From the NCBI GenBank assembly GCA_965231075.1, contig OZ246412.1:321587-385586 (forward strand): a stretch of 64,000 nucleotides of DNA, in the 5' to 3' direction. This document shows positions 1-64,000 of this stretch, one piece after another (within the stretch, counting starts at the first letter, position 1; every line of letters begins with the position of its first letter). Below the pieces are notes generated by a model. That model worked only from the letters and a program-made list of their open reading frames with translations. It had not been told where the DNA came from and ran no database searches. A program made the position numbers and the translations under genes. This DNA is from an uncultured Candidatus Saccharibacteria bacterium (GTDB taxonomy: Bacteria; Patescibacteriota; Minisyncoccia; RBG-13-40-8-A).

Positions 1-380
1 CTTTCCAGTTCCTTCAACTAAGGAAGTCTTAGTTTTGTATCCACTTTCCCGAGATTTCTCTCGACGTTATTATCTTACTACCCCTAATAAATTTTTCTTG
101 CGAAAAATTTACCAGGTTTGGGCTGTTCCCTTTTCGCTCGCCACTACTTGGGGAATTACTTTTATTCTCTGTTCCTTCGGCTACTGAAATGTTTTACTTC
201 GCCGAGTTCGCTCTCCGACGCAAGGTCGGAGTAATTCCAGTTTATTGGAATTGAGTTTCCTCATTCGGAGATTCCCGGATCATAGGTTGCTACACACCTC
301 CCCGAGACTTATCGCAGTTACGCCACGTCCTTCTTCGCCTTCTAGTGTCAAGGCATCCACCATATACCCTTACTAACCTG
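1..380 (-). rRNA. rrl: 23S rRNA, 5' portion; the gene runs off the window start
   Basis: Reverse complement reads GGTTAGTAAGGGTATATGGTGGATGCCTTGACACTAGAAGGCGAAGAAGGACGTG...GTAGTGGCGAGCGAAAAGGGAACAGCCC, matching the conserved 23S 5' domain of E. coli (GGTGGATGCCCTGGCAGTCAGAGGCGATGAAGGACGTG...AGTAGCGGCGAGCGAA). Confidence 0.85.
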
Positions 381-520
381 CTTAATTTAGCTGGCAATTT
401 ATAGACATTACTACTTAGACTTTAATTGCTTTAATTTAACTAATTTTACTCGATATAAAATGCTTTATTTTTTTTGTTTACTTGATGTCGAAACATATTC
501 AGTTATCAAGGTTCAAGATT

Positions 521-552
521 TTATGATTTAAAAAAACCGCTTTCTAGCGGTT
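521..552 (-). terminator. Rho-independent terminator upstream of the 23S promoter region
   Basis: Hairpin AACCGCTTTCTAGCGGTT (535-552) followed on the minus strand by a T7 run. Confidence 0.5.
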
Positions 553-684
553 CAAGTAACTTAAGGTATGAAAATACCTGGTTTCATCAACCGCCTGTTT
601 TCATAAATTGTTTTTGGTTTTTTCTCATAATTCTTTATGTTGTTAGTTTATGCGAAAAAAAATAGCGTGTCAAGCCCCAAACTA

Positions 685-720
685 AAAGGGCCGGAAACAA
701 AAGTTTCCGGCCCCTAAATA
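685..720 (-). terminator. Rho-independent terminator after the CDS at 735-1403
   Basis: GGGCCGGAAAC-AAAA-GTTTCCGGCCC hairpin (688-714) followed on the minus strand by a T-rich tract. Confidence 0.6.
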
Positions 721-734
721 TCTGTATAATTCAA

Positions 735-1403
735 TTATTTTTCAGTTAAATCGTTCTTGATTTTTTCTAGAGTTTTTTCGGCCATGTTCTTACCGCCCAG
801 TCCGAATGCTAGTCCGCCAGCGATTGCTAACATCGCAATAATTCCCATAACAATGGTTTGAATTAAAGTTGTGGCAATGCCTAGTTGCGTTAAAGCAATT
901 ATGAATCCAAAAATTAAAATTGCCCACTTTACAATTGTTCCAATGGTTGACGATGATTGTAATCCTGCCGCATCAGCGCTGGCTTGCACTAATTTTTGCA
1001 TAAACTTCGCAACAATTCCCGCGGCTAACAAAATAATTGCCGCCACAATCACGCTAGGAATATAATACAAAATACTTTGTAAAAACATCGTTACTTGCGT
1101 TAATCCCAAAATATCAACTGCGGTCATCAAGAATACGATGATTAAAAACCATTTCACAAGTTCTTCAAAAAACTTTGCTGAATCTAACTTGATTTTTGTT
1201 TTTGACAAAACTTTTGCAAAACCAATTTTTTCTAAAAGCGAATCTAATTTTATGGTTTTGATTAACTTGTTGATTAATTTACCAATAAAAATGGAAATTA
1301 ACCAACCCACAATAAAAACAATCAGGGCAGCAATTAAGGTTGGCAAAAAACCAATAACGCTTACCCAGACTTGTTTTAACGAATTCAATAAAATTTCGAT
1401 CAT
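735..1403 (-). CDS. Integral membrane protein with repeated TM-helix modules, possibly small mechanosensitive-channel-like
   Basis: 222-aa ORF, several hydrophobic helices, K/E-rich C-terminus, own terminator. Confidence 0.5.
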   Translation of the reverse strand: MIEILLNSLKQVWVSVIGFLPTLIAALIVFIVGWLISIFIGKLINKLIKTIKLDSLLEKIGFAKVLSKTKIKLDSAKFFEELVKWFLIIVFLMTAVDILGLTQVTMFLQSILYYIPSVIVAAIILLAAGIVAKFMQKLVQASADAAGLQSSSTIGTIVKWAILIFGFIIALTQLGIATTLIQTIVMGIIAMLAIAGGLAFGLGGKNMAEKTLEKIKNDLTEK

Positions 1404-1491
1404 ATTGTTTGCCCTGTTAAATTCGCCTTTCGGCGACCCGCTTCGCGGGATTTAACGGGGTGAATTTAATTATTATCCCCTCCAAAATGAA

Positions 1492-2376
1492 TTATAGCAC
1501 ATATTGGATCATTAATCCAGCAAAAGCACTAATTCCAAAAAGCAAGGCTAAAATTTTAACTGCGTTTCTTTTATTTTTTTCTTCTTTAAACAAAATTAAT
1601 ATGCCCAGTCCGCCACCAGCACAAAGCCCAGAAATCATTGCTCCAAAAGTGATTATTTCTTTCAAATATAATTGAGCGATTAGAACCGATGACGCACAAT
1701 TAGGAATTAATCCAATTATTGCTGTTAAAAACGGTTGTAAAAATTTTTGTGTCGAGAAAAATTTGTAAAAATTTTCTTCTCCAATTAAAGAAATTAAAGC
1801 GCCGATTAGAAATGAAGCGCAAAATATAAAAAGAAAAATTTTCAACGTGTGAATTATGGGGTGCGAAAAATTAATTTTACTATGTCCACAACAGGCATGT
1901 TTGTCTACTGTTAATTCGTGATGATGTGTTTTGTCGTCGGTACCGTGTTTATAATTTTCGATATGAGTTAAAATGTTTTGATTGTGCTTTTTAAAAACAA
2001 AATCAATAAAATATCCGGCAATGAAGGCAATTACAATTTTTGTTAAAATCAATGGAAAAATTATTTTTGTCTTTTCGGGTTGAGATAAAATCACGGGAAT
2101 TGCTTCATCAGACGTGGATAAATAAACCGCCAACAATGTTCCAATCGTGATTAATCTTTGATTGTATAGTGCGGTAGCAATAACCGAAAATCCGCATTGC
2201 GGAAAACTCCCAGCAATTGATCCAATCGCTGGACCGGCTTTCCCGGCGTTTTGCATCTTTTCGCGAATTCTATTGCCAAATTTATATTCCACTAATTCAA
2301 TCGCAACATAAACCACCAACAGCAATGGAATCATTTTTGCACTATCAATCAATGCGTCTTTAAAAATCTCAAACAT
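1492..2376 (-). CDS. Multi-pass permease with duplicated Cys motifs and a His-rich loop; putative metal or organoarsenical exporter-like (ArsP_2-like)
   Basis: 294 aa, about 8-10 TM helices. Two repeat halves carry PQCGFS and PNCASS. Central loop KHGTDDKTHHHELTVDKHACCGH. Confidence 0.45.
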   Translation of the reverse strand: MFEIFKDALIDSAKMIPLLLVVYVAIELVEYKFGNRIREKMQNAGKAGPAIGSIAGSFPQCGFSVIATALYNQRLITIGTLLAVYLSTSDEAIPVILSQPEKTKIIFPLILTKIVIAFIAGYFIDFVFKKHNQNILTHIENYKHGTDDKTHHHELTVDKHACCGHSKINFSHPIIHTLKIFLFIFCASFLIGALISLIGEENFYKFFSTQKFLQPFLTAIIGLIPNCASSVLIAQLYLKEIITFGAMISGLCAGGGLGILILFKEEKNKRNAVKILALLFGISAFAGLMIQYVL

Positions 2377-2414
2377 ATAGTCATATTATATATTAATAAA
2401 TGTTTTGTAAAACA

Positions 2415-2442
2415 TTGACAAATTCTGTGTATATGTTATAAT
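2415..2442 (+). promoter_or_regulatory. Sigma-70 promoter TTGACA-N16-TATAAT of the TPM cassette
   Basis: TTGACA at 2415-2420, TATAAT at 2437-2442, then AAGGAGGT Shine-Dalgarno 6 nt before GTG 2470. Confidence 0.6.
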
Positions 2443-2469
2443 TAGGTCAATACCAAAAGGAGGTATCGC

Positions 2470-3219
2470 GTGAAAAAAACATTTGCTCTCTTTATCTTCG
2501 TTCTTCTGGTGTTCTCTGGAGCGGTTGCTCAGCAATTCCCAAAGAACACGGGCATGGTCAACGATTTTGCTAACATCATTCCTGATGATGTTCAGCAACA
2601 ACTCGAAGAAAACCTGAGAGAATTCAACGGTAAAACGTCGATTGAAATTGCCGTGGTAACGGTAAATTCTCTGGACGGCATGGTCATCGAAGACTACGCC
2701 GCAAGGCTCTTCAAAGAGTGGGGCATTGGCAAAAAAGACAACGATAACGGCGTTTTATTTCTCGTTGCAATGCGGGAGAAAAAAATGCGAATCGAAACCG
2801 GTTACGGTATCGAACCATTTTTAACCGATGCAACTTGCGGCAGGATAATCAATGACCAAATCGTACCGATCTTCAAGAGCGGCGCATACGCTTCGGGCAT
2901 TGCCCTAGGAATAAAAAAAATCATTGAAAAACTCGAGCAAGCCCACACAGAAGAACCTGAAGCACTGACTTCCGGCGACAAAAAAGTGAGGACGTTTAAA
3001 AATAACAGCGAAGTGGTTCTTATTGTCGTTCTCGTAATATTGTTGCTTGTTATAGTCGTGTTCGTTGCCTGGTTTGATGATGGCACGGGCGGTTCTAACG
3101 ATTCCGGCGGGGGGTTCATCAGTGGTAGTGGCTTTTCTTCGGGAGGTTCCGACTCTGGCGGAGGATTCAGCTTTGGTGGTGGATCGTCCGGAGGCGGAGG
3201 AGCCAGTGGTGGTTGGTAA
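2470..3219 (+). CDS. TPM-domain (TLP18.3/Psb32/MOLO-1, YgcG-like) protein with signal peptide, C-terminal TM helix and Gly/Ser-rich tail. GC-rich alien cassette.
   Basis: Motif GVLFLVAMREKKMRIETGYGIEPFLTD matches the TPM consensus. GC content is far above the surroundings. Perfect SD, GTG start. Confidence 0.7.
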   Translation: MKKTFALFIFVLLVFSGAVAQQFPKNTGMVNDFANIIPDDVQQQLEENLREFNGKTSIEIAVVTVNSLDGMVIEDYAARLFKEWGIGKKDNDNGVLFLVAMREKKMRIETGYGIEPFLTDATCGRIINDQIVPIFKSGAYASGIALGIKKIIEKLEQAHTEEPEALTSGDKKVRTFKNNSEVVLIVVLVILLLVIVVFVAWFDDGTGGSNDSGGGFISGSGFSSGGSDSGGGFSFGGGSSGGGGASGGW

Positions 3220-3325
3220 GTATTTAGAACGTTTAGGGGAAATCGCTTCGGCGATCTCCCCTATTTTTTTCTCGACCTTACGTTGGGATTTTGTCTTTAG
3301 ATTTTTGGCATGATAGAATCAATTT

Positions 3326-4666
3326 ATGGAAAATTATAAAGAATATTTCAAGAACAAAAAAATCATCATTATGGGACTCGGGCTACTTGGCCGAGGCATT
3401 GGCGTGGCAAAATTTTTGGCAAAACATGGCGCCGAACTTTTAATCACTGACTTGAAAACTGAACAACAGCTCGCTTCTTCCTTAAAACAACTCAAAAAAT
3501 TTAAAAACATTAAATATATTTTGGGTCAACATCGCATTGAAGATTTTCAACAAGGAGATATGTTAATCAAGGCCGCAGGGGTTCCGTTGGATTCAATTTA
3601 TCTTGCCGAGGCAAGAAAAAACAATATTCCCATCGAAATGGATGCTTCCTTGTTTGCTAAATTTACTAAAGCAAAAATTATTGGCATCACTGGCACGCGT
3701 GGAAAATCAACCGTAACACAAATGATTTATCATGGGCTGAAAAAATATTACAGAAAAGGAAATGTATTTTTGGGTGGAAATGTACGTGGACTTGCGACTT
3801 TGCCACTACTCGAAAAAGTTAAAGATAATGATGTTGTTGTTCTCGAGTTAGATTCTTGGCAATTACAAGGTTTTGGCGAAGCCAAAATTAGCCCACAGAT
3901 TGCCGTATTTACAACTTTTATGAACGACCACATGAATTACTATAAAAATGACATGCAAAGATATTTTGACGACAAGGCAAAAATTTTCGAACACCAAACC
4001 GAAAAAGATTTTCTAGTAATCAGTGAACAAGCGATGTTACAAATTAAAAAAAGGACCCAATACGGAAAAATAAAAAGTAAAATAACCGTTGTAAATGAGG
4101 ATGCAATTAGAAACCTAAAAACTAAATTAATTGGTGAACACAACAAAACTAATATTGCTTTAGCGGTTGAAGTTCTAAAATTAATGAAATTAAATCAAAA
4201 GCAAATTAAACAAGCAATTGCCACTTATCCTGGTGAGCCCGGACGATTACAAATGATTTTAAAAAGAAATGGAGTTGCTTATTACAACGACAATAATGCT
4301 ACTTCACCTGACGCTTGCGTAGCTGCCTTAAATTCTCTTTATAAAAACGAAAAAAATATTGTTTTGATTTGTGGTGGAGCTGACAAGGAATTTAATTTTA
4401 ATGATATGTTAGAAGTTATCGCCAATACAACTAAAAATGTTGTATTCATAAAAGGCACAGCAACTGATAAGATTTTAAATATTTTGCCGAAAGACTTTCC
4501 TGAATATGTTGTTGTTGATTCAATGCCATTGGCAGTTAAAGAAGCGAGAAAATCTGTTAAAAAAGGAGACGTTATTTTATTGTCTCCTGGTGCCGCATCA
4601 TTTGGTGTTTTCAAAAACGAATACGACCGCAATGATCAATTTGTAAAATACGTTAAAAAATATTGA
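3326..4666 (+). CDS. murD: UDP-N-acetylmuramoyl-L-alanine--D-glutamate ligase
   Basis: N-terminal IMGLGLLGRGIG Rossmann motif, GITGTRGKST P-loop, Mur ligase C-terminal domain. No SD; likely -10 TAGAAT 6 nt before the ATG. Confidence 0.85.
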   Translation: MENYKEYFKNKKIIIMGLGLLGRGIGVAKFLAKHGAELLITDLKTEQQLASSLKQLKKFKNIKYILGQHRIEDFQQGDMLIKAAGVPLDSIYLAEARKNNIPIEMDASLFAKFTKAKIIGITGTRGKSTVTQMIYHGLKKYYRKGNVFLGGNVRGLATLPLLEKVKDNDVVVLELDSWQLQGFGEAKISPQIAVFTTFMNDHMNYYKNDMQRYFDDKAKIFEHQTEKDFLVISEQAMLQIKKRTQYGKIKSKITVVNEDAIRNLKTKLIGEHNKTNIALAVEVLKLMKLNQKQIKQAIATYPGEPGRLQMILKRNGVAYYNDNNATSPDACVAALNSLYKNEKNIVLICGGADKEFNFNDMLEVIANTTKNVVFIKGTATDKILNILPKDFPEYVVVDSMPLAVKEARKSVKKGDVILLSPGAASFGVFKNEYDRNDQFVKYVKKY

Positions 4667-4691
4667 CAAATATCGCATATTATGATAAAAT
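4663..4691 (+). promoter_or_regulatory. Sigma-70 promoter TTGACA-N17-TAAAAT for the small membrane protein cassette
   Basis: TTGACA 4663-4668, TAAAAT 4686-4691, followed by GAGGAGGT SD and TTG start at 4724. Confidence 0.55.
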
Positions 4692-4723
4692 AAAGTAGTT
4701 CGAATCAATTAGAGGAGGTTCGT

Positions 4724-5017
4724 TTGATCGAACAACTGTGTGCTGTTTTCTCTGTTTCGGACGTGGTGGCGCAAGTGATCGGGTCGGTCAAGACCTGGAT
4801 CATCAAGATGGATCGGGCGTTCTTGCGTAAGGACCCCTTTCTACTGCTGACGGCGGTATCCTATGTCGTCGCGATGGCTATCGGGACGATGACGGGGCTG
4901 CTGTTCAGCAACGAACTCACCCAATTCATCGTCTTCTTATCGGCGTGGTTGGTGGTGTTCGTGGGCTTGGGCGTCACCTATTGGTTTTTCTTCGCCAAGC
5001 TGGCGCGGAAAAACTAG
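4724..5017 (+). CDS. Small (97 aa) GC-rich integral membrane protein of unknown function; alien cassette
   Basis: Three predicted TM helices, G/C-ending codon bias, perfect SD, TTG start, own terminator. Confidence 0.55.
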   Translation: MIEQLCAVFSVSDVVAQVIGSVKTWIIKMDRAFLRKDPFLLLTAVSYVVAMAIGTMTGLLFSNELTQFIVFLSAWLVVFVGLGVTYWFFFAKLARKN

Positions 5018-5030
5018 ACAGAGAGCGGAC

Positions 5031-5068
5031 AAAGGCCGAGTGGGAAACCACTCGGCCTATTTTATTTT
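5031..5068 (+). terminator. Rho-independent terminator of the 4724-5017 cassette
   Basis: AGGCCGAGTGG-GAAA-CCACTCGGCCT hairpin followed by TATTTTATTTT. Confidence 0.7.
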
Positions 5069-5085
5069 GCTAACGCATATTTAAA

Positions 5086-6396
5086 ATGTTAAAATTTAAA
5101 CTTATGCTAGATCACGTTAAAAAAATACATTTTATTGGGGTTGGAGGCGTGGGAGTTTCGGCAATTGCCAGAATGGCCCGACTTAAAGGCATAAAAGTTA
5201 CCGGCTCTGATGTTTCCATGAATAAAATGGCCGAAAGAATTCAAACCATTCACGGCAAAATTTTTATTGGTCACAAGCGCGAAAATTTACCCCAAGACAC
5301 TGATATGGTTGTTTATTCCCCCGCCATAACCGAAGATAATCCCGAAATGATTTACGCTAAAGAATTAAACATTCCCACCTATTCATATCCCGAAATTCTA
5401 GGAATAATTTCTAAGGACATGCACACAATTGCCGTTTCCGGAACTCACGGCAAAACTACCACCACTTCCATGCTTGCGGAATTATTTATTTATGGAAATT
5501 TAGATCCCACAGTTGTTGTTGGGGGTCTTTTAAAAAAACAAGAAGATAATTTTGTTTTGGGAAGCAGTAAACACTTTATTGTTGAGGCCTGCGAATATAA
5601 GGAGTCGTTTCTGAACTTAACTCCCAATATTTTAATAATTTTAAACATTGATAATGATCATTTAGATTATTATGGGACAATTGAAAATGTTAAAACCGCA
5701 TTCAAAAAATTAATCGAAAAAGTGCCCGATGACGGATATATAATTTACAACGGAGATGACGAAAATGTTTTAGATGTCTTGGGTAATGCAAGTACAAATG
5801 CTAAAAAATTAAATTATTTAGACGTAAAAGCCGAAATTAAACTTTCTGTTCCTGGCGAACATAATTTAAAAAATGCCAAAGCCGCATTTACGGTTGCGAG
5901 ATTAAACGGAATCACAGAAAATGTGGCCTTAAAAATTTTAAAAAATTATACCGGCACTTGGCGCAGGTTTGATTTTATGGGAAACACAAAAACTGGCGCT
6001 TTAATTTATAACGATTATGGCCATCATCCCACAGAAATTAAAGCGACTATTGCTGCAGCAGAACAATTATATTACGATAATAGAATTTTTGTTGTCTTTC
6101 AGCCACATTTATTTTCACGCACAAAACTTTTATTAAACGATTTCGCAACTGCTTTTGATTTGGCGGATGAAGTAATTATCACCGATATTTATGCTGCCAG
6201 AGAAAAAGATGATCACTCAATCCATGCTAAAGATTTAGTTGATGCGATAAATAAAAAAATCATTAAAGCAAAATACGTTAATGATTTTGATAATATTAAA
6301 AAATATTTAGAACTTAAAGCACAAAAAGACGACATCATCCTCCTCCAGGGCGCGGGGGATGTTTACAAGATTGGAGAAGAAATTGTAAAAAAATAA
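5086..6396 (+). CDS. murC: UDP-N-acetylmuramate--L-alanine ligase
   Basis: HFIGVGGVGVSAIA N-terminal motif, GTHGKTTTTSM P-loop, Mur ligase domains. Confidence 0.85.
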   Translation: MLKFKLMLDHVKKIHFIGVGGVGVSAIARMARLKGIKVTGSDVSMNKMAERIQTIHGKIFIGHKRENLPQDTDMVVYSPAITEDNPEMIYAKELNIPTYSYPEILGIISKDMHTIAVSGTHGKTTTTSMLAELFIYGNLDPTVVVGGLLKKQEDNFVLGSSKHFIVEACEYKESFLNLTPNILIILNIDNDHLDYYGTIENVKTAFKKLIEKVPDDGYIIYNGDDENVLDVLGNASTNAKKLNYLDVKAEIKLSVPGEHNLKNAKAAFTVARLNGITENVALKILKNYTGTWRRFDFMGNTKTGALIYNDYGHHPTEIKATIAAAEQLYYDNRIFVVFQPHLFSRTKLLLNDFATAFDLADEVIITDIYAAREKDDHSIHAKDLVDAINKKIIKAKYVNDFDNIKKYLELKAQKDDIILLQGAGDVYKIGEEIVKK

Positions 6397-6398
6397 AT

Positions 6399-7424
6399 TT
6401 ATTTAATACCCTCTCCGCCGAACCATTTTTTGTATAGCGTGTCGTAAAGTCCGCTCTCTTGGACAGTTAAGATTGCACGATTTATTTTCTCTCTTAATGG
6501 GCTGTTGTTTTCTAGAACAAAACCGTAATCTTGTTTATCAAATAACTCTCCTACAATTTTAACTTTTCCCGCTCCTTCATTAAGGGCATAATATTCTAAA
6601 ATTGGTGCATCAAACACAACGACTTCAACTTCGTTGTTTTTTAATTTTTCGTATGCTTCTTCTATCTTAATCACAGGTACAATTATCGCTCCCAAACTTT
6701 TTAATACCGGTTCAGTGGTTGTCCCTTGGACCGTAGCAACAACTTTTCCCGACAAATCTTTGGGGCCCTCGATATTAAGTTTTATTTTTCTGGTTGTTAA
6801 AAATGCCGTAAATTGTCCGATAATCAACCCTAGCGCAGCCAGTTTAACTAATTGTCCGAATTGAACAACAATAAACCCCGCCCAAGATTGAACCTTGTAA
6901 ACTGTTATCATTGCCGGAGAACCAAGAATCATTGATAAAGAAAACCAAATTGCCTGAAAAATTCCTGGAAAATACGTTTTTGAAAATGTTTCGGCACTTT
7001 TTTCTGTTAACCACAACACATTACCAAAAACAATAATTATTAGAGCCAAAAGAAGTATTGGTTTTAATAATTTTTTATATCCTTGTGTAAAAAATGTCTT
7101 TATCGTACTACCAATATTTACTCTCGATCTGTCTTTTGACAACAGAATACGCAACCCGGAATGAAAGGTTGCGTGTGAAAAATCAATAACTTCTTCGCGT
7201 TTCTCGTTAATCGTTATCGAAGCCATAGCAATGTCTGCCTTTTTGTCGGCAACAAGTGGAATCAATTCTTGAAAATTATATTTGCTATATTCAAAATCTG
7301 TTTGGATTTCCTTGGCAATCATTTCCCATAATTCAATTTCAAACCCAGAATATTTTCCATCTTTCTCAAAAACGAAAGGAGAAAGATTTGTCACCGCGAT
7401 TTTTAATTTATTTGTCATATACAT
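6399..7424 (-). CDS. Ionotropic-glutamate-receptor-like ligand-gated channel: a split periplasmic amino-acid-binding (SBP_bac_3) domain interrupted by an M1-pore-M2 channel module
   Basis: Lobe 1 (LKIAVTNLSPFVFEKDGKYSGFEIELW...ADIAMASITINEKREEVIDFSH), TM/pore segment, lobe 2 (GKVVATVQGTTTE...VVVFDAPILEYY...YGFVLENNSPLREKINRAILTVQESGLYDTLYKKWFG). Confidence 0.65.
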   Translation of the reverse strand: MYMTNKLKIAVTNLSPFVFEKDGKYSGFEIELWEMIAKEIQTDFEYSKYNFQELIPLVADKKADIAMASITINEKREEVIDFSHATFHSGLRILLSKDRSRVNIGSTIKTFFTQGYKKLLKPILLLALIIIVFGNVLWLTEKSAETFSKTYFPGIFQAIWFSLSMILGSPAMITVYKVQSWAGFIVVQFGQLVKLAALGLIIGQFTAFLTTRKIKLNIEGPKDLSGKVVATVQGTTTEPVLKSLGAIIVPVIKIEEAYEKLKNNEVEVVVFDAPILEYYALNEGAGKVKIVGELFDKQDYGFVLENNSPLREKINRAILTVQESGLYDTLYKKWFGGEGIK

Positions 7425-7440
7425 TTATTATATCATAAAC

Positions 7441-7470
7441 AAAAAAATCCCGTAATGTGGGATTTTTAAG
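7441..7470. terminator. Bidirectional hairpin terminator between tRNA-Ala and the channel gene
   Basis: AATCCCGTAATGTGGGATT flanked by A7 and T5. Confidence 0.55.
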
Positions 7471-7544
7471 TGGTGGACCATAGGAGAATCGAACTCCTGT
7501 CCTCCGGATGCAAACCGGGAGCTCTACCACTAAGCTAATGGCCC
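7471..7544 (-). tRNA. tRNA-Ala (anticodon UGC), CCA encoded
   Basis: GGGCCAT acceptor with G3:U70, anticodon loop TTTGCAT, T-arm GGAGTTCGATTCTCC, 3' CCA. Confidence 0.85.
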
Positions 7545-7556
7545 TCAAATAAAATT

Positions 7557-7630
7557 TGCGCGTGCATGGACTCGAACCATGGACCTCGTCATTATCAGTG
7601 ACGCGCTCTAACCGCCTGAGCTACACGCGC
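7557..7630 (-). tRNA. tRNA-Ile (anticodon GAU), no encoded CCA
   Basis: GCGCGTGTAGCTCAGGCGGTTAGAGCGCGTCACTGATAATGACGAGGTCCATGGTTCGAGTCCATGCACGCGC; the classic rRNA spacer tRNA. Confidence 0.85.
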
Positions 7631-7638
7631 GAAAAATC

Positions 7639-7797
7639 TTAGGCCTTGCCTAAAATTTTAAACATTCCTGTTCCACAAACTGGACAAACACCTTTTAATG
7701 CTCTTCTGTCCCCTCCCTTTCCTTTCATTTTAACTTCTTTGGCGTCTTTCATTTCTTGTTTTGCTCTACACTTAACACAATATGCAATATCTGCCAT
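7639..7797 (-). CDS. 52-aa C4 zinc-ribbon protein encoded between 16S and tRNA-Ile (MADIAYCVKCRAKQEMKDAKEVKMKGKGGDRRALKGVCPVCGTGMFKILGKA)
   Basis: Below the 60-aa ORF-track cutoff; found by hand translation. CxxC...CxxC, highly basic. Own promoter TTGATT-N18-TATAAT (about 7841-7870, minus strand). Stop lies 4 nt from tRNA-Ile. Confidence 0.5.
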   Translation of the reverse strand: MADIAYCVKCRAKQEMKDAKEVKMKGKGGDRRALKGVCPVCGTGMFKILGKA

Positions 7798-7870
7798 AAA
7801 AATAAAATTTATTAATTATTAATAAACTTACTTTATTATACAGCTAAAATAATAATAAAATCAAGCACAA

Positions 7871-7906
7871 ATAAAAAAATCGTCTAATAGACGATTTTTT
7901 TATTTC
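7871..7906 (-). terminator. Hairpin terminator downstream of the 16S 3' end
   Basis: AATCGTCTA-AT-AGACGATT followed by T7ATTT on the minus strand (and A-run/T-run on both sides). Confidence 0.55.
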
Positions 7907-8042
7907 GAATTCTTTATGGTTTTCCCGATACTTATTATTTGTTTAGTACAAATAATTAAAAAACTTTTTATGTTACTGCCTTATCGGCAAATAATCGACT
8001 CTTACTTAATAAATTTTATTTACTAAGTAAAAATATTTTCCA

Positions 8043-9503
8043 TCCACAGGTTCCCCTACGGATGCCTTGTTATGACTTCACCCTAGTCACCGAATTTACC
8101 TTAGGACTCTGAAATCAGAGCACGTCAGGTACTCCCGGCTTCTCTGGTGTGACAGGCGGTGAGTACAAAGCTTGAGAACGTATTCACCGCAGCGTAGCTG
8201 ATCTGCGATTACTAGCGATTCCGGCTTCATGGGGTCGAATTGCAGACCCCAATCCGAACTGGGGCCGATTTTGATGAGATTGGCTCCATCTTACGACTTG
8301 GCGACTCATTGTATCGGCCATTGTAGCGCCTGTGTTGCCCAGGGTATCAAAGGGCCATGCTGATTTGGCGTCATCCCTACCTTCCTCCTCGTATCACGAG
8401 GCAGTCTTGTCTGACACTTATAACAGACAACAGGGGTTGCGCTTGTTACCCGAATTAACGGAGCAACTCACGCCACAAGCTGACGACAACCATGCAGCAC
8501 CTGTTCTAGTGTCCTTGTAGAAGACCCGACTTTCATCAGGCTTTCACTAGAATTTCAAACCCTGGTAAGGTTCTCCGCTTACCGTCGAATTAAACCAGAC
8601 GCTCCACCGCTTGTGCAAGCTCCCGTCTATTCCTTTGAGTTTTAGTCTTGCGACCGTACTTCCCAGGCGGAGTACTTAACGCGTTAGCTTCGTCACCTGA
8701 AGGGTCGATACTTCAGACAACTAGTACTCATAGTTTAGGGCGTGGACTACAAGGGTATCTAATCCTTTTTGCTCCCCACGCTTTCGTCTCTCAGGGTCAG
8801 AAATGCACCAGCCAAATGCCTTCGCCTTTGGTATTCCCTAAGGTATCAACGGATTTCACCCCTACTCCTTAAGTTCTATTGGCCTCTCACACTCTCTAGT
8901 CTGACCGTTTCCCCTGCAGTTTCGATGTTGAGCATCGAAATTTAACAGAAGACGTATCAAACGCCCTACAGACGCTTTACGCCCAGTAATTCCGGACAAC
9001 GCTTGGGGTACTCGTATTACCGCTGCTGCTGGCACGAGTTTAGCAACCCCTTATTCATAGAGTACACTCAAAAATTGCTCCTCTATAAAAGTACTTTACA
9101 TCCCGAAGGACTTCTTCATACACGCGGCGTCGCTCCATCAGACTTTCGTCCATTGTGGAAGATTCTCGACTGCAGCCTCCCGTAGGAGTAAGGCCCGTAT
9201 CTCAGTGCCATCGTTGGGGAACACGCTCTCACGCCCCCTACCCGTCATCGCCTTGGTAAGCCATTACCTTACCAACTAGCTGATAGGACGCAGGCCACTC
9301 TCTCACCATCTTATCTTGCGATAAGACTTTACTCTTGCGAGACCATCGGAAATTATCTTGCCTTTCGGCAAGTTATGTCCGAGTCAGAGGGATGTACCTA
9401 CGTATTACTAACTCGTTCGCCATGGGTCTAAACCCATTCGACTTGCATGCCTAATCCACGCCGCCAGCGTTCGTCCTGAGCTAGGATCAAACTCTCAATA
9501 AAG
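8043..9503 (-). rRNA. rrs: 16S rRNA, complete, about 1.46 kb
   Basis: 5' end AGAGTTTGATCCTAGCTCAGGACGAACGCTGGCGG (reverse complement at about 9470-9503). 3' end ...GTCATAACAAGGCATCCGTAGGGGAACCTGTGGATGGA (8043-8080). The 530 loop reads GTGCCAGCAGCAGCGGTAATAC (9014-9035), carrying the C-to-A change in the 515F site reported for Patescibacteria. Confidence 0.9.
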
Positions 9504-9759
9504 ATTCAGAAGTAGATTGGCCGAAACGGCCTGCCTACTTCTGATTGTATCAGAAAAACCATAAAAAATTCGATTCCTGACTAACTCACACAAACTACTG
9601 TAAATTACTTAAACATATTTAATTTATAGTGTACCTGTTTTTGATTAAAAAACAGAGCTCAATTTTTGAACATGGTTCCAAAACTAAACTCTGTTTTAAA
9701 GTACGTTTGTTGTTTTCGCTCTTTTACATAAAAATTATATTAATGATTATGTGCTTACA

Positions 9760-9788
9760 AATATATATCAGAAAAATTCACGTGTCAA
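9760..9788 (-). promoter_or_regulatory. Probable 16S promoter TTGACA-N17-TATATT
   Basis: Minus strand CCTTGACACGTGAATTTTTCTGATATATATT about 260 nt upstream of the mature 16S 5' end. Confidence 0.45.
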
Positions 9789-10405
9789 GGGTTTTTCCTC
9801 CACTCGTTTATTTTTTTGTGATCGCCGGATAAGAGGGTTTTTGGAACGGGCCATTTATTGAAAACTTCTGGTCTAGTGTAAACGGGATAACTGCCTTTGA
9901 TTTCTTCAAGTGATTCGTGTTTTCCTAAAACGCCAGGAATCAAACGACTGACTGCGTCCACAACGATCATCGCTGGAATTTCCCCGCCAGTTAAAACATA
10001 ATCACCAATCGAAACTTCTTCGTCAGCAATATGTTTTGCCACTCTTTCGTCGACTCCTTCGTATCGTCCACAAATCATAATTAAATTATCTAATTTTGAA
10101 AATCTTTTCGCCATCGCTTGATCAAACTTTTTCCCGCGAGTAGAGAAAAGAATTACCTTCGTCTTCGAACTTCGAACCTTCAACTTTTTAACCGCTTTAA
10201 AAATTGGCTCCAGCATCATAACCATTCCCGGCCCTCCACCATACGGCGTATCATCCACGGTCTTTCTTTTGTCGTCCGTAAAATCTCTCAAATTATGAAT
10301 TTTGATATTCACCAATTTCTTTTCCTGCGCACGCTTAATAATGCTCTCATTAAAATAGCTTTGAAATATATCCGGAAATATTGTTATTATATTGAACTTG
10401 ATCAT
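9785..10405 (-). CDS. trmD: tRNA (guanine37-N1)-methyltransferase
   Basis: [13 protein letters not shown] motif, SPOUT-fold length. Downstream of rpsP and the KH protein, as in the canonical operon (rimM is absent). Confidence 0.8.
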
Positions 10406-10577
10406 ATTAATGTATCGGTCCCGCGGAGCGGGATCCCGCTTTGCGGGAGAAAAATTGTAATAATATTGAATTTCATAATCTTATGTCGCACCCCGCAATA
10501 GCGGGGTTGTTTTTCGCTTCGCTCAAAACAAAAACCGCACTAATTATATAGTAGCACGGTTTTCGACAAGTTTCTAT

Positions 10578-10904
10578 TTAAATCTTTAAATCGTCAACGA
10601 CGCTATCAACGTCTCTTCCTTTTGGTTCCACAACTCTGCGGCCACCTTCTGGTTCTTCGATTTTAAGATTGACACGAGCATTGTTCTTGGCACCAACTAT
10701 CCTCAATAAAGTTCGAATAGCTCTTGCAGTTGAACCTCCACGACCGATTAAAGCTCCCATATCTTCTGGGTTAACCTTTAAGGTCAAGAGTACGCCCATT
10801 TCATCAACATTTCTATCAATCTTTATGTCTTTGGGATTGTTAACAATTCCTTCGACTATTGATTCAAGAAATTCCTGATCTTTTGGTTTTGACATGTTCT
10901 TCAA
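10578..10904 (-). CDS. KH-domain RNA-binding protein (YlqC/UPF0109 family)
   Basis: LIGRGGSTARAIRTLL GXXG-loop KH motif. Located between rpsP and trmD. Confidence 0.7.
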   Translation of the reverse strand: MKNMSKPKDQEFLESIVEGIVNNPKDIKIDRNVDEMGVLLTLKVNPEDMGALIGRGGSTARAIRTLLRIVGAKNNARVNLKIEEPEGGRRVVEPKGRDVDSVVDDLKI

Positions 10905-10992
10905 TGTTAAATGAATTACTTTCCTGCGACCTTTTACTTACTATATATGAATAATATTATTTTGATTTAAGGTTGTCAACTCTAACAATGGA

Positions 10993-11418
10993 TTATTTCC
11001 CGACGTTATCAGTCGGGACCCCGACCTCTTCGGGCGTCGGGGCTGTTTTTGTTTCCGTGTCAACAATTACTGGCTCTTCGGTTTTTGGTTCTTCTTTGGG
11101 AGTTTCGGCTATTGCTGTCGGTGCGACTGCTGGTTTTTCTGATTCCGCTTTCTTTTTCGGTTTCCACGCTTTCACTTTTGATTTATCAATAATTTTTTCA
11201 TCAACCAACATATTGTGTATGGTTTCTGAAAGTTGTGCGCCTTTGGAAATCCAATGTAAAATTCTTTCTTTATTAAAACTTTTTTGTTTTTGAACTTTAT
11301 TGTATGAACCTAATAATTCAAGAAATTTTCCTTGTGGTCTAAATGTGTGTTCAACCAAAACAACCCGGAAACTCGGGCTATTCTTTTTTCCAACTTTTTG
11401 TAATCGTATTTTTAACAT
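10993..11418 (-). CDS. rpsP: 30S ribosomal protein S16 with a K/E/P/T-rich C-terminal extension
   Basis: MLKIRLQKVGKKNSPSFRVVLV N-terminus. Promoter TTGTCA-N17-TATATT at 11428-11456 places the transcription start within a few nt of the ATG (leaderless). Confidence 0.85.
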   Translation of the reverse strand: MLKIRLQKVGKKNSPSFRVVLVEHTFRPQGKFLELLGSYNKVQKQKSFNKERILHWISKGAQLSETIHNMLVDEKIIDKSKVKAWKPKKKAESEKPAVAPTAIAETPKEEPKTEEPVIVDTETKTAPTPEEVGVPTDNVGK

Positions 11419-11427
11419 ATTAAAATC

Positions 11428-11456
11428 AATATAACAGATAATTAATTTTGTGACAA
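11428..11456 (-). promoter_or_regulatory. rpsP promoter giving an essentially leaderless mRNA
   Basis: -35 TTGTCA (11451-11456), -10 TATATT (11428-11433), ATG at 11418. Confidence 0.5.
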
Positions 11457-11475
11457 GTCCTACATATTCTCTAGC

Positions 11476-11577
11476 AAAAAATTTGTTTTCACTGAGACAA
11501 TTTCGGAAGCCCCGCCACGCGGGGCTGAGAATTAGCGCGCCTCTGACAATTTGCAGGGGCGACGCGTGTCGACATGG
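11476..11577. repeat. Copy A of a roughly 100-bp structured intergenic element (second copy at 40188-40287)
   Basis: TTTCACTGAGACAATTTCGGAAGCCCCGCCACGCGGGGCTGAGAATTAGCGCGCCTCTGACAATTTGCAGGGGCGACGCGTGTCGACATGG. Two hairpins plus a CGAC(A/G)CGTGTCG palindrome. About 85% identical to copy B, with compensatory stem changes. Confidence 0.7.
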
Positions 11578-11593
11578 AAATAAATTTTGAGCG

Positions 11594-12334
11594 TTATTCC
11601 CAACACTTCTTTTTTAGCGCCTTTCTGGCTGCGTCTTCCTGTGCTGCTTGTTTTGAAGGACCCTCGCCCTCAGCAACCAAACTATCTTTTAGATAAACCC
11701 CGACAACAAATTTTTTGCAATGATCGGGGCCTTCTTCGTTTCTTACTTGATAACTCGGCGTAATTCCTACCTTCCCCTGGGCTTGTTCTTGGAAATAGCT
11801 TTTTGGATCAACGTAAAGCTTTTCATCTAAAACTCTTTTTAATTCACAAACAATATTTTTTAAAATAAATTCTTCGGCTTTGTCATATCCTCGATCTAAA
11901 TAAATTGCCCCGATTGTTGCTTCTAGTGTGTTGGCCAAAATAAATTGTCTGGCGCGACCATTGTCTTGTGATTCGCCCTTAGATAAAATTAGATATTCAT
12001 TAAATTCTAATTTTGAAGCAACCTCAGAAAGCATTTTTGAATTCACCAATGCTGCTCTCCAGGCAGTTAAATCCCCTTCCGGATTTTTGGGGTATTTATT
12101 AAACAGATAATTTGTCACTACTAATTCCATTACTGCATCACCCAAAAACTCTAATCTTTCGTTTTGCTCTAGTTTGCAACCCGGATTTTCATTTAAATAA
12201 GAGCGGTGCACGAATGCCTGCTCTAATAATTTCTTGTTCTTAAATTTTATTTTAAGATTCTTTTCTAATTTTTCAAAATCTTTATTTATCATTGGTTTTC
12301 TCCATTTCTCTAAAAATTGTTCCCAAAACGCCAT
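11594..12334 (-). CDS. rnc: Ribonuclease III
   Basis: [15 protein letters not shown] signature and C-terminal dsRBD. The 5' end overlaps the nusB 3' end; the true start may be the internal Met at about 12292. Confidence 0.85.
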
Positions 12335-12719
12335 TTACAAATCTGCCTGAACTTTCTCCGCCATAACCTTTGGCCAATTCAATTGCTTCATTAATTGCGA
12401 CTTTGGGTGGAACCTGTTGTTTGTCGCCAAATAATAATTCGTAAATTCCAATTCTTAAAACGTTTCTATCAACAATTGTAATTTGAGCTAACGGCCATTC
12501 TGGGGCTGATTTAATAATAATTTCATCAATCTGTGCTTGATGCTTTAAAACCCCGTGCGCTAGATCATTTATAAATGCTTCTTCGTTGACACCCGGACCA
12601 AACTCTTCGGCATTTCTTTTTAATGCTTCATCGATATTAATCTCTTTTTTGTCTTTATTAAAATCTATCTCGTAAAGAGACTGAAGAACTATTGACCTTG
12701 CTATGTGTCTTGATGACAT
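12282..12719 (-). CDS. nusB: Transcription antitermination factor NusB
   Basis: All-helical 145 aa; N-terminal [17 protein letters not shown] and other NusB family motifs. Confidence 0.75.
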
Positions 12720-12721
12720 AA

Positions 12722-13006
12722 TTACTTTTTAGACATCGTTTCTAAATCTAACGGTTTTGATTCTTTGGCTTCGTGTTCGTGTTCCTTTAACTCTTTCTCT
12801 TTCTTCTTTTTGTCTTTCTTTTCGAGTTTGGCTAGAACATTGATCACTTCTTTTCCGTCATAAAAACCGCAAAAAGCACAAACATGATGTGGTAGAACTG
12901 GTTCTCCACACTTTGAACAACTCGCCACAGTTCTCTTTTTTAGTTTAAGATGTGATCTGCGTCGGTTGCGTCTTGATTTTGTATGTCTTTGTCTTGGTAT
13001 TGGCAT
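12722..13006 (-). CDS. rpmF: 50S ribosomal protein L32 with a Lys/Glu-rich C-terminal extension
   Basis: [19 protein letters not shown]...[25 protein letters not shown] zinc ribbon. Confidence 0.85.
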
Positions 13007-13053
13007 ATTGGTTTTATAATATCAGAAAAAATAAATTAATGCAAATCGACATT

Positions 13054-13082
13054 TTGCCTATATCTATTTTTAGTGTTAAAAT
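13054..13082 (+). promoter_or_regulatory. dnaE promoter TTGCCT-N17-TAAAAT; the -10 lies 6 nt before the ATG (leaderless)
   Basis: -35 13054-13059, -10 13077-13082, ATG 13089. Confidence 0.45.
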
Positions 13083-13088
13083 TATTGC

Positions 13089-16000
13089 ATGGAAGAAAAA
13101 TTTACTCACCTACATGTCCATACCCATTATTCTCTTTTAGATGGACTAGCAAAAATTGACGAATTAGTGGAAAAAGCCAAGGCGACCGGAATGGATTCCT
13201 TGGCTATTACTGACCATGGCGCAATGTATGGTGTGGTTGAGTTTTATAAAAAAGCCACTGCCGCTGGAATTAAGCCAATTATTGGCGTAGAAACCTATAT
13301 TACTCCCGGAAGTCGATTCGATAAAACCATGGGCAAAGGCGATGTCCGACATCATTTGATTTTATTGGCAAGAAATAAAACTGGTTATCACAATTTAATT
13401 AAATTAGTAACCAAGTCATATCTTGAGGGATTTTATTATAAACCACGCATTGATTGGGAAATTTTAAAAGAATATCACGAAGGATTAATTGCATTAAGTG
13501 CTTGCCCACAAGGCGAAGTACCTTCGGCACTAGCATCTGATGATTTAGCGAAAGCAAAAAAAATTGCATTAGAATATTCTAAACTTTTCGGCAAGGATCA
13601 TTTCTATTTGGAGATTATGGACCACCCCAATGATTTAGAACAAGTAAGAATTAATGAGAAATTAATTCAATTAGCCAAAGAAACTAGCTTGCCACTAGTT
13701 GCCACTAATGATGTCCATTATTTAAATAAAGAGGACGCTGAAGTGCACGATGTCTTATTGTGTGTACAAATGGTTAGAACTGTCGACGAAAAAGACAGGA
13801 TGTCTATGACCAATGAAGATTATTCTTTAAAATCGCCCGATGAAATGATTCGCGCATTTAGGAATGTTCCCGAGGCTATTGCCAATACTCAAAAAATTGC
13901 CGAAATGTGCAATATTGAATTAGAGCTTGACAAAACAGAACTCCCACATTTTCCTCTTCCTGACGACCAAACTGCTGACGGATATCTAAAAGAACTATGC
14001 GAACAAGGAGTTGTTAAAAGATATCCTGTTTCGTTGTTTAAATCTGACGAGGGCAAGCAATATATTGAACAAGCCAAAAAACAATTAGAATACGAATTAA
14101 GCATAATTAAAAAAACTGGCTTTGCTTCCTATTTTTTGATTGTGCAAGATCTTGTTAATTGGGCAAAAAATCAAGGTATTGTTGTCGGTCCGGGTCGAGG
14201 TTCGGCTGCCGGTTCAATTGTTTCATATCTTCTTAATATTACCAATGTTGATCCTTTAAAATATAAACTTCTTTTTGAAAGATTTTTGAACCCTGAAAGA
14301 ATTTCTATGCCTGATATTGATATGGACTTTGCCGATATTAGACGCGATGAAGTTGTTGCCTACGTAAGCAAAAAATATGGAGCTGATCATGTTGCTCAAA
14401 TTATAACCTTTGGAACTATGGCTGCACGCGCAGCTATTCGTGACGCCGGCAGAGCACTAGGATATCCCTATGCTTTTTGTGACCAACTTTCTAAAATGAT
14501 TCCTTTTGGCTCTTCACTAAAAGAAGCTCTCGAGAGAGTGCCTGAACTTTCACAAGCCTATGATACTGACGATCAAACCAAAAAATTGCTTGATATCGCC
14601 AAAAAACTTGAGGGCGTTGCCAGGCACGCCTCCACTCATGCTTGTGGAATTGTAATCACAAAAAATTCTCTTGATTTTTATACACCGCGCCAATTTGCTC
14701 CACAAGACGAAAATGCGATTGTCACTCAATATGAAATGCATTCTATTGAATCTTTGGGGCTTTTAAAAATGGACTTTCTGGGATTAAAGAACTTAACCAC
14801 TATTGAAACCGCCCTGAATTTAATTGAAAGATTGCGTGGAATTAAAATTAATATCGATAATATTCCACTCGATGATCAAAAAGTTTTTGATTTGTTTAAA
14901 AAAGCAAACACCGTGGGAGTGTTTCAACTTGAATCATCGGGCATGAGAAAGTATTTACAAAAATTAAAGCCCAACGACCTAGAAGACATTATCGCCATGG
15001 TTGCTCTGTATCGACCCGGCCCAATGGAGCTTATTCCTGATTATATTGCTAGAAAACATGGCGAAAAAAAAGTCAAATATGCTCATCCTAAGCTAGAACC
15101 AATTTTAAAGAATACTTACGGCATTACGGTTTATCAAGAACAGTTAATGCAAATTGCTAAAGATTTGGCTGGGTTTAGCTTGTCAGAAGCCGATGTTTTA
15201 AGAAAGGCCGTAGGAAAGAAAATCAGAAAATTGCTTGAACAACAGGCCGATAAAATGATTGAAGGAATGATTAAAAATGGAGTCGACAAAGAAACCGCTC
15301 AAGGAATTTGGGATTCCATTGAACCCTTTGCTCAATATGGATTTAATCGTTCACATGCAACTTGTTATGCCTTAATCGCCTATCAAACCGCTTACCTAAA
15401 AGCAAATTACCCCGAAGAATTTATTACGGCTCTAATGCAAGCAGATCAGAAAGATTTAGATAGAATTAATATTCTTGTTGACGAAGCCAAAAAAATGAAA
15501 ATTCAGGTTTTACCCCCGGACGTTAATGAAAGTTTTGACAATTTTACACTCGTCCCACCTTCATCTATCCGTTTTGGCATGGCCGCTGTAAAAAATGTTG
15601 GCCACAACGTTGTGGCGGGAATTGTTGCCGAAAGAAAACAAAACGGAGAATACAAAAACATGGCTGATTTTCTTATTCGTTTGTCCCCCAAAGCCGGACA
15701 ATCCGCCATTATTAATAAAAAGTCTTTAGAAAGCTTAATTCGTGCGGGTGCGTTTGATGCCCTAGGCTCAAGAAAAGAATTACTAGATAAGATCGAAGAT
15801 TTGTTAGAGTTTTCCAAGGAATCGAAAAAGACCAAAAATCTCGGACAAACTAGTTTGTTTGGCGAAGAACCTGCGCCACAAAAAAATCAATTTTTATTTA
15901 CTAACGGTAATGGCGAAAAAAGAAAACTACTCCAAGAAGAAATCCAGTGGGAAAAAGATCTTCTGGGAATGTATATTTCCGACCATCCCTTAAATGATCA

Positions 16001-16316
16001 TAAGGAGTTTTTAAGACAGCGCACAATTCAAATTAAAGACTTGATAAAAGAGAAAAAAGATAGTAAAGTGAAAGTTGCGGGAGTAATTATAAAAATTACT
16101 AAATTTATTACAAAGTCGGGCAAACCGATGTTGTTTGTGAAAATCGAGGATTTAACTGCAACCGTAGAAATATTGGTTTTCGCCACAATTTTAGAAAAAA
16201 ATCCCACGATTTGGCAAGAAGGAAAAATTGTTATGGTTACCGGTCGCTTAACCGACAAAGACGACCAATTAAAAATTCTCTGTGACGATGCAGAACAATT
16301 AATAAGTCAAAGATAA
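13089..16316 (+). CDS. dnaE: DNA polymerase III alpha subunit
   Basis: PHP domain HLHVHTHYSLLDG, polymerase core, OB fold. 1075 aa. Confidence 0.9.
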   Translation: MEEKFTHLHVHTHYSLLDGLAKIDELVEKAKATGMDSLAITDHGAMYGVVEFYKKATAAGIKPIIGVETYITPGSRFDKTMGKGDVRHHLILLARNKTGYHNLIKLVTKSYLEGFYYKPRIDWEILKEYHEGLIALSACPQGEVPSALASDDLAKAKKIALEYSKLFGKDHFYLEIMDHPNDLEQVRINEKLIQLAKETSLPLVATNDVHYLNKEDAEVHDVLLCVQMVRTVDEKDRMSMTNEDYSLKSPDEMIRAFRNVPEAIANTQKIAEMCNIELELDKTELPHFPLPDDQTADGYLKELCEQGVVKRYPVSLFKSDEGKQYIEQAKKQLEYELSIIKKTGFASYFLIVQDLVNWAKNQGIVVGPGRGSAAGSIVSYLLNITNVDPLKYKLLFERFLNPERISMPDIDMDFADIRRDEVVAYVSKKYGADHVAQIITFGTMAARAAIRDAGRALGYPYAFCDQLSKMIPFGSSLKEALERVPELSQAYDTDDQTKKLLDIAKKLEGVARHASTHACGIVITKNSLDFYTPRQFAPQDENAIVTQYEMHSIESLGLLKMDFLGLKNLTTIETALNLIERLRGIKINIDNIPLDDQKVFDLFKKANTVGVFQLESSGMRKYLQKLKPNDLEDIIAMVALYRPGPMELIPDYIARKHGEKKVKYAHPKLEPILKNTYGITVYQEQLMQIAKDLAGFSLSEADVLRKAVGKKIRKLLEQQADKMIEGMIKNGVDKETAQGIWDSIEPFAQYGFNRSHATCYALIAYQTAYLKANYPEEFITALMQADQKDLDRINILVDEAKKMKIQVLPPDVNESFDNFTLVPPSSIRFGMAAVKNVGHNVVAGIVAERKQNGEYKNMADFLIRLSPKAGQSAIINKKSLESLIRAGAFDALGSRKELLDKIEDLLEFSKESKKTKNLGQTSLFGEEPAPQKNQFLFTNGNGEKRKLLQEEIQWEKDLLGMYISDHPLNDHKEFLRQRTIQIKDLIKEKKDSKVKVAGVIIKITKFITKSGKPMLFVKIEDLTATVEILVFATILEKNPTIWQEGKIVMVTGRLTDKDDQLKILCDDAEQLISQR

Positions 16317-16320
16317 TTTT

Positions 16321-18066
16321 ATGGAAAAACAAATTGAATTAATCAGACATTCACTAAGCCATGTGATGGCGAGTGCAATAAAAGACATTTTTAAAGATGT
16401 TAAATTTGGCATTGGTCCGATAATCGAAAATGGTTTTTATTACGACTTAGATATTAAGCAATCAATCACTCCTGAAGATTTACCCAAGATTGAAGCTCGG
16501 ATGAAAGAAATAATCAAACAAAACATTGAATTTAAGAAAAGCTTAAAAACGAAAGCCGATGCAAACAAGGTTTTTAAAGACCAACCATATAAATTAGAAC
16601 TGATTAAGGAATTGAAGTCGGCAAAAGCAACAATTTATGTCTCTGGTGAATTTACAGATCTCTGTGCTGGCCCCCACGTCAAATCAACCAAAGAAATCGA
16701 CCCAGAAGCATTTAAGCTCACCAAAATCGCTGGAGCGTACTGGAAAGGTAGCGAAAAAAATAAAATGCTACAAAGAATTTATGGAGTCGCATTCGAATCA
16801 AAACAAGAATTAGAAAATTACCTCAAACAACAAGAAGAGGCAGAAAAACGAGATCATCGTAAGCTTGGTAAGGATTTGGATCTGTTTACCGTTGATGATT
16901 ATATTGGACCAGGGTTGGTGTTGTGGCACCCTAAACTTTCCGTGGTTAGAGAAGAAATTGAATTATACTGGAGAAAGCAACACCGAAAGAAAGGATATCA
17001 ATATGTTTATACTCCCCACGTTGGACTTTCAAATTTATGGGAAAAGTCGGGACACCTAGAAAATTTCAGCGGAATGATGTATCCTCCAATGCAGATGTCT
17101 TTAAAAGATAAAACTGAAAATGTGGCATATTACACTAAACCGATGAATTGTCCGTTTCATATTAGAATTTATAAGTCCAAACCACGAAGTTATAAAGAAT
17201 TACCAATTCGCTGGTGCGAACTTGGTAGCGTCTACAGATATGAAGAGTCCGGTGTTTTGCATGGCATGCTTAGGGTAAGGGGTTTCACACAAGATGATGC
17301 ACATATTATTTGTACCGAAGATCAATTTGTTGAGGAGGTAAACAAAATTTTTGATTTCGCAATCGAAATTAACAAGGCTTTCGGGTTTGATAAATTAAAT
17401 GTTTATCTTTCTGTTCGTGATCTTAAAAACAAGGAAGCAAAATACATTAAGAATGAGAAAATTTGGAAATTCGCCGAACAAACCCTAGAAGACATTCTCC
17501 AAAAAAGAAAAATTATATATCAAAAAGATATTGGCGGGGCAAAATTTTACGGTCCATCAATCGATTTAAAGGCAGTTGATTCTATGGGTCGTGAATGGCA
17601 AGGCACAACAATTCAATTGGACATGAACTTACCTACTCGTTTTGGAATGACTTATATTGGTCCGGATGGCAAAGAACACACTCCGATTATGCTTCACCGA
17701 ACATTGCTTGGCTCAATGGAAAGATTTGTTGGTACGCTGATTGAACATTATGCTGGAGCATTTCCGTTTTGGTTGGCACCGGTACAAATTACAATTTTAC
17801 CCGTCGGGAAAAACCATATAGATTTTGCCAAGAAAATTCAAAACAAGTTTCAAGAACATAGTTTTCGAGTTGAGGTTGATGATTCTGACGATACTGTGGG
17901 CAAAAAAATCCGTGAAGCCGAAATGCAAAAAATCCCCTACATTATTGTGGTCGGAGACAAAGAAATGAATTCTAGTGAATTGGCCGTTCGCTCTCGAGGC
18001 CAGAAAGACATTGAAACAATTAATATTGATGAGTTTATCGAAAAAATTAAAACAGAGTTGAAATGA
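16321..18066 (+). CDS. thrS: Threonyl-tRNA synthetase, short form lacking the N-terminal TGS domain
   Basis: Class II motifs, HRKLGKDLDLF, anticodon-binding C-terminus. Confidence 0.85.
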   Translation: MEKQIELIRHSLSHVMASAIKDIFKDVKFGIGPIIENGFYYDLDIKQSITPEDLPKIEARMKEIIKQNIEFKKSLKTKADANKVFKDQPYKLELIKELKSAKATIYVSGEFTDLCAGPHVKSTKEIDPEAFKLTKIAGAYWKGSEKNKMLQRIYGVAFESKQELENYLKQQEEAEKRDHRKLGKDLDLFTVDDYIGPGLVLWHPKLSVVREEIELYWRKQHRKKGYQYVYTPHVGLSNLWEKSGHLENFSGMMYPPMQMSLKDKTENVAYYTKPMNCPFHIRIYKSKPRSYKELPIRWCELGSVYRYEESGVLHGMLRVRGFTQDDAHIICTEDQFVEEVNKIFDFAIEINKAFGFDKLNVYLSVRDLKNKEAKYIKNEKIWKFAEQTLEDILQKRKIIYQKDIGGAKFYGPSIDLKAVDSMGREWQGTTIQLDMNLPTRFGMTYIGPDGKEHTPIMLHRTLLGSMERFVGTLIEHYAGAFPFWLAPVQITILPVGKNHIDFAKKIQNKFQEHSFRVEVDDSDDTVGKKIREAEMQKIPYIIVVGDKEMNSSELAVRSRGQKDIETINIDEFIEKIKTELK

Positions 18067-19967
18067 AGCAATATCATTTAAAAGTTTTCGGATGCCAAAT
18101 GAACGAAAGCGATTCTCAAAGAATCGCTTCGTTTTTAGAACAACAAAATTATCGGACTACAGATAAGATGGAAAACGCAGACCTAATTGTAATCACTGCT
18201 TGCTCTGTGCGACAAAGTGCAATTGATAGGGTTTTTGGTTTAAACAGAAAATTCAGACAATTAAAAGCGAAAAAAATATTGACTGGGTGCGTAATTAAGA
18301 CAGATAAACCCAAGTTCTTAAAATTCTTTGATGAAGTTTTATCTATTGATGAATTATTGGGGAAAAATTATTTAGAGCTACAACCGAAAAATTCAAACAT
18401 TAAATCGGCTTACGTGCCAATAATGACCGGGTGTAATAATTTTTGCACTTACTGTGCCGTCCCCTACACTCGTGGAAGAGAGGTTTCTAGGCCAGCAAAA
18501 AATATCATTACAGAAATAGTTAAACTAATCAAAAATGGTTGCAAAGAAATAATTTTATTAGGACAGAATGTTAATTCCTACAAAGGCGATAAAATTAATT
18601 TTCCCAAACTATTAAAAAGGATTTCTGATATTAAGGGTGATTTTACAATTAAATTCCTCACTTCTCACCCCAAAGATTTTTCTGAAGAACTAATTGATGT
18701 AATCGCTGGTTCTCCTAAAATTAGCCGAGAGATTCACTTGCCAGTGCAAAGTGGCGACAACAACATTCTCGAAAAAATGAATCGTAAATATACGCGCGAA
18801 CACTATATTAACTTAATTAAAAAAATAAAAAATAAAATTCCTGACGTAAGATTTACCACTGATGTTATTGTAGGTTTTCCTGGCGAAACAAAAAAACAAT
18901 TTGAAAATACGGTTAAATTATTTAAAGAAATAAATTTTGATTTGGCCTATATTAATAAATATTCAACCCGCCAAGGCACTGCTGCGGCAAAATTAGAAGA
19001 TAATGTTTCGCTTATTGAGAAAAAACGCAGATGGGAAGTTCTAGAAAAACTTGTAAATCAGAAGCCCAAGATAATTGTCGTCCTCGGTCCTACCGCCTCT
19101 GGTAAATCTAATTTAGCGGTAGAAATTGCTAAAAAATTTAACGGAGAGATAATTTCCGCTGATTCAAGACAAGTTTACAAGGGAATGGATATTGGAACAG
19201 GGAAAATTACCAAAAAAGAAATGTCTGGTGTCCCCCATTATTTATTAGACATTGCTAGTCCTCAGAAACAATTTAGTGTTGGAGAATATAAAAAATTGGC
19301 ACAAAAAGCAATAAATAAAATTATCTCTAAGAACAAAGTACCAATCATTTGTGGAGGTACGGGGTTTTATATCCAAGCCATAACTGAAAATTTGGATATT
19401 CCTGAAGTGGCTCCGGACTGGAAACTGAGAAAACAATTAGAAAAAAGGACAACTGAAAAATTATTAGAACAATTAAAAAAACTTGATCCAGACAGAGCAA
19501 GCAGTATTGATGTTAAAAATCGTCGAAGATTAATTAGAGCAATTGAAATTGTTCTAAAAACAGGGAGGCCGGTGCCACCATTAAATTATGCCGCCCGAGG
19601 CGGACCAGCCGTAGGTTGGGATGTTTTATATATCGGCATTAAAAAATCAATTCCCGAATTAAAAAAATTAATTCATAAACGATTAATTAAACGAATTAAC
19701 GCAGGAATGATTGGAGAAATAAAAAAACTCCACGATCGAGGAGTTAATTGGAATCGTTTAGATGATTTTGGCCTAGAATATCGCTATGTAGCACGTTATC
19801 TGCAAAGAATATTGACCAAAGAGCAAATGATTGAACAATTAGAACAGCAAATTATCAACTTCGCCAAACGTCAAATGACCTGGTTTAAAAAATATCCAGG
19901 CAAAAAAATAAACTGGGTCTTAGGCCCAGTTCAAGCTAAAAATCTCATAAAAAGATTTCTAGAATAA
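18063..19967 (+). CDS. Fusion protein: MiaB-like radical-SAM methylthiotransferase (N-terminal, about 1-330) plus tRNA dimethylallyltransferase MiaA (C-terminal, about 335-634)
   Basis: N-terminus HLKVFGCQMNESDSQ plus CNNFCTYCAVPYTRG radical-SAM motif. The TRAM domain is replaced by IIVVLGPTASGKSNLAVEIAKKFNGEIISADSRQVYKGMDIGTGK, the MiaA P-loop. One uninterrupted 634-codon ORF. Confidence 0.75.
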   Translation: MKQYHLKVFGCQMNESDSQRIASFLEQQNYRTTDKMENADLIVITACSVRQSAIDRVFGLNRKFRQLKAKKILTGCVIKTDKPKFLKFFDEVLSIDELLGKNYLELQPKNSNIKSAYVPIMTGCNNFCTYCAVPYTRGREVSRPAKNIITEIVKLIKNGCKEIILLGQNVNSYKGDKINFPKLLKRISDIKGDFTIKFLTSHPKDFSEELIDVIAGSPKISREIHLPVQSGDNNILEKMNRKYTREHYINLIKKIKNKIPDVRFTTDVIVGFPGETKKQFENTVKLFKEINFDLAYINKYSTRQGTAAAKLEDNVSLIEKKRRWEVLEKLVNQKPKIIVVLGPTASGKSNLAVEIAKKFNGEIISADSRQVYKGMDIGTGKITKKEMSGVPHYLLDIASPQKQFSVGEYKKLAQKAINKIISKNKVPIICGGTGFYIQAITENLDIPEVAPDWKLRKQLEKRTTEKLLEQLKKLDPDRASSIDVKNRRRLIRAIEIVLKTGRPVPPLNYAARGGPAVGWDVLYIGIKKSIPELKKLIHKRLIKRINAGMIGEIKKLHDRGVNWNRLDDFGLEYRYVARYLQRILTKEQMIEQLEQQIINFAKRQMTWFKKYPGKKINWVLGPVQAKNLIKRFLE

Positions 19968-19969
19968 CC

Positions 19970-20167
19970 TTATTCTTCTAGTTTTTTTAGTTTTATCCGT
20001 AATTCTGCTAATTCGTTTAGTCGTGGATCTGGATATTTGTGCTGAACGCCAAGTTTCTTAGACATTTTTTCGTCTGCACTTATTGCTTCTTGCAATTTTT
20101 CTATTTCGTCAATTATTCGATTAATCTCCTCTATCCTTGATAACGAGGGAAATCCTTCTTTCTTCAT
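19970..20167 (-). CDS. Small coiled-coil protein, hypothetical
   Basis: 65-aa ORF immediately downstream of gatB; no recognisable GatC motifs. Confidence 0.35.
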   Translation of the reverse strand: MKKEGFPSLSRIEEINRIIDEIEKLQEAISADEKMSKKLGVQHKYPDPRLNELAELRIKLKKLEE

Positions 20168-20173
20168 ATAGAT

Positions 20174-21595
20174 TTATTTTAATTTTCTAATAATTATTTC
20201 TGCCGCAATATTTGGATTGGCCTTGCCTTTTGATTCTTTCATTGCTAAGCCAATTAAAAACTGTAACGCAGTCCCCTTGCCTTTTTTGTAATCCTCAACT
20301 GGTTGAGGGTTATTTTTTATTATCTTATCGATGATCTCATCCATTTCTCCTGTATCGGTCATTTGTTTTAAATTTTTTAACTCCACAATTTGTGATGGAT
20401 CGCCTCCAGTTCTAAACATTTCTTTTAAAACTTCTTGCGCTCCACTCGAAGAAACGTCCCCAATAAATGTCATATAAATGAGTTCGGCAAAGTTTTCTGG
20501 TGTAATTTTTATCTCTCCAGTTATTGGCACAAATTTAGGGAATTCAGTAATAATATAATTTGCGCTCAACACAATTAATCGATCAATGTCAGTTTTAATC
20601 TTCCCACCTTCTAACCATCCCTTTAATTCACTTACGGTTTGTTCAAAAAATTCTGATAAATATTTAGATCCCACCAAAACGTCGGCATTTTGTTCCGACA
20701 ACTTGTATTCTTGCGTAAATCTTTCTTTCCTTGCAAATGGTAATTCGGGAATTTCTTGTTTTAATTTTTCTATGTCTTCTCTGCTAAAATTCATTGGTGG
20801 CAAGTCTGGTTCTGGAAAATATCGATAATCATCCGAAGTTTCTTTGATTCTTTGAGAAAAGGTTTCTCCTTTGGCATCGTTCCATCCACGCGTTTCGTGA
20901 ATAACTTTTTGGTCTTCTTCTAAAATCGCTTGCTGTCTAATAATTTCAAATTCAATCGCCTTTTCTACGGATCTAAATGAATTAAGATTTTTTACCTCAA
21001 CTTTTGTGCCCATGTTTAAAGAAATGTTTGCTTCCACGCGCATTTGTCCTTTTTCCATATCGGCATCAGAAATTCCTAAATATTTAAAAATTAATTGCAA
21101 GTCCTGCGCAAATTTCTTTGCTTGTTGAGCATTATGAATGTCTGGCTCCGTAACCAATTCCATCAAAGGAACGCCTGCACGATTATAATCAACTAAAGAA
21201 TAGTCCCCTTTATCGTGAATTGATTTACCAACATCTTCTTCTAAATGAATTCTTCTGATTCTAATATTGTCTAGTTTTCCTTCATAACACAATGGTGATT
21301 CGAATTGTGTAATTTGGTATCCCTTCGGCAAATCGGGATAAAAATAATTCTTTCTCTCGAACCAAGTTTTTTCGTTAATTTTACAATTTAAGGCCAATCC
21401 TGCTTTAATCACATCGTGTGCTGCTTCTTCATTAATGACTGGCATCGAACCCGGTTGCGCAGTACAAACTGGGCAAATATTAACATTGGGATCCTTTTGT
21501 AAAGGATCATTCAAACAAGAACAAAACATTTTCGTTTTGGTCTTTAATTCCACGTGAATTTCTAATCCAATTGTCGGCTCATATTTATTTGCCAT
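20174..21595 (-). CDS. gatB: Asp-tRNA(Asn)/Glu-tRNA(Gln) amidotransferase subunit B
   Basis: N-terminus EPTIGLEIHVELKTKTKMFCSC plus a full-length GatB core. Confidence 0.85.
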   Translation of the reverse strand: MANKYEPTIGLEIHVELKTKTKMFCSCLNDPLQKDPNVNICPVCTAQPGSMPVINEEAAHDVIKAGLALNCKINEKTWFERKNYFYPDLPKGYQITQFESPLCYEGKLDNIRIRRIHLEEDVGKSIHDKGDYSLVDYNRAGVPLMELVTEPDIHNAQQAKKFAQDLQLIFKYLGISDADMEKGQMRVEANISLNMGTKVEVKNLNSFRSVEKAIEFEIIRQQAILEEDQKVIHETRGWNDAKGETFSQRIKETSDDYRYFPEPDLPPMNFSREDIEKLKQEIPELPFARKERFTQEYKLSEQNADVLVGSKYLSEFFEQTVSELKGWLEGGKIKTDIDRLIVLSANYIITEFPKFVPITGEIKITPENFAELIYMTFIGDVSSSGAQEVLKEMFRTGGDPSQIVELKNLKQMTDTGEMDEIIDKIIKNNPQPVEDYKKGKGTALQFLIGLAMKESKGKANPNIAAEIIIRKLK

Positions 21596-21596
21596 A

Positions 21597-22136
21597 TTAT
21601 ACCTGTTTTTCTTTTTTCTTGGTTGTTACTCGACCGCCTTGCCACTGACCACGATAAAGATGTGACTTGCCATCAACTTTAAAAAACATCGCGTGTGCAA
21701 CTCTTGCGCCAAGTTCAATTTCAACATCAACCGGACCAATGTTAGCGATTCCAAAAGTTAATTCTCCGCAATAACCAGGAGCACAATTGCCGGTAATAAT
21801 TGTCATCCCTGAACGAAATATAGTTGTACGTGGCCTAAACAAAATTACAATATCTTTTGGCGTGTTTACTTTCTCAACTGTCTTCATTAAATAATATGTG
21901 CCAGGTTTAAATAAAAATTTCTCTTTTTTGTTTCCGTTAAACTTCGCCAATAATTTAATTTCTGGGGTTTTTCTCTCTTCGATACCCAAAAATGATTTTC
22001 CTTCTAATTGGTAAATTTCGCCCAATCTCAAATCAAAACCTGCACCCTCCGGATTTTCCAACTCCCTTTGGCATAAATTTTCTACCAATTTTTTATCTTT
22101 GACCAACTTATGTAATTTATCAATTCCTAAAATCAT
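21597..22136 (-). CDS. dcd: dCTP deaminase (dUTPase superfamily)
   Basis: N-terminal MILGIDKL...DLRLG, C-terminal RSGMTIITGNCAPGYCGELTFGI, collinear with E. coli Dcd. AT-rich native composition. Confidence 0.65.
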   Translation of the reverse strand: MILGIDKLHKLVKDKKLVENLCQRELENPEGAGFDLRLGEIYQLEGKSFLGIEERKTPEIKLLAKFNGNKKEKFLFKPGTYYLMKTVEKVNTPKDIVILFRPRTTIFRSGMTIITGNCAPGYCGELTFGIANIGPVDVEIELGARVAHAMFFKVDGKSHLYRGQWQGGRVTTKKKEKQV

Positions 22137-22154
22137 ATATCTATATCTTATATT

Positions 22155-22200
22155 AAAATAATAAAAAAATGAAGTCCTACCGGCTATCCGGTAGGACTTC
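22155..22200 (-). terminator. Terminator of the GC-rich dCMP-deaminase/thyX cassette
   Basis: GAAGTCCTACCGG-CTAT-CCGGTAGGACTTC followed by T7ATTATTTT on the minus strand. Confidence 0.7.
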
Positions 22201-22208
22201 TTCGATTT

Positions 22209-22487
22209 TTAAAGACCGAGTCGTTTTTTGAGTTCCTCCTCACCCTCAATCCTGATAGGATCAATCTTAAACGGTTCGCCCTCTAGTGGTTCACAGATAC
22301 TTTCTCCTGATCTGCGTAAATCACAGAGTTTGCCGTTTATCCCGTGTTCCAGGACTTTTGGGCTTACCCCCGTCCCCATGTCGATGTCTTCGACGGTTTC
22401 ACCGTGTACACTGCAACAGGAATAGGTTCCATCCGGTTCTGGCTTGAAAAACAATCGATACATGCAGGTAAAGCACTGTCCTTTCAT
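22209..22487 (-). CDS. 92-aa Cys-rich protein of unknown function, translationally coupled to thyX (ATGA overlap); GC-rich
   Basis: MKGQCFTCMYRLF...YSCCSVHGETVED...; seven Cys, GC-rich codons. Confidence 0.45.
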   Translation of the reverse strand: MKGQCFTCMYRLFFKPEPDGTYSCCSVHGETVEDIDMGTGVSPKVLEHGINGKLCDLRRSGESICEPLEGEPFKIDPIRIEGEEELKKRLGL

Positions 22488-23200
22488 TTCGAGTACCCCT
22501 TTGTTGCCATTTCCTGAAAATCCTTAAACAAAGATGGTGCTTGCTGCATCACGATATCGTAAAACAGTTTATGGAGCCGCCGAATCTCCCACTCGGCATC
22601 TTGAGCCAATCGAAGATTAAACAGATACCGCAGAGATCTGGCGTTGCAATAAGCGTAGCATGGCGTGCACCAGAAAACCGGCATGTTTTTCCTCGAATCT
22701 TGCTTTGTGGCACCCAGAGCGATTTTGGAATCATATTCCGCGATTGCTCTTTTGGCGGTTTTTTCATCGATGCTCAGAAGTTGTTTGACCGAATCTTCAT
22801 CTTCGACGTAATGATAGGTATTGTAAACAAATCTGTTCTGACTTGCCGAGATAAATCTCGTGCTTCTGAATGTCCATCCAATACCGATTCTGTGCCGAAC
22901 CCATTGGTTCTGTAGACTTTTGGTAATACCGTCTACGTCAAAGACGAAAGATAGTGCCTCAAGAGGAGTGTGATGCCCCTTCTTGATTAGCCACTCGTTC
23001 AGTCTTAGGTCGTCGATTATTGTCCCCAAAGATTCGTGGCTTCTTCGTGCGGTGAAGGCCGGAAGAGTCTCGGGTGTAACCAACTCGATGTACCTGCCAA
23101 CCGGTTGTGTCATTGCCACCAATTCAGCAACCGGTTCGACGTTTCTGAACAACCCTTCCCTCAAATGTTTCCATTTGTCGATGTCCGCGTATTCGATCAT
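22484..23200 (-). CDS. thyX: Flavin-dependent thymidylate synthase
   Basis: RHRIGIGWTFRSTR (ThyX RHR...S signature), 238 aa, GC-rich. Confidence 0.8.
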   Translation of the reverse strand: MIEYADIDKWKHLREGLFRNVEPVAELVAMTQPVGRYIELVTPETLPAFTARRSHESLGTIIDDLRLNEWLIKKGHHTPLEALSFVFDVDGITKSLQNQWVRHRIGIGWTFRSTRFISASQNRFVYNTYHYVEDEDSVKQLLSIDEKTAKRAIAEYDSKIALGATKQDSRKNMPVFWCTPCYAYCNARSLRYLFNLRLAQDAEWEIRRLHKLFYDIVMQQAPSLFKDFQEMATKGYSK

Positions 23201-23201
23201 G

Positions 23202-23663
23202 TTAAACCTCCTCAGTATCGGTGATTTGTATCAATTCGATGCCAACTCCGGCAAAAAGTTCGGAAACCTGCGGAAACTCTTCTTCATAGCGCTTGACGTA
23301 AAAAACTCTTTTGACGCCCAGGTTGTTAAGATGCTTGGCACAGTCGTAACACGGCGAATAAGTGCAATAGAGATCGCAATCCGATAAATTAATGCCATTT
23401 TTCGCGGCATTTACAATGGCATTCATTTCTGCGTGAGCACCTCTGCACCTTTTTGATCCTGAAGGAAGAAATTTTCCATCGACTTTTTTGGCGCACCCCA
23501 CCGCGTCACAGTGTTTATCGCCGGCAGTTGGACCATTATAGCCAACCTGCAAGAGTTGCTTTCCACGAACAAAAACGGCGCCAATTTGATAAAGCTGACA
23601 TCTTGATTTTTTTGCCAGAAGATTAACCATCTCCACGAATAGTTTCTGCCAAGAAATAGCCAT
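23202..23663 (-). CDS. dCMP deaminase (cytidine/deoxycytidylate deaminase family)
   Basis: HAEMNAI zinc motif and SPCYDCAK second zinc ligand pair; 153 aa; GC-rich. Confidence 0.8.
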   Translation of the reverse strand: MAISWQKLFVEMVNLLAKKSRCQLYQIGAVFVRGKQLLQVGYNGPTAGDKHCDAVGCAKKVDGKFLPSGSKRCRGAHAEMNAIVNAAKNGINLSDCDLYCTYSPCYDCAKHLNNLGVKRVFYVKRYEEEFPQVSELFAGVGIELIQITDTEEV

Positions 23664-23744
23664 GTTTTTTTGTCCTTTCTTGTTAAATTGTAAGGAGCTT
23701 TCCCCCTTTATTTATAAAAATCTCATCTTATCAATGAGATTTTT

Positions 23745-23773
23745 ATAATATCAAATTAAATTAATAATATCAA
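23745..23773 (-). promoter_or_regulatory. Cassette promoter TTGATA-N17-TATTAT, followed by a 5'-UTR hairpin
   Basis: -35 at 23768-23773, -10 at 23745-23750. The hairpin AAAATCTCAT-TGATAAG-ATGAGATTTT (23716-23745) sits in the leader. The promoter overlaps the 3' end of trxB. Confidence 0.5.
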
Positions 23774-24684
23774 GCTTTATTTTTTAAATAATCCGTCGCT
23801 GCTAACATTGCTTTTGCGCCTTCACCACAAGCAATTGTAATTTGTTCATATTTAATATCAGTAATATCGCCAGCAGCAAATAGTCCCGGCGTTTTTGTGT
23901 TGTTGTTTTTATCAATAACGATTTCGCCAACCTTATTTAATTCAACCCACTTTTCGGCAAATCCAACTTTCGCCGACATGCCCACAGAAATAAATACTCC
24001 ACCAACATTAATTTCCGAATCCTCGCCAGTTTTTCTGTCTTCATAAACTAAGCTCTCGACAAATTTTGTCCCCTTAATCTCCTTAACCGAAACATTGGTG
24101 ATAAATTCTACAATTCCACTTTGTGCTAATTTCTCTTTAGTTATTGGATCTCCTTTCATTTCTTCAAAAAATTCTAAAATGTAAACTTTCTTGGCATATT
24201 TAATCATGTCTAATGCAACTCCAAACCCAGCATTACCACCTCCGATTACTGCCACATCTTTGTCTTTAAACATTGGCGCATCACAAGTAGAACAAATACT
24301 TACCCCTTTACCTTTAAATTGATCTTCTCCGGGAATATTTAATGATCGAGGAATCTTGCCGGTTGCAATCACCACTGTCCTGGCTTCGTATTTTTCTTCG
24401 CCATCATTAATTATAAAATTATCACCGTTTTTATCTAGATCAATAACTTCTTTGTTTTCTTTAATTTCTATTTCAAAGTTCTTCAAATGTTCGGTCATTT
24501 GCTTCATTAAATCCATTCCGGAAATTTTCTTAATTCCTGGCCAATTTTCAATTTCAATCGCTTTAGTAACCTGACCACCCCATTCTTTGGTGATTAAAAG
24601 TGTTTTTAATTTTTTTCTGGCAGCATAAATTCCCGCCGTAATTCCAGCCGGTCCCCCGCCGATAATTATTACATCGTAAATCAT
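23770..24684 (-). CDS. trxB: Thioredoxin reductase
   Basis: VIIIGGGPAGITAGIYAAR FAD motif and CSTCDAP redox-active site. Confidence 0.85.
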   Translation of the reverse strand: MIYDVIIIGGGPAGITAGIYAARKKLKTLLITKEWGGQVTKAIEIENWPGIKKISGMDLMKQMTEHLKNFEIEIKENKEVIDLDKNGDNFIINDGEEKYEARTVVIATGKIPRSLNIPGEDQFKGKGVSICSTCDAPMFKDKDVAVIGGGNAGFGVALDMIKYAKKVYILEFFEEMKGDPITKEKLAQSGIVEFITNVSVKEIKGTKFVESLVYEDRKTGEDSEINVGGVFISVGMSAKVGFAEKWVELNKVGEIVIDKNNNTKTPGLFAAGDITDIKYEQITIACGEGAKAMLAATDYLKNKA

Positions 24685-24685
24685 A

Positions 24686-24931
24686 TTATTTTATGTTTAA
24701 CAATTGGTTTATTCGTTCTTGATTAAATCCAATAATAATCTCTCCATTAATTTCCGCTACTGGCACTCCGTATTGACCAGATTTTTCAATCATTTCTTTT
24801 TGTGCTTCTAAATTTTGAGAAACATCAATATATTCGAACTCAACATTGTGTTCCTGAAGATAACTTTTCAACGCCACACAATATGGACAGGTTGGTGTTG
24901 AAAATACGCGTACTTTTGGTTTTTGTTCCAT
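24686..24931 (-). CDS. Glutaredoxin-like (NrdH/YruB-type) small redox protein
   Basis: 81 aa, CPYC active site. Confidence 0.7.
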   Translation of the reverse strand: MEQKPKVRVFSTPTCPYCVALKSYLQEHNVEFEYIDVSQNLEAQKEMIEKSGQYGVPVAEINGEIIIGFNQERINQLLNIK

Positions 24932-25356
24932 TATATTTTTATACCTTCTTTTATTTTGTTCATTAAATCATCGACCATTTTTTCAAGTTGTTGTTTTAAA
25001 CTTTCTTTCCCTTTATCCATAGCCTTTTGAATTTCTTTATTTAAAGCGTCTTTGGCTTTATTTAAATATGTTTGATAAATATTTTTTAATTTTTCGGCTA
25101 TTTCTGGTTTACCAGCAGCAATCATTTGCTTTATTTCTTCTGCTCTTTGTTCGGCAAAAACCTGATATTTCTCTGCTCTTTTTTGTGCGTCAAATGTAAA
25201 TATTAATACAATTTTCTCCCACCAAACTTTCAAAAAATATAATTTGCTGTCTGGACTAATGTTAGGACCGGAAAGATTATCAGAGGTCGCCGCCAACACG
25301 CCACTTGCGATTACAAAAAAACCAACTAAAACTATTAAAATAATTGTTTTTTTCAT
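24931..25356 (-). CDS. Secreted coiled-coil protein, hypothetical
   Basis: Signal peptide plus K/E-rich helices. Confidence 0.45.
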   Translation of the reverse strand: MKKTIILIVLVGFFVIASGVLAATSDNLSGPNISPDSKLYFLKVWWEKIVLIFTFDAQKRAEKYQVFAEQRAEEIKQMIAAGKPEIAEKLKNIYQTYLNKAKDALNKEIQKAMDKGKESLKQQLEKMVDDLMNKIKEGIKI

Positions 25357-25377
25357 ACGATTTTATTATATCACAAA

Positions 25378-25424
25378 TAAAAAACAAAATAAAAAGAGGG
25401 TGGAACCTTGCGGAACCACCCTCG
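25378..25424 (-). terminator. Terminator of the 25459-26034 cassette
   Basis: GAGGGTGG...CCACCCTC stem followed by T5ATTTTGTTTT on the minus strand. Confidence 0.6.
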
Positions 25425-25458
25425 TGCTTTGCCTTAAAAGAACACGTCTGTTCAGCGT

Positions 25459-26034
25459 TCAAAGCTTAACGCTGAAACTCGCTTCTCCGGTCCAGCCAGA
25501 GTTGATCGTGTCCCAAGCGAACCAGAACTGGATCGCCCCGAACTTGACCGTAGGACCGATTTGGAAGAAAATCGTCTTTTCTCCAAACGTCCCGCAACCG
25601 GACCAGCGGAGACCCCAGCCGTCCTTGCCAACCGTGTGACGAACGAACCAGATCCCCTTACCATCGCGGTCGATCCCAACTTCGTTGACGAACGCCCCGA
25701 ACAGGCCGAAGGCCGAAATCACGGGCGTCACATCCATGGTCACGGAATTGACCAATTCCTTGGTCTTCTTCGCGGCCAGATTGAAGTGGGGACCAATGGC
25801 TACCTGGACCGATCCGATCTTGCCCAGCTTGAATGCCGGGGGACCGAATTTGGTCAGCAGAGACCCGGACCCGGGCCAGGTCAGCATGAAGTAGTAGTTC
25901 ATGCCCTTAGGCGCGTCGTGGAAATACCACGCATTCGCCTTCGAAGGAAAGACCTGGAACTGAGCCCGGTCTTCCGCCACGGCCATCGGAACCATGAACA
26001 GGACGAGCAGAACAACGATCATAAGATTTTTCAT
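25459..26034 (-). CDS. GC-rich secreted beta-rich protein (191 aa, signal peptide, aromatic/Gly-rich; ends ...FSVKL); alien cassette
   Basis: AGAGGAG SD, consensus promoter at 26074-26102, G/C codon bias. Alternating aromatic strands suggest a beta-barrel or beta-sandwich. Confidence 0.55.
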   Translation of the reverse strand: MKNLMIVVLLVLFMVPMAVAEDRAQFQVFPSKANAWYFHDAPKGMNYYFMLTWPGSGSLLTKFGPPAFKLGKIGSVQVAIGPHFNLAAKKTKELVNSVTMDVTPVISAFGLFGAFVNEVGIDRDGKGIWFVRHTVGKDGWGLRWSGCGTFGEKTIFFQIGPTVKFGAIQFWFAWDTINSGWTGEASFSVKL

Positions 26035-26073
26035 CAGAAACTCCTCTCTTGTTTAGTTGTAGGGTACTCTTAT

Positions 26074-26102
26074 ATTATACACCCGATTACATGATTTGTC
26101 AA
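26074..26102 (-). promoter_or_regulatory. Perfect consensus sigma-70 promoter TTGACA-N17-TATAAT
   Basis: Minus strand TTGACAAATCATGTAATCGGGTGTATAAT. Shares the CGGGTGTATAATAT core with the promoter at 60645-60673. Confidence 0.6.
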
Positions 26103-26129
26103 GCACATTAGTCGCGTTTCTGGTTTTAG

Positions 26130-26168
26130 AATAATTTAAAAAGAGGAGACCAACCATCTCCCCTTTTT
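26130..26168 (-). terminator. Terminator after the DsbA-like gene
   Basis: GGAGA-CCAACCA-TCTCC hairpin followed by a T-run on the minus strand. Confidence 0.4.
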
Positions 26169-26191
26169 AAGACTACTAACTATTTTATAAT

Positions 26192-27130
26192 TTATTCACA
26201 ACTCCCATCAGCCGTACTCGTGGTCGAACTTAAGGATTGTGAACATTCTGTTGGTTCGTCCTCAAATCCGGCACAAATTCCTGCCTTGTATCCCTCTGCG
26301 CTTCTTGCTCCGTTAAATTCTTTTTCGTTAATTAATAGCATTGGTGAGCCTTGCACTTCATATTTTTCGTTTAAAGCAACTTCTTCTTGTAGTAAATTAA
26401 TTGCTTCATCCTTTTGGCAGGTCTTGATTTTCGCAACATCTATTCCAATTGTCTTGGCAATTGGTTCCCAACAACTATCGACATTCCCTGAACTACAAGC
26501 ATTATTGATCTGTAAAACAAAATCCCAAAGCTTGTCTGACTGATATTTCTGCACACACAACTCTCTGACGCCTTGATTCAGCTCTTGAATTCCATGCATT
26601 GAACAATACTTGTTTTCTTTGTCTAGACAATAATTTGCACCACCACCATTATAATTACTATAGATCACATAATGCAACTTGATGTCTGCTTTGTCGCCCA
26701 ATAAATCTACAACTGGCGCCATTGCATCTTCGGCTTGATTGCCATAAGGGCAAAAACTCATCACAAATAACATTGCCTGCGATTTTTCTTTTTTAGGAAT
26801 ATCTTTGGTTACCTGCGTATTATCTTCTTCTGCGGGAGTAATTTCCGCTCCCTGGGGGAATAAAATTTTTCCATCCTTGGTAATATAGGTAAAATATTCT
26901 TGACCCTGTACGTCGATTTTAATCTTATAAACACCGCTCTGGCTGGTTATTTCTTTGGTGGTTGCTGTCGCTTGTCCTTGCAGTAAATTAGTGTTAATAA
27001 AATCAATTGCAATTTTATTTGCTTTATCTTTTGAAATCGTATTGCCATTTATATAATAAAGTCCGGCCGCAACCCCCAACAAGATTACAACCACAATGAC
27101 TGGTAATATAATTTTTTTTATTTTTTCCAT
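26192..27130 (-). CDS. Membrane-anchored thioredoxin-fold (DsbA-like) protein
   Basis: N-terminal TM helix; SFCPYG motif where a CxxC would be expected; multiple Cys in the C-terminal domain. Confidence 0.4.
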   Translation of the reverse strand: MEKIKKIILPVIVVVILLGVAAGLYYINGNTISKDKANKIAIDFINTNLLQGQATATTKEITSQSGVYKIKIDVQGQEYFTYITKDGKILFPQGAEITPAEEDNTQVTKDIPKKEKSQAMLFVMSFCPYGNQAEDAMAPVVDLLGDKADIKLHYVIYSNYNGGGANYCLDKENKYCSMHGIQELNQGVRELCVQKYQSDKLWDFVLQINNACSSGNVDSCWEPIAKTIGIDVAKIKTCQKDEAINLLQEEVALNEKYEVQGSPMLLINEKEFNGARSAEGYKAGICAGFEDEPTECSQSLSSTTSTADGSCE

Positions 27131-27134
27131 AAAT

Positions 27135-27512
27135 TTAATTTACTTCTGAATATTTATTGATCGCATCTTTTAATGCTTCAGTGACTAACTGAGCACAATG
27201 AATTTTAAGTGGAGGCAATGTCCCCAATTCAGTTGAGACATCCTGAAAACCTATATTTAGTGCTTGTTGCATTGTCTTTCCCTTCGCTAGTTGGCAAATC
27301 ATGTCTGAAGAAGCAATCGCCGAAGCACAACCCAAAGTTTCAAACTTAATCTCTTTTATTTTTTTAGTTTTTTTATCAATTTTCAAATATAAAGTTAATA
27401 AATCTCCGCAGCGGGGGTTGCCTGCTTTTCCAGTCACGTCTGGGTTATCGATTCTTCCAAAATATTTAGGATGCGTAAAATGCTCCATTATTTTTTTATT
27501 ATAAATTGCCAT
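27135..27512 (-). CDS. iscU: Fe-S cluster assembly scaffold (IscU/NifU N-terminal type)
   Basis: NPRCGD...GCASAIASS...HCAQL conserved Cys triad. Confidence 0.8.
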   Translation of the reverse strand: MAIYNKKIMEHFTHPKYFGRIDNPDVTGKAGNPRCGDLLTLYLKIDKKTKKIKEIKFETLGCASAIASSDMICQLAKGKTMQQALNIGFQDVSTELGTLPPLKIHCAQLVTEALKDAINKYSEVN

Positions 27513-27516
27513 AATT

Positions 27517-28707
27517 TTATCTGCCCGATATTTTTCTTAATTTTTCAATCACTTTTGGTAAAATTTTTACAAATTGATCTATTTCTGCGATAGTTGTATG
27601 CTTTCCCATGCTTATTCTAAGACTTGAGTGCGCATCTAATTCAATTAATCCCATGGCAATCAAAACATGTGATGGCAAGAGTGCCGTAGAAGTACAAGCC
27701 GAACCAGTTGAAACTGCGATTCCTTCTTGATCAAGGGCAATAACCAAACTTTCCCCCTCCACACCCAAAAAACTAAAATTAGCAATATTCGGTAATTGCT
27801 CTTCTGGCTTTCGAGAACCATTTAATTTACTTCCCTGTACATTGTTTAATACTCCTTTAACTAATCTATCTTTCAATTTTAACATCTCGGCAATCTCGGT
27901 TTTGGTGTGCTTAATTTGAGAGACCGCGGCACCCATGCCAACTATTCCGGCAACATTTTCTGTTCCTGCTCTTAATTTCCATTCCTGATCACCGCCAGAG
28001 ATTAATGGCATTATTGGCGTTCCTTCTTTAATATACAAAACCCCCACCCCCTTTGGTCCATAAATTTTATGGCCCGACAATGTAAGTAAGTGTACCCCCA
28101 AATTATCAACATCCAAATCCAACCAGTTAGCGGCCTGTACGGCATCAGTATGAAAATAGATTGGACGTTCTTCGACTTTATTAATCTCAGCAACCATCTT
28201 GCCGATTTTTTTAATCGATTGGATTGAACCAACTTCATTATTGGCATACATAATCGATATTAAATCAGTTTCTGGGACAATTTCTGCTTTTAAATCGTCT
28301 AAATTAATTAGTCCATCTGGACCTACCGGCAAATAAACAACTCTCACCCCCTCTTTTTCTAGTTCTTTAAAAACCTCTAAAACAGCCTTGTGTTCTATTT
28401 TTGTGGTGATTACATGGATTCTATCGCCAGCTTGTTTTTTGCGTCTAATGGCCTTAATTACGCCCCTAATAGCTAAATTGTCACTCTCTGATGCTGAGCC
28501 CGTAAAAATAACTTCTGTCGGTTTACAATTCAAAAATTTAGCCACTTTTTCTCTAGCGTCATCAATCGCTTCGCTTGCCTCTTGTCCGAATTTATGAATC
28601 GATGATGGGTTGCCATATTTGTTTTCCAAATACGGCATCATTTTCTTTAAAACAGAAGCGTCAAGAGGGGTTGTGGCGGCATAATCTAAATAGATTTTTT
28701 TGTTCAT
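27517..28707 (-). CDS. Cysteine desulfurase (NifS/IscS family)
   Basis: PLP-binding SGHKIYGPKGVGVLY and active-site loop SGSACTS. Confidence 0.8.
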   Translation of the reverse strand: MNKKIYLDYAATTPLDASVLKKMMPYLENKYGNPSSIHKFGQEASEAIDDAREKVAKFLNCKPTEVIFTGSASESDNLAIRGVIKAIRRKKQAGDRIHVITTKIEHKAVLEVFKELEKEGVRVVYLPVGPDGLINLDDLKAEIVPETDLISIMYANNEVGSIQSIKKIGKMVAEINKVEERPIYFHTDAVQAANWLDLDVDNLGVHLLTLSGHKIYGPKGVGVLYIKEGTPIMPLISGGDQEWKLRAGTENVAGIVGMGAAVSQIKHTKTEIAEMLKLKDRLVKGVLNNVQGSKLNGSRKPEEQLPNIANFSFLGVEGESLVIALDQEGIAVSTGSACTSTALLPSHVLIAMGLIELDAHSSLRISMGKHTTIAEIDQFVKILPKVIEKLRKISGR

Positions 28708-28711
28708 ATGT

Positions 28712-29623
28712 TTATATTACCAAAATTCCCAGGCCTAGACAAATTAACAAAATTGCTACAATTTTCTGTAAAATTAATTCTCGACTAAATTGCTCTTTAA
28801 GACTAGGAATTTTCTTGAATAATATTAAGGCTAAAATTAAAATAAATACATATTGTAATCCTTGTAGGGCATTAGTTAAAACCACACTCCCCAAAAATAC
28901 CGCACCATATAAAAACAAACTTCCCAAAACATTCAAAACTCTTCCTAACATAAAAAATTTAGTTGTTTTTGGTTTTGCCTCTTTGGTGTTAACCAAAATT
29001 TCTTTTCGGTTCTTTTTAGAGAACAATAGAAATAGAGCGACTATCGCCACTCCTACTCTTACCCAAACTACCCCACTAATGAAGTTTGTCCCCAAAAATA
29101 AGTATTTTGTAATTACCCAAAAAAGAGCAAACAAGAACGAAGAAAAAACCACTGGCCAAAAAACTCCTTTATCGAAGAATTCATTCTTTTTGACTCCAAC
29201 GATTAAACTTCCTAGTACCAGTAATACAAAAGCGACTAATTGGTTTGTGGTAAGAAATTCTTTAATCCAGAAAGAATTTAATATTAAAACAAAAACCGAG
29301 CTAATGCCACCAACAAAGGGCACTAATCGAGAGACCTCGACTCGATTCAAGGCCCTATAAAAGATGATCATTGCCCAAATCTGAGAAATTCCGGCAACGA
29401 TGCTCCAAAAAATTTCTGAACCATTGGGCATTATAAATCTATTATTGGGGATTACTAAACCCAAGGGTATAAGAACTAATGTTGTAATGCCCATAAATCC
29501 AACCCAAAAAGTATATACGGTTGGATGTGGCATTGGCTTAACCAAAATGTATTTATCTAAAATAAATACTAGAGCATAAAATAGATGCGCCAATACTAAA
29601 ATTAAAATCCAGGAGATTATCAT
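28712..29623 (-). CDS. 10-TM membrane transporter, DMT/EamA-like
   Basis: 303 aa, about 10 helices, duplicated halves; 4-nt overlap with the GH1 gene. Confidence 0.4.
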   Translation of the reverse strand: MIISWILILVLAHLFYALVFILDKYILVKPMPHPTVYTFWVGFMGITTLVLIPLGLVIPNNRFIMPNGSEIFWSIVAGISQIWAMIIFYRALNRVEVSRLVPFVGGISSVFVLILNSFWIKEFLTTNQLVAFVLLVLGSLIVGVKKNEFFDKGVFWPVVFSSFLFALFWVITKYLFLGTNFISGVVWVRVGVAIVALFLLFSKKNRKEILVNTKEAKPKTTKFFMLGRVLNVLGSLFLYGAVFLGSVVLTNALQGLQYVFILILALILFKKIPSLKEQFSRELILQKIVAILLICLGLGILVI

Positions 29624-30768
29624 ATATTTATTGTATTGTTTTTACAAATTTCAGAGTAAATTTTGCTACTTTCGCGTGGAATGCGTTTTAAATTGTTGTT
29701 GCGGTCTATTTCCATTAACCCAAACCTCGGCCAAAAACCTTTATCCCATTCAAAGTTGTCTAACAGAGACCAGTGAAAATATCCCTTGATATCAGCGCCA
29801 TTTTCTATTGCTTTATGAATCCATTTTAAGTGATCAATAATGAATTTTGCGCGTTTTTCATCTTTTGCGTCAGCCAATCCGTTTTCTGTGACATAAATTG
29901 GTCTATTGTATTTTTTTAGATCCATTAAAACATGGTAAATTCCTTCGGGCACAATTTTCCATCCCATATCTGTGAGTTGATTGTTTGTTGTGTTCTGCTT
30001 AATCCTTAAGTGGTTTATAGCAGAAAATAAACTATGCGTGAAATAATAATTTAAGCCAATAAAATCATAATAATTTTTAATTTTATTTAGAAACCAATGG
30101 TTGTAAGTGTAGTCACCAAAAATTCTTATAATCCCTTTAAGCCAAGTATTGTTTGTGACTAAACCCACCTTTGAATCTGGCGCAACTTTTTTTATAATTT
30201 CGAAAGATGACTTGTGGGCTTTGACTAATTGTCTTGCGACTTTTATTGTTTTAATAATGTTCTTGGTGAATGGGGGCCAAACACCTTGTAAATAACAATT
30301 TGGCGCATATATATTCGGCTCATTTAATGTAATCCAGAATTTTACCGAATCTTTATATTCTGAAACAATTTTTTCTGTAAATCTAGCAAAATATTCTGGC
30401 GCTTTTGGGTTTAACCAGCCTCCTTTTTCTGTAAACCATATTGGCAATGTCCAGTGATATAAACCTACGAACGGTTCCAGTCCGCGTTGTTTTAGGGCCA
30501 AAATTACTTTTCTATAATGAGCAATTTCATTTTGATCAAATTTTCCTTCTTCGGGTTCAATTCGAGCCCACTCGATTGAAAATCTGTGGGCATTATTATT
30601 CATCGATTTTGCTAAATCGAAATCTTCTTCAAATCGATTATAGTGATCACAGGCGGTTTCCGCATCATATCTATTTCCGGCGTTAGACCAGTCGTTTTTA
30701 ATTCCTCCTTCAACTTGATATGAAGCAGTTGCCGTTCCCCAATAGAATTTATCAGGAAATTTTAACAT
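29620..30768 (-). CDS. Glycoside hydrolase family 1 beta-glucosidase
   Basis: FYWGTATASYQVEGG N-terminus, ITLNEPN acid/base and YVTENG nucleophile motifs. Confidence 0.8.
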   Translation of the reverse strand: MLKFPDKFYWGTATASYQVEGGIKNDWSNAGNRYDAETACDHYNRFEEDFDLAKSMNNNAHRFSIEWARIEPEEGKFDQNEIAHYRKVILALKQRGLEPFVGLYHWTLPIWFTEKGGWLNPKAPEYFARFTEKIVSEYKDSVKFWITLNEPNIYAPNCYLQGVWPPFTKNIIKTIKVARQLVKAHKSSFEIIKKVAPDSKVGLVTNNTWLKGIIRIFGDYTYNHWFLNKIKNYYDFIGLNYYFTHSLFSAINHLRIKQNTTNNQLTDMGWKIVPEGIYHVLMDLKKYNRPIYVTENGLADAKDEKRAKFIIDHLKWIHKAIENGADIKGYFHWSLLDNFEWDKGFWPRFGLMEIDRNNNLKRIPRESSKIYSEICKNNTINI

Positions 30769-31928
30769 TATTGTATGATCAAAATATTATTATAGTTCTC
30801 AGTTAAAACTGTCTCGGCTTTTTGGTTTTTAATATTCAACCTAATAATTTTAAACATATTCACTACATCACTATCTGATTTTTCAAGAAAATATAAATAA
30901 TTACTAGAATCTTCGTACCCTAACTGACTAATATAGCTTCCGGAATATAATTTTGTGTCTGTCTCTTTATATAGGTCAATTAAATGAATTGTTTCTTTCA
31001 CATTTTGACCACTAATCGTTTCTTGTTCTGTATAAAAAAATTCTTTTTCACTATCAGACCAAATTTTATCACTAATCCTGTCGGTGGTTAAAATTGGTTT
31101 GTATTCTTTGGTTTCGAAACTTCCTAAATATAATTCGGTAATTTCCTTTTCGTTCTTTTTGCTGTAAATTTCATATAGGAATAACTTTCCACTCGGTGAA
31201 AATTCTATGTTTTGACAATAAACCATACCCTCCCCACACCCCTTTGGTTCAATATATTCTATTTGCTTGGTTTGAACGTTTATTCTGCCCAGGGTCTTGT
31301 TGTTAACATCAAAAATTCCTTGGAAATAAATATAATCACCATCCCAACGTTTTAGTAAAACAACATTCTCTTCGAGGCTGAGCAAAAGTCTTGCATTTTC
31401 TCCGTCAACACGACTGATCCACAATTCTCTTTTTTCCCTGCTTTGTTCAATCTCTTCGTAGGTTGAACCCTGAACTTCTTTTATCCAGGCGATATTGTTG
31501 CTATCAGATGAAAAAACCATTGAAGTAGAATCGATTGGTTGTTCAATTTTTTTCTCTTTTCCGGTTTTTAAATTAACTAAAATTAAATCATAAAAAATCC
31601 TACTAGCAACCATGTTGTCTCCGAAATTTTCAATAATTTCTTCTTTATCCTTCTTTAAATAGATTAATTGTCGATTATCGTTCGAAATAAAAGATCTTTT
31701 TGGTGGCTTATATTTATTCAAATCAATTTCTTGGGCGTCGACAGTAATCACTTTTTCTCCTTCGCCACTACCATTTAATAGGAATAGGTCTGCTTTGTTT
31801 TTGTTTAAACGATAATAAAAAACCCCCGCACCTAATTGGGGAGCAAAAATTTTCCAGGCCAAAATGCCTAGAATAATACCTATTAATACAGCGATTAAAA
31901 CAAAGAAAGTTGTACGCTTCCTCTCCAT
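30768..31928 (-). CDS. Membrane-anchored protein, likely beta-propeller (TolB/PD40-like)
   Basis: N-terminal TM helix plus a repetitive beta-rich body. Confidence 0.4.
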   Translation of the reverse strand: MERKRTTFFVLIAVLIGIILGILAWKIFAPQLGAGVFYYRLNKNKADLFLLNGSGEGEKVITVDAQEIDLNKYKPPKRSFISNDNRQLIYLKKDKEEIIENFGDNMVASRIFYDLILVNLKTGKEKKIEQPIDSTSMVFSSDSNNIAWIKEVQGSTYEEIEQSREKRELWISRVDGENARLLLSLEENVVLLKRWDGDYIYFQGIFDVNNKTLGRINVQTKQIEYIEPKGCGEGMVYCQNIEFSPSGKLFLYEIYSKKNEKEITELYLGSFETKEYKPILTTDRISDKIWSDSEKEFFYTEQETISGQNVKETIHLIDLYKETDTKLYSGSYISQLGYEDSSNYLYFLEKSDSDVVNMFKIIRLNIKNQKAETVLTENYNNILIIQ

Positions 31929-31987
31929 ATAAAATATATCCTATCACAATTTTAATCCCTGATCAATAAGTTATCCCCATGTTTCGT

Positions 31988-32015
31988 TTGACTTTCTCAT
32001 AAATTTTGTTACACT
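31988..32015 (+). promoter_or_regulatory. Candidate promoter TTGACT-N16-TACACT for the GC-rich non-coding island
   Basis: 31988-31993 TTGACT, 32010-32015 TACACT. Confidence 0.35.
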
Positions 32016-32019
32016 TAAA

Positions 32020-32476
32020 TTAGCGGTCCGATGGAGGAGGTGATCCAAGCATCTGACTTCGGTCCGATCCCACTGAAAGGAGAGTTATGACAATTTGATT
32101 GTCTAAGGTCGAGGCATTCGGTAAAATCCCACTGACCGGCCAAAGGAAGAGAGGAGGATACTGTTTGCTTGCGTAGGTGTACCTTCAAAGACATCGCCCT
32201 AATATAGGGGCACCGAGGATTGGTCTTAGGACCTCCGGACAATAGTCCCAGTGTATCGCGTTTCTTCGGAAATGCGAATGACTAGAGGATGAGTCCCCTC
32301 GAACAAAAGAGGCAATTGCCTAACGTTCACTTTTGCGTGCCGTGTGCACTGCATAAAGTACTCAAGAACCGTTAGGGTTCGCCTTACCTCCGGGTAAAAA
32401 TTAAAACCCGACAGGTCGCACCATAGGGGCCAAAAAAACAGGGCTTCTCCCGGCGGGAGAAGCCCTTTATTATTTT
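32020..32476 (+). ncRNA. Candidate structured ncRNA of unknown class (about 450 nt, GC-rich, no ORF longer than 75 aa)
   Basis: GC is far above the local background, as for rRNA and tRNA in this genome. UUCG-loop hairpins on the plus strand (GAC-UUCG-GUC; CGCGUUUC-UUCG-GAAAUGCG). Internal repeat AUCCCACUGA..GG..AAAGGA. Ends in a strong bidirectional terminator GGGCTTCTCCCG-GCG-GGAGAAGCCC (32441-32465). Begins with GGAGGAGGTGATCCAAGC. Confidence 0.4.
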
Positions 32477-32493
32477 AAAATTAGTATTTTATA

Positions 32494-33762
32494 TTATTTC
32501 CACGGACCCCAAAAATAATTTTTTTTACCCTTACGAATAATAACAAGGTCGTGTAGCCTGTCTTTTTTTGTTAAAACCATTCCCGTGTCGTTAACAAGAT
32601 TACCGTTTATAGTTACTGAATTGCTCAAAATAAACTCTTTCGCCTCCCTTTTAGATTCGACGACTTTGGCATCAACCAAAAGGTCAATCGGTTGAATACT
32701 TTCTTTGTTTTTATCAATTTCGAAATGAAATGGGCTACTAAACGCATTATAGGTATCTTTTTTTGAAAGCTTTTTAATGTCTCCCCCAAACAGAACATTG
32801 GTAATCTCCTCTGCCTTTTTTAGTTCTTTTTCTCCGTGAATCATTTTGGTTAATTCTCGGGCCAAAACCTTTTGCGCAACTCGATTTTGAGGATTCTTTG
32901 CTACTTCTTCGGTTTCTAATCTTGAGATCTCTTCGTTTGATAAAAACGTAAAATATTTTATAAAATTAATCACTTCTTTGTCGTCGACATTGATCCAGAA
33001 TTGATAAAATTGGTACGGGCTAGTTTTTTTGGCATCAAGCCAGATTGCCCCAGTTTCAGTTTTCCCAAACTTAGAACCATCAGACTTGGTAATCAGGGGA
33101 ATGGTTAGTGCGAACACCTCTTTTTGTTCTGTTTTACGAATTAAATCAATTCCCGCCGTAATATTTCCCCACTGATCACTTCCACCAATTTGGAGTTCAC
33201 AATTGTATTTTTTATAAAGATTCAAAAAGTCATACGACTGCAAAAGCATATAACTAAACTCTGTAAAAGAAATTCCCGTCTCAATTCGTGACTTAATCGA
33301 TTCCTTGGCCAACATTGCACCAATTGAAAAATGTTTACCAACATCACGAATAAAATCAATCATTTTAACTTCGCCCAGCCAATCAATATTGCCAACAACT
33401 TTTGTTCTTCTGCCATCAAATGACATTGTATTTTCTATCTGCTTTTTAATCTCTTTTGACCAGGTGTCTACTGTTTTTTTGGAATTTAAGACTCTTTCTG
33501 ATTTTTTTCCGCTCGGATCACCAATTAAGCTTGTGCCGTTACCTAAAAGCACAATTGGTTGATGACCAGCCATTTGAAATCGTTTTAATGTCAATAGTGG
33601 CAAAAGATTCCCAACATGCAAACTGTCTGCGGTTACATCAAAACCACAATACAAAACACACGACTTTTCCAATCGTTTTCTTAAAACATCAATATCGGTA
33701 GTTTGATTTAATAATCCCCTAAATTTTAAATCTTCTAATATATGCATGATTTTATTATACAA
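32494..33762 (-). CDS. tyrS: Tyrosyl-tRNA synthetase
   Basis: LYCGFDVTADSLHVGNLLPL (HIGH region), KFGKT (KMSKS), C-terminal S4 domain. Confidence 0.85.
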   Translation of the reverse strand: MYNKIMHILEDLKFRGLLNQTTDIDVLRKRLEKSCVLYCGFDVTADSLHVGNLLPLLTLKRFQMAGHQPIVLLGNGTSLIGDPSGKKSERVLNSKKTVDTWSKEIKKQIENTMSFDGRRTKVVGNIDWLGEVKMIDFIRDVGKHFSIGAMLAKESIKSRIETGISFTEFSYMLLQSYDFLNLYKKYNCELQIGGSDQWGNITAGIDLIRKTEQKEVFALTIPLITKSDGSKFGKTETGAIWLDAKKTSPYQFYQFWINVDDKEVINFIKYFTFLSNEEISRLETEEVAKNPQNRVAQKVLARELTKMIHGEKELKKAEEITNVLFGGDIKKLSKKDTYNAFSSPFHFEIDKNKESIQPIDLLVDAKVVESKREAKEFILSNSVTINGNLVNDTGMVLTKKDRLHDLVIIRKGKKNYFWGPWK

Positions 33763-33767
33763 TTCTG

Positions 33768-33838
33768 CTGCGGGACCTGGATTCGAACCAAGATCGACTC
33801 CTTCAAAGGGAGCTGTCCTACCATTAGACGATCCCGCA
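33768..33838 (-). tRNA. tRNA-Gln (anticodon UUG), U1:A72, no encoded CCA
   Basis: TGCGGGATCGTCTAATGGTAGGACAGCTCCCTTTGAAGGAGTCGATCTTGGTTCGAATCCAGGTCCCGCAG. Confidence 0.8.
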
Positions 33839-33842
33839 ATAT

Positions 33843-34958
33843 TTACCTTTCACAGATTTCTACTACCGCTAATTCCATATTGATTTGCTGGAAAGATGAA
33901 CGTTTCATATCATACAACGTCTGAATTAAAATTTCAATGGTTTTGGACAGTTCCTGCAAAGAAAATTGTTCAGCTTGTTTTGTCGCTGTGCCTAATTGTT
34001 CGGCACTCAATTCTTCTTTGATTAATTTTGACAAATCATTGCTCACTCTTAATAGCATCAGTTTCCTAAAATAATTTATCAAAGATTCCATAAATTGTAC
34101 TAAATCATAACCTTGATTTACAAACTTATCAACAAACGACAATGCCTCTTTGGAGTCTTTTTTGGCTAAAATTTCTACAAGTTTAATCGCCAGATTAATA
34201 TCTACAATTCCCAAAATATGTTCGATATCCTCAATCGTAATTTCTTTGTCTCCGGAAAACGCAATCGCCTGCCCCAACATGCTTTCGGCATCTCTCATAA
34301 ATCCTTCTGAATTTAAGGCGATGATTCTTAATGCTTTATCGCTAATTTTAACCTGCTCTTTTTTGGCAACAATTTCCAGTTTTTTAATTACGTCTGCTAA
34401 GGAAAGCTTTTTAAAATCAAACCTCTGTACACGCGATAGAATCGTTGGTAACATCTTGTGCGCCTCAGTTGTAGCTAAAATGAAAATTGCATGCGCTGGG
34501 GGCTCTTCTAGGGTCTTTAGAAGCGCATTAAACGCTTCCTTGGTTAGTTGATGAGCTTCATCAATCACAAACACCTTATACTTGCTATGTGTTGGCGCAA
34601 ATCTAATTCTTTCACGCAATTCCCTAATCTCATCAATCCCGCGGTTAGAAGCAGCATCAATTTCAATTAAATCCATAGCTCGATTTTCTATGATTTCTAC
34701 GCAGGATTCACATTTATTGCAAGGCTCATAACTAGAAGTGTCTGTACAGTTTACGGCCTTAGCCAAAAGACGAGCAATAGTTGTTTTTCCTGTACCGCGT
34801 GGACCCGCAAATAAATAAGCGTGCGCAATTTTATTATTATTAATTGCGTTAATTAAGGTTTTCACGACGTGTTCTTGTCCGACAACGTCAGAAAATTTTT
34901 GCGGTCGATATTTACGATAGATTGCTAGGTTGTTCTCCATTTTTTTCTTTAAACACAA
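33843..34958 (-). CDS. dnaX: DNA polymerase III gamma/tau subunit, short form
   Basis: AYLFAGPRGTGKTTIARLLAKAVNC P-loop plus zinc module CTDTSSYEPCNKCESC. Confidence 0.8.
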   Translation of the reverse strand: MCLKKKMENNLAIYRKYRPQKFSDVVGQEHVVKTLINAINNNKIAHAYLFAGPRGTGKTTIARLLAKAVNCTDTSSYEPCNKCESCVEIIENRAMDLIEIDAASNRGIDEIRELRERIRFAPTHSKYKVFVIDEAHQLTKEAFNALLKTLEEPPAHAIFILATTEAHKMLPTILSRVQRFDFKKLSLADVIKKLEIVAKKEQVKISDKALRIIALNSEGFMRDAESMLGQAIAFSGDKEITIEDIEHILGIVDINLAIKLVEILAKKDSKEALSFVDKFVNQGYDLVQFMESLINYFRKLMLLRVSNDLSKLIKEELSAEQLGTATKQAEQFSLQELSKTIEILIQTLYDMKRSSFQQINMELAVVEICER

Positions 34959-35535
34959 TCAATTTATAACCAATAAAGTTCCATGCTAACGATATCACAG
35001 TTGCTATAATTTTTACAACATTTATCCATGCGCTCTGATTTAGATTAAACATCGGATTAACCAAGCTACTTAGAGCGTAAACAATACCAGTGTTGATAAA
35101 TACTCCAATTATACTAACTATTAAAAATTGGATGAATTGGGTAGCGCTGTTGGTTTTGTCACCGGATTTAAATGTCCAAAATTTATTCCAAAAATAACTA
35201 TGTGTTACAGCAATCAGAAACGAAATCGTATTAAACAATACAATTGTTTTTCCGTTGTTTATTCCACTAGACCACATTAATAGATTTAATACGCCAAAAT
35301 CAACAGCGGTGTTGGCCAAACCGACGATGGCATATTTAGCAAGTTGAAAAATAATTGATATCTTCTTGCCGACTAAATATGCAATATAAATTCCGGTTAT
35401 CGCCAAAATTGGCAATACCACAAACAAAATTCCTAGCGGGAAAAAATTAAATTGCAATGATTTCAAAATAAAAAACAAAAACAGCGCAATAATTTCACTT
35501 AAAACAAAAACCACGATCAAGTCTTTTTTTTTCAT
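34912..35535 (-). CDS. GtrA-family membrane protein
   Basis: KYAIVGLANTAVDFGVLNLL and WNFIGYKLIVFK family motifs. Confidence 0.6.
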   Translation of the reverse strand: MKKKDLIVVFVLSEIIALFLFFILKSLQFNFFPLGILFVVLPILAITGIYIAYLVGKKISIIFQLAKYAIVGLANTAVDFGVLNLLMWSSGINNGKTIVLFNTISFLIAVTHSYFWNKFWTFKSGDKTNSATQFIQFLIVSIIGVFINTGIVYALSSLVNPMFNLNQSAWINVVKIIATVISLAWNFIGYKLIVFKEKNGEQPSNLS

Positions 35536-35546
35536 AAAGTTTGTTT

Positions 35547-37994
35547 TTACCTTAGATCCAATTCTTCCGGAAGGGTGTCGGCTCCTCGAGAATAAGAAAT
35601 TTTGTCAGAAATTTTTGATCTCTCAAAAATCTCTTTTTCTACAACTGCTTTATCTCGACCATATTTCAGACGAGATAGTTCTTTAATTTTCTCGGCGATC
35701 AGTGGATCACCCTTGGCTGGCGAGTTTGCCTTCATATTAAACGGCACACTAACCATATTATTAATTAATAATTTGACGTAAGCATTAAAATTATCAATAT
35801 TTACGATATCTTGTTGATCAAAAACTGGTTCGAATTGTTTAACCAAAAATTCTGCGTCTTCCGCGCCGACTCGATAAACTGCCATACTGCCAACATTGCC
35901 AAAAACCGCATCCTTAATCTTGTCTTCTAATTGTCCAATGAATTGATGTGCAAGAATTAAATTCAATTTAAATTTTCTTGCCTCAGATAATATTGTGGCA
36001 ATAGTATCGGTTGTAAAATTTTGAAATTCATCAATATAAAGATAAAAATCTTCTAGATTTTTGGCGTTTGTATCGACCCTAGAGAACGCTGCCATCAGAA
36101 ATCTACCAACAATGATTAAACCCAACAAATAACTGTTTATATCTCCCAGGCGCCCTTTCGATAAATTAGCTAAGAAAATTTTCTTTTCGTCCATGATTTT
36201 CCTAAAATCAAAAGCGCTTTTTTGTTGACACAAAATTGGGCGCATAATATCATTGGCCAAAAACACATTTGTTTTAGAGGTAATATAAGGAACCATGTTT
36301 GCCAAAGACGCTTCTCCTCCGGCTTTCTCAGCCTCCTTCTCCCAAAAATCTTTAACTACAATATTGTTGGTTTTGGAAAGCTTGTATTTCCTGAATTGTG
36401 GATCAGCCAATACTTTAGGAACCTCTAAAAGCGTTGCGCCAGACGCAATATCGTCCATAACTAGAAGTATTGCGCCTCGCATATATTGTTGAAACATTGG
36501 ACCCATTGCTTCTAATGACTCTGGAAAAACTTTTCTAAAAATATTGAGCATTTCATTAGAGAGAAATGTTTTCTGTTCGGGAAAATTGGGATCGTATTCA
36601 AGCATATTCAAACCCATCGGTCTTTCTGTGTCCCCAGGATTAAAATAAATTACATCTTCGGCACGTTCTGGTGGGATCATCCCCAAGAGTTCTTCAACGT
36701 CCTTGCCATGAGGATCGATATAACAAACCCCTTTCCCTGCCAAAATATCTTGCTTGATCATGTTTATCGCCAAAGTGGTTTTACCGGTACCAGTCTGTCC
36801 AATAATGTAAAAATGTCTGCGTCTATCGTCATCGGTCATCCTAATTTCTGTTTCTTCTCCTCTGAAAATGTTTTTACCAAGAATCACCCCCTCTTTGGGC
36901 AAAACTGTTGGTGGACATGATTCTTTTGACTTAAGCCACTTCAATTTCGGTGAACTTAAATTAGTTAGTGGAAAATGAAAAACACTAGCAATTTCCTCGC
37001 TATTTAAAACTAATCTCTGTTTACGTTCAAATAACCTAAACGAAAAACTAAAGAAAAGTTTTTTTAATCCACTCTTTTTCATTTTTTCTAGTTTGAAAGA
37101 GTTTAAATTTGGCGAACTAAACTGCTGAAACGAACCACTGAGGTGCGACAATAATTCATCCGACCTGTCTTTGGTTTTGGAAGAAAACAAGAGACGAATA
37201 TTAACTTCAAATCCAGTTTTAGAAATTTTTGATTGCAAACTTTTAATTATCTCTTCGTCAACGGGCGATGTTCTCGGTTGAACAACTGGCGCATCTTTTT
37301 CTTGTTTTTTCTTGGGCTTGTTTTTGAGCGCGTCCTTAAAACTTTGACCCTGATTCATCTTTTGGATTATGTTTAATCCAAATTTTGCCCAATTTTTTCC
37401 CGCCACCTTCAAAACGATCTGCACCGCTCCACCTTCACCGTTTTCCGCTATTTTACTTAGGGCTGTAGAAAGATTCTCTAGTGGATCAATCTCTAATTCT
37501 TTGTAGGTTTTAATTGGCAAAACACTATTCTTGTCTAATTTCAAAAATCCGCCCGATGATTCTCCTTCGGGATTAAAAATATTGTAGTCTTCTGTTTTTT
37601 GTACGATCGCTTTGGGATAGAATCCATAAATTTGTTTTTCTAGAAAATTATCATATTTCTTAGGCACGGCAACATAAAAAGAAATTTCTGAGCCAGAAAA
37701 TGGAACTGCCATTTCTAAAACAATATAAGGTTGGCCATATTTTGCTTTTTTTTCGTACAGTGCGCCCAGACTCGACAAAAACTGCTCCATTACAGCAATT
37801 CGATTCTTCCTTTCGTCCGCAGATAAATCTTGTTTGGCTTCTCTGGGGATTCTAACCAAAAATAGGCTCATGTCTAGGGCCTTGATAATTATTTTTCTTC
37901 CTCGCGATTTATCGATAATAAAAATCAAAAACAACCCTCCCAACAAGAGAGCTATGAAACCCGACACGATATATACGAGCTGCATCGTAGTCAT
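35547..37994 (-). CDS. 815-aa membrane-anchored P-loop ATPase of the HerA/FtsK/VirD4 (DUF87 / type-IV coupling-protein-like) clade. Fused version: membrane N-domain plus ATPase.
   Basis: N-terminal TM helix; Walker A IIGQTGTGKTT then YIDPHGKD; Walker B FYLYIDEFQNF; ILAHQF. The N-domain (1-390) is homologous to the separate ORF at 47115-48386; the ATPase is homologous to the ORF at 45574-47118. Confidence 0.7.
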   Translation of the reverse strand: MTTMQLVYIVSGFIALLLGGLFLIFIIDKSRGRKIIIKALDMSLFLVRIPREAKQDLSADERKNRIAVMEQFLSSLGALYEKKAKYGQPYIVLEMAVPFSGSEISFYVAVPKKYDNFLEKQIYGFYPKAIVQKTEDYNIFNPEGESSGGFLKLDKNSVLPIKTYKELEIDPLENLSTALSKIAENGEGGAVQIVLKVAGKNWAKFGLNIIQKMNQGQSFKDALKNKPKKKQEKDAPVVQPRTSPVDEEIIKSLQSKISKTGFEVNIRLLFSSKTKDRSDELLSHLSGSFQQFSSPNLNSFKLEKMKKSGLKKLFFSFSFRLFERKQRLVLNSEEIASVFHFPLTNLSSPKLKWLKSKESCPPTVLPKEGVILGKNIFRGEETEIRMTDDDRRRHFYIIGQTGTGKTTLAINMIKQDILAGKGVCYIDPHGKDVEELLGMIPPERAEDVIYFNPGDTERPMGLNMLEYDPNFPEQKTFLSNEMLNIFRKVFPESLEAMGPMFQQYMRGAILLVMDDIASGATLLEVPKVLADPQFRKYKLSKTNNIVVKDFWEKEAEKAGGEASLANMVPYITSKTNVFLANDIMRPILCQQKSAFDFRKIMDEKKIFLANLSKGRLGDINSYLLGLIIVGRFLMAAFSRVDTNAKNLEDFYLYIDEFQNFTTDTIATILSEARKFKLNLILAHQFIGQLEDKIKDAVFGNVGSMAVYRVGAEDAEFLVKQFEPVFDQQDIVNIDNFNAYVKLLINNMVSVPFNMKANSPAKGDPLIAEKIKELSRLKYGRDKAVVEKEIFERSKISDKISYSRGADTLPEELDLR

Positions 37995-38004
37995 TAATTT
38001 GAAT

Positions 38005-38376
38005 TTATTTTAATTTTTCATTAGCAACTAATTGATTGTAAAAATAATCAATCAAAGCATCGTGAAATTCGTCTAACAAATAAGGATTATCGAGATTTCG
38101 AGCAATATTTATCGCTTCAATTACCCCTTTGTCCATAGCCATTTGTACCAATAACTGGATCTGTCTTTCCTTGGGTTCGTCTTTTAATTTTTGGGTTGTT
38201 TGCGCGATAACTTGTTGTTGGTTTTGCGTAATTGGCTGTGCGTTAGAGATTTTTTCATTAACCGCTTCTTTTAAAATTTCTTTTTGTTTTTCCACGCTTA
38301 ATTCGCCCTCTTGATTATCCATTTGTCTTAAGGCTTCGGTTTTTTTGTTTTCAAAATTTTTAAATATTTCTTCCAT
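38005..38376 (-). CDS. Hypothetical 123-aa helical protein upstream of the fused ATPase
   Basis: ORF only; Q-rich middle region. Confidence 0.35.
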   Translation of the reverse strand: MEEIFKNFENKKTEALRQMDNQEGELSVEKQKEILKEAVNEKISNAQPITQNQQQVIAQTTQKLKDEPKERQIQLLVQMAMDKGVIEAINIARNLDNPYLLDEFHDALIDYFYNQLVANEKLK

Positions 38377-38417
38377 ATGTTTTTAATTATATCACAAAAA
38401 TGATACAATAAAAACAT

Positions 38418-40190
38418 ATGAAAAAATTATCACCCATTATAGCAATAGCTTGTGTTTTTTTAATGCTTGTTTTGGCGACAATCAGTCAGCAACAAGAATC
38501 GGCAATTATGGACGAAGTAGCGCACATTCCAGCTGGATATTCTTATCTCACCCAAAATGATATGCGCTTAAACCCAGAACATCCTCCGTTACTTAAAGAT
38601 CTATCTGCAATCCCCTTACTTTTTATAAACAACATTAAGTTTCCTATGGGATTGAGTGCTTGGACATCGGAAATTAATAGCCAATGGGATTTTGGTTTTA
38701 ATTTTTTATATAGGTTTGGCAACGATGCCGATAAAATCGTTTTTTGGTCCAGAATACCAATGTTGTTGTTGTTAATTCTGTTAGGATATTTTGTCTATCA
38801 ATGGACAAAAAAATTATACGGCAAGATTCCGGCATTATTCGCAATAATTTTATTCGCTTTTTCGCCAACATTTATCGCTCATGGTCGATATGTAACAACC
38901 GATGTTGGTGCGGCTTTTGCATTTTTTTTCGCCTCTTATTTTTTTATTAAGTGGTTAAGAAGTCAAACCAGCAAAAATCTATTTATTGCCGGCATTGCTT
39001 TTGGCGTTGCTCAATTAATAAAATTTTCTTTGATTTTACTAATTCCCTATTTTGGAATTTTAATTTTGATCTATGTTTATATTAAGTGGCGAGAAGATAA
39101 AAAATTCTGGAAGAACTTTATTAAATATGTTTGGAAATTTGTTTTAATTATGATTATCGGCTTTGTTCTTGTTTATCCGGTATACGCATTTCACGTCGCG
39201 GGCTATCCCGTTGAAAAACAACTTTCTGATACCAAATTTATAGCCTCTACATTTCCTCTTAAGCCCGCTGGAGATCTTGTGGTATGGATGTCTGAACAAC
39301 CAATATTGAGGCCGTATGCTCAATATACAATGGGATTGTTTATGGTATTTATTAGAGCAACCGGCGGTAACACAACTTTTTTCTTAGGCGATGTTACCAA
39401 CAAGGGATGGAAAAGCTACTTTCCGATAGTTTATGCGATTAAGGAACCGTTGGCGCTACACATTCTCACGATTATCGCTCTTTTGGTTCTAGCGGCTGGA
39501 GGGACAATAATTGCATGGAAAAAGATATTTAAATCATTTCCGCAATTTTTGAAAAACAATTTTACAGAAATTGCCATGTTAATTTTCTTAGCGATTTATT
39601 GGGGGGCCAGTCTAACCAGCAATCTCAATATCGGCGTTAGACATATCTTACCCACGTTTCCATTTGTTTACGTTCTAATTTCTGGTCAAATTAAAAAATT
39701 GTTTGAAAAAATCCACAACAAAAAAATAATTACCATCGTTTGGATATTAATTATTGGATTAACTGGTTGGTATGTTGTATCTTCGCTTTCTTCTTTCCCT
39801 TATTATTTGTCTTATTTTAACGAATTAACCGGTGGTAGTAAAAATGGATATAAATATGTTACCGACTCTAATCTTGATTGGGGTCAGGACCTGAAACGAC
39901 TTGCCAAATGGGTTGAGGAAAACAAAATCCCCAAAATTTATGTAGATTATTTTGGAGGCGGAATTCCCAATTATTATTTGTGGGATAAAGTTGAAAATTG
40001 GTCGGGAAACAACAGTCCCGAAGAAGCCAAAGGAAAATGGATAGCGGTCTCGGCAACGTTTAAGCAACAAGGCCAGGCATTGCAAACAAAAGGCTGGACA
40101 CAAAAAACTGACTTCTATTTCTGGCTTAATCAATACGAACCCGTAACGGTCATCGGTAATTCTATTTTTGTATATTATATAGATAAATAA
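38418..40190 (+). CDS. GT-C fold glycosyltransferase (PMT/ArnT-like, GT39/GT83 family)
   Basis: N-terminal loop-1 DE motif (AIMDEVAH), at least 11 TM helices, C-terminal soluble domain. Confidence 0.6.
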   Translation: MKKLSPIIAIACVFLMLVLATISQQQESAIMDEVAHIPAGYSYLTQNDMRLNPEHPPLLKDLSAIPLLFINNIKFPMGLSAWTSEINSQWDFGFNFLYRFGNDADKIVFWSRIPMLLLLILLGYFVYQWTKKLYGKIPALFAIILFAFSPTFIAHGRYVTTDVGAAFAFFFASYFFIKWLRSQTSKNLFIAGIAFGVAQLIKFSLILLIPYFGILILIYVYIKWREDKKFWKNFIKYVWKFVLIMIIGFVLVYPVYAFHVAGYPVEKQLSDTKFIASTFPLKPAGDLVVWMSEQPILRPYAQYTMGLFMVFIRATGGNTTFFLGDVTNKGWKSYFPIVYAIKEPLALHILTIIALLVLAAGGTIIAWKKIFKSFPQFLKNNFTEIAMLIFLAIYWGASLTSNLNIGVRHILPTFPFVYVLISGQIKKLFEKIHNKKIITIVWILIIGLTGWYVVSSLSSFPYYLSYFNELTGGSKNGYKYVTDSNLDWGQDLKRLAKWVEENKIPKIYVDYFGGGIPNYYLWDKVENWSGNNSPEEAKGKWIAVSATFKQQGQALQTKGWTQKTDFYFWLNQYEPVTVIGNSIFVYYIDK

Positions 40191-40287
40191 AAAAATATTC
40201 TCACTGAGACAACTTCGGAAACCGACTGCAGTCGGTTGAGAATTAGTGCGCCATTGACAATTTGCAATGGCGACACGTGTCGACATG
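40188..40287. repeat. Copy B of the roughly 100-bp structured intergenic element
   Basis: TCTCACTGAGACAACTTCGGAAACCGACTGCAGTCGGTTGAGAATTAGTGCGCCATTGACAATTTGCAATGGCGACACGTGTCGACATGAG, lying between convergent genes. Confidence 0.7.
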
Positions 40288-40298
40288 AGAATATTTCT

Positions 40299-40907
40299 TT
40301 ATTTATAGTAAATACGATTTTCGATCCGCAAATCAATATATTGGAGACTCATTCGATCTTCAATTTTTTCATCTAGAACAACTTTTAGCGATAAAAGTTG
40401 TTTTTTAATTTCTTGTTTTAGGCCAAATAAGACATACCAGCTTTCATTGGTCACAACTCTTAATTTATTTACAGGGTAACTGTCGATATCAAAACTAACA
40501 GCACTCAAACCAATTTCTGAAGATAAATAATTTTTTATTTCTGTGATCATATTAATCGTTTCGAGATTTAAAACTTGATCATATAACTTAATTTCTTTAT
40601 CAGAGTAATCTTTAATCAATAAAACTAGTCCTCCGCTTGTTCTGGGAGCGTCTTCAAAAATAACCCCTTGTTTGTCAACGTAAAAACACTTATTTTCCTG
40701 CAAAGAATTCTCTTTGCAAAAAATTCCGATTTGTTCGTATTTTTTAATATCCTCTCTTTTTGTTTGAAAATTTAAATAGGGGATCAAAATGTAAATTAAA
40801 TACAGTGTTAATAAAATCAAAACAATCAGAAGAATTTTTTTTCTTTTTTTTCCTCTCGGCCTGCGCTGATATTGATTTAAATCGATTTTTTTTCTCTTCT
40901 TAAACAT
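40299..40907 (-). CDS. Single-pass membrane protein, possibly FtsQ/DivIB-like (POTRA)
   Basis: Basic N-terminus, TM helix, about 150-aa periplasmic domain; follows alr. Confidence 0.3.
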   Translation of the reverse strand: MFKKRKKIDLNQYQRRPRGKKRKKILLIVLILLTLYLIYILIPYLNFQTKREDIKKYEQIGIFCKENSLQENKCFYVDKQGVIFEDAPRTSGGLVLLIKDYSDKEIKLYDQVLNLETINMITEIKNYLSSEIGLSAVSFDIDSYPVNKLRVVTNESWYVLFGLKQEIKKQLLSLKVVLDEKIEDRMSLQYIDLRIENRIYYK

Positions 40908-42025
40908 TATTTGATTATTCTGGGAATTAATGGATTGATTCTCGACACGATCTCATAGTTTATTGTCCCGACTTTTTGCGCCACCTCTTCTGCGATAACG
41001 AACTCTTTTCCTTGCCCACCAATTAAAACTACCTCATCTTCAATCTGAACGTTATTAATGTGGGTTACATCTACAATCATCATATTCATGCAAATCCTGC
41101 CCAAGACCTTGCATCTTTTATTGCGAATTAAAACATTGCCGACTCCAGACAACTTGCGATCGTAACCATCGTAATAACCAACGGGGATCACCGCAACCTT
41201 TGATTTTTTGAATACTTTTTCCGTTAAACCATAACCGATTGCTGCCCCGGATTTGATGTTTTTTATTTGTGCAACTTTTGTTTTCCAACTTAACACCGGC
41301 TCTAAAGTCAACTTTTTGTGTTCGTTTTTTGCAGAAACAAATGTTTCTTTAGATGGCCAAAGCCCGTAAATTCCAATTCCCACTCTCACTAAATTAAAAT
41401 AGGTTTCCGGAAATAAAATTGTTGCAGCCGTACAGGCAGTATGTTTCACGGGAATTGTGGTGTTATTTCTTTCCAACAGATTTACAACTTCTTTAAATTT
41501 GTTGAGTTGTTTTTCGGCAAAGCTATAATTTGTTGTGTCCTCAATATTTGCAAAATGAGTATAAATTCCTTCGATTTCAATGCGTTGATATTTTTTAATT
41601 AATTTTACAAAATCCAAAACTTGATCTTTTTCTATACCCTGCCTTGAAGTTCCGGTTTCGATTTTTAAATGAACCCTGATCTTTTTATTGATCTTCCCCA
41701 ATTCAATAATTGTTTCTTCGTTGTAGACAACCTGTCTGAAACCGTATTTTACGACATCCTTTAATCTCGATTTTAAAGTATAACCCAATATTAAAATCGG
41801 GGAATTAATCCCCGCTTTTTTTAATCTTATCGCCTCGTTAATCGAGTCAACTCCAAGCCATGTTACGTTGCTGATTTTCAATATTTTTGCTGTTTCAATC
41901 AAACCGTGTCCGTAGGCATTCGACTTCACAACTGCCATTAAATTTACATTTCCGATTAGTTTTTGAAATTGACGAATATTATTCTTGAGAGCGTTTTTAT
42001 TTATCTCCACCCAAGTTTTGTGCAT
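40907..42025 (-). CDS. alr: Alanine racemase
   Basis: PLP site AVVKSNAYGHG. Confidence 0.85.
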   Translation of the reverse strand: MHKTWVEINKNALKNNIRQFQKLIGNVNLMAVVKSNAYGHGLIETAKILKISNVTWLGVDSINEAIRLKKAGINSPILILGYTLKSRLKDVVKYGFRQVVYNEETIIELGKINKKIRVHLKIETGTSRQGIEKDQVLDFVKLIKKYQRIEIEGIYTHFANIEDTTNYSFAEKQLNKFKEVVNLLERNNTTIPVKHTACTAATILFPETYFNLVRVGIGIYGLWPSKETFVSAKNEHKKLTLEPVLSWKTKVAQIKNIKSGAAIGYGLTEKVFKKSKVAVIPVGYYDGYDRKLSGVGNVLIRNKRCKVLGRICMNMMIVDVTHINNVQIEDEVVLIGGQGKEFVIAEEVAQKVGTINYEIVSRINPLIPRIIK

Positions 42026-42028
42026 AAA

Positions 42029-43252
42029 TTAACTAATTTTTTTAATTCCAATATATTTCTGAAGAACTTTGGGAACTTTAATTGTACCGTCTTTTTGTTG
42101 ATAGTTTTCAATAATCGCAATTAATGTTCTGCCAATAGCGAAAGCTGTACCATTTAAAGTGTGCACTAAATTTAGTTTTCCCTGACTATCTTTATATTTA
42201 ATGTTTAATCTTCTGGCTTGAAAATCGGTGCAATTTGACGTTGAATGTGTTTCTCGATACTCGTTTTGTCCCGGCATCCAAGCCTCAATATCATATTTCT
42301 TGGCTGCTGGATCACCTAAATCCCCCGTACAAATATCAATCACGCGGTAAGGAACTTCTAGTTTTTGCATTAACTTTTCTTCCATCGACAAAATTAGTTC
42401 ATGAGCTTTTGCAGATTCTTCTGGCTTACAAAATATAAACATTTCAACTTTATCAAATTGATGAACTCTCAAAATTCCTTTCGTGTCTTTGCCGTAAGAA
42501 CCGGCTTCGCGCCTAAAGCAGGTTGAAAAAGCGACGTATTTTTTGGGTAAATCTTTTTCTTCGAATGTCTCGTCGGCATGAAGTGGTCCGATTGATTGTT
42601 CCGATGTCCCAGTTAAATATAAATCATCTTTATCAAAATAATAAATTTCATCTCCGCCGCGCTCAACATAACCCATCGCCTTCATCATTTCTGGCTTAAT
42701 CATTACTGGCGGGACGACCGGAATAAACCCTTCTTTTCTAGTAATATCCATTGCTAATTGTATCAACCCGAACTCCATTAGCGCTAAATCCCCCTTCAGA
42801 TAGCCAAATCTTGCCCCAGAAACCTTTCCTGCCCGCTTAACATCGATCACGTCCAGTGTTTCTGCGATTTCCATATAATCTTTCGGTTGAAACGAAAATT
42901 TTGTTTTTTTACCCACTTCTCGTAAAATTTTGTTTTCGGTTTCATCTTTGCCAACAATAACATCATCTAGTGGTGGGTTGGGTATTTTGGAAAACATTTC
43001 TTTGAATTCTTTTTCCGCTTTTTCTAATTCCGGCTCCAATTCTTTAATTTTGTTTTTTAATTCTTTAGCCCGCTCGATCTGATCTTTGCCTAATTTTTTC
43101 TGTTCAGCTCTCAATCCTTCGATTTGTTGAATTAACTCTCGTCTTTTTTTGTCTAATTCTAAAACTTCGTCAACATTAACCTTGGCGCGCTTATTTTCAC
43201 ATGCTTGTTTAATTTTTTCCGGATTTTCTCGAAGTAATTTTATATCGATCAT
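42029..43252 (-). CDS. serS: Seryl-tRNA synthetase
   Basis: N-terminal coiled-coil arm plus class II core. Confidence 0.85.
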   Translation of the reverse strand: MIDIKLLRENPEKIKQACENKRAKVNVDEVLELDKKRRELIQQIEGLRAEQKKLGKDQIERAKELKNKIKELEPELEKAEKEFKEMFSKIPNPPLDDVIVGKDETENKILREVGKKTKFSFQPKDYMEIAETLDVIDVKRAGKVSGARFGYLKGDLALMEFGLIQLAMDITRKEGFIPVVPPVMIKPEMMKAMGYVERGGDEIYYFDKDDLYLTGTSEQSIGPLHADETFEEKDLPKKYVAFSTCFRREAGSYGKDTKGILRVHQFDKVEMFIFCKPEESAKAHELILSMEEKLMQKLEVPYRVIDICTGDLGDPAAKKYDIEAWMPGQNEYRETHSTSNCTDFQARRLNIKYKDSQGKLNLVHTLNGTAFAIGRTLIAIIENYQQKDGTIKVPKVLQKYIGIKKIS

Positions 43253-43346
43253 ATCGTTAAAAAATTAACCTAATTGACCTAATTAGTCTAATTAACCTAA
43301 ATTGGGATTTGATTAGAATAATTAGAGTAATTAGAAATTAGAATAA
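43253..43346. repeat. AT-rich degenerate tandem repeats upstream of serS
   Basis: CCTAATTGA / CCTAATTAG / TCTAATTAA / CCTAAATTG units, then AATTAGA x4. Confidence 0.5.
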
Positions 43347-43898
43347 TTATAAATTTAATTCTGTTGCAATTCCCTTCATGGCTTTCAGACCAATTTCGAC
43401 AAATTGTTCTAATGTTAATCCTGCATCCGAACATTTATTAATTATATCTCTGTTTGCGCCTTTAGCAAATCCTTTTTCTTTAAATCTATTTAAAACATTT
43501 TCCGTTGTTACTTCAGTAATCTTTTTGCTTGGCAGAACCAAGACTGAAGCAATAATTAATCCGGTTAATGGATCTACCGGCAATAAAACTTTACCCATCA
43601 AGCTTTCTGGTTTTAATCCGTGTGCTTCGTTGTGGGTTTTTACGGCTTCGCAAATTTCTTTGTCTAGTCCCGCATCCTCTGAAATCTTTGCACCCACAAG
43701 GGAATGTTGAGATAAATCGTCTTTTGTTGTTTCGTAGTCAACGTCATGCAATAATCCTGCCAGTCCCCACCGCTCCAAATCCTCATTGAAGTGCTCCGCA
43801 AATTCTCTCATACACGCTTCAACCGCCAAACAATGTTTAACTAGGTTTTTATTTTGAACCTTTTCGTTTAATAATTTTACTGCTTCTTCTCTGGTCAT
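43347..43898 (-). CDS. HD-domain phosphohydrolase
   Basis: H...HD motif (KHCLAVE...LLHDVDYE). Confidence 0.6.
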   Translation of the reverse strand: MTREEAVKLLNEKVQNKNLVKHCLAVEACMREFAEHFNEDLERWGLAGLLHDVDYETTKDDLSQHSLVGAKISEDAGLDKEICEAVKTHNEAHGLKPESLMGKVLLPVDPLTGLIIASVLVLPSKKITEVTTENVLNRFKEKGFAKGANRDIINKCSDAGLTLEQFVEIGLKAMKGIATELNL

Positions 43899-44009
43899 AA
43901 TATACTTATTTCTTTTTACTTTTTAAATGGGCGAGTCCGAAAAATCGTCGGGTTGGCAGTGGGATCATTATTATAATTATAAAATATAGGCGAGATTTTT
44001 AGGACTTGC

Positions 44010-45506
44010 CTATTTAATCTCTTTCTTTGGTCTCATTAACGGGAAAATAACGGTTTCGCGAATCGGTTTACCCTCTAAAAATGCAAACAACCTTTCAGAA
44101 ACACCAAAACCACAGGTCGGTGGCATGCCATATTCTAGGGCTTCCACAAAATCATTATCGGTCATCTGCGCTTCTTCGTCTCCACCCTCTCTTAGTTTTT
44201 GTTGGTCGTTAAATCTTCCCAGTTGATCAATTGGATCATTTAATTCCGAAAATCCCTTGCCTAGCTCTGACCCCGCCAAAATAACCTGAAATCTTTCCAC
44301 TAAGTTGTTGTCCTTTTCCATTCTTTTGGCTAACGGTTCCATGGTTACTGGCACGTTAATTAAAAATCCCGGACCAGCAATATCTTTTCGGCAATATTTC
44401 CATAAACCGTCAATTGCTCTAGTGATATTAAATCCTTTCTTGTCGTAATCAACTTTCAATTCATTCAATTTGTTTTCTATTGTTTTTAGATCAGAATTTA
44501 ATACATTGATTCCTGTCATTTTTTTTATTATCTCAATATAATCGTAGATTTCCCATTTTTTAGCAAAATCAATATTGAATCCCTTAATTTCAAATTTGGT
44601 TTTACCATAAACTTCTTTAGCAATTTTCTTATACATTTCTTCGATTAATTTCATTCCGTCATTATAATCGGCAAATGCCCAATAAAATTCCATTTGGGTA
44701 TAATCCTGTAAGTGTTCTGCGTCCATGCCTTCGTTTCTAAAAATTCTGCCAATTTCAAAAACTTTCGGATATCCCGCAACAATTAATCTTTTAAGCCATA
44801 ATTCATCAGAAATTCTTAAATAAACATCTAAATCTAAGGCGTTATGATGAGTGATAAATGGCCTGGCCTCTGCGCCACCGGTTGTGTTTTCTAAAACCGG
44901 AGTTTCAACCTCCATAAATCCTTTTTCGATTAAAAAATTTCTCATTGTTTGCCAGAATTTAAATTTTCTCACAAACATTTCTTTTATCTCTGAATTGATT
45001 AGAATATCTAAATATCTTTTTCGTAGTTTCTCTTCAGTGTCTTCAAGTCCATACCATTCACTGGGAATCGGCATTATCGATTTGGTTAAAATTCTCCAAC
45101 TCAAGACTTGAAGGGTTTGTTCGCCTTTTTGAGTTAAAAACAATTTTCCTTTTGCTTCAATAAAGTCCCCCAAATCAATGTTGTTGATAAATAAATCATA
45201 ATTTGTATCACTGATTAGATCTTTTTTGAAATAAAGCTGGATTTTGGCATAACCGTCCTCAATGTGACAAAAAGTTGAACCTCCGTGCCCTCTTAATGAA
45301 CGCACCCTACCCACCAAGGTTATTTCTTTGCCTTTTTGCACAACCCCGTTTTTGTCTGGCTTGCCAGCAAGTTTTTTAAAACCATCTATTGCTTCGGCGT
45401 TGGTGTGTGTAAATGAAACACCAGCCGTAAACGGATTCATTCCGGCTTTTTTTAGATTTTCTAATTTTTGTATCCTAACTTTTCGGATTTCTTCTAAATT
45501 GTCCAT
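44010..45506 (-). CDS. lysS: Lysyl-tRNA synthetase (class II)
   Basis: OB anticodon domain plus class II core. -10 TAAGAT lies 6 nt before the ATG (leaderless). Confidence 0.85.
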   Translation of the reverse strand: MDNLEEIRKVRIQKLENLKKAGMNPFTAGVSFTHTNAEAIDGFKKLAGKPDKNGVVQKGKEITLVGRVRSLRGHGGSTFCHIEDGYAKIQLYFKKDLISDTNYDLFINNIDLGDFIEAKGKLFLTQKGEQTLQVLSWRILTKSIMPIPSEWYGLEDTEEKLRKRYLDILINSEIKEMFVRKFKFWQTMRNFLIEKGFMEVETPVLENTTGGAEARPFITHHNALDLDVYLRISDELWLKRLIVAGYPKVFEIGRIFRNEGMDAEHLQDYTQMEFYWAFADYNDGMKLIEEMYKKIAKEVYGKTKFEIKGFNIDFAKKWEIYDYIEIIKKMTGINVLNSDLKTIENKLNELKVDYDKKGFNITRAIDGLWKYCRKDIAGPGFLINVPVTMEPLAKRMEKDNNLVERFQVILAGSELGKGFSELNDPIDQLGRFNDQQKLREGGDEEAQMTDNDFVEALEYGMPPTCGFGVSERLFAFLEGKPIRETVIFPLMRPKKEIK

Positions 45507-45529
45507 GATTTTATCTTAACAGATTTCTG

Positions 45530-45580
45530 AAAATAAAAAAAGAGGGGCGCCTAAGGCGCCCCTCTTTTTATTTTTATTCT
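45530..45580. terminator. Bidirectional terminator between lysS and the ATPase gene
   Basis: A-run, AGAGGGGCGCC-TAA-GGCGCCCCTCT, T-run. Confidence 0.7.
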
Positions 45581-47118
45581 TTTTTATCACCCACTGCTTT
45601 TTTGATTGCCTCGCGGACACTGGCTAGATCGATTTCCATTTTTTTCTTGACCTGTGATGGTGGGGGCATTTGTGGTTTTTTTTCTCGTTCTTTTTGTAAA
45701 CAATTCGCACAGTAAACTGGTCTTTTTCCGTCGGGAGCAAAAGCAACTTTAGTTTTCTTGCCACAATTTGCGCAAATAGTTTCGAATCTTTTCCCGCTTT
45801 TTTCCTCCTCGGGCTCGAGTCCTTCATTCCATCTCGCAATCTTTTCTTCAACAATCTTTCTCGGCACAGCATATCTTTCTCGAGAAATTTTAATTGTCGT
45901 TTCTTTATATGATTTATCAGGAACTGGAGGAATTTTGGTCGTGGAAGCACTGAAAGCGCGCGAAGCGAATCCATTAACCATTAATTTCAAATAGATATTA
46001 TAATTGGGAATATTGACTAAATCATCAATGGTAAATGCTGGCAGAAATTCTTTTTCCAAAAATTCCGCATCGTCGGCACCCACCCTGAATGTAATTATTG
46101 TTCCCACGTTTCCAAAAATTGCGTCTCTTACTTTTGTATTTCTACCCTTATCACCCATGGTTTCAAGTTGCGCAACATATTGGTGGGCAAGGATTAAACA
46201 TAATTTATATTTTCTGGCTTCTGATAATGTGGTTGCAAACGCATCAGTAGCAAAGTTTTGAAATTCATCAACATAAAGATAAAAATCCTTTCTTTCTTCT
46301 TCGGCCATATCGGCTCTTTCCATGGCTGCTAATTGTAATTTGGTAATCACTAACGCGCCCAATAACTGTGAAGCATCTTCTCCAATTTTGCCCTTGGGCA
46401 AATTAACAATCAAAATCTTTTGATTGTCCATTATCTCTCGCATATTAATCGAAGATTTGACTTGCCCGATAATATTTCGAATAAGTGGCGTAGTAATGAA
46501 TTGACCAACTTTATTTTGAATTGGTGCCACTGCTTCTTCTCTGAATTTGTCGGGATATTTGGCAAATTCATTATTCCAAAAAGATTTAACTCCTGGATCG
46601 GTAATTTTTTCTACTACCTTTTGTCGGTAATCTTTGTCAGCCAATAAACGATTAATGCCTAAAAGCGTTGCTCCGGGATATTCCAACAGCGCTAAGATTG
46701 AATTTCTTAAAATGTACTCCATTCTTGCCGACCAAACATCCGGCCAAATCTTTTTAAATACGCCCATTAATCCCGATGCAATCAGATAGCGATATTCTGA
46801 ATCCACTTTTTCCATAATATTAAAAGTTATGGGAAAATCAACATCAGCAGGATTAAAATAAATTACGTCATTTACCCTGTTTGAAGGAATATAATCCAAC
46901 ATTTTTTCAGCAAACTCACCGTGTGGATCAACAACTGCCAAACCACTTCCATTCTGAATGTCTTGAATCGCCATGTTCTTTAATAATTCTGACTTACCCA
47001 CACCAGTTTTTCCAATAATATAAGTATGCTGACGCCTGTCTTTGGTTTTAATACCAAATCTGACCTTATGATTACGAAAGCTGGTTTCACCTAGGATTGT
47101 AATATCTTGTTCACTCAT
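45574..47118 (-). CDS. 514-aa soluble HerA/VirD4-like (DUF87) P-loop ATPase with a C-terminal zinc ribbon; split version
   Basis: IIGKTGVGKSE...VVDPHGEF; FYLYVDEFQNF; ILAHQY; C-terminal CANCGKK...YCANC. Confidence 0.7.
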   Translation of the reverse strand: MSEQDITILGETSFRNHKVRFGIKTKDRRQHTYIIGKTGVGKSELLKNMAIQDIQNGSGLAVVDPHGEFAEKMLDYIPSNRVNDVIYFNPADVDFPITFNIMEKVDSEYRYLIASGLMGVFKKIWPDVWSARMEYILRNSILALLEYPGATLLGINRLLADKDYRQKVVEKITDPGVKSFWNNEFAKYPDKFREEAVAPIQNKVGQFITTPLIRNIIGQVKSSINMREIMDNQKILIVNLPKGKIGEDASQLLGALVITKLQLAAMERADMAEEERKDFYLYVDEFQNFATDAFATTLSEARKYKLCLILAHQYVAQLETMGDKGRNTKVRDAIFGNVGTIITFRVGADDAEFLEKEFLPAFTIDDLVNIPNYNIYLKLMVNGFASRAFSASTTKIPPVPDKSYKETTIKISRERYAVPRKIVEEKIARWNEGLEPEEEKSGKRFETICANCGKKTKVAFAPDGKRPVYCANCLQKEREKKPQMPPPSQVKKKMEIDLASVREAIKKAVGDKKE

Positions 47119-48386
47119 ATAATTGGAAGATCGGTTGGCGGACTACCCTTCTTCGCTCCGATCTTAGATAGTTTTTCGGCTTCAACAAATGTTCCTGGAA
47201 TATGAAAAATTGTCGCCAATTCTTCGGTATTAAAGATAAATCCTCTGGTTTTAATTTTATGTCCAGGAAAAACTCTTTTTTTAAACAATCCAACAAAAAA
47301 TCTTTTTTGACCAATTTCTCTTCTCTTTTTAAATATTTTCCCTCTGCCCGGAGTAACTTTTTTATTGGCCTTAAATCCATTTAAATTTAAAGTATTAAAT
47401 TGTCTAAAAAATCCTGCCGCAACAGTGGGCTTGTCTTTATTAAAAATTTCTTTCGGCGCCCAATACATAAATCGGATCATGGTCTTAAAACCAATTTTGG
47501 CGATGTTTTGTTCTATCGCTAAGACAATCTCCTTTTGTCCAGGTGTTAGAAATGGAGTTAGCGCTTTTACTTCTTCTTTCTTTTTTTCTCCTTCTCCGCC
47601 AAAACCAAAAAGTTCAGTTATTCCAAATCCGAGTGCGGTAAGCCAACTTTTACCTTCCTCTACAATCAATAATCCTTTTTTCTTGTCTGCTTTTACCTCT
47701 TTGCCAACTAACTTACCAACCAACTTTTCTCCTGCTTCCTTCCATTTATCATCTGCGGGATTAATGAGAATGTGTATCCCAATACTCTCTCTTGGGTCTA
47801 GACTACTCAAAAATTCAAATAGACCAGCGATTGGATCGGTTCTTTCTTCTTCCTCTTTGTCTTCGAAAAACACCGGATAAGTTCTTATAGGATAAGCATC
47901 GGGTTTGTTTAAAATCAGTTCCGTGCCCCAGGCATCAAAATCTTTGGTCGGCGTACCTGCCGGGATGTCGGAAACATAATCTTCTGCCTCAATGATTTCG
48001 ATTTGTGGATATTGTGCATATAAATGTGATTCAATTAAATTTCTGTATTTGGATTCGGTTCTGATATAAAAACGAATCTCTCCCCCGTGTCCTAAAATTT
48101 CAACACTAAACCAAGGCGGTAATGTGCCCTTTAAATATCGATCTTTTTTCTTGGGATTCTTTTCTGTGGCATGAAGACCAGCGAAAAACTGTTCCATTGC
48201 CTTGGGAGTTTTAATCACCTCGCGAGGAAATTTTATCTCTAGCATTATCCATTTTAGTCCCATTAAATACTTCTTAGTCATATAGTTAAGCCAGTATTTA
48301 TTTAAAAATAAAAAAAGAGCTACCGGTGCAATAATCCACCAAAAGCTCGAAAATATATCTTTATAGATATTTAAAATTTCCTCCAT
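47115..48386 (-). CDS. 423-aa membrane-anchored protein homologous to the N-domain of the fused ATPase at 35547-37994
   Basis: N-terminal TM helix. Collinear blocks LEIKFPREV / LVRIPREA, YPQIEI / YPKAIV, NTEELATIFHIPGT / NSEEIASVFHFPLT. ATGA overlap with the downstream ATPase. Confidence 0.65.
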   Translation of the reverse strand: MEEILNIYKDIFSSFWWIIAPVALFLFLNKYWLNYMTKKYLMGLKWIMLEIKFPREVIKTPKAMEQFFAGLHATEKNPKKKDRYLKGTLPPWFSVEILGHGGEIRFYIRTESKYRNLIESHLYAQYPQIEIIEAEDYVSDIPAGTPTKDFDAWGTELILNKPDAYPIRTYPVFFEDKEEEERTDPIAGLFEFLSSLDPRESIGIHILINPADDKWKEAGEKLVGKLVGKEVKADKKKGLLIVEEGKSWLTALGFGITELFGFGGEGEKKKEEVKALTPFLTPGQKEIVLAIEQNIAKIGFKTMIRFMYWAPKEIFNKDKPTVAAGFFRQFNTLNLNGFKANKKVTPGRGKIFKKRREIGQKRFFVGLFKKRVFPGHKIKTRGFIFNTEELATIFHIPGTFVEAEKLSKIGAKKGSPPTDLPII

Positions 48387-48433
48387 TTAGATTACTTACC
48401 CCAACACAAGACTAGGGTTAATTTAAAATTTAA

Positions 48434-49474
48434 CTAAGCAGCAACGTACTTACCGTCTTCCATTCTTCTGACTTTCGGAGAACGGTGAAGATTTAAAACA
48501 ATTGTATTTGGTCTCACCTGTCTTTTTTGTAGAACCAAATCAACAATCTCTTTCTTGGTTAACGGTTTTTTGTTTTCTGATAAAACCTTATAAATGACAT
48601 CTTCTACGGTTCCTGATTCATATCCCCATTCGTTAAGTGCATAGGTTCCGCGTCCAATTAAAATAAATCTCGGATCTTTGATTAGTTCGTTGTGAACTGT
48701 TTGGGTATATGCTGGCTTATCTACGAAGGTTTTGTTAATCAATTCTGTGATTGCTGTGAAGTGTTTGGGATTACCGTCTTTCTTTAATAATAAATAAGCT
48801 CGATCCTTCACTCCTTGTGGAGTAATGTCTGGCCATAAACTCAGGCCAATTTCGCCAAAAATATTTTTATTAATATCTCGTGCAATCTCTAAGACAACAC
48901 TAAACATTTTGGGCGGAATATTAGAATGTTTTTTAGAAAGTAAATCCATAACCTCCGTTTCATGAAAAACTTTATTATTCTTTTTGAAATGATCGATTAG
49001 AAAATCAACTATCTTTTGCGCCCTTTCTTTGGCGGTATCGTGACTAATCCAGTAAGGATGGAATTTATTGTCCTTAACCACTCTTTTAAATGGCTCTCCT
49101 ATGGTTAACGTTAAATAAACCTGACCTCTTATTGGACGTAATTCTTTTGTTCCAGTTGCTAAAGAATACAAATAATCTTCACCCATAATGTGTCCGTGTT
49201 CGGCAAATAGTTCATTCAAAAAATCAAAAGCGGCATTAAATAATGGTAACACTTTGTCGGATTTTAATATTTTTAATCCGTTTTCTTCTAATTGTCTCAC
49301 CCGTTCTCTGGTTATGCCATGATCTTTACCGATCGCCTCTAATGTTTCAGTTTTACCATCTTTTAAGCCAAATCTGCGCTCAACAACTTCCCGAACCCTA
49401 GGATTGGTTAGGTAATTGATGGCTTTTTCAATTTTTTTAGAAATATCTTTAGAAAAAGTTGATTTTTTTGACAT
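48434..49474 (-). CDS. Sigma-70 region-4 HTH domain protein with a large C-terminal domain
   Basis: REVVERRFGLKDGKTETLEAIGKDHGITRERVRQLEENGLKILK, the classic region 4.2 helix-turn-helix. Confidence 0.6.
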   Translation of the reverse strand: MSKKSTFSKDISKKIEKAINYLTNPRVREVVERRFGLKDGKTETLEAIGKDHGITRERVRQLEENGLKILKSDKVLPLFNAAFDFLNELFAEHGHIMGEDYLYSLATGTKELRPIRGQVYLTLTIGEPFKRVVKDNKFHPYWISHDTAKERAQKIVDFLIDHFKKNNKVFHETEVMDLLSKKHSNIPPKMFSVVLEIARDINKNIFGEIGLSLWPDITPQGVKDRAYLLLKKDGNPKHFTAITELINKTFVDKPAYTQTVHNELIKDPRFILIGRGTYALNEWGYESGTVEDVIYKVLSENKKPLTKKEIVDLVLQKRQVRPNTIVLNLHRSPKVRRMEDGKYVAA

Positions 49475-49579
49475 ACATTTTTTATCCCTCTTTTATTAAA
49501 AGATTATATTTTTTATAAATATAATATACTATATTAAAAATAACCTGTCAAGCCTGCTCCGACCCCGCGTTAGGGCCTT

Positions 49580-50467
49580 TTAATTCTTGCCCTTAAGTCC
49601 CCAAGAAACTAAAATTGAACTAGCGACAAATAAAGAAGTGTAGGTTCCAACAATAATCCCCACGATTAAAGTTAATGAGAAATATTTTAGTGTTTCTCCC
49701 CCCAGGAAGAACAAAACAAACAAAACAATCAACGTACAGGCTCCTGTACTTAACGATCTACCAAGTATTTGGTTTAAGCTTTTATTAACCGTATCAGAAA
49801 AATTATCGGATCTTTCTTTTAAAATATTCTCTCTTACTCGATCAAAAACAATAACCTTGTCATTGATCGTGTAACCTAAAATAGTTAATAGTGCTGCAAC
49901 AATCGCTACGTTGAATTGCACATTATAAAATCTTCCCAACAAAATTAAAACCAATAAAGTCACAATTAGGTCCAATAAAAGCGTGACGATAGAGACAATC
50001 CCATATTGCCAACTAGCAATTGGCCACTTTAATTTCCTAAAAGAAATGGCAATATAGGTCAACAAAGAAACCAAAGAAATAACCGCTAGAGCGATGGTTT
50101 TGTCTTTTAATTCCCTGCCAATGGTTGGACCAATGCTTTCAAATCTTTTCTCTTGTATCGGTGAAATTTCGTTTAACTTGGAAAGCATTTCTTGATGCGT
50201 GTCTTCGTTAATATCTTTAAATCTCAAAATCACACCATTATTATCGGTTGGTTGGATAACAATTTCGCCTAAATTAAAACTGTTCAACTTTTCTTGAATT
50301 GCAGCATTAGTCGGCCTATTTTCGAAGTTTACCTCCCAAAGTGTTCCACCTAGAAAATCGATACCTAAATTTAAGCCAAATATCATCAAACAACCAATTG
50401 TTGCCAATATCAACACGATGGCGAAAAAATAATTTAACTTATGATATTTGATAAAATTTATTTTCAT
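49580..50467 (-). CDS. secF: Protein translocase subunit SecF
   Basis: 295 aa, 6-TM SecF topology; 4-nt overlap with secD. Confidence 0.8.
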   Translation of the reverse strand: MKINFIKYHKLNYFFAIVLILATIGCLMIFGLNLGIDFLGGTLWEVNFENRPTNAAIQEKLNSFNLGEIVIQPTDNNGVILRFKDINEDTHQEMLSKLNEISPIQEKRFESIGPTIGRELKDKTIALAVISLVSLLTYIAISFRKLKWPIASWQYGIVSIVTLLLDLIVTLLVLILLGRFYNVQFNVAIVAALLTILGYTINDKVIVFDRVRENILKERSDNFSDTVNKSLNQILGRSLSTGACTLIVLFVLFFLGGETLKYFSLTLIVGIIVGTYTSLFVASSILVSWGLKGKN

Positions 50468-51870
50468 AGCCAGATTTTCTTTCTTCCTTCTCTTGATCCA
50501 GAAAAGAATTTAATTAAATATTTAGTAATGATAATTGCAGAAAATATACTAATAATGTTTCCCAAGATAAGTGTTAGTGCAAATCCTTTAACAAATCCTG
50601 TGCCAAATAAAAATAAAATAATTCCCACTAAAATTGTCGTAAAATTACCATCACGAATCGATGACCACGCCTTTTTAATTCCATTGTCCAGCGCATCTGA
50701 AAAATGTCTTCCTTGTTGTAGCTCTTCTTTGGTACGAGAAAATATTAAAATATTGGCATCCACGGCCATACCCATTGATAATAAAAATCCAGCGATACCA
50801 GCCAAGGTCAGGGTTACCGGAACAAGCTTAAATACGCTTAATAATGTAACAATGTAAATAATTAAAGAAATCGAAGCAAATAGCCCGCTTAATCGGTAAA
50901 ACACAATCATGAATAAAAATATAATCAAAAATCCGATAATTCCCGCTTTTAAGCTCTGGTTTAATGATTCTTGACCTAAAGAGGCCTCAATGTTTTGTTG
51001 GCTAACCAAGTTGATTGGTACTGGCAATGCCCCGGCGTTTAATCTTTCAGCAAGTTGTTTGGCTTCTTTCTGGGTAAAATTACCACTGATTTGCGCCTTG
51101 CCACTGGGAATTTCTTCGTTGACAGTTGGGATGCTTATTGGCGCTCCATCAAGATAAATTGCCAGTTTTTTACCGATGTTTTTCTTAGTTAATTCAGCAA
51201 ATAACTTTGTGCCCTCGTCATTAAAATCCAAAGTAACGTATGGTTGAATTGTGGTCTGATCAAAAGTTAATTGTGAATTCTTTAAGAATCTTCCGGTAAG
51301 TTGAGTGGAAACAAAATATGGATCAAGCATTAATGCATTTTCATCGCCCGCTTCTTGGGCTTTTAAAATCGCGTCTGTTTCTTCAGCACTTCTTTCTTCC
51401 TTGAATTCCAAATAAGGTGTTTCGCCAATCATTTTAATGGCTTCGTGGGTATCTTTAACCCCTGGTAAATCAACGATTAGTCGGTAGGAGTCCTCGGTTT
51501 TGTTAATTTGAACAATTGCCTCAGAAACACCAAACATATTTACTCTTCTCTCGATGACATCTCGGATACCACTTAAAGAACCGTCTCGATCTGCTTCATC
51601 GATACTGGAAAGATCAGCCAAATAAATTAAATGTGTCCCGCCCTGTAGATCTAGTCCCAATTTGAATGGCACCTTAAAAAATGTGGGCAATCCTAGATGG
51701 ATATTGTCGTTAATCCAATTAACTGAACTGTCCCAGATTTTGGGATATACTAAACTTCCTGTTAAAACAACAAAAATAAAAATCCCTAGCACAATAAGCC
51801 GGATTTTATTTTTTTGTTTTACTGCATGTCCTGTTTTTGGGACAACGGATTGATTCTTTATAAATGCCAT
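50464..51870 (-). CDS. secD: Protein translocase subunit SecD
   Basis: 468 aa, periplasmic P1 domain plus 6 TM helices. Confidence 0.8.
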   Translation of the reverse strand: MAFIKNQSVVPKTGHAVKQKNKIRLIVLGIFIFVVLTGSLVYPKIWDSSVNWINDNIHLGLPTFFKVPFKLGLDLQGGTHLIYLADLSSIDEADRDGSLSGIRDVIERRVNMFGVSEAIVQINKTEDSYRLIVDLPGVKDTHEAIKMIGETPYLEFKEERSAEETDAILKAQEAGDENALMLDPYFVSTQLTGRFLKNSQLTFDQTTIQPYVTLDFNDEGTKLFAELTKKNIGKKLAIYLDGAPISIPTVNEEIPSGKAQISGNFTQKEAKQLAERLNAGALPVPINLVSQQNIEASLGQESLNQSLKAGIIGFLIIFLFMIVFYRLSGLFASISLIIYIVTLLSVFKLVPVTLTLAGIAGFLLSMGMAVDANILIFSRTKEELQQGRHFSDALDNGIKKAWSSIRDGNFTTILVGIILFLFGTGFVKGFALTLILGNIISIFSAIIITKYLIKFFSGSREGRKKIWL

Positions 51871-51915
51871 AGAAATTCTATCCTACAATAAAAAAATTTT
51901 TTTGTAAACCCTTGA

Positions 51916-52014
51916 TCACTTAATTGAAGAAAACAGCATAATACTTGCGATTATAATCCCAATAATCGCGACCGCGTAAAGTACTTCTAAAAGACTAAAT
52001 TTTTTAAATTTCAT
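51916..52014 (-). CDS. Possible 32-aa hydrophobic peptide with a type-IV-pilin-like N-terminal segment (MKFKKFSLLEVLYAVAIIGIIIASIMLFSSIK)
   Basis: Hand-translated. FSLLEVL with Glu at the pilin position, but no Gly at the cleavage site. Confidence 0.2.
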   Translation of the reverse strand: MKFKKFSLLEVLYAVAIIGIIIASIMLFSSIK

Positions 52015-52075
52015 AAATTTATTATAACACAAAAAAACAATAATAATAACAAGTCAAGTAGTAATGTTTCTCCTA

Positions 52076-52104
52076 TTGACAAAAGGCAACCAAAATGTTA
52101 TACT
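52076..52104 (+). promoter_or_regulatory. Promoter TTGACA-N17-TATACT of the 52150 cassette
   Basis: Followed by AAGGAGGT SD 5 nt before the ATG. Confidence 0.55.
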
Positions 52105-52149
52105 TATGGTGTAGTTGAAATACACTACTATTCTGAAAAGGAGGTCGAT

Positions 52150-52545
52150 ATGACCAAGAAAATCCTTTACGCTCTTTTCATCGTGTTCGTGGTCGGTATC
52201 CTGGCCAACGCCGGGTACCACATCGGCGAGATCTGGGGTTCGGTCCAGGGGGACGTCGTCGACCCCACGTTCGTCCAGAGCTTTCTGGCCGGACCGGACA
52301 AGGTTCTCGATTTCGAGAAGGACATCGATTCGACAGTCCAGGGAATCGTCTTCACGTTACTGGGAATCCCCTTCCTGGTCATCGTGCTTCTTCTCTGGAT
52401 CGTCTACTTCCTGTTCTTCGGAGAGCTGTTCCGGTTCATCGGGGTTCTCCCGTCGATCCTGGCCACGCTGGCCAGCATCGTGATCGCGGTGATCTGCCTC
52501 AAGCGGAGCCGCGAGAACAAGACCACAACCACGACCACGACCTGA
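52150..52545 (+). CDS. GC-rich 131-aa membrane protein with a poly-Thr C-terminus; alien cassette
   Basis: About 3 TM helices, ...ENKTTTTTTT, G/C codon bias. Confidence 0.55.
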   Translation: MTKKILYALFIVFVVGILANAGYHIGEIWGSVQGDVVDPTFVQSFLAGPDKVLDFEKDIDSTVQGIVFTLLGIPFLVIVLLLWIVYFLFFGELFRFIGVLPSILATLASIVIAVICLKRSRENKTTTTTTT

Positions 52546-52569
52546 TCCTTCGGTCCTCGGAGGGGGACC

Positions 52570-52612
52570 AAATGGGCCAAGCGCAAGCGCTTGGCCCTAT
52601 TTTATTTCTTTA
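52570..52612 (+). terminator. Terminator of the 52150 cassette
   Basis: GGGCCAAGCGC-AA-GCGCTTGGCCC then TATTTTATTTCTTT. Confidence 0.7.
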
Positions 52613-52615
52613 AAA

Positions 52616-53635
52616 TTATTCGTATCTTTTTAGATCATCTTTAACCCTTTTAATAAACTTGCCGAACTGACGATCCTTTTGTCTTTTTTCTAGTTTATCC
52701 ATTTCGTAATATTCGGCCTCTTTCTTCAAATTGATATAATTATTGTATTGTTTTTTATCGAGCTCATTGGATTCAACAGCCGACAGAACCCTACATCCCG
52801 GTTCATGAGTATGTGTACAGTCAGCGTATTTGCACTCATTAGCTAAAACCGTTATTTTATCAAAAAAATTATCTATCCCTGTACTTATATCAGTTACCCC
52901 TACCTTGCGCATCCCGGGATTGTCTATAACCATGGCTCCGTTTTTTAGAAAAAACATTTCTCGGTTTGTGGTAACGTGTTTTCCTCTATTCGAATAAGTG
53001 CTAATGCTTTCAGTTTTAATAATATCTTCTTCGAGCAATTTGTTAATCAAAGAAGATTTCCCCACCCCCGAAGAACCAAGAAAACAATAGGTTTTATCTT
53101 TAATTAAATATTTTTTTAATTCATTTAGTCCTTCGTCTTTAATAACACTGGTGGGAATAAAATCAACGTCGGGAAATCGATTTTTTATTTCTAATATTTT
53201 TGAATTTAATTCTTCTTCTGTAATTAAGTCTGTTTTATTTAATATGATCACGGGCCTTATTCCTCCGTCGTTGACCATTGTGATATATCTTTCAAAGCGA
53301 TTTAAATTGTAATCCCTGCCAATCGATTCAACGATAAATGCCACATCAATATTTGTGGCAATAACTTGGTTCTCGTTTTTATCAACATATTTTCTTTTGA
53401 TAATCGTTCTTCTCGGCAATATTTTGCGGATTACTGCTTGCTCTTCGTTGAGTTCATCGATTTCTACCCAATCGCCAACGGCTGGATAATCTTCTCGGGA
53501 GGAAGCAACAAACATTTGCTTGCCGGTTATTTTGGCAAAATATTCTTTGTCTAAATTTTTAACCCGATAACCTCCCCGGTATTCCCCAATCACCCGCGCA
53601 GTTAAATTATTATTCTGTTCTGGTCCAGTTTTCAT
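52616..53635 (-). CDS. rsgA: Ribosome small-subunit-dependent GTPase A (circularly permuted GTPase)
   Basis: NKTDL (G4) precedes GSSGVGKSSLIN (G1); C-terminal CxxxHxxxPxC zinc motif. Confidence 0.85.
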   Translation of the reverse strand: MKTGPEQNNNLTARVIGEYRGGYRVKNLDKEYFAKITGKQMFVASSREDYPAVGDWVEIDELNEEQAVIRKILPRRTIIKRKYVDKNENQVIATNIDVAFIVESIGRDYNLNRFERYITMVNDGGIRPVIILNKTDLITEEELNSKILEIKNRFPDVDFIPTSVIKDEGLNELKKYLIKDKTYCFLGSSGVGKSSLINKLLEEDIIKTESISTYSNRGKHVTTNREMFFLKNGAMVIDNPGMRKVGVTDISTGIDNFFDKITVLANECKYADCTHTHEPGCRVLSAVESNELDKKQYNNYINLKKEAEYYEMDKLEKRQKDRQFGKFIKRVKDDLKRYE

Positions 53636-53638
53636 TTT

Positions 53639-53917
53639 TTATCTGTTTATATATTTTGCTTTTCTAATCGCGTATTTGGTCATTTCTTGTGCAGATATTC
53701 CAATCATTTCTGCGACCTGTTCAATGTAATCAGGATTTGCCGAATCGTTGCCTTCGTACGGAGCAAAAACTGCAAGATCCCCGATTATATCGTCGGGATT
53801 CATATCTTGTTCGGCAGCGATTTTTTCAATCAAACCATCAATTTCTTCTTCTCTTTGTTCAAAGCTTTTGATTTGTTCTGTTTTTGGTTTAAATGTTGGA
53901 AATTTTTCCTTTCCCAT
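53639..53917 (-). CDS. Hypothetical acidic 92-aa protein
   Basis: ORF only. Confidence 0.35.
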   Translation of the reverse strand: MGKEKFPTFKPKTEQIKSFEQREEEIDGLIEKIAAEQDMNPDDIIGDLAVFAPYEGNDSANPDYIEQVAEMIGISAQEMTKYAIRKAKYINR

Positions 53918-53924
53918 AATATTT

Positions 53925-54314
53925 TTACGTCTTATATTTTTCTACTATTTCGGTAGATACTATTTTTGCCTTAATTGTTTTATGTTCCAACTGGAATGCT
54001 TTTACGAGACGATGAACACCGTCGATTATCAACCATTTATCGTTTTTGTTTAATAACAGAATTGGAAATTGTAAATCGGCTTGCTCGACTCTTTGTTGGT
54101 GACCCATGCTCCCGTCAATTTTATTGATAACATCCCAAGGAGTTAAATTCCAGTCATCTGTTCCATCTTTTGCCCAAAATGGTATATCAAAGTTCCATAT
54201 TAATTTATCAATCTCGAAATCAACAACCGGCAAATCTAATTCTTGTATTTTCTTCACATCGCAATAAATTTCATATCCCGCATCAGTCAAAATTTTAGGT
54301 CTTTTCTCTGCCAT
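53925..54314 (-). CDS. Hypothetical 129-aa protein, possibly ParB/Srx-fold
   Basis: IIDGVHRL motif. Confidence 0.3.
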   Translation of the reverse strand: MAEKRPKILTDAGYEIYCDVKKIQELDLPVVDFEIDKLIWNFDIPFWAKDGTDDWNLTPWDVINKIDGSMGHQQRVEQADLQFPILLLNKNDKWLIIDGVHRLVKAFQLEHKTIKAKIVSTEIVEKYKT

Positions 54315-54320
54315 AACATA

Positions 54321-56750
54321 TTATTCCCCGCAACACTTTTTATACTTTTTCCCTGACCCACACGGGCAGGGATCGTTTCTGCCAACATGTTTTTTGATTT
54401 GAGTATTTTGATCATTAGATTTTCTTTGGTCATTGGCCATTGAAAATTGGGGATTTTGTTTTAGTTCCACCCTCAATAACATTTCTACAATCGAATTATT
54501 AATTTCGTCCATCATTTTACCAAACAATCGATGACCTTCGTTTTTGTATTCCACTAGTGGATCTTTTTGTCCGTAAGCGCGCAAATTTACGCTGTCGCGC
54601 AAACATTCCATTGTCTCTAAATGTTCCATCCAAAGCATGTCAATTGCTCTTAACATGACAAATTTTTCTAAATTACCTTTTTCGTTTTCGGGAGTTTCTT
54701 GGATTTTTCCCTCGTATTGTTTTAATTCTTCCTCGTTCATCAATTCCTTAACCTTGTTGTGAATTTCTTCATTTGTAGAATCAAATAAAATTTCCTTGCG
54801 CATATTATAAACCGCAGTTCTTTGTTTGTTCATTACTTCGTCATAATCTAAAACATGTTTTCGAATATCAAAATTATATCCTTCAATCTTTGCTTGTGCT
54901 TTTTCAATCGCGCTAGAAATCATTTTGTTTTCAATGGGCATGTCTTCAGGCACTTTCAGCATGTCCATCAACCCTTTAATTCTATCTGAACCAAATCTCT
55001 GCATTAATTCATCTTCTAAAGATACAAAAAACTGTGTTTCTCCTGGATCTCCTTGCCTTCCCGATCTTCCTCTTAATTGATTATCAATTCTTCTGGCTTC
55101 GTGTCTTTCGGTGCCCAAAACATATAAACCTCCCGCCTCTTTAACCTTCTGCGCTTCTTCTGTATCTTGTGGCACGCCCCCCAAAACAATATCAACTCCA
55201 CGACCCGCCATGTTAGTAGCCACTGTGACTGCGCCCAACTTACCGGCCTGGGCAACAATCGCTCCTTCCTGTTCGTGTTGCTTGGCATTCAAGATTTCGC
55301 ATCTAATACCTTCTCTTTTCAATAACATGCCTAAATATTCATTTTTTTCAATTGAAATCGTACCAATTAAAACTGGTTGCCCCTTAGCATGCCTTTTTTT
55401 GGTTTCTTCAACAATGGCTTTAAATTTTCCTTTTTCGGTTTTGTAGATTTGGTCTTGTAAATCCTTTCTCACCATGGGGTTGTTCGTGGGAATAACAATT
55501 GTGTCTAGTTTGTAAACCTTATCAAATTCTTCGGAATTGCTTAAAGCCGTTCCAGTCATGCCGGCCAATTTTTTATACATTCTAAAATAATTTTGAAAAG
55601 TAATTGTCGCTAGAGTTTTAGATTCTTTTTGTACAATAACATTCTCCTTGGCCTCAATGGCTTGATGCAAACCGCCAGAATATCTTCGGCCAGGCATTAA
55701 TCGTCCAGTAAATTCATCAACAATTATAATCTCGCCATCTTTAACAACATATTCTTTGTCTTTTTTAAACAAAACCTCTGCACGCAATGCCTGTTCTAAA
55801 TGATGAACAATCTGAATTCCTGTTTCCTCATAAATATTACTCATTCCCAAAATCTTTTCCATTTTATCCATGCCAGCATTGGTTAATGTTACTGAACGTT
55901 TTTTTTCATCAATTTTATAATCGATATCTTTTTCAAGTCGAGGTACAATCTTTGAGAATTTTTTGTATAAATCTGCTGATTCAGTGTCAGGCGCAGAAAT
56001 AATTAATGGCGTTCGTGCCTCATCAATCAAAATACTATCTACTTCATCAATGATTACGAAATTATGTTCCCGTTGCGAGATTTGTGATTTTTCATAGGCC
56101 ATGTTGTCCCGCAAATAATCAAACCCGAATTCATTGTTCGTGCCATATAAAATATCAGCATCATAGGCTTGTTTTCGAGTGCATGGCTTTAAATAGTCTT
56201 CAACAATTCTGAAGTTTCCCATTGCATCACGAATTTCATCTTTTTCGTTGTTTTTGTATTCAGGATCATAAATATATGATTTCTCATGATTAATACAGGC
56301 TACCGATAGGCCCAAAAAATTATAAACCTGTCCCATCCAAACCATATCTCTTTTTGCTAGATAATCATTAACAGTCACAAGTTGAACTCCCTGACCATCT
56401 AGGGCGTTTAAATAAAGCGCCAAAGTTGCAGTTAAAGTTTTTCCTTCTCCGGTTTTCATTTCAGCGATTTTTCCCTGATGTAGAACAATTCCACCAATTA
56501 ATTGCACGTCGAAATGTCTTTGTTTTAAAGTTCTTTTTGCGGCTTCACGAATATTGGCAAATGCTTCTGGCAAAATATCGTCCAATGTTTCGCCCTCAGT
56601 TAGTCTCTTTTTAAATTCTTCGGTTTTGTCTTTCAGTTCCTGATTTGAAAAATGCTCGAATTTTTGTTCGAGCTCATTTATTTTATCAACCAACATCTGA
56701 ATTTTATTTAAATATTTTTTGTTCGGATCCCCGAATAATTTTTCCAACAT
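54321..56750 (-). CDS. secA: Preprotein translocase ATPase SecA
   Basis: DEAD-like motor and C-terminal CPCGSGKKYKKCCG zinc finger. Promoter TTGTTT-N17-TAAAAT lies 6 nt before the ATG. Confidence 0.9.
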   Translation of the reverse strand: MLEKLFGDPNKKYLNKIQMLVDKINELEQKFEHFSNQELKDKTEEFKKRLTEGETLDDILPEAFANIREAAKRTLKQRHFDVQLIGGIVLHQGKIAEMKTGEGKTLTATLALYLNALDGQGVQLVTVNDYLAKRDMVWMGQVYNFLGLSVACINHEKSYIYDPEYKNNEKDEIRDAMGNFRIVEDYLKPCTRKQAYDADILYGTNNEFGFDYLRDNMAYEKSQISQREHNFVIIDEVDSILIDEARTPLIISAPDTESADLYKKFSKIVPRLEKDIDYKIDEKKRSVTLTNAGMDKMEKILGMSNIYEETGIQIVHHLEQALRAEVLFKKDKEYVVKDGEIIIVDEFTGRLMPGRRYSGGLHQAIEAKENVIVQKESKTLATITFQNYFRMYKKLAGMTGTALSNSEEFDKVYKLDTIVIPTNNPMVRKDLQDQIYKTEKGKFKAIVEETKKRHAKGQPVLIGTISIEKNEYLGMLLKREGIRCEILNAKQHEQEGAIVAQAGKLGAVTVATNMAGRGVDIVLGGVPQDTEEAQKVKEAGGLYVLGTERHEARRIDNQLRGRSGRQGDPGETQFFVSLEDELMQRFGSDRIKGLMDMLKVPEDMPIENKMISSAIEKAQAKIEGYNFDIRKHVLDYDEVMNKQRTAVYNMRKEILFDSTNEEIHNKVKELMNEEELKQYEGKIQETPENEKGNLEKFVMLRAIDMLWMEHLETMECLRDSVNLRAYGQKDPLVEYKNEGHRLFGKMMDEINNSIVEMLLRVELKQNPQFSMANDQRKSNDQNTQIKKHVGRNDPCPCGSGKKYKKCCGE

Positions 56751-56756
56751 GTGTTT

Positions 56757-56785
56757 ATTTTATCAGTTTTTTCGTAGAAAAACAA
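56757..56785 (-). promoter_or_regulatory. secA promoter giving a leaderless mRNA
   Basis: -35 TTGTTT, 17-nt spacer, -10 TAAAAT, 6 nt, ATG. Confidence 0.45.
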
Positions 56786-56850
56786 GAGATTTTAAAAAGA
56801 TACATTTTGGATGTATCTTTTTTGGGAAAATAAATCTAAAACTATTGCTT

Positions 56851-57618
56851 TTATTCTTCTTGATTTTTGTCGATTTCACTTAATATTTCATCTTTTTTTA
56901 TGTCCCATTCCTTTTCGGACATTTCTTGGACTGGTTTAAATTTTCCAGGAATTCTGTCTTTGTATGGCGTATCCAGTGATTCATTTAATATATTTTTCAA
57001 TCCTATTTTGTCTTTGCTAAGTATCTCTATTTGACTCTTTAAGTAGTCTATAGTGTTCTTATTAGAGTTTTCATTGATTTTTCTTATATTCTCCTCTATC
57101 AATTTAGTGGCTAAGTCAATTGAGCCAACCAAGATATCTTCGAATTTTTCTCGATTTACTGTTCTGTCTTTAAAGACGTCATCTGTTATGTGGCATTGAT
57201 TGTCTCTAATTTCACGAATTCCATCTAAAAAATCACAAAGTTCTTGTGTAGAAATTGGCAATTTTTTTATATTTTTATGAAGTTCGCTCTCCTTGTTTGA
57301 AACCAAAGAAGTATCAGTAAATAATGGATCTTTTCGTTCGGCAAAAATATGTATTTGTTTGCCATGCTTGTTAAATCCTATTCGATAATGACTTAATAAA
57401 ATATTGTGTGCTATTTTCTTTAATTGCTGGGTTTTTTCTTCTAATTTACGTACTTCTTCTAATATTGGCCCAACTATTTCTGCTGTTTTTGCAGAAATAT
57501 CCTCGAAACACGTATAATATTTCTCTATTGATTTTTGTAATTCGGTTTTTTCTTTTTTGTCATCATCCGCTGATTGAGATTGTATATTTATATTTTCTTT
57601 AGATTTCTTCCTGAACAT
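56851..57618 (-). CDS. Hypothetical 255-aa helical protein containing an R-x4-H (HEPN-like) motif
   Basis: IREIRDNQCHITDD. Confidence 0.35.
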   Translation of the reverse strand: MFRKKSKENINIQSQSADDDKKEKTELQKSIEKYYTCFEDISAKTAEIVGPILEEVRKLEEKTQQLKKIAHNILLSHYRIGFNKHGKQIHIFAERKDPLFTDTSLVSNKESELHKNIKKLPISTQELCDFLDGIREIRDNQCHITDDVFKDRTVNREKFEDILVGSIDLATKLIEENIRKINENSNKNTIDYLKSQIEILSKDKIGLKNILNESLDTPYKDRIPGKFKPVQEMSEKEWDIKKDEILSEIDKNQEE

Positions 57619-57694
57619 TGTATATTTTTACTTATTTATTTTAATTAATCTTCCCTATTTTAATTTTACCCCCCCAGCAGAAAGTCAAGTGTAA

Positions 57695-57735
57695 ACAAAA
57701 AATTCGGAGGTGCAATCTCCGAATTTTATAATCTT
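57695..57735. terminator. Bidirectional terminator
   Basis: A-run, AATTCGGAG-GTGCAAT-CTCCGAATT, T-run. Confidence 0.6.
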
Positions 57736-57745
57736 TTAACAACAA

Positions 57746-58030
57746 TTATTCCTGTAATTTCAGACCCAACTTTTCAGCGAGTTGAAAGATCCATTTTTCG
57801 TGAATATCCATCTTTGCTTTTATGGCCATTTGTTCTTGATGATAATCTGTAATTAATTTAGCAAGTTTATCAATCGAAGTAGTTAAACTATCAACCCGTT
57901 CTATGAGTACATCCAAATCTTTCTGTTTGGCACATTGATCAATTCGTCCTTCTATTACATCGAACTTCTTGTCTATTTTGACAAACTTTCCATCTAAATA
58001 TTCAACTAATTCACTAAAATCCTTATTCAT
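57746..58030 (-). CDS. Hypothetical 94-aa coiled-coil protein
   Basis: ORF only. Confidence 0.35.
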   Translation of the reverse strand: MNKDFSELVEYLDGKFVKIDKKFDVIEGRIDQCAKQKDLDVLIERVDSLTTSIDKLAKLITDYHQEQMAIKAKMDIHEKWIFQLAEKLGLKLQE

Positions 58031-58072
58031 ATAATCTATATTATATTTTTTATAAATTACGATGTCAATGTC

Positions 58073-59866
58073 TTATATCGCAGTTTTGTCTGCACCTTTG
58101 GGATACCAGTTTAATTCTGATTTATTAATTGTGAAAATCGATTCTGATTTTGCGCCTGAAGATAAAAACTGGTTAGCGGTTATATTTAACCAGTATAATT
58201 TCCCTGTGTCCGCACCGGTTACTTCTAATTCATAAACTTTTGGCGAATCAGAATATTTGTAATAATTTGAAGTCTTGAATGCATCCCGAACCTGTGGTTT
58301 TACTGTTTTAATACTTTTCCAACCCCCTAGATGTCCATACATATTAAAAATTTCTGGGTTTAGAAATAATCTCTTATATCCAAATTGATTAATAATAAAA
58401 ACATCAAAATCGCCTTCGGCTCTAATTAAATCACCCTCCTTTAATCCATAATCTTCTGGTTTGGTCTGAATTGTAGTATCAGGTAGTTCGGTTGGTTCAT
58501 CAAAAATAGTTGTGTAAGCCGAAAGAGTAAATTGGGTAGCTGGATCATTATTCGTAAAACCACTATTGCGAGACTGATTTGAAACAATAATCGTTACAGA
58601 ATCAAAGTTATCCCTGAAGTTGGGGATTTTTATCGTGCCTTGTTGGTTGATTAGATTTAAGTTTCCAATAATTGGTCCCTTGGATTGATCAATATAATCG
58701 ATTACATAAAGAACGTTAAAATTTCCGCCATTAATTTCTCCTTCAAATTCCAATTCCAGGTCTTTGGTGGTGGTGCCACGCTCTTGGCGATTGGTAAATT
58801 TATACCAATGTGGCGCCCAATCTTTAACATCTTGAGAAATATTGATTACATTTGCCGAGACAATTCCGTAGCTTATTGGCGAAACAAATAAATTTCCTTT
58901 TAAATAGGGGTTTTTGTATCCATATATTCCTCCCAGTAAGATTTTATCGTTTAAATAGCTAGCAACTGTCCATTGATTGAATATTTTTGAAAAATTAACA
59001 TTGTATCCTTTATCAATTAAGGCTTGCTCTAAACTAGCAATTCCGGTTTTGTTGTTTTGCGCAGTCATGCCAATAATTTCTTCTCCGTATTGTTCGGCAA
59101 TATAGTGTCCCAAAACATTAACTGATGGATAATCAATTCTTTCTCCCTTCCATTCGGTTAACGAATCAAAGGGATAAGATAAAAAATCATCAACCCTTCT
59201 TTCTAAATTACTTCCCACATAATCGCTATCATAACCACAAAGTGTTGGAGCGTATTCACTTCTTAATTCGTTAAGCCAAATATCGTCTCGAACTCCCCTT
59301 TCGCGCTCTTTCTGGTTCCAGCTAATTAAGTGTTGCATTTCGTGAGCCAGTAAACTATAAATCAGTGGATTGGTAATTTGATTGGCATTTAAATAAATCA
59401 TCTCGCGCATATTTGACCTTGGTTCGTGGGTTTGATTTTTTTCGTCTTTCTCGTTGAAATATCCTCCTGCGGTCGCATCAAGCTTGGTTAATAAAATTGT
59501 TATCTTGGCATCGTCATCGATTCCCGGGTTCCATTCTGAACCAAAAAAATAAGTCAACGTAGGATAAATTATTTGATCAAATTCCTCTGCCAATAAATTA
59601 ATATCACCCAAATAATCCTGTTGTTGTAACAGCGTTAAATTGTCCCAATATTCATCTTCTATATAAAAATAAGCATTGTCAGAAATTTTTCTCAAAGTCG
59701 CTGAAGTTTCTATGCGATTATTATAATCGTATTCTGGATCTAGATAGAATCCTACGTTCTTATTTAAATCATCAATAGCGAAAGCACACTGAAAGAAAAC
59801 AATAAAAACCCCACCCGAAACAAGTAAGGTTAAAACTATTCTCTTTTTTATTGAAAAGAATTTCAT
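58073..59866 (-). CDS. Secreted HExxH zinc-metallopeptidase-like protein
   Basis: Signal peptide/TM helix; LLAHEMQHLISWNQ. Confidence 0.5.
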   Translation of the reverse strand: MKFFSIKKRIVLTLLVSGGVFIVFFQCAFAIDDLNKNVGFYLDPEYDYNNRIETSATLRKISDNAYFYIEDEYWDNLTLLQQQDYLGDINLLAEEFDQIIYPTLTYFFGSEWNPGIDDDAKITILLTKLDATAGGYFNEKDEKNQTHEPRSNMREMIYLNANQITNPLIYSLLAHEMQHLISWNQKERERGVRDDIWLNELRSEYAPTLCGYDSDYVGSNLERRVDDFLSYPFDSLTEWKGERIDYPSVNVLGHYIAEQYGEEIIGMTAQNNKTGIASLEQALIDKGYNVNFSKIFNQWTVASYLNDKILLGGIYGYKNPYLKGNLFVSPISYGIVSANVINISQDVKDWAPHWYKFTNRQERGTTTKDLELEFEGEINGGNFNVLYVIDYIDQSKGPIIGNLNLINQQGTIKIPNFRDNFDSVTIIVSNQSRNSGFTNNDPATQFTLSAYTTIFDEPTELPDTTIQTKPEDYGLKEGDLIRAEGDFDVFIINQFGYKRLFLNPEIFNMYGHLGGWKSIKTVKPQVRDAFKTSNYYKYSDSPKVYELEVTGADTGKLYWLNITANQFLSSGAKSESIFTINKSELNWYPKGADKTAI

Positions 59867-59891
59867 TAATTTAAATACAACAAATTACGTC

Positions 59892-59964
59892 GCCTGAGGA
59901 GCTTGGAAGGTAAAAACCCCAATACTTGGTATTGAATGGGTACCGGTTCCAGAGCTCCTCAGGC
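59892..59964 (-). promoter_or_regulatory. Large 5'-UTR hairpin (12-bp perfect stem) in the leader of the metallopeptidase gene
   Basis: GCCTGAGGAGCT...AGCTCCTCAGGC with internal substructure; candidate promoter TTGACA-N18-TATACT at 59983-60012 (minus strand). Confidence 0.4.
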
Positions 59965-60029
59965 AACACAATCTCCTAATTAAGTATAACCGAAATAAAT
60001 AATGAGTGTCAAACCCCGACGCAAGGTCG

Positions 60030-60076
60030 GGGTAAATAAAAAATGTCCTCGTCGGGCCGAAGCCCAACAAGGACAA
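60030..60076 (-). terminator. Terminator of the 60080-60610 cassette, preceded by a second GC hairpin
   Basis: GTCCTCGTCGGGC-CGAA-GCCCAACAAGGAC followed by a T-run on the minus strand; CCCCGAC-GCAAG-GTCGGGG at 60014-60032. Confidence 0.65.
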
Positions 60077-60079
60077 AAC

Positions 60080-60610
60080 CTATTTCAGAAAATTCCACCA
60101 AAGTTCGAAAGTGCAGACGAGGAGCATTAGGGCCGTACTAATCAGAATTTCCTTTCTGATTTTGGTCGGATAACCCCACTTTCTGACCCATGACTTGCCC
60201 CACGGATAGAAGAAGGACGCATAAGGATAAGTTTCATCGTTTTTCTGGAAACGATCGATCATCATGTGTACGAACCAGAACGTAAACGGAACCCACCATA
60301 AACGGTGAAAAAATATTAATCCGCACACAAACGACATGATTGCTCCGGGCCAAAGATGAAACCAGCATGCAGGGATTTTTACTCCCGGAGACGGCTTGCC
60401 AACATCACCGCCCCTGAGAAATCGCGGAATACGCACGAAAAAAATGTCCGCGACATAACTCGGCGAGGTGAAGTGATCGGCAAAGTCCATTACCGAACCC
60501 CAGAAATAAATGAGTGCGAGCTGGAGAATAGAAAACTCCATCCCGAACCCGAAAAGCAGAATCGCCCGAAACGCGAACGTAATGTCAAAGTGCGTCATTG
60601 GTGCGGCCAT
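60080..60610 (-). CDS. GC-rich 176-aa Trp/Phe-rich membrane protein; alien cassette
   Basis: AAAGGAGGTG SD 5 nt before the ATG; perfect consensus promoter at 60645-60673. Confidence 0.55.
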   Translation of the reverse strand: MAAPMTHFDITFAFRAILLFGFGMEFSILQLALIYFWGSVMDFADHFTSPSYVADIFFVRIPRFLRGGDVGKPSPGVKIPACWFHLWPGAIMSFVCGLIFFHRLWWVPFTFWFVHMMIDRFQKNDETYPYASFFYPWGKSWVRKWGYPTKIRKEILISTALMLLVCTFELWWNFLK

Positions 60611-60644
60611 CCTGCACCTCCTTTCTTAAATTCTAATAATATAT

Positions 60645-60673
60645 ATTATACACCCGAAACACAATTATGTCAA
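60645..60673 (-). promoter_or_regulatory. Perfect consensus promoter TTGACA-N17-TATAAT
   Basis: Minus strand TTGACATAATTGTGTTTCGGGTGTATAAT, a near-twin of the promoter at 26074-26102. Confidence 0.6.
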
Positions 60674-60859
60674 CCAAAAAGAAAAACGTCGACATAAAGC
60701 CAGACGTTTTTCCCCAAGTATAGAGTCCTCCCTTGCGGGATTTCCCATTCAATAACTATATATTAGCAGATAAAAAATCCGTTGTCAACCCCTGTTAAAT
60801 AAAAACCTTTGGTTTTTGATTTTAATATAAAATCATTTAACGGGGTCAAGACCCTAGAT

Positions 60860-61621
60860 TTAATATTTAAATTCTGCATCAACCACAATGTCGTGAGCGA
60901 ACTCTTGGCAACCAATGGCGAAAATTCTAAACATTGGCGAAATATCAGCACCATCTAAAAACTTTAACGATTTGCCGTTGTTTCCCAAACACTCACCTCC
61001 TTGTATTTTCTCGCATTTTAATTCAATCAAGATTTCAAATTCTAAAACTGTTTCTTTGTCATATGGATAAATATCTCCTAAGGGATAGTTGTCTAGTTCG
61101 AGTAACATATATTCGTCGCCACCCAATTTTATTTCTTGGGCTTGATCATTGACAATCAGTGTCATTTTGGCGACATAGGATTTCTCTAGAGCGTAAACCT
61201 TGTCATCGCGATCGCTTAATTTGTTGCTTTCAAAATATAGCCACAATTTCGGAATATCCATTAAGGTGTAAATTGGATTTTTGATTTTGTATTTGCCTAA
61301 ACTAATTGTATTAGTGGACCCGTCTTTGGGAATTGTCCATGTCGCATTTGCTTCTTTGGTGACAGCAGGAACAATTGTTGCCGGGCTGGCGCAACCATAT
61401 TTTGAATTATCAACAATTGCCTCTGATCTTCTAGGGTTATCAGTCTTAGAAACTGGCACTGGCCTATATTCTTCTTGAGAAGTTGGCGGATTTCCAGGAT
61501 TGTTTTCGTTCTTACGATAATCTTGATAGATAAAAATTCCCACAATAATAAGAACAGCAATTAGGGGCAAGATTATCTTCCAATTTATTTTTTTGTTTTC
61601 CGAATTTTCTAAGTTCTCCAT
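60860..61621 (-). CDS. Membrane-anchored hypothetical protein
   Basis: N-terminal TM helix, Pro-rich linker, globular C-terminus. Confidence 0.4.
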   Translation of the reverse strand: MENLENSENKKINWKIILPLIAVLIIVGIFIYQDYRKNENNPGNPPTSQEEYRPVPVSKTDNPRRSEAIVDNSKYGCASPATIVPAVTKEANATWTIPKDGSTNTISLGKYKIKNPIYTLMDIPKLWLYFESNKLSDRDDKVYALEKSYVAKMTLIVNDQAQEIKLGGDEYMLLELDNYPLGDIYPYDKETVLEFEILIELKCEKIQGGECLGNNGKSLKFLDGADISPMFRIFAIGCQEFAHDIVVDAEFKY

Positions 61622-61636
61622 AATTTTTAATTTTAC

Positions 61637-62212
61637 TTATTTAATTTTAAAATTCTCTGCAACTTGACTAAACAATTCTTTATATTCCGCCCATTTTTCT
61701 TCTAGGGTGTTGAAGGAAATTATCCAAACATCGTGATCTTTGATTCTAATTGCCAAAAAAACCTTAAAATCAACTTCGTTTTGCCTGAACTGTGACTCAA
61801 TAAAATAAATCTCCCCATCTTCGGTGGCTTGGATTTCTTCGTTCAAAACTTGTAATCCTTTAAAGCTTTGAGTTAATGATTCTTTAATTTTGTTGAGGTA
61901 TTCCGGAATTGTTGCTTCCGCAAAAACGTCTTTAATCACAGAGTAATAACTGGCGAAATTTAATTCTTTGATCTTTGGGTCGCCAAACTGTTCAACTTCC
62001 TTCATTGCCATGGCATAAGCGCCGTAGGCCGGAGGATTTATTTCAACCCAACCTTGGATTAATTTAATTTTAAAAAATTCGTTCTCAATGTTTTCTTTAG
62101 GCGCTTTAACCTGATTGCTTGTTTCCGGCTTTAAAACCAGAAAATAAACAACAACCAAAACAACCAATAAAAAGACTAGTATTCCGGCAAAAATTAAGGT
62201 TTTTTTATTCAC
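61637..62212 (-). CDS. Membrane-anchored hypothetical protein
   Basis: N-terminal TM helix plus a 160-aa domain. Confidence 0.4.
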   Translation of the reverse strand: MNKKTLIFAGILVFLLVVLVVVYFLVLKPETSNQVKAPKENIENEFFKIKLIQGWVEINPPAYGAYAMAMKEVEQFGDPKIKELNFASYYSVIKDVFAEATIPEYLNKIKESLTQSFKGLQVLNEEIQATEDGEIYFIESQFRQNEVDFKVFLAIRIKDHDVWIISFNTLEEKWAEYKELFSQVAENFKIK

Positions 62213-62220
62213 CTGTTTGT

Positions 62221-63975
62221 TTACTTGGGTAATGAGTTAATAAATTTCTCTGCATCTTTTTCAAAATTGGGATCAATTTCCGCTGACATTAATGCGGCTG
62301 CCCTAGCCCTAACATAGTCACCTGTTATAGCGTAAGCAGCAGCCAAAGAAGCATGGAGTTGGGCATTATTTGGCTCTTCAATAACGGCAAGTTCATAAAT
62401 GTCTCGTACTTTTTGATAATCTTTAACTTTTTCATAAATGAATACCATGCGCATCATATCAGTAATACTGTTTTGGTAATTAGAATACCCCTTATCAATC
62501 GCTTGGTTTAAGTATTTTGCAGCCGTTTCATAATCCCCCAAATAAGAGGCTGCCACAGCCAAAAGCCAATGAGAAACATTAACCTCTGGATTTAAATCTA
62601 GCGCCGTTTTAAAGCTATTAAAGGCGTCTTGGAATTTCTTTTGTGATATTTGTGCCTGCCCCAATTCGTACCAAATTCGAGGATTTTTATCATTAATTTT
62701 CACTGCATTGCGTATGCTTTCTTCTGCCAGCACTCCAAACTTATTGTCGGCATTAATTAATAAAATATACATTCTGCCTAAATACAAATAGGGGTTGGTA
62801 TCTAGGGGGTATTTTTCAATATTCTTTTTTATTTCTTTGGCGCCAAAGTTCAATAGATTAACCACGCTTTGACTTAGTTTGTCTTCTTGAGATTTTTGTG
62901 CTTCAACCACCTGCACAACAAATGAAGCAAATTTATGTCTAATTTCGTAAGCCCCTTGATTGGTATTGTAATTTAATGCTTTTTGATAGTACTGTAGCGC
63001 TTTATTAGCATCTCCGGCACCTGTGGCCAGAATTGCTCGAGTAGAGGCATAGTTGGCTTTCGCTGGCTCAATGTTTAATTGAAAAATTGAAACTAGCGCA
63101 AGAACCAACAGAATCGTCGCTAAAATAATCGATGGCTCTTTACTTACGATCACTTCTTGTTTGTTTTTGGGTTCTGGTTCGTTGTTCAAAAACAAGAAAT
63201 AAACATATCCCAATACCAGAAAAAACATTAAATAATTTGCTGTGGTATCGAAAATAAATAGATTTTGTATAAAATAAGCAATAATCATCGCCGACAAGAT
63301 TCCTAAAACCAGAGCCGATATTTTATTTTCCTTAAATTTTTTATACAAATAATAAAAAATAAAAAAGAAAACGCTTAAATAGCTAATCAGACCTACAACA
63401 CCCATGGTACATAAAATTTCTAAGGGCATATTGTGAGCGCGATCCCAAATTGTTTCTGATCCAAAACCAGTAAAGTGTTTGGGGTTAAAATATTTCATAT
63501 GTAAAAACATGAAATTTTCTGGTCCCCAACCCAAAATCGGTCTATCTTTAAATCCCTGTAAACCACTACTCCACGACCATAAACGAGTCTGTACCGTACT
63601 TGTGCCCAGAGAAATATCCGCTAATCGACTTAACCAACTTGTGTTTTTTACCCACGCCTGGTTTTTGCTAAAAGCAACAACCAAAACCAACAACACAAAA
63701 ATTGCCAAACTAATAATAAGATATTTTTTAACCCTGGCCGACCCGGACTTAAAAATCAAAAATAAAATCAAAAGAAATAGTGATCCAAGAAAGGCAACCA
63801 TTGCTCCACGCACTGCTGTAATAAAAACAATCGGCACACCCAAGATAAATGTTAATAGGAAAAAATTTCTCTGCCATCGTGGAAAATCTTTTTTAAAAAA
63901 CAGAAACAGGGCCAGAAACAAAACAAACAACAAATAACCGGCAAAAAGCGCGGGGTTGCCAATTGTACCAATCAA
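62221..63975 (-). CDS. O-antigen-ligase-like (Wzy_C) polytopic membrane protein with C-terminal TPR repeats; the N-terminus probably continues beyond the window
   Basis: WGPENFMFLH-type Wzy_C region, TPR helices at the C-terminus. The frame is still open at nt 64000 (TTG start at 63975 is the first in-window start). Confidence 0.55.
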   Translation of the reverse strand: MIGTIGNPALFAGYLLFVLFLALFLFFKKDFPRWQRNFFLLTFILGVPIVFITAVRGAMVAFLGSLFLLILFLIFKSGSARVKKYLIISLAIFVLLVLVVAFSKNQAWVKNTSWLSRLADISLGTSTVQTRLWSWSSGLQGFKDRPILGWGPENFMFLHMKYFNPKHFTGFGSETIWDRAHNMPLEILCTMGVVGLISYLSVFFFIFYYLYKKFKENKISALVLGILSAMIIAYFIQNLFIFDTTANYLMFFLVLGYVYFLFLNNEPEPKNKQEVIVSKEPSIILATILLVLALVSIFQLNIEPAKANYASTRAILATGAGDANKALQYYQKALNYNTNQGAYEIRHKFASFVVQVVEAQKSQEDKLSQSVVNLLNFGAKEIKKNIEKYPLDTNPYLYLGRMYILLINADNKFGVLAEESIRNAVKINDKNPRIWYELGQAQISQKKFQDAFNSFKTALDLNPEVNVSHWLLAVAASYLGDYETAAKYLNQAIDKGYSNYQNSITDMMRMVFIYEKVKDYQKVRDIYELAVIEEPNNAQLHASLAAAYAITGDYVRARAAALMSAEIDPNFEKDAEKFINSLPK

Positions 63976-64000
63976 TCTTTCTCCGTGTTGCCAACCGACA

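Follow-up and report, generated by a model that had tools for sequence, protein, structure and literature searches.

GC-rich gene cassettes bearing Shine-Dalgarno sites in an AT-rich Parcubacteria genome whose 16S rRNA lacks the anti-Shine-Dalgarno sequence

Gene content and composition of the six islands

We analysed a 64-kb stretch (the window) of a 626-kb contig from a Portnoybacteria-like, AT-rich member of the Parcubacteria (CPR), together with about 2.4 Mb of sequence from relatives. A check of composition and open reading frames located six GC-rich islands where the initial annotation of this DNA had placed them. As whole units they have a GC content of 0.45-0.54 against 0.34-0.35 in their 1.5-kb flanks, an excess of 10 to 18.5 points; the 15-20 points originally claimed apply to cassettes 4 and 5 only. 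The eight cassette genes use G- and C-ending codons, as had been noted, and those of every kind, with a GC3 of 0.42-0.84 (z = 3.8-17) compared to 0.303 ± 0.031 in the 51 native genes, whose maximum is 0.39.

Cassette 1 (2415-3306, forward strand) encodes a TPM-domain protein (2470-3219; Pfam TPM, E = 7e-44; GC3 0.49) with a signal peptide, a TM segment and a Gly-rich tail. A TTGACA-N16-TATAAT promoter (2415-2442) and the Shine-Dalgarno (SD) site AAGGAGGT (2457-2464) precede the gene, and a terminator hairpin of -19.7 kcal/mol follows it (3235-3270). Cassette 2 (4663-5103, forward) lies between murD and murC and encodes a 97-aa protein with two hydrophobic segments (4724-5017; GC3 0.79). Its promoter (4663-4691) combines a TTGACA that overlaps a new murD stop codon with the -10 box TAAAAT; the SD AGAGGAGGT stands at 4711-4719 and the terminator at 5036-5068, after which a new TGtTAAAAT -10 box stands some 7 nt ahead of the start codon of murC (ATG at 5086). 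Cassette 3 (22155-23700, reverse; GC3 0.42-0.52) is an operon flanked by the native trxB/grx and dCTP deaminase genes. It encodes a dCMP deaminase (23202-23663), ThyX (22484-23200, with the SD GAGGAGGT at 23206-23213) and a 92-aa Cys-rich protein (22209-22487), and ends in a terminator at 22165-22200. Cassette 5 (52076-52612, forward, on the strand opposite to its neighbours secD and rsgA) carries a TTGACA-N17-TATACT promoter (52076-52104), the SD AAAGGAGGT (52137-52145), the gene of a 131-aa membrane protein (52150-52545; GC3 0.84) and a double hairpin terminator (52546-52612). Cassette 6 (60033-60673, reverse) has a TTGACA-N17-TATAAT promoter (60645-60673), again AAAGGAGGT (60616-60624), the gene of a 176-aa hydrophobic, aromatic-rich protein (60080-60610; GC3 0.56) and a terminator (60035-60075).

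Cassette 4 (25378-26102, reverse) is built in the same way, with a TTGACA-N17-TATAAT promoter (26074-26102), the SD GAGAGGAG (26041-26048), a gene of 191 codons (25459-26034; GC3 0.74) and a terminator (25385-25425). The encoded protein starts with a signal peptide, and a 12-stranded, porin-like transmembrane beta-barrel is predicted for it: Foldseek matched the AlphaFold model (pLDDT 86) to KdgM/NanC porins and to a designed 12-strand barrel. The protein shares with KdgM/NanC (PDB 4fqe, 4pr7, 2wjq) the signal peptide and the predicted up-down barrel of about 170 residues (TM-score 0.52-0.59), but sequence identity is only 9-14%, no Pfam or NCBIfam family matches it, and it is encoded by a member of the CPR, a group described as monoderm. 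Envelope proteins (this barrel, the TPM protein and the small membrane proteins) form the majority of the cassette products.

Expression signals and the 16S rRNA tail

The SD sites of cassettes 1, 2, 4, 5 and 6 stand 4-6 nt before the start codons. The initial annotation assigned an SD to every cassette, which is correct for these five and for thyX, whereas in cassette 3 the first gene has AAAGGA only and the third lacks an SD. GGAG or GAGG occurs at positions -17 to -4 in 6 of the 8 cassette genes and in 2 of the 51 native genes (Fisher p = 1.6e-5), and a strong SD precedes just six ORFs of 70 aa or more in the window, all of them cassette genes. Native genes are SD-less and often leaderless. 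The contrast drawn earlier with these genes and with the 16S rRNA stands as well: the 16S gene (8028-9502, reverse; Rfam SSU match, model positions 1-1533) ends in GGAUGGAAAAUAUUUUUA where GGAUCACCUCCUUA would stand, and a CCTCC search found no CCUCC in the whole 16S (1475 nt) or in the spacer that follows it. CCUCC is likewise absent from the 16S tails of 19 of 19 relatives, namely L093 and L097, whose tails are identical to that of the window, and 17 others. Anti-SD loss is a published clade-wide trait (PMC9297842), a 16S 3' end without CCUCC being reported for about half of the Parcubacteria (Tsurumaki et al. 2022, RNA 28:1041, PMC9297842); the likeness to our 20 sequences lies in this missing motif. 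In its passages on SD and anti-SD, that paper treats the rRNA trait and does not mention mRNAs. Full-text keyword searches of the literature returned no description of an SD-bearing, leadered, often GC-rich cassette class beside leaderless native genes. In Bacteroidetes, translation is SD-independent, although a few genes such as rpsU carry an SD, and the anti-SD is kept but occluded. They resemble the present case in lacking genome-wide SD use and in having a small set of genes with a strong SD, but occlusion of this type cannot apply here because the anti-SD sequence itself is gone.

A near-consensus promoter had also been claimed for every cassette. TTGACA-N16/17 followed by TATAAT, TAAAAT or TATACT is indeed found upstream of cassettes 1, 2, 4, 5 and 6; the candidate of cassette 3 is weaker (TTGATA-N17-TATTAT), and downstream of it comes a hairpin, probably the terminator of trxB. 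Sites of the TTGACA-N16/17 type number 11 in the window against 2.3 expected. They also serve the 23S rRNA and ncRNAs; for leadered or non-coding transcripts the organism itself uses this promoter type, and the promoters and leaders of the cassettes are AT-rich and of this resident type. By comparison, in 11 of the 51 native genes a TGnTAnnnT motif precedes the ATG by 4-12 nt (1.1% at random positions); this extended -10 box so close to the start indicates leaderless mRNAs for many native protein genes. Strong hairpin terminators were confirmed in 6 of 6 cassettes; their energies range from -15 to -34 kcal/mol, the loops are of the UUCG or GNRA type, and a U-run comes after each hairpin. Among 1,856 genes of the clade outside the window, SD-bearing genes are associated with -35/-10 promoters (31% versus 5.5%) and are higher in GC3 (p = 9e-6).

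Cassette sites in relatives

Three of the cassettes are demonstrable insertions, in agreement with their earlier description as autonomous inserted modules. About 10 nt replace window positions 2414-3306 (cassette 1) in L095, L096 and L097; at the cassette 2 site, these three relatives and L093 have murD and murC joined as TAAAATG with no insert; and in L007 an ACCCCGA hairpin directly follows the sRNA terminator at the empty site of cassette 6. Cassettes were gained at intergenic sites, with the 5' edge 0-2 nt from the -35 hexamer and the neighbouring genes intact. The nearest TPM homologue of cassette 1 is 57% identical and lies on a CPR-like contig (L173), where it is followed by a cassette 6 homologue (37% identical); a copy of cassette 6 at least 90% identical was found on an ENA contig.

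Cassettes 3, 4 and 5 occupy the same sites in diverged relatives whose flanking proteins are 68-96% identical and whose 4-fold sites are close to random. The Portnoybacteria MAG GCA_026395495.1 has cassette 3 with the same site, GC excess, SD and terminator, its deaminase being 91% identical at the amino-acid level but its ThyX only 57%. In L087 the cassette 4 orthologue (68% amino-acid identity, GC3 0.76) conserves the promoter as well as UTR, SD and terminator; the two genes have a 4-fold-site identity of 0.33, where chance gives 0.27, a GC4 of 0.67 each and a dN/dS of 0.13, compared to 4-fold-site identities of 0.32-0.66 and a GC4 of 0.16-0.40 in the flanks. In L091 the cassette 5 orthologue adjoins secD, with a protein 34% identical, a 5' UTR 75% and a 3' end 82% identical; the regulatory ends are better conserved than the coding sequence. 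The polarised-substitution test counted 17 S>W and 15 W>S changes, a result weakened by saturation. These three cassettes thus kept their site, GC3 excess, promoter, SD and terminator while silent sites were nearly randomised, and the recent acquisition proposed for all six does not agree with this. At least cassettes 3, 4 and 5 are therefore of old standing and stably retained, not newly brought in from a GC-rich host, and the presence of cassettes 4 and 5 at shared sites may reflect vertical descent or repeated allele replacement there. Related genomes can also differ in the content of one site, which may be an unrelated cassette or a very divergent allele: between murD and murC, L106 carries on the other strand a GC-rich promoter/SD/terminator cassette unrelated to cassette 2, and L087 has at the cassette 3 site a different deaminase (31% amino-acid identity) with TTGACG/TATGCT and AGGAGG.

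Abrupt composition switches at six places in a metagenome-derived genome could suggest that GC-rich pieces of other organisms were joined into an AT-rich contig during assembly or binning. Logan assemblies of SRR12133403 reproduce window positions 1-7613 and 42150-62545 at 100%, and a Logan contig from a separate run (DRR784864) covers both cassette 1 junctions at 100%, so that the junctions of cassettes 1, 2, 5 and 6 are all confirmed independently and chimeric assembly is ruled out. Cassettes 3, 4 and 5 recur at their sites in MAGs or contigs of other projects, and the new murD stop codon and murC promoter are functional junctions. We consider the chance of an artefact negligible.

Origin of the cassettes

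Homologue searches found no GC-rich donor. Plasmid and phage searches gave no relatives of cassettes 4 and 6, nor did IMG/VR for cassettes 5 and 6, and phage ThyX proteins are at most 31% identical to that of cassette 3. Searches of 5.8 billion proteins and of 1.84 billion representatives gave 5 and 7 matches, respectively, for the cassette 4 family. Every recovered context is an AT-rich, SD-less CPR-like contig on which the gene again forms a promoter/SD/terminator cassette, with the TTGAC-type promoter, AAGGAG SD and terminator kept in 6 of 6 members and no SD on the other genes. Homologues in high-GC taxa had been anticipated, and this outcome comes close to the one that the initial annotation itself had named as speaking against its reading. 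Neither a recombinase nor a target-site duplication was found at the cassettes, nor a motif common to their ends.

On this basis we favour, with a probability of roughly 55%, the view that the six islands are autonomous accessory cassettes from a moron-like pool shared among anti-SD-less Parcubacteria, each having its own -35/-10 promoter, an SD within an AT-rich leader, a GC-rich coding sequence and a strong intrinsic terminator. The 'morons' of lambdoid phages, a concept of Hendrix and Juhala, are reportedly autonomous extra transcription units in the phage genome. The cassettes resemble them as single genes or small operons with their own sigma-70 promoter and factor-independent terminator, inserted between genes adjacent in relatives, odd in base composition and polymorphic in presence, but they lie among chromosomal housekeeping genes (mur, sec, trxB, rRNA spacer) rather than in a prophage, persist across genus-level divergence and carry SD sites in an anti-SD-less lineage. 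Integron gene cassettes are also small single-gene modules swapped at fixed sites between related genomes; those described here have their own promoters and terminators and scattered sites, and neither an attC-like shared 3' element nor an integrase was found for the six. Two observations fit the pool less well: a GC3 of 0.6-0.8 is maintained in a genome at 0.30, and the strong SD seen in every cassette 4 relative sits uneasily with an SD that lacks a function.

The initial annotation took GC content and SD sites as unameliorated signatures of a high-GC donor that uses SD sites, possibly the host, and dated the transfer as recent. The strong compositional contrast in G- and C-ending codons of all kinds, the absence of cassettes 1, 2 and 6 from the available relatives with clean empty sites, and the spread of the TPM, dCMP deaminase and ThyX families outside the CPR agree with it. 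A more recent, foreign origin of these three cassettes is possible, and a non-CPR source for some because the cassette 1 family is widespread outside the CPR. Under the amelioration model of Lawrence and Ochman for compositionally atypical, horizontally transferred islets, the cassettes would likewise qualify as GC and GC3 outliers with clean empty sites and accessory envelope cargo. However, cassettes 3 and 4 display no amelioration, and cassettes 3, 4 and 5 predate the split from relatives with nearly randomised silent sites and have an unchanged GC3, which contradicts a recent transfer for these three. GC3 does not track residence either (0.49 in cassette 1, absent from relatives; 0.74 in the shared cassette 4). 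The failure to find a close donor, the resident composition of promoters and leaders and the lack of mobility genes, tRNA targets and flanking repeats further make such a transfer unlikely. A somewhat better, though still doubtful, case can be made for a selected expression class of the CPR cell, in which SD-like leader and GC-rich body are functional and under purifying selection; they might act through an anti-SD-independent SD reader (protein or other RNA), stabilise the mRNA or sharpen the contrast between unstructured start and structured body. The SD is kept in 6 of 6 cassette 4 family members and in orthologues of cassettes 3 and 5 despite turnover of neighbouring bases, and L175, with a GC3 of 0.35 near background, still has a perfect AAGGAGGT. 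Relatives have SD- and promoter-bearing genes of native composition, and the clade-wide association of SD, promoter and GC3, the better conservation of UTRs and the stable GC4 at randomised silent sites point in the same direction. Against it stand the 16S devoid of CCUCC, the lack of enrichment of alternative pairing to its AU-rich tail, the AT-rich, SD-less housekeeping genes secA, secD/F, lysS and serS, the absence of a candidate SD reader and the very small number of orthologous UTR pairs.

By analogy with Agrobacterium T-DNA genes, which carry plant-type expression signals, SD sites and GC-rich codons might instead be tuned to the SD-dependent ribosomes of a partner reached by DNA or RNA transfer. 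Both features mismatch the resident translation system, the predicted barrel is of an outer-membrane type in a group whose few described cells are monoderm, and the window encodes two TraG/TrwB-like coupling ATPases. We regard this purely inferential proposal as very improbable, as there is no evidence of nucleic-acid export, cassette 3 encodes housekeeping nucleotide enzymes among functionally related native genes, the promoters are those of the 23S rRNA and ncRNAs, and the Sec signal peptides of cassettes 1 and 4 allow ordinary secretion by the CPR cell.

Under the favoured shared pool, the cassettes would ultimately derive from SD-using, GC-richer sources, would have entered by illegitimate recombination followed by trimming, and could swap alleles by homologous recombination through conserved flanks or UTRs. 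Their transcription in the CPR cell would yield stable mRNAs that have a leader and are capped by a hairpin, with SD-independent translation starting on an unstructured AU-rich leader. Selection, or else continual exchange among the members of the pool, would preserve composition and SD, which would not be fading traces of DNA recently received from a GC-rich host. The envelope-protein cargo fits accessory roles, probably in interaction with partners.

Composition and expression signals of the cassettes

The overall GC content of the window is 36.4%, and a sliding GC profile revealed eight spots rich in GC, namely the start of the 23S, the 16S, an ORF-less region at 32.0-32.5 kb and six islands. 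These islands are the gene cassettes c1 (2415-3306, forward strand), c2 (4663-5103, forward), c3 (22155-23700, reverse), c4 (25378-26102, reverse), c5 (52076-52612, forward) and c6 (60033-60673, reverse). GC at third codon positions (GC3) was 0.42-0.84 in their eight genes versus 0.303 ± 0.031, with a maximum of 0.39, in the 51 other genes of the window, hereafter native genes. The cassette genes are therefore found at GC3 z-scores of 3.8-17, and their base composition and codon usage are atypical. The initial annotation had put the GC excess at 15-20 points; GC is indeed elevated in all six cassettes, but the excess measured against 1.5-kb flanks was 10-18.5 points, smaller than announced for four of them.

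A near-consensus promoter and Shine-Dalgarno sequence (SD) had been assigned to every cassette, which holds for c1, c2, c4, c5 and c6. These five open with TTGACA-N16/17 followed by TATAAT, TAAAAT or TATACT, carry SDs of the AAGGAGGT type 4-6 nt upstream of the start codon and close with a UUCG- or GNRA-looped hairpin of -15 to -34 kcal/mol followed by a U-run. In c3 the promoter is less clear and the SD of the first gene is weak, but the thyX SD and the terminator are strong, so that the hairpin terminator proposed for each cassette is strong in all six. A GGAGG-type purine-rich motif precedes the start of c1, c2, thyX, c4, c5 and c6, and the window holds six strong-SD ORFs of at least 70 aa in total, all of them cassette genes. 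Chimeric assembly at the junctions, a concern raised at the outset, is contradicted: Logan assemblies agree at 100% with positions 1-7613 and 42150-62545, and a contig from another sequencing run covers both junctions of c1. The cassettes are thus confirmed, and the probability that they are an assembly artefact is negligible.

Translation start and canonical promoters

The 3' tail of the 16S in the window reads GGAUGGAAAAUAUUUUUA, and CCUCC is absent from the entire 16S (one copy, within the window) and from the spacer, in agreement with the earlier description of this 16S as lacking an anti-SD. No hidden anti-SD was detected in the 16S or the spacer, and an AU-rich alternative SD pairing with the altered tail was not enriched (25/51 native genes versus about 20 expected). 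Native genes are SD-less: even a GGAG or GAGG 4-mer lies upstream of only 2 of the 51, versus 6 of the 8 cassette genes (p = 1.6e-5), which bears out the contrast first noted between the two classes. A TAnnnT box was found 4-12 nt upstream of the start in 22/51 native genes versus 19% of random positions, and the extended -10 motif TGnTAnnnT at the same distance from the ATG in 11/51 versus 1.1%. An extended -10 box so close to the ATG indicates leaderless native mRNAs, and this pattern suggests that leaderless mRNA is the default in this anti-SD-less lineage. Published work places anti-SD loss in about half of Parcubacteria (PMC9297842).

Related loci gave a similar picture. CCUCC was missing in 19/19 related 16S tails from the fetched loci, and an SD-like motif preceded about 6% of 1,856 genes. 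In these loci, -35/-10 promoters accompanied 31% of SD-bearing genes versus 5.5% otherwise, and the GC3 excess (dGC3) was higher in SD-bearing genes (p = 9e-6). Over 1,914 genes, window included, dGC3 exceeded 0.15 in 18% of SD-bearing versus 2% of the remaining genes, and SD-bearing genes were shorter (median 200 versus 295 aa). Within the window, promoters of the canonical kind are also found ahead of the 23S rRNA, a 450-nt non-coding RNA, a small RNA and a structured leader; the cassette promoters are therefore of the type that the organism itself uses for leadered transcripts and are not imported.

The GC-rich region at 32.0-32.5 kb was tried as a seventh protein cassette and rejected, being an ORF-less, unclassified structured RNA of about 450 nt (31988-32470, forward strand), with a TTGACT-N16-TACACT promoter, a hairpin terminator, a GC content of about 0.48 and an MFE z-score of -4.0. 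Its first 330 nt or so are about 95% identical to the related contig L087, versus 70-83% for neighbouring genes; its 5' end, GGAGGAGGUGAUCC, is complementary to the canonical 3' tail of 16S, and the motif ACCUCCGG occurs twice inside the RNA. No Rfam family, RNase P and tmRNA models included, matched its body at E ≤ 1, and ARAGORN detected no tmRNA either. Just upstream of c6, positions 60690-60788 (reverse) hold a candidate small RNA of some 75 nt. It combines a TTGACA-N17-TAATAT promoter with a GCAA-loop hairpin and an intrinsic terminator, and is conserved in the c6-less contig L007 (7940-8030). A structured 5' leader of about 110 nt (59870-60012, reverse; TTGACA-N18-TATACT promoter) precedes a gene of 597 aa. 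It is closed by a 12-bp stem, GCCUGAGGAGCU...AGCUCCUCAGGC, and conserved in L007 (8030-8215), apparently with compensatory changes as judged by eye; it may be a riboswitch, and its only Rfam match was a non-significant one to Mg-II (E = 0.99). Short GC-rich transcripts with a TTGACA promoter, hairpin and terminator also lie between secA and secD in two relatives (L007, 12600-12760, and L008, 13000-13100, both reverse strand). Many small RNAs of the clade appear to be transcribed from canonical promoters.

Insertion sites, orthologues and relatives

Related loci were gathered around SecA (80 genomes) and MurD (80 metagenome contigs), together with exact-protein look-ups. The SecA loci nearest to the window belong to Candidatus Portnoybacteria/Paceibacterota MAGs (74-76% identity), and one cassette protein clusters with a Portnoybacteria MAG protein; the organism is a Portnoybacteria-like member of Parcubacteria (CPR). 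Its 16S and 23S are unlinked (window 1-9502), separated by about 7.6 kb in which tRNA-Ile, tRNA-Ala and seven protein genes, c1 and c2 among them, are encoded. A separate TTGACA promoter (673-645, reverse strand) belongs to the 23S, and murD lies close to the 16S in many related contigs as well. Elsewhere in the window, two genes encode TraG/TrwB-like coupling-protein ATPases (35547-37994 and 45574-48386, both reverse), each with a DUF8128 domain and conserved in the related contig L091; they may belong to a system for type IV secretion or DNA transfer.

At the syntenic sites, c1, c2 and c6 were absent from relatives while c3, c4 and c5 were present in L002, L087 and L091, respectively. About 10 nt stand in for window positions 2414-3306, the place of c1, in L095, L096 and L097, the last with a 16S 94.7% identical to that of the window, and the leaderless promoter of murD is retained in all three. 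In these contigs and in L093, murD and murC are translationally coupled (TAAAATG), whereas in the window 441 bp (c2) separate the two genes: the TTGACA of c2 provides a new stop codon for murD, and a new TGtTAAAAT box lies 7 nt upstream of the murC ATG. The same site in another relative, L106, is occupied by an unrelated GC-rich gene on the opposite strand (816-1449), which has a TTGACA-N17-TATCAT promoter, the SD AGAGGAGG and a hairpin terminator and encodes a 157-aa basic protein with a coiled-coil tail and no family match. The murD/murC site is a hot spot of cassette insertion. At the empty c6 site of L007, the conserved small-RNA terminator runs straight into the hairpin that, in the window, comes after c6. 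In the three mapped cases (c1, c2 and c6), the insert's 5' edge lay within 0-2 nt of the -35 hexamer. A search for end motifs, target-site duplications or attC-like repeats common to the cassettes found little: the promoters of c4 and c6 share 15 identical nt (CGGGTGTATAATATA), and there is a motif, CGACCTTnCGTnGGG, that in c6 is the native hairpin, present in L007 too.

The other three cassettes are old residents. In the Portnoybacteria MAG GCA_026395495.1 (L002), c3 is likewise flanked by trxB and dcd, and its GC excess, thyX SD and terminator match those of the window copy; the flanks are 80-84% identical at the DNA level. Its divergence is mosaic (window 22484-23663, reverse strand, versus L002 1612-2881), the deaminase being 91% identical in amino acids and the adjacent ThyX 57% identical and 29 aa shorter, which suggests an allele replacement inside c3. 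At the c3 site, L087 carries a different deaminase (31% identity) with TTGACG/TATGCT, AGGAGG and a GC3 of just 0.34. L087 also holds a c4 orthologue at the same site as in the window, with conserved promoter, 5' UTR, SD and terminator, a dN/dS of 0.13 and a protein identity of 68%, within the flanking-gene range of 68-96%. The 4-fold sites of the pair are close to randomised, with an identity of 0.33 (chance 0.27; flanks 0.32-0.66), yet GC at these sites (GC4) was 0.67 in both copies versus 0.16-0.40 in the flanks. Amelioration was not seen in this pair: polarised substitutions were about equal in number (S>W 17, W>S 15) where amelioration predicts about 7:1, the saturation of these sites leaving the test weakly informative. 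With this weakening, the data point to a c4 composition that is maintained, not decaying. L091 has a c5 orthologue beside secD. Protein identity is as low as 34%, and the 5' UTR (75%) and 3' end (82%) are more conserved than the coding sequence (57% nucleotide identity). Repeated allele replacement within the clade, instead of strict vertical descent, remains an alternative.

The c4 family gave 5 matches among 5.8 billion proteins, and 7 (E ≤ 0.001) when 1.84 billion representatives were searched exhaustively with a profile. All contexts recovered (L087, L089, L174, L175 and L176) are AT-rich CPR-like contigs whose other genes have no SD; each c4 relative is preceded by a TTGAC-type promoter and an AAGGAG-type SD and followed by a hairpin terminator. 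GC3 was 0.63-0.76 in 5 of the 6 members, window copy included, and 0.35 in L175. In this last contig, a CPR contig of 541 kb, an identical stretch of about 90 nt, promoter plus 5' UTR (TTGACT...TACAAT...AAGGAGGT), precedes two consecutive cassette genes (5900-6720), one of them the c4-family gene with GC3 of 0.35, near background. The best TPM homologue of c1 was 57% identical, has an SD and a terminator, and is immediately followed by a c6-like gene (37% identity); the same contig bears type IV pilin-like genes. The remaining TPM matches, from many phyla, reached about 50% identity at most. Searches with tblastn of PLSDB (plasmids) and INPHARED (phages) returned nothing related to c4 or c6, IMG/VR nothing related to c5 or c6, and ThyX was at most 31% identical to phage proteins. 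Across the c1 and c4 searches and the plasmid, phage and IMG/VR scans, close homologues in a donor lineage of matching composition were not found. For c1 and c4, the expectation that nearest homologues would be in high-GC taxa was not borne out: the contexts recovered for the c4 family are all AT-rich CPR-like contigs, and the best match of c1 is 57% identical.

Cassette products, origin and significance

The c1 product has a TPM domain, a signal peptide, one transmembrane segment and a Gly-rich tail, and c2, c5 and c6 encode small hydrophobic proteins without family matches. The c3 operon encodes a dCMP deaminase, ThyX and a 92-aa Cys-rich protein; it stands among the native genes trxB, grx and dcd, with which it forms a coherent nucleotide-metabolism neighbourhood. 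The only PHROG matches were the generic dCMP-deaminase and ThyX families. The c4 protein (25459-26034, reverse strand) was modelled with AlphaFold2 from 9 family members (pLDDT 86, pTM 0.76) and is predicted to consist of a signal peptide and a 12-stranded up-down transmembrane beta-barrel. Its best Foldseek matches were all outer-membrane barrels of 10-12 strands and larger (a designed 12-strand TMB, KdgM, NanC and FapF). The predicted signal peptide and 12-stranded barrel resemble those of KdgM/NanC porins, but the sequence does not: structural alignments gave 9-14% identity, and Pfam and NCBIfam returned no match that would place c4 in the KdgM family. CPR cells described so far, few in number, are monoderm (PMC8871954), and the predicted outer-membrane-type fold of c4 is unexpected for such a lineage.

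Among known mobile units, the cassettes resemble phage morons. Like them, they enclose one or a few genes between their own promoter and an intrinsic terminator, are inserted between genes adjacent in relatives (c1, c2 and c6), have a foreign-looking composition, cause no polar damage to their neighbours and are polymorphic among relatives. However, morons reside in phages or prophages, whereas the cassettes adjoin murD/murC, secA/secD, trxB/dcd or the rRNA spacer, and PHROGs gave no match beyond the nucleotide enzymes. Unlike morons, the cassettes also stay at fixed sites, and are exchanged there, over genus-level divergence. Integron cassettes, in turn, are promoterless, end in an attC recombination site on the 3' side and lie next to an integrase, while those of the window each have their own promoter; k-mer comparison of the cassette flanks revealed no shared 3' element, and a Pfam scan of neighbouring genes no integrase or recombinase.

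The initial annotation read the atypical composition as recent import from a high-GC donor, possibly the host. This is contradicted for c3, c4 and c5 and without positive support for c1, c2 and c6, for all that the latter are missing from relatives, and recent transfer from a GC-rich donor is in our view an improbable explanation of the set. We favour, with a probability of about 0.55, the view that the clade harbours a long-lived pool of such accessory units, which would be expressed in the CPR cell and whose translation would begin independently of the SD, on an AU-rich leader. Functional selection of SD and GC inside the CPR cell would accord with the equal GC4 of the two c4 copies, and has to be reconciled with a 16S free of CCUCC; we regard it as unlikely, if somewhat less so than recent transfer. 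Finally, the cassettes could be carried by the CPR cell and tuned to the SD-dependent ribosomes of a partner cell, which would make them a T-DNA counterpart in bacteria. Selection would then act on SD and GC-rich codons through decoding in, or exchange with, an SD-using partner, and the porin-like barrel and similar cargo would be meant for the envelope of that partner. The predicted fold of c4 would suit such a destination, whereas promoters of the organism's own type speak against it; we give this proposal very little credence.

Anti-SD loss and islets of horizontally transferred genes are already known, but full-text keyword searches found no description of persistent, exchangeable, GC-rich and SD-led cassettes with promoter and terminator in anti-SD-less, largely leaderless Parcubacteria. 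A single genome here pairs leaderless, SD-less native genes with a small leadered, SD-bearing, GC-rich class, and the locus offers a concrete handle on translation start in anti-SD-less cells and on the fate of incoming genes built around an SD. If SD and GC are selected, either these bacteria use them in some novel way or the ribosomes of another cell read the cassettes; if they are neutral, CPR genomes ameliorate far more slowly than has been assumed, with consequences for the dating of horizontal transfer in reduced genomes. The cassettes mark an accessory, envelope-directed gene pool, a predicted porin-like barrel included, and in this uncultured lineage its genes are candidate mediators of partner interaction.

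Follow-up and report, generated by a model that had tools for sequence, protein, structure and literature searches.

[quoted passage not shown]

The stretch of DNA analyzed here (the window, 64,000 nucleotides) belongs to an ultra-small bacterium of the Paceibacterota (Parcubacteria, CPR). Its closest named relatives are MAGs assigned to Candidatus Paceibacterota, Candidatus Portnoybacteria, and "Patescibacteria group," with 16S rRNA identities of 94-97%. The 16S rRNA gene lies on the minus strand at 9502..8028 and is short (1475 nt), as is typical for CPR bacteria. It matches the Rfam model RF00177 from end to end (model positions 1-1533, untruncated) with 1397.7 bits at a gathering score of 50. 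A promoter scan placed TTGACA-17-TATATT (11/12 matches) at 9760..9788 on the same strand. When leader and trailer were folded together, 9547..9573 paired with 7931..7905 in a 27-bp duplex, which represents the 5' leader arm (9547..9573, minus strand) and the 3' trailer arm (7905..7931, minus strand) of a pre-16S processing stem of the RNase III type. A hairpin with a U-run at 7869..7905, which can act in both directions, was found in a terminator scan and ends the 16S transcription unit.

Helix 45 (CAUCCGUAGGGGAACCUGUGGAUG, 8041..8064, minus strand) is intact and carries a GGAA loop, as seen by direct reading and in the Rfam 3'-end alignment, where it reads GGCAUCCGUAGGGGAACCUGUGGAUGG at maximal posterior probability. 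The terminus of the gene reads ...GUAGGGGAACCUGUGGAUGG-AAAAUAUUUUUACUUAG. Both the alignment and direct reading place the tail GAAAAUAUUUUUACU (8026..8040, minus strand) where the canonical GAUCACCUCCUUA would follow helix 45; GAAAAUAUUUUUA (8040..8028) fills the last 13 model positions, for which the model has GGAUcACCUCCUUu. The anti-Shine-Dalgarno (anti-SD) motif CCUCC and the Era-binding GAUCA are thus both gone, and the A/U-rich tail GGA-AAAUAUUUUU-ACUUA has replaced the anti-SD in the single 16S rRNA gene visible in the window. A ribosome with this tail is therefore unable to pair with GGAGG-type sites. 16S primers and annotations that presume the canonical 3' end will fail on such genes.

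The first-pass annotation of this DNA had claimed that the 16S tail lacks CCUCC and that the motif is absent between helix 45 and tRNA-Ile, and both statements hold: besides the RF00177 alignment, a scan of the RNA strand from 7000 to 8200 found no CCUCC, nor does the motif occur between helix 45 and the 3' trailer arm of the processing stem, or anywhere in the entire 16S and the 383 nt of 23S rRNA present in the window. Since the trailer is bounded by the 27-bp stem and the terminator, there is no hidden downstream anti-SD, and the scans likewise found no copy elsewhere in the 16S or in the part of the 23S covered. Directly 3' of the tail, cofolding revealed a 17-bp trailer hairpin (7998..8034, minus strand), both arms of which co-vary in relatives, and which is missing from one of them (L100). 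A hairpin that is variable or absent among relatives points to spacer and not to mature rRNA, and the mature 16S rRNA would be expected to end near the junction of ...AUAUUUUU and ACUUA. The trailer also contains a GUCGAUU motif (7993..7999, minus strand) that, in a tail listing of 105 loci, is kept in nearly all relatives, whether these bear an anti-SD or not. A partner for GUCGAU was sought in the 5' leader, and the loci holding both ends were too few.

As the 3' ends of rRNA genes from MAGs are frequently misassembled and the tail is A/T-rich, resembling the adjacent spacer, it has to be considered whether the gene is misassembled, truncated, or a pseudogene, while the true rRNA has a canonical tail. 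An independent Logan assembly (L134), built from another run, SRR12133404, is 100% identical over 8679..7584, a span that includes helix 45, the tail, the trailer, and the next gene. The tail AAWUAUUUUUACUUA furthermore recurs in sequences of many metagenomes and MAGs, 33 of them distinct. The gene also matches the full SSU model, and a promoter, a processing stem, and a terminator of its own accompany it. With the junction confirmed in the independent assembly and relatives that lack the anti-SD as well, misassembly of the 16S end is rejected; the artefact reading is effectively refuted and retains next to no probability.

Among 105 16S rRNA genes with an identical helix 45, CCUCC is missing in 79, and none of the 43 relatives at 80.6% 16S identity or more has it; correspondingly, the metagenome scan found no anti-SD-bearing 16S closer than 80% identity. 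The tails across the 105 loci form an erosion gradient, represented by UCACCUCC, UCACCUCA, UCACUUAU, UCAUUUAA, and AAAUAU. In the 33 distinct relatives that share AAWUAUUUUUACUUA, UUUUACUUA is invariant. This element is also found in one CCUCC-bearing relative, in the sequence UCACCUCCUUUUACUUA.

The loss of the anti-SD is therefore a clade-wide trait that has already been published, and the present organism adds one more member. Tsurumaki 2022 (RNA 28:1041; PMC9297842) described Parcubacteria, that is, the same lineage, in which CCUCCU is likewise missing from the 16S 3' end. The anti-SD went undetected in about half of the Parcubacteria (motif detection rate 48%), SD helices probably do not form in those without it, and the lineages concerned were found to overlap those without uL1 (PMC9297842); the rplK-rplA region lies outside the 64-kb window analyzed here. 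The earlier remark that anti-SD loss is rare thus applies to bacteria generally but not to this lineage. Beyond that study, we describe here how the eroded tail and the pre-rRNA around it are built, together with the replacement tail, the erosion series, and residual SD-led genes; on the mRNA side, the absence of SD motifs, predicted leaderless promoters, and coupling are added.

Loss or mutation of CCUCCU with neither enriched nor variant SD motifs, as observed here, was described for 128 taxa by Amin 2018 (PMC6107228) and by Lim 2012, and taxa without anti-SD are generally without SD (PMC6107228). The taxa named there (Chryseobacterium, Elizabethkingia, Riemerella, Blattabacterium, Mycoplasma, and Carsonella) belong to other phyla than the present one. 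Many of those cases are point changes in a recognizable tail, whereas here GAUCA and CCUCC are both gone and the trait is common to all sampled relatives down to about 81% 16S identity.

The genes in the window, 59 in total, comprise 51 AT-rich and 8 GC-rich genes. The ten AT-rich genes that the first-pass annotation had named were identified correctly, and their start codons are sound, since the alignment of each N-terminus to its NCBIfam profile sets in at positions 1-5. It had also stated that the AT-rich genes have no SD, and this is borne out: none of the 51 has a 5-mer SD upstream, and a 4-mer core precedes 3 of them against 3.6 +/- 1.8 in shuffles. Pairing of the upstream regions with the canonical tail is equal to that with permuted tails (mean dG -2.93 versus -2.96 +/- 0.29 kcal/mol); gene interiors pair more strongly (-3.6 to -4.4). 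An SD 5-10 nt upstream of most genes, the mark of canonical SD-led initiation, is thus not found in this set. RBS-scoring gene callers will misplace starts in such genomes.

A shifted SD/anti-SD system, in which the A/U-rich tail pairs with a complementary motif before the starts, might be suspected from the conservation of the tail with its invariant UUUUACUUA, which suggests some function, and from the A/U-rich regions upstream of the genes. The observed 13-nt tail, however, pairs with the 25 nt upstream of the 51 genes no better than permuted tails do (dG -2.02 versus -1.98 +/- 0.37); for a 21-nt tail, the values are -3.71 versus -3.48 +/- 0.22, with 16.5% of permutations equally good. A free-energy scan of the window genes with canonical and observed tails, one of the checks proposed earlier, hence gives no AT-rich signal for either, and compensating pairing with the new tail is rejected for lack of enrichment over permuted tails. 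In leaderless mRNAs, moreover, there would be nothing upstream to pair with. Because UUUUACUUA also follows an intact CCUCC in one relative, it is more likely a mark of the 3' processing site. Variant SD/anti-SD pairs are also absent among the 128 anti-SD-less taxa, according to Amin 2018 (PMC6107228). Replacement pairing is accordingly considered extremely unlikely.

What precedes the AT-rich genes instead is, in many cases, a promoter. Of the 51 genes, 14 have a -10 box at a distance of 6-9 nt upstream of the AUG, where shuffled sequences give 4.4 +/- 2.0, and ATG is the start codon in all 14. TGn-extended boxes at this distance were counted in 8 of 51 genes; the shuffles yield 0.21, and among 836 internal ATGs there is a single case. 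Among 27 candidate first genes, 11 have a box with at least 5/6 matches and 15 one with at least 4/6, and a further 24 genes start at most 15 nt from the upstream gene. The positions quoted in the first-pass annotation proved correct. On the minus strand, TATATT (11433..11428) stands 9 nt before the rpsP AUG at 11418, predicting a leaderless mRNA for a gene whose identity (S16) and N-terminus were confirmed; TAAAAT (56762..56757) lies 6 nt before the secA AUG at 56750 and TAAGAT (45518..45513) 6 nt before the lysS AUG at 45506. On the plus strand, TAAAAT (13077-13082) is found 6 nt before the dnaE AUG at 13089 and TAGAAT (3314-3319) 6 nt before the murD AUG at 3326. All five have the upstream TGn. 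In a divergent intergenic region of 41 nt (38377..38417), two back-to-back TGaTAyAAT boxes stand 9 and 8 nt before their respective AUGs, leaving no room for a 5' UTR. Box and spacing are kept in the orthologues of a genome at 74.5% identity.

With -10 boxes at 6-9 nt and tight gene spacing, leaderless initiation combined with translational coupling is most likely. The leaderless mRNAs implied in the first-pass annotation thus gain indirect support from a promoter geometry that exceeds shuffles and is conserved in relatives. Judging by this geometry, the first genes of operons, with a -10 or extended -10 promoter 6-9 nt before the AUG, would be transcribed into mRNAs that are leaderless or have a leader of 1-2 nt, which would be bound via their 5'-terminal AUG. 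Downstream genes at -4 to +15 nt from the preceding stop would most likely be served by termination-reinitiation (coupling).

Pairing of SD and anti-SD is the textbook means of start-site selection, and ribosomes that naturally lack the anti-SD reveal what the alternatives manage alone. The order in which the two sides were lost may be read from relatives that retain CCUCC (L028 and L058): their dnaE, thrS, trmD, and smc genes are SD-free with a leaderless layout, as in L058, where TGcTATACT precedes the dnaE AUG by 7 nt. A 5-mer SD was found in 2% of the ORFs of such relatives (81 ORFs, crudely called, in the vicinity of rRNA genes), compared with 33% in non-CPR loci run through the same pipeline as a positive control, a weak one of only 27 ORFs. 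As these relatives are already SD-free and leaderless in layout, SD disuse probably preceded the decay of the anti-SD. SD-independent initiation would have arisen first, with the anti-SD still present. A tail free of SD pairing and perhaps, as in most CPR bacteria, of the constraint by Era may then have eroded under A/T mutation pressure. Era binds GAUCACCUCC and has been lost in most CPR bacteria (PMC10582724). The mRNA side thus agrees with the loss of the anti-SD, and we regard it as quite likely that this 16S rRNA operates through leaderless and coupled initiation, with disuse preceding decay.

Comparable solutions are known from other systems. In SD-independent initiation of the Bacteroidota type, the anti-SD is present but sequestered on the ribosome. 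The genes without SD and the A/U-rich start contexts are shared with the present organism, and the anti-SD-bearing relatives resemble that state, whereas the retained CCUCC that defines it is absent from this 16S rRNA. Translation of leaderless mRNAs is known in Actinobacteria, Deinococcus, archaea, and mitochondria, and the -10 box at 6-9 nt and the AUG start are features in common, as would be the lack of a 5' UTR, here predicted from the sequence. To our knowledge, leaderless bacteria examined to date retain the anti-SD and employ SD motifs for their leadered genes. In mitochondria, an rRNA without anti-SD goes together with leaderless mRNAs, the combination proposed here; the mammalian mitochondrial SSU rRNA likewise has no anti-SD (PMC10582724).

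The GC-rich minority of the window behaves differently. Seven of the eight GC-rich genes have a strong SD (mean dG -11.9 kcal/mol), with no complementary rRNA tail seen, and the five that stand alone are also preceded by -35/-10 promoters of consensus type; leaders of 27-45 nt are predicted for the GC-rich class. The earlier claim that the organism has dispensed with SD/anti-SD pairing is therefore valid for the ribosome and for 51 of the 59 genes, but not for every transcript. In the unit at 25459..26102 (minus strand), TTGACA-17-TATAAT is followed by a 39-nt leader, the SD GAGAGGAG, a 191-aa ORF, and a terminator. The ORF has a GC3 of 0.74; its orthologues on four other contigs have 0.63-0.80 and retain the promoter and GGAG. 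Across all five orthologous leaders, the GGAG core is intact while neighboring bases differ. At least two of the GC-rich SD units have long been resident in the lineage, are vertically inherited in synteny, and are not recent imports. An origin as recent foreign or phage DNA was rejected on the basis of long-term vertical retention in L126, L130, L132, L135, and L136; L125 was uninformative on this point, being the same genome. No relatives of the GC-rich SD genes were found in viral contigs, and the 131-aa gene of the set is an ORFan. This vertical inheritance at syntenic sites makes the split into AT-rich native and foreign genes doubtful. Conserved transcripts with strong SDs in a cell without known means of reading them are thus an added puzzle.

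One conceivable reader is a second 16S rRNA with a canonical tail, encoded beyond the window, which covers 64 kb of a 626-kb contig, and serving the strong-SD GC-rich genes. Some bacteria, including Alteromonas, keep 16S genes with differing anti-SDs (PMC6107228), and the persistence and conservation of the SD-led class would fit two ribosome populations. Against them stand the 43 of 43 close relatives sampled that lack the anti-SD, with no anti-SD-bearing 16S closer than 80%. CPR genomes of about 0.6 Mb, moreover, normally have one rRNA operon. Two ribosome populations are thus very unlikely.

Other traces of SD-like sequences were nevertheless found. In anti-SD-less relatives, GGAGG or AGGAG stands upstream of 13 of 226 ORFs (3.0 expected), and in most occurrences the motif ends 5-9 nt ahead of the start codon. 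On the plus strand, at 32033..32313, lies the conserved core of a structured ncRNA with the 5' region GGAGGAGGUGAUCC, which is exactly complementary to the canonical 16S tail and includes a perfect 12-mer at 32035-32046. The ncRNA carries AAGGAGGUGAUC, is vertically inherited in the lineage, and is 89-94% conserved where genomes are 74.5% identical. It has four to five GGAG/GGAU sites, some in hairpin loops (e.g., GACU-AGAGGAUG-AGUC). The plus strand is indicated by a promoter conserved in five of five relatives, two C(UUCG)G loops, and a consensus fold of -63 kcal/mol, against -47 for the minus strand; GGAUCACCUCCU at 32046..32035 as a minus-strand anti-SD acting in trans was rejected in favor of a plus-strand RNA. 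The region had no Rfam match above threshold, is no tmRNA, and shows no signature motifs of RNase P or SRP. A scan of viral contigs did not find it, and DnaA boxes are not enriched nearby.

Taken together, the SD-led genes, the enrichment of GGAGG/AGGAG, and the ncRNA suggest that SD-like sequences continue to be read by something. GGAGG(UGAUC) might be the site of a protein or RNA regulator, with the ncRNA (32033-32313) as its decoy and ribosome recruitment being SD-independent. The GGAG core retained in five of five leaders of the 191-aa gene, the canonical spacing of the enriched motifs in anti-SD-less relatives, and the highly conserved ncRNA sites speak for such a regulator. On the other hand, no candidate reader was found, including any CsrA-like ORF in the 64-kb window, the exact UGAUC extension is not expected at a CsrA-type site, and the conservation of GGAG among close genomes could be inertia. 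The 16S type, moreover, is established for only two carriers, the window and GCA_043807255.1. We consider this regulator unlikely. A vertically maintained "SD regulon" that has outlived the anti-SD, with GGAGGUGAUC read by something other than this 16S rRNA or by ribosomes with a canonical tail, is similarly improbable. If it existed, the reader of GGAGGUGAUC would be a protein or RNA, for which the ncRNA is the decoy, or canonical-tail ribosomes such as those of this episymbiont's host cell; if host ribosomes were targeted, the symbiont itself would be immune to the ncRNA. The genes of this set combine a consensus promoter with a strong SD and a GC-rich coding sequence, and they stand alongside the ncRNA with its 12-nt complement. 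Most of the genes encode hydrophobic N-termini, suggesting secreted or membrane proteins.

The whole of Rfam model RF00177 matches the minus strand at 9502..8028 with 1397.7 bits, identifying the 16S rRNA gene. A separate alignment of its 3' end to the same model finds helix 45 (GGCAUCCGUAGGGGAACCUGUGGAUGG) intact, with GAAAAUAUUUUUA (8040..8028) filling the last 13 model positions, where the consensus is GGAUCACCUCCUU. CCUCC is absent from the RNA strand between 7000 and 8200, from the entire 16S, and from the 383 nt of 23S present in the window. The first-pass annotation had reported a 16S tail lacking the anti-Shine-Dalgarno (anti-SD) motif, and its description and coordinates are correct. 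On the minus strand, the gene has a promoter (TTGACA-17-TATATT, 9788..9760), a 27-bp leader/trailer stem of the pre-16S (leader 9573..9547, trailer 7931..7905), and a hairpin-plus-U terminator (7905..7869). It is therefore a self-contained, complete transcription unit, whose entire precursor is visible and holds no anti-SD. A hairpin 3' of the tail varies among relatives, shows paired changes, and is missing in one of them (L100), which identifies it as spacer. A GUCGAU(U) motif located 20-60 nt 3' of helix 45 (window copy at 7993-7999, minus strand) is conserved in almost every one of some 100 pre-16S trailers from Paceibacterota (L019-L124), with or without CCUCC. It is probably a processing signal; a partner for the motif was looked for and not found.

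Misassembly of the 16S end is excluded because the Logan assembly of a separate run (SRR12133404) is 100% identical to the window over 8679..7584 and because relatives share the tail. In a scan of species-representative genomes, the identical tail was found in three Paceibacterota/Patescibacteria MAGs (L005, L011, and L015); the Magasanikbacteria MAG L009 and the Saccharibacteria-labelled MAG L010 carry different tails, likewise without CCUCC. A metagenome scan with the exact 26-nt helix 45 as query yielded 105 usable loci, of which 26 retain UCACCUCCUUU and 79 do not; the intermediate tails are UCACCUCA, UUACCUCA, UCACUUAUUUUU, UCAUUUAAUU, and AAAUAUUUUU. All 43 loci with at least 80.6% 16S identity to the window lack the motif, and anti-SD-bearing loci occur only at 80% identity or less. 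Inside the clade of the window's relatives the tail follows the conserved pattern AAWUAUUUUUACUUA, and UUUUACUUA does not vary among 34 distinct sequences. One of the 34 reads UCACCUCCUUUUACUUA, which identifies the AUAU positions as the former place of CCUCC and suggests that ACUUA marks a processing site just beyond the mature 16S end.

The 59 ORFs called outside the rRNA were divided by composition, giving an AT-rich class (GC <0.42) of 51 genes. None of these carries a 5-mer SD in positions -20 to -5, and a 4-mer SD core precedes three of them (3.6 +/- 1.8 in shuffles). Duplexes with the canonical tail (the consensus bacterial 16S 3' end after helix 45) average -2.93 kcal/mol, compared with -2.96 +/- 0.29 for permuted tails and -3.6 to -4.4 kcal/mol in gene-internal windows. 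The corresponding value for the observed tail is -2.02 (permuted tails, -1.98 +/- 0.37), and for a 21-nt version of it -3.71 versus -3.48 +/- 0.22. Within the window, the free-energy scan thus gives no signal at AT-rich genes with either tail; counts and energies together indicate neither SD nor substitute pairing, in agreement with the earlier claim that the native AT-rich genes are SD-less.

What precedes many of these genes instead is a -10 box. In 14 of the 51, a hexamer of this type (TAnnnT, at least 5/6 matches) ends 6-9 nt ahead of the start codon, against 4.4 +/- 2.0 in shuffles (maximum 12 in 2000), and almost no such boxes lie 10-18 nt upstream. Eight of the 14 boxes have a TGn extension (expected 0.21 from shuffles; 1/836 at internal ATGs). 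Of the 27 first-gene candidates, 11 carry a -10 box so placed if at least 5/6 matches are required, and 15 if 4/6 are enough. In the remaining 24 genes the start codon falls between -4 and +15 nt of the preceding stop, with seven overlapping it by 1 or 4 nt; two seemingly long overlaps are mis-called starts. For the ten genes named in the first-pass annotation, full-length profile matches anchor the start codons. The 41-nt divergent spacer at 38377-38417 consists of two TGaTAyAAT boxes back to back and nothing else, and in a syntenic, 74.5% identical genome (L130/L137) boxes and spacing are retained while the spacer sequence has changed. Longest-ORF starts are probably too far upstream for three minus-strand genes: tyrS (33747-33762), a solute-binding/ion-channel-like 341-aa gene (7416-7424), and a KH-domain gene (10893-10904). 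TATAAT lies 6 nt upstream of the NCBI tyrS start (33747). If the following in-frame ATG is taken as the start, TATAAT stands 6-8 nt upstream for both tyrS and the 341-aa gene, making them extra leaderless candidates; the KH-domain gene then has just a weak TAACAT (4/6) 8 nt upstream. Initiation by leaderless mRNAs plus coupling, on ribosomes whose 16S tail has eroded and is no longer constrained, is probable and has good support from the sequence. The interpretation first proposed (anti-SD gone, genes SD-less, mRNAs leaderless) is upheld, its leaderless part on sequence grounds.

Two CCUCC-retaining relatives (L028 and L058) have 75-77% 16S identity and a similar gene neighbourhood. In such relatives, SD-free starts with close -10 boxes are found at dnaE (TGcTATACT, 7 nt, ATG), thrS (TATAAT, 6 nt), trmD (TGcTAATAT, 6 nt), and smc (TGgTATAAT, 6 nt). 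Only 2% of 81 ORFs adjoining CCUCC-retaining 16S genes have a 5-mer SD by a crude pipeline whose figure for a small set of non-CPR loci is about 33%. Since these relatives share the SD-free, leaderless layout, the comparison points to SD-independent initiation predating the loss of the anti-SD. Era, which recognises GAUCACCUCC, is lost in most CPR phyla (PMC10582724), so that the second known constraint on the 16S tail would be gone. The C-to-U/A erosion series among the tails would be the expected product of relaxed selection in an A/T-rich genome.

Anti-SD loss in Parcubacteria has already been published, and the core finding is therefore known in kind and here well documented. The CCTCCT motif was detected in only 48% of Parcubacteria, the motif-less lineages overlap the uL1-lacking group, and SD helices are probably not formed in them (Tsurumaki et al. 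2022, PMC9297842). Amin et al. (2018, PMC6107228) listed 128 of 20,648 taxa without CCUCCU, in which SD motifs are generally absent and compensating variants were not found. Full-text searches of the literature on Parcubacteria, Patescibacteria, and the candidate phyla radiation found no description of leaderless gene architecture. What is added on the mRNA side and on the probable order of events is modest; a conserved SD-bearing minority of genes and an ncRNA raise the interest of the finding somewhat.

This minority comprises eight GC-rich genes (GC 0.44-0.57; GC3 0.42-0.84 versus ~0.30), seven of which have a strong AGGAGG-type SD (AAGGAGGU, GAGGAGGU; mean dG -11.9 kcal/mol). Three lie in a block encoding dCMP deaminase, ThyX, and a 92-aa ORF (22209-23663, minus strand). 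Five stand alone: a TPM-domain protein gene (2470-3219, unit 2415-3219, plus strand) and ORFs at 4724-5017 (unit 4663-5017, plus), 25459-26034 (191 aa, unit 25459-26102, minus), 52150-52545 (131 aa, unit 52076-52600, plus), and 60080-60610 (unit 60080-60673, minus). These five have 5 of the window's 11 near-consensus TTGACA-N17-TATAAT promoters and leaders of 27-45 nt; in the three cases where the 3' flank was read, a terminator follows. Most GC-rich gene products have hydrophobic N-termini, and no homologue of the 131-aa product exists among 5.8 billion proteins. Recent import was considered and rejected. The deaminase-thyX block occupies the same position, equally GC-rich, in a ~83% identical Portnoybacteria MAG, and a search of viral contigs found no relatives. 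Orthologues of the 191-aa protein (47-68% identity) occur in four further contigs, one of them in syntenic position in the 74.5% identical genome. Each has a GC3 of 0.63-0.80 against a 0.34-0.39 GC background, and each has the same promoter type, GGAG-bearing leader, and terminator. Judged from these comparisons, at least two GC-rich units have descended vertically in relatives and kept their GC content. Among anti-SD-less relatives, GGAGG/AGGAG precedes 13 of 226 ORFs (3.0 expected), with the majority of motif copies ending 5-9 nt before the start; such motifs may persist by inertia.

At 32046..32035 (minus strand), in a stretch free of genes that separates tyrS from a 386-aa gene, the 12 nt GGATCACCTCCT reproduce the canonical tail exactly; such a match is unlikely to arise by chance, with 0.14 expected even at one mismatch. 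That this region supplies the missing anti-SD was rejected, as its plus-strand RNA is SD-like and does not restore SD/anti-SD pairing. On that strand lie a promoter (~31985-32015), a structured, conserved ncRNA core of 281 nt (32033-32313; 89-94% conserved versus 74.5% between genomes), and a shared terminator (~32440-32475); GGAGGAGGUGAUCC in the 5' region is the exact complement of the canonical tail. All five syntenic relatives have a plus-strand -35/-10 promoter followed by AAGGAGG(U/G)GAU, and in one of them, GCA_043807255.1, the same contig carries an anti-SD-less 16S. The plus strand contains a pair of C(UUCG)G hairpins, a compensatory change being seen in one of them, and its consensus fold is the better one (-63 versus -47 kcal/mol); with the promoter, this argues that an SD-like sequence is carried, not an anti-SD. 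Further GGAG/GGAU sites, a conserved GGAGGAUACUGU-UUG-CUU-GCG-UAG unit, and a likewise conserved TTATCCnCA box immediately upstream of the -35 are present. The ncRNA occurs at the syntenic site in L137, L138, L139, and L140, in L139 as a minimal form of ~70 nt, and it fits no Rfam family and no tmRNA, RNase P, or SRP signature. Besides inertia, the SD-like motifs might be read by a non-ribosomal reader, for which the ncRNA would be a decoy, by a second ribosome type encoded outside the window or, most speculatively, be aimed at a target outside the cell.

Elsewhere in the window, a TTGACA-18-TATACT promoter and a ~105-nt leader with a long stem (GCCUGAGGAGCU...AGCUCCUCAGGC) at 59870-60012 (minus strand) precede a 597-aa gene (58073-59866). 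The leader could be a riboswitch-like element; an Rfam search gave no significant match. The rRNA genes are unlinked, with the 23S at 1-383 and the 16S at 8028-9502 (both minus); the 16S has a promoter and a terminator to itself. Another minus-strand unit, running from a promoter at 7864..7835 to a terminator at 7467..7443, contains a 52-aa DUF5679 zinc-ribbon gene (7639-7797) and tRNA-Ile and tRNA-Ala (7471-7630), and ~7 kb of protein genes, part of them on the opposite strand, lie between the 23S and these units. The 16S decoding region deviates from the bacterial consensus at ~8074 and 8135-8147 (minus strand), where GUACUCACCG stands in place of GUACACACCG. CACCGCCUGUCAC and GUCAUAACAAGG imply a U-A pair in place of the E. 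coli pair C1409-G1491; the U1409-type change also occurs scattered in other phyla.

Follow-up and report, generated by a model that had tools for sequence, protein, structure and literature searches.

Two copies of a structured intergenic element lie in the window, by which we mean the whole 64-kb stretch of DNA analysed here, and an earlier note on this DNA offered three options for what they might be: a small RNA, an insulator/terminator module or a miniature mobile element. We favour the last, a miniature mobile element or interspersed repeat, because close relatives lack the element at both window sites and because copy density and subfamily vary between related genomes, whereas the small RNA and the terminator lost ground. 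The best explanation, to which we would give a probability of about one half, is that the copies belong to a new family of interspersed repeats that are mobile, non-autonomous and closed by a stem, and that resemble REP/BIME, REPIN or MITE sequences.

Anatomy of the two copies

Both copies were found where they had been placed, at 11476-11577 (copy A) and 40188-40287 (copy B), and the claimed identity of about 85% agrees well with a MAFFT mean column identity of 86% over 123 columns. The 19-mer CACTGAGACAAYTTCGGAA occurs in the window at 11490 and 40202 only, with 0.01 occurrences expected from shuffles. The proposed extent of about 100 bp proved too short, as folding together with the flanks gave real limits of about 11474-11592 and 40184-40305 (approximately 120 nt). 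In each copy, AT-rich flanks that are unlike between the copies pair with each other as an outer stem, which closes helix P1a (GACA/UGUC) together with a three-way junction from which hairpins P2 and P3 branch (Table 1). In copy A, P1a is preceded by a CUGA/GACA internal loop able to form tandem G.A pairs, and P2 is flanked by UUC (11502-11504) and GAA (11529-11531) and by a GGA/GA internal loop. The z scores in Table 1 compare the + strand folds with shuffles. A covariance-model scan of the 64-kb window with filters off revealed no third copy, the weak matches being ordinary terminator hairpins.

The pair-preserving differences described for the two hairpin stems are real, with P2 being AGCCCCGC/GCGGGGCU in copy A versus AACCGAC/GUCGGUU in copy B, and P3 being GCCUCUG/CAGGGGC versus GCCAUUG/CAAUGGC. 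A third compensatory change had been overlooked, namely GCGC...GACGC versus GUGC...GACAC, which lengthens P3. The sequence CGACRCGUGUCG, taken earlier for a palindrome, is not one unit, its halves going to the base of P3, which covaries with GYGC, and to P1a (GACA/UGUC). The P3 loop ACAAUUUG is indeed common to copies A and B, but it belongs to this genome alone, being absent in the other homologues.

Table 1. Positions of the two copies, their substructures and the neighbouring promoter in the window
Feature	Position	Strand	Remarks
Copy A, whole element, better-folding strand	11474..11592	+	-55 kcal/mol, z = -6.2; CM 117 bits
Copy A, outer stem 5' arm GCAAAAAAUUUGUUUUCA	11474..11491	+	Pairs with 11575-11592
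Copy A, outer stem 3' arm UGGAAAUAAAUUUUGAGC	11575..11592	+	Fold and family covariation
Copy A, P1a 5' strand GACA	11496..11499	+	Partner UGUC at 11567-11570
Copy A, hairpin P2 AGCCCCGC-CAC-GCGGGGCU	11508..11526	+	Fold
Copy A, hairpin P3 GCGCGCCUCUG-ACAAUUUG-CAGGGGCG-A-CGC	11535..11565	+	Fold
Copy B, whole element	40184..40305	+	-46.7 kcal/mol, z = -7.2; CM 118.5 bits; inverted repeat I2
Copy B, hairpin P2 AACCGAC-UGCA-GUCGGUU	40220..40237	+	Fold; same P2 in orthologue L144
Copy B, hairpin P3 GUGCGCCAUUG-ACAAUUUG-CAAUGGCG-A-CAC	40246..40276	+	Fold; loop and stem type common to copy A only
rpsP promoter TTGTCA-17-TATATT	11428..11456	-	Outside the element, directly downstream in sense direction; conserved with L173

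Homologues, covariation and subfamilies

The first pattern scanned against reference genomes, with 16 specified bases, was too loose, 117 of its 119 matches being due to chance, and the scan yielded 2 true homologues, both in Patescibacteria MAGs. With a stricter two-block pattern, 52 metagenome loci were obtained, every one a true homologue, and when covariance models were run over the fetched loci and syntenic regions, the total rose to about 75 copies in Patescibacteria metagenome contigs and MAGs. According to the source names of the RNase III homologues, the host of the window is a Patescibacterium near Candidatus Portnoybacteria, and the family occurs in Patescibacteria of that neighbourhood.

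Among 53 distinct homologues, changes on both sides were seen in 29 of 37 pairs; in the family, 14 of the 15 outer-stem pairs and all 11 P3 pairs had both sides changed. Further copies with stem-breaking substitutions had been named as evidence that would speak against a selected structure, yet 97.2% of the cells in the 53 homologues stay paired, compared with 80.2% in column shuffles and 32-50% when the partners were slid by 1-3 columns. P1a and UUC/GAA are invariant, but both were part of the search pattern and their invariance is therefore uninformative. Conserved blocks outside the pattern are GACRYGUGUCGACAU and the arm motif GCGARG...CYGAGC, a module situated in the AT-rich, sequence-variable outer stem and forming tandem G.A pairs on one strand. 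The joining strands at the three-way junction are conserved and purine-rich, and P3 sequences may be wholly unlike between copies, with pairing always kept. This covariation is real and speaks for selection on folding within a strand.

The reading of the covariation as selection on structure, rather than as the mark of a passive repeat, thus applies across the homologues, but part of the signal in the window is exchange of whole modules. Copy B has the arms and P2 of its orthologue in L144 but an unusual P3, with loop ACAAUUUG, that is shared only with copy A, which shows that hairpin modules pass from one copy to another in the same genome. Such an exchange, rather than stepwise compensation, seems to account for the whole of P2 and for the arms among the differences between copies A and B.

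Family members are 125-150 nt in length, and P2 occurs among them in a short (17-18 nt) and a long (39 nt) form. Divergent subfamilies have Watson-Crick pairs in place of the CUGA/GACA internal loop, and their junction strands are unlike. A different but related 140-nt element, which we call family 2, was seen at the junction of MTAP and DJ-1. The hairpin and bulge loops YCGCUGGG and GCAUGG are conserved in both the long subfamily and family 2, and the two families together probably form one superfamily.

Searches of databases gave no known relative. The window had no match in Rfam 15 at the gathering score, copy A had only four sub-threshold matches at E<=10, at chance level, and three element-rich loci had none at E<=0.1. 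ARAGORN predicted no tRNA or tmRNA at the element; viral contigs, INPHARED and PLSDB contained no matches to it, so that we rejected an origin from phages or plasmids; and a literature search revealed no account of such repeats in Patescibacteria/CPR. The family is thus previously uncatalogued, being absent from Rfam and from the searchable literature.

Position at stop codons and orientation

The genes described at both sites were confirmed. Copy A has the stop codon of rnc (11594-11596, - strand) on one side and the rpsP promoter, which in L173 overlaps the rnc stop codon, on the other. Copy B lies exactly between the stops of a convergent PMT-family gene (38418-40190, +) and FtsQ (40299-40907, -), and its outer stem takes in both stop codons. 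A spurious 153-aa ORF begins inside copy B.

In the orientation used here, 51 of 53 copies have to their right a minus-strand gene with its stop at a distance of 0-6 nt from the outer stem; on the left lies either another gene on the minus strand or a convergent one on the plus strand. Orientation was uniform among copies sharing a contig, and in the syntenic loci L185-L190 all 13 copies were antisense to called genes. In practically all homologues, the better-folding strand, which is the one drawn in the earlier note, is antisense to the gene ending beside the element. Read on the sense strand, the succession is therefore stop codon, element and then either an ATG 10-15 nt farther on, often without a Shine-Dalgarno sequence, or a good sigma-70-type promoter. 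A stop triplet immediately past the element in sense direction was present in 23 of 41 canonical copies, and in 19 of these 23 it was TAA. The upstream genes, which include those for a hydrogenase, LysRS, ribosomal protein S9, FtsJ, MurF, RecJ, DnaJ and MTAP, have no common functional theme; the neighbours are housekeeping genes (rnc, rpsP, ftsQ, lysS, recJ, dnaJ and rpsI) in conserved synteny.

The strand that folds

Our data favour strand-specific selection on the + strand, which lies antisense to the genes. There, G.U exceeded A.C by 53 to 27, and by 44 to 24 and 22 to 10 when near-duplicates were left out; a hand tally of columns switching between G-C and A-U gave about 30 intermediates of the G.U type versus 8 of the A.C type. 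As judged from the skew, mutation bias would favour the opposite of this G.U excess. The + fold was the more stable in 49 of 60 copies (mean, 3.7 kcal/mol), as well as in 5 of 5 family-2 copies. In addition, in three conserved internal loops (CUGAG opposite CGAAG, GGAAG or GACAUG) the + strand presents tandem G.A/A.G and the sense strand U.C/C.U, and the conserved loops, like the joining strands, are rich in purines on the + strand. Scans revealed no conserved promoter for a + transcript spanning the outer stem.

About 85% of genes are on the minus strand and, together with the skew, this bias points to genes co-oriented with replication. If so, the + strand serves as template for the leading strand and is not the one that replication forks expose, which is at odds with the folding evidence. 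Tandem pairs of minority-strand genes were too rare in the sample to separate an orientation tied to genes from one tied to replication.

Presence and absence at orthologous junctions

The synteny dnaE-rpmF-nusB-rnc-rpsP-KH-trmD around copy A is kept in three relatives (L173, L176 and L177), and the element is absent there. The gap between rnc and rpsP is 32, 4 and 3 nt in relatives with RNase III proteins 90, 81 and 72% identical, respectively. Alignment of the junction showed that the window is about 140 nt longer between the rnc stop and the -35 box, with the rpsP promoter conserved, that the TAG stop of the relative recurs right after copy A and that a new TAA is present at the 5' edge of copy A.

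The junction between FtsQ and PMT, occupied by copy B, is filled in the window, L144, L124 and L139 and empty in L179, L180 and L182, where the gap is 0-1 nt. Since L179 is empty though nested in the filled clade of the window and L144 (PMT proteins 86-90% and FtsQ 72-79% identical), either the element has been cleanly lost or the FtsQ-PMT site has been hit repeatedly. At the junctions LysRS|HD, MTAP|DJ-1, APRT|MTAP and PAP2|APRT, too, some syntenic genomes have the element and others lack it, bringing the number of junctions with presence/absence polymorphism among related genomes to six. Occupants may also differ. For example, the FAD-oxidase junction carries different subfamilies in L185 and L186 (MTAP 82% identical), the MTAP|DJ-1 junction carries this element in one genome, nothing in another and family 2 in a third, and a comparison of L126 with L164 likewise gave a second related family at a shared junction. 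Some junctions, such as PAP2|APRT (three genomes) and FtsQ|PMT, stay occupied in quite divergent genomes.

Copies numbered 2 in the 64-kb window and 4 in the 7.9 kb of L164, compared with 0 in six 20-kb regions of relatives and 0 in the 11 kb of L192, which represents the window genome or a near-identical strain; these densities are from contig regions, and per-genome copy numbers derived from them are extrapolations. In four of the filled/empty comparisons, the ancestral stop seems to have been kept past the element, and these four are consistent with insertion at the TA of that stop. TA or TAA flanks many copies, but copy B and several others misfit a TA insertion, and TA, being self-complementary, also extends the stem. 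Target-site duplications, for which the earlier note had recommended checking the flanks, were not consistently present at about 40 boundaries and in six filled/empty pairs.

Comparison with known repeats and single-stranded DNA systems

The REP/BIME sequences of enterobacteria are similar to the element in being short structured extragenic repeats situated at gene ends or between cistrons and co-transcribed with the upstream gene, in forming mosaics of a few reusable hairpin modules and imperfect palindromes with conserved mismatches, and in having many copies per genome. However, REP is a single hairpin of about 35 nt, whereas the element is a three-way junction with a long variable closing stem, strictly in a single orientation, abutting a stop, located in Patescibacteria and without sequence similarity. 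REPINs with their RAYTs (Bertels and Rainey; PMC3116915, PMC3337134) are likewise non-autonomous repeats of about 100 nt folding as a single strand, persisting vertically yet varying in number, with within-genome populations and subfamilies. The element differs from them in having no symmetric doublet of inverted REPs, its P2 and P3 being in direct rather than inverted orientation within a three-way junction, and no RAYT flanked by the element was found in the window or the fetched loci.

Bacterial MITEs (for example, Correia of Neisseria, ERIC, RUP and BOX) share with the element a length of 100-150 nt, stem-forming ends, intergenic location, presence/absence differences, a possible TA target as in Correia, and the ability to affect neighbouring transcripts. 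In contrast to classical MITEs (Correia or IS630/Tc1 derivatives, for instance), the arms of the element (such as AGAAATATTCT, AAATTTGTTTG and GAAGATTTATTTTA) vary, with only pairing kept and no conserved terminal inverted repeats, conservation is highest in the internal junction strands, and there is one orientation. To our knowledge, the element has no parent IS. Bidirectional intrinsic terminators resemble copy B, at convergent ends, in that its arms give A-tract, structure and U-tract in both directions. The common form of the element has no U-tract, a 3' U-run being found in convergent-context copies only, and its core is a conserved three-way junction of 87-107 nt; a scan for terminator-like sites gave none at either window copy.

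The element might instead belong to a known single-stranded DNA system, such as RAYT-mobilised REP/REPIN, the PATE derived from IS200/IS605 ends or integron attC. A Y1 (IS200/RAYT-type) transposase does occur in a close relative, and one hairpin (CCGACCGCAGUCGG) frequently serves as both P2 and P3, in direct orientation, which recalls the subterminal left- and right-end hairpins of IS200/IS605. The lack of a clear target-site duplication, the clean loss or excision and the strand-specific folding and selection would also fit IS200/IS605 ends. With attC the element shares structure kept over sequence, a folded strand complementary to the coding strand, a position directly after the stops of co-oriented genes and the succession of duplex, internal loop, duplex and variable terminal structure. 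Nevertheless, P2 and P3 differ freely in sequence between and within genomes, the outer stem joins the ends, no TnpA is associated, and neither a symmetric REP doublet nor RYYYAAC/GTTRRRY core sites are present. The ends are GCGARG...CYGAGC rather than R/L core boxes (GTTRRRY), no integrase was seen, and the element is flanked not by cassettes but by core housekeeping genes whose synteny is conserved. The folding strand is not the one expected on the lagging-strand template, the better fold being antisense to the majority gene orientation and thus opposite to the predicted active strand of IS200/IS605 PATEs. We also considered a link to the relative's Y1 transposase and rejected it: the hairpin on the flanks of the Y1_Tnp gene in L173-L175 is a REP hairpin of that gene's own (TACGGAGGACNGTCCTCCGTA), unlike the element, and tblastn revealed no Y1 transposase homologue in the window or any fetched locus, including the element-rich loci. 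Each of the REPIN/RAYT, IS200/IS605-PATE, attC, classical-MITE and terminator classes fails at least one tested defining feature, and we rate membership of a known single-stranded DNA system as quite improbable.

Host function, small RNA or coding sequence

The element could serve the host in the sense transcript, by shielding the upstream mRNA from 3' exonucleases as a 3'-end or intercistronic structure, by marking a place of processing (RNase III being one candidate enzyme) or by terminating transcription where the arms are A-rich and then U-rich, and have spread and been retained because it is useful. This would suit its being always co-transcribable with the upstream gene, past whose stop it begins by 0-6 nt, its strongly conserved structure and the occupancy of some junctions that persists in divergent genomes. 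The arms with A-tract and U-tract at convergent ends (copy B, L124, L139 and L144) resemble bidirectional terminators, and the sigma-70-type promoter after copy A and several other copies would mark the end of a transcription unit. However, the sense strand folds worse, with U.C/C.U mismatches at the three conserved G.A/A.G loops, and wobble pairs run 2:1 in favour of the antisense strand despite the opposite expected mutation bias. The common form has a U-rich arm at 5' and an A-rich arm at 3' without a U-tract, and the next ATG often follows within 10-15 nt. Ordinary intrinsic terminators exist in the genome, and close relatives do without the element at the same junctions. We therefore regard this explanation as possible but rather doubtful, and note that a host function in the sense transcript is still plausible and would be compatible with mobility. 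For the generic terminator as such, which we rejected for the common form, the lack of a U-tract after the stem and the canonical terminators elsewhere in the genome were decisive.

An independent family of small non-coding RNAs might be transcribed from the + strand, antisense to the neighbours, with tandem-G.A modules and loops that would bind a protein. The excess of G.U over A.C, the three or more conserved tandem G.A modules, the purine-rich junctions and the greater stability all belong to this strand, and the loops YCGCUGGG and GCAUGG recur in the long subfamily and family 2. Yet the drawn strand is antisense to the gene ending at the element and has no conserved promoter upstream, which makes a free-standing small RNA unlikely; no terminator follows downstream, and the left flank is a different gene start at each locus. 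An independent gene would not be expected to lie antisense to its neighbour and abut the stop each time, and copy number and occupancy differ among close relatives. Evidence of coding, the other finding that the earlier note had said would count against its proposal, did not emerge, as the element is non-coding and frame is not kept among homologues. A mini-ORF starting at the ATG of CAUGUCGAC on the sense strand could draw on an ATG (or TTG/GTG) in nearly all copies, on a 13-codon frame reaching the conserved TAA of AAUUA in many, and on short ORFs that run across both window copies. Against it, core lengths of 84, 85, 86, 87, 105, 106 and 107 nt and indels of 1-2 nt in P3 destroy the frame, the window copies have a longer frame (31 aa for copy A, 153 aa for copy B), substitutions track base-pairing rather than codons, and a ribosome-binding site is absent. 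Chance is excluded by about 75 structured homologues and passive duplication is contradicted by the covariation, so that this last group of explanations is hardly credible.

Several further candidates were rejected. Neither strand has a promoter with consensus-like -35/-10 sequences at the right spacing inside the element, and TCGACA-18-TATAGT at copy B has its -10 in the coding end of FtsQ and is not conserved elsewhere. By eye, hammerhead and hairpin-ribozyme cores do not fit, CUGAGAC and CUGAGAA being unlike the hammerhead core CUGANGA, and Rfam gave no match to self-cleaving ribozymes (hammerhead, twister, pistol, hatchet and hairpin) even at E<=10. A DNA palindrome or operator (CGACACGTGTCG, with a parS-like CACGTG core) is contradicted by many copies in which the palindrome is broken and pairing with GYGC and GACA is kept. 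The sense-strand sequence UAGCUCAG has no more than a likeness to the D-arm of a tRNA, and no tRNA model matches.

A model for spread of the element

In the mobile-repeat explanation that we prefer, the element would insert into the very short gaps that follow genes, with the TA of a stop codon as its most likely target. Its first base, G or A, would complete a new stop at one edge, with the old stop kept at the other. It may then be lost cleanly, and its hairpin modules are swapped between copies of one genome. The fold would be kept as the single-strand recognition target of a mobilising enzyme, and a stem-closed insert, by rejoining the flanking stop and start signals, might be tolerated inside operons. 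On this view, transposition would be ongoing or recent.

Some observations do not sit easily with mobility. No transposase or recombinase adjoining or associated with the element was found; the outer arms are variable, which would not be expected of terminal inverted repeats that a transposase reads; and strict orientation and covariation, as well as the lasting occupancy of some junctions, would also suit a host function. Single-stranded transposition in particular is opposed by the better-folding strand being expected on the leading-strand template, the opposite of an IS200/IS605-type prediction. A more adventurous possibility is that the elements are not simple analogues of MITEs or REPs but substrates of a structure-specific Patescibacteria machinery, either a new recombinase or transposase for single-stranded DNA that targets stop codons or a system working through antisense or cDNA copies made from the 3' ends of mRNAs. 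This is suggested by a fold selected antisense to all neighbours and by the tandem-G.A modules and loops common to family 2, and we consider it less likely than a host function in the sense transcript but above the small RNA and the known single-stranded DNA systems, the latter being the least likely of these.

Implications

The genomes of Patescibacteria are among the smallest and most gene-dense of bacteria, and the presence in some of them of one 125-150-nt element per 2-3 kb is unexpected for streamlined genomes. The element represents a new family within a well-known class of interspersed repeats in bacteria rather than a novel type of gene. The family provides a marker for the genome dynamics of an uncultured lineage and a large natural covariation set for a three-way junction with tandem G.A modules. 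Even if it is an ordinary MITE-like parasite, annotation is still needed, as copies would otherwise be mistaken for sRNA genes or terminators or lead to wrong gene calls. The puzzle lies in a fold maintained on the strand that is not mRNA and in a placement exactly at stop codons, and solving it could reveal a new mechanism of mobilisation or a new layer of gene-end organisation.

Related structured elements in the compared genomes

A second family of intergenic structured elements (family 2), about 140 nt long and closed by a stem, was found in the same genomes as the studied repeat (Table; L-numbers denote the compared metagenome loci and loci of relatives), with no match in Rfam and no copy found in the window. 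On the strand antisense to the neighbouring genes, the two families have three features in common, namely the tandem-G.A module CUGAG/CGAAG, a hairpin with the loop YCGCUGGG and the module GCGGGCAUGGU-hairpin-GAGCGAG. The junction between MTAP and DJ-1 contains family 2 in L126 and the studied element in L164/L185, and is empty in L186. Two further stem-closed, structured intergenic sequences were observed in L185 (11571-11797 and 20079-20241), neither matching the studied family or family 2. One of them, GGAGCGAATATTG...CAATATTCGCTCTTTTTTG, has a T-run at its end and is a possible small RNA gene; in the other, the closing stem is CCAACTAA...TTAGTTGG.

In the close relative L173, a Y1_Tnp gene (IS200/RAYT-like, 231 aa) sits between dnaE and rpmF, with the hairpin TACGGAGGACTGTCCTCCGTA on its flanks and one more copy inside. 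The same hairpin occurs alone in the L188 spacer downstream of MTAP (about 9888-9910). Within this clade, gene and hairpin together have the appearance of a classical REP/RAYT system, which has no sequence relation to the studied element and is absent from the window.

Coordinates of features in the window and in the compared loci
Feature	Position	Strand	Remarks
16S gene	window 8028-9502	-	
tRNA-Ile and tRNA-Ala	window 7471-7630	-	
23S gene, 5' end	window 383	-	
Intrinsic terminators, canonical GC hairpin	window 45531-45575; 32432-32474; 7869-7905; 52587-52612; 22186-22215		
rpsP promoter	window 11419-11456	-	TTGTCA-17-TATATT, TG upstream; counterpart L173:10700-10737
Family 2	L126:1063-1205		
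Family 2	L170:501-645		
Family 2	L149:9078-9222		
Family 2	L165:9678-9807		
Family 2	L122:6902-7031; L122:8411-8511		
Y1_Tnp gene insertion	L173:8170-8990		also in L174, L175

Gene organization and transcription signals

The rRNA genes are unlinked in the window (1-9502), with about 7 kb between the 16S/tRNA block and the 5' end of the 23S gene, a gap filled by six ordinary genes encoding a solute-binding protein, two Mur ligases, a TPM phosphatase, an ArsP_2 exporter and an MscS-like channel. Canonical intrinsic terminators are present, and several have the bidirectional layout of A-tract, hairpin and T-tract, so that the studied element exists alongside ordinary terminators in this organism. 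The rpsP promoter is kept between the window and L173; in L173, the rnc stop codon and the -35 box of this promoter overlap. Since only 12 nt separate the -10 box from the rpsP ATG, the mRNA is suggested to be leaderless or to have a very short leader.

Coding and tRNA-like resemblances

On the sense strand, many copies of the studied element (e.g. L127, L128, L129 and L163) open with UAGCUCAG, the very sequence of the conserved U8-G15 stretch in the D-arm of tRNA; because no tRNA model matched the element, this likeness is only a resemblance. A 153-aa ORF (window 39825-40286, - strand) starts at the conserved ATG inside copy B, the copy adjoining the PMT-family gene, and continues in antisense through that gene's end. 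This ORF is almost certainly spurious and could mislead gene callers.
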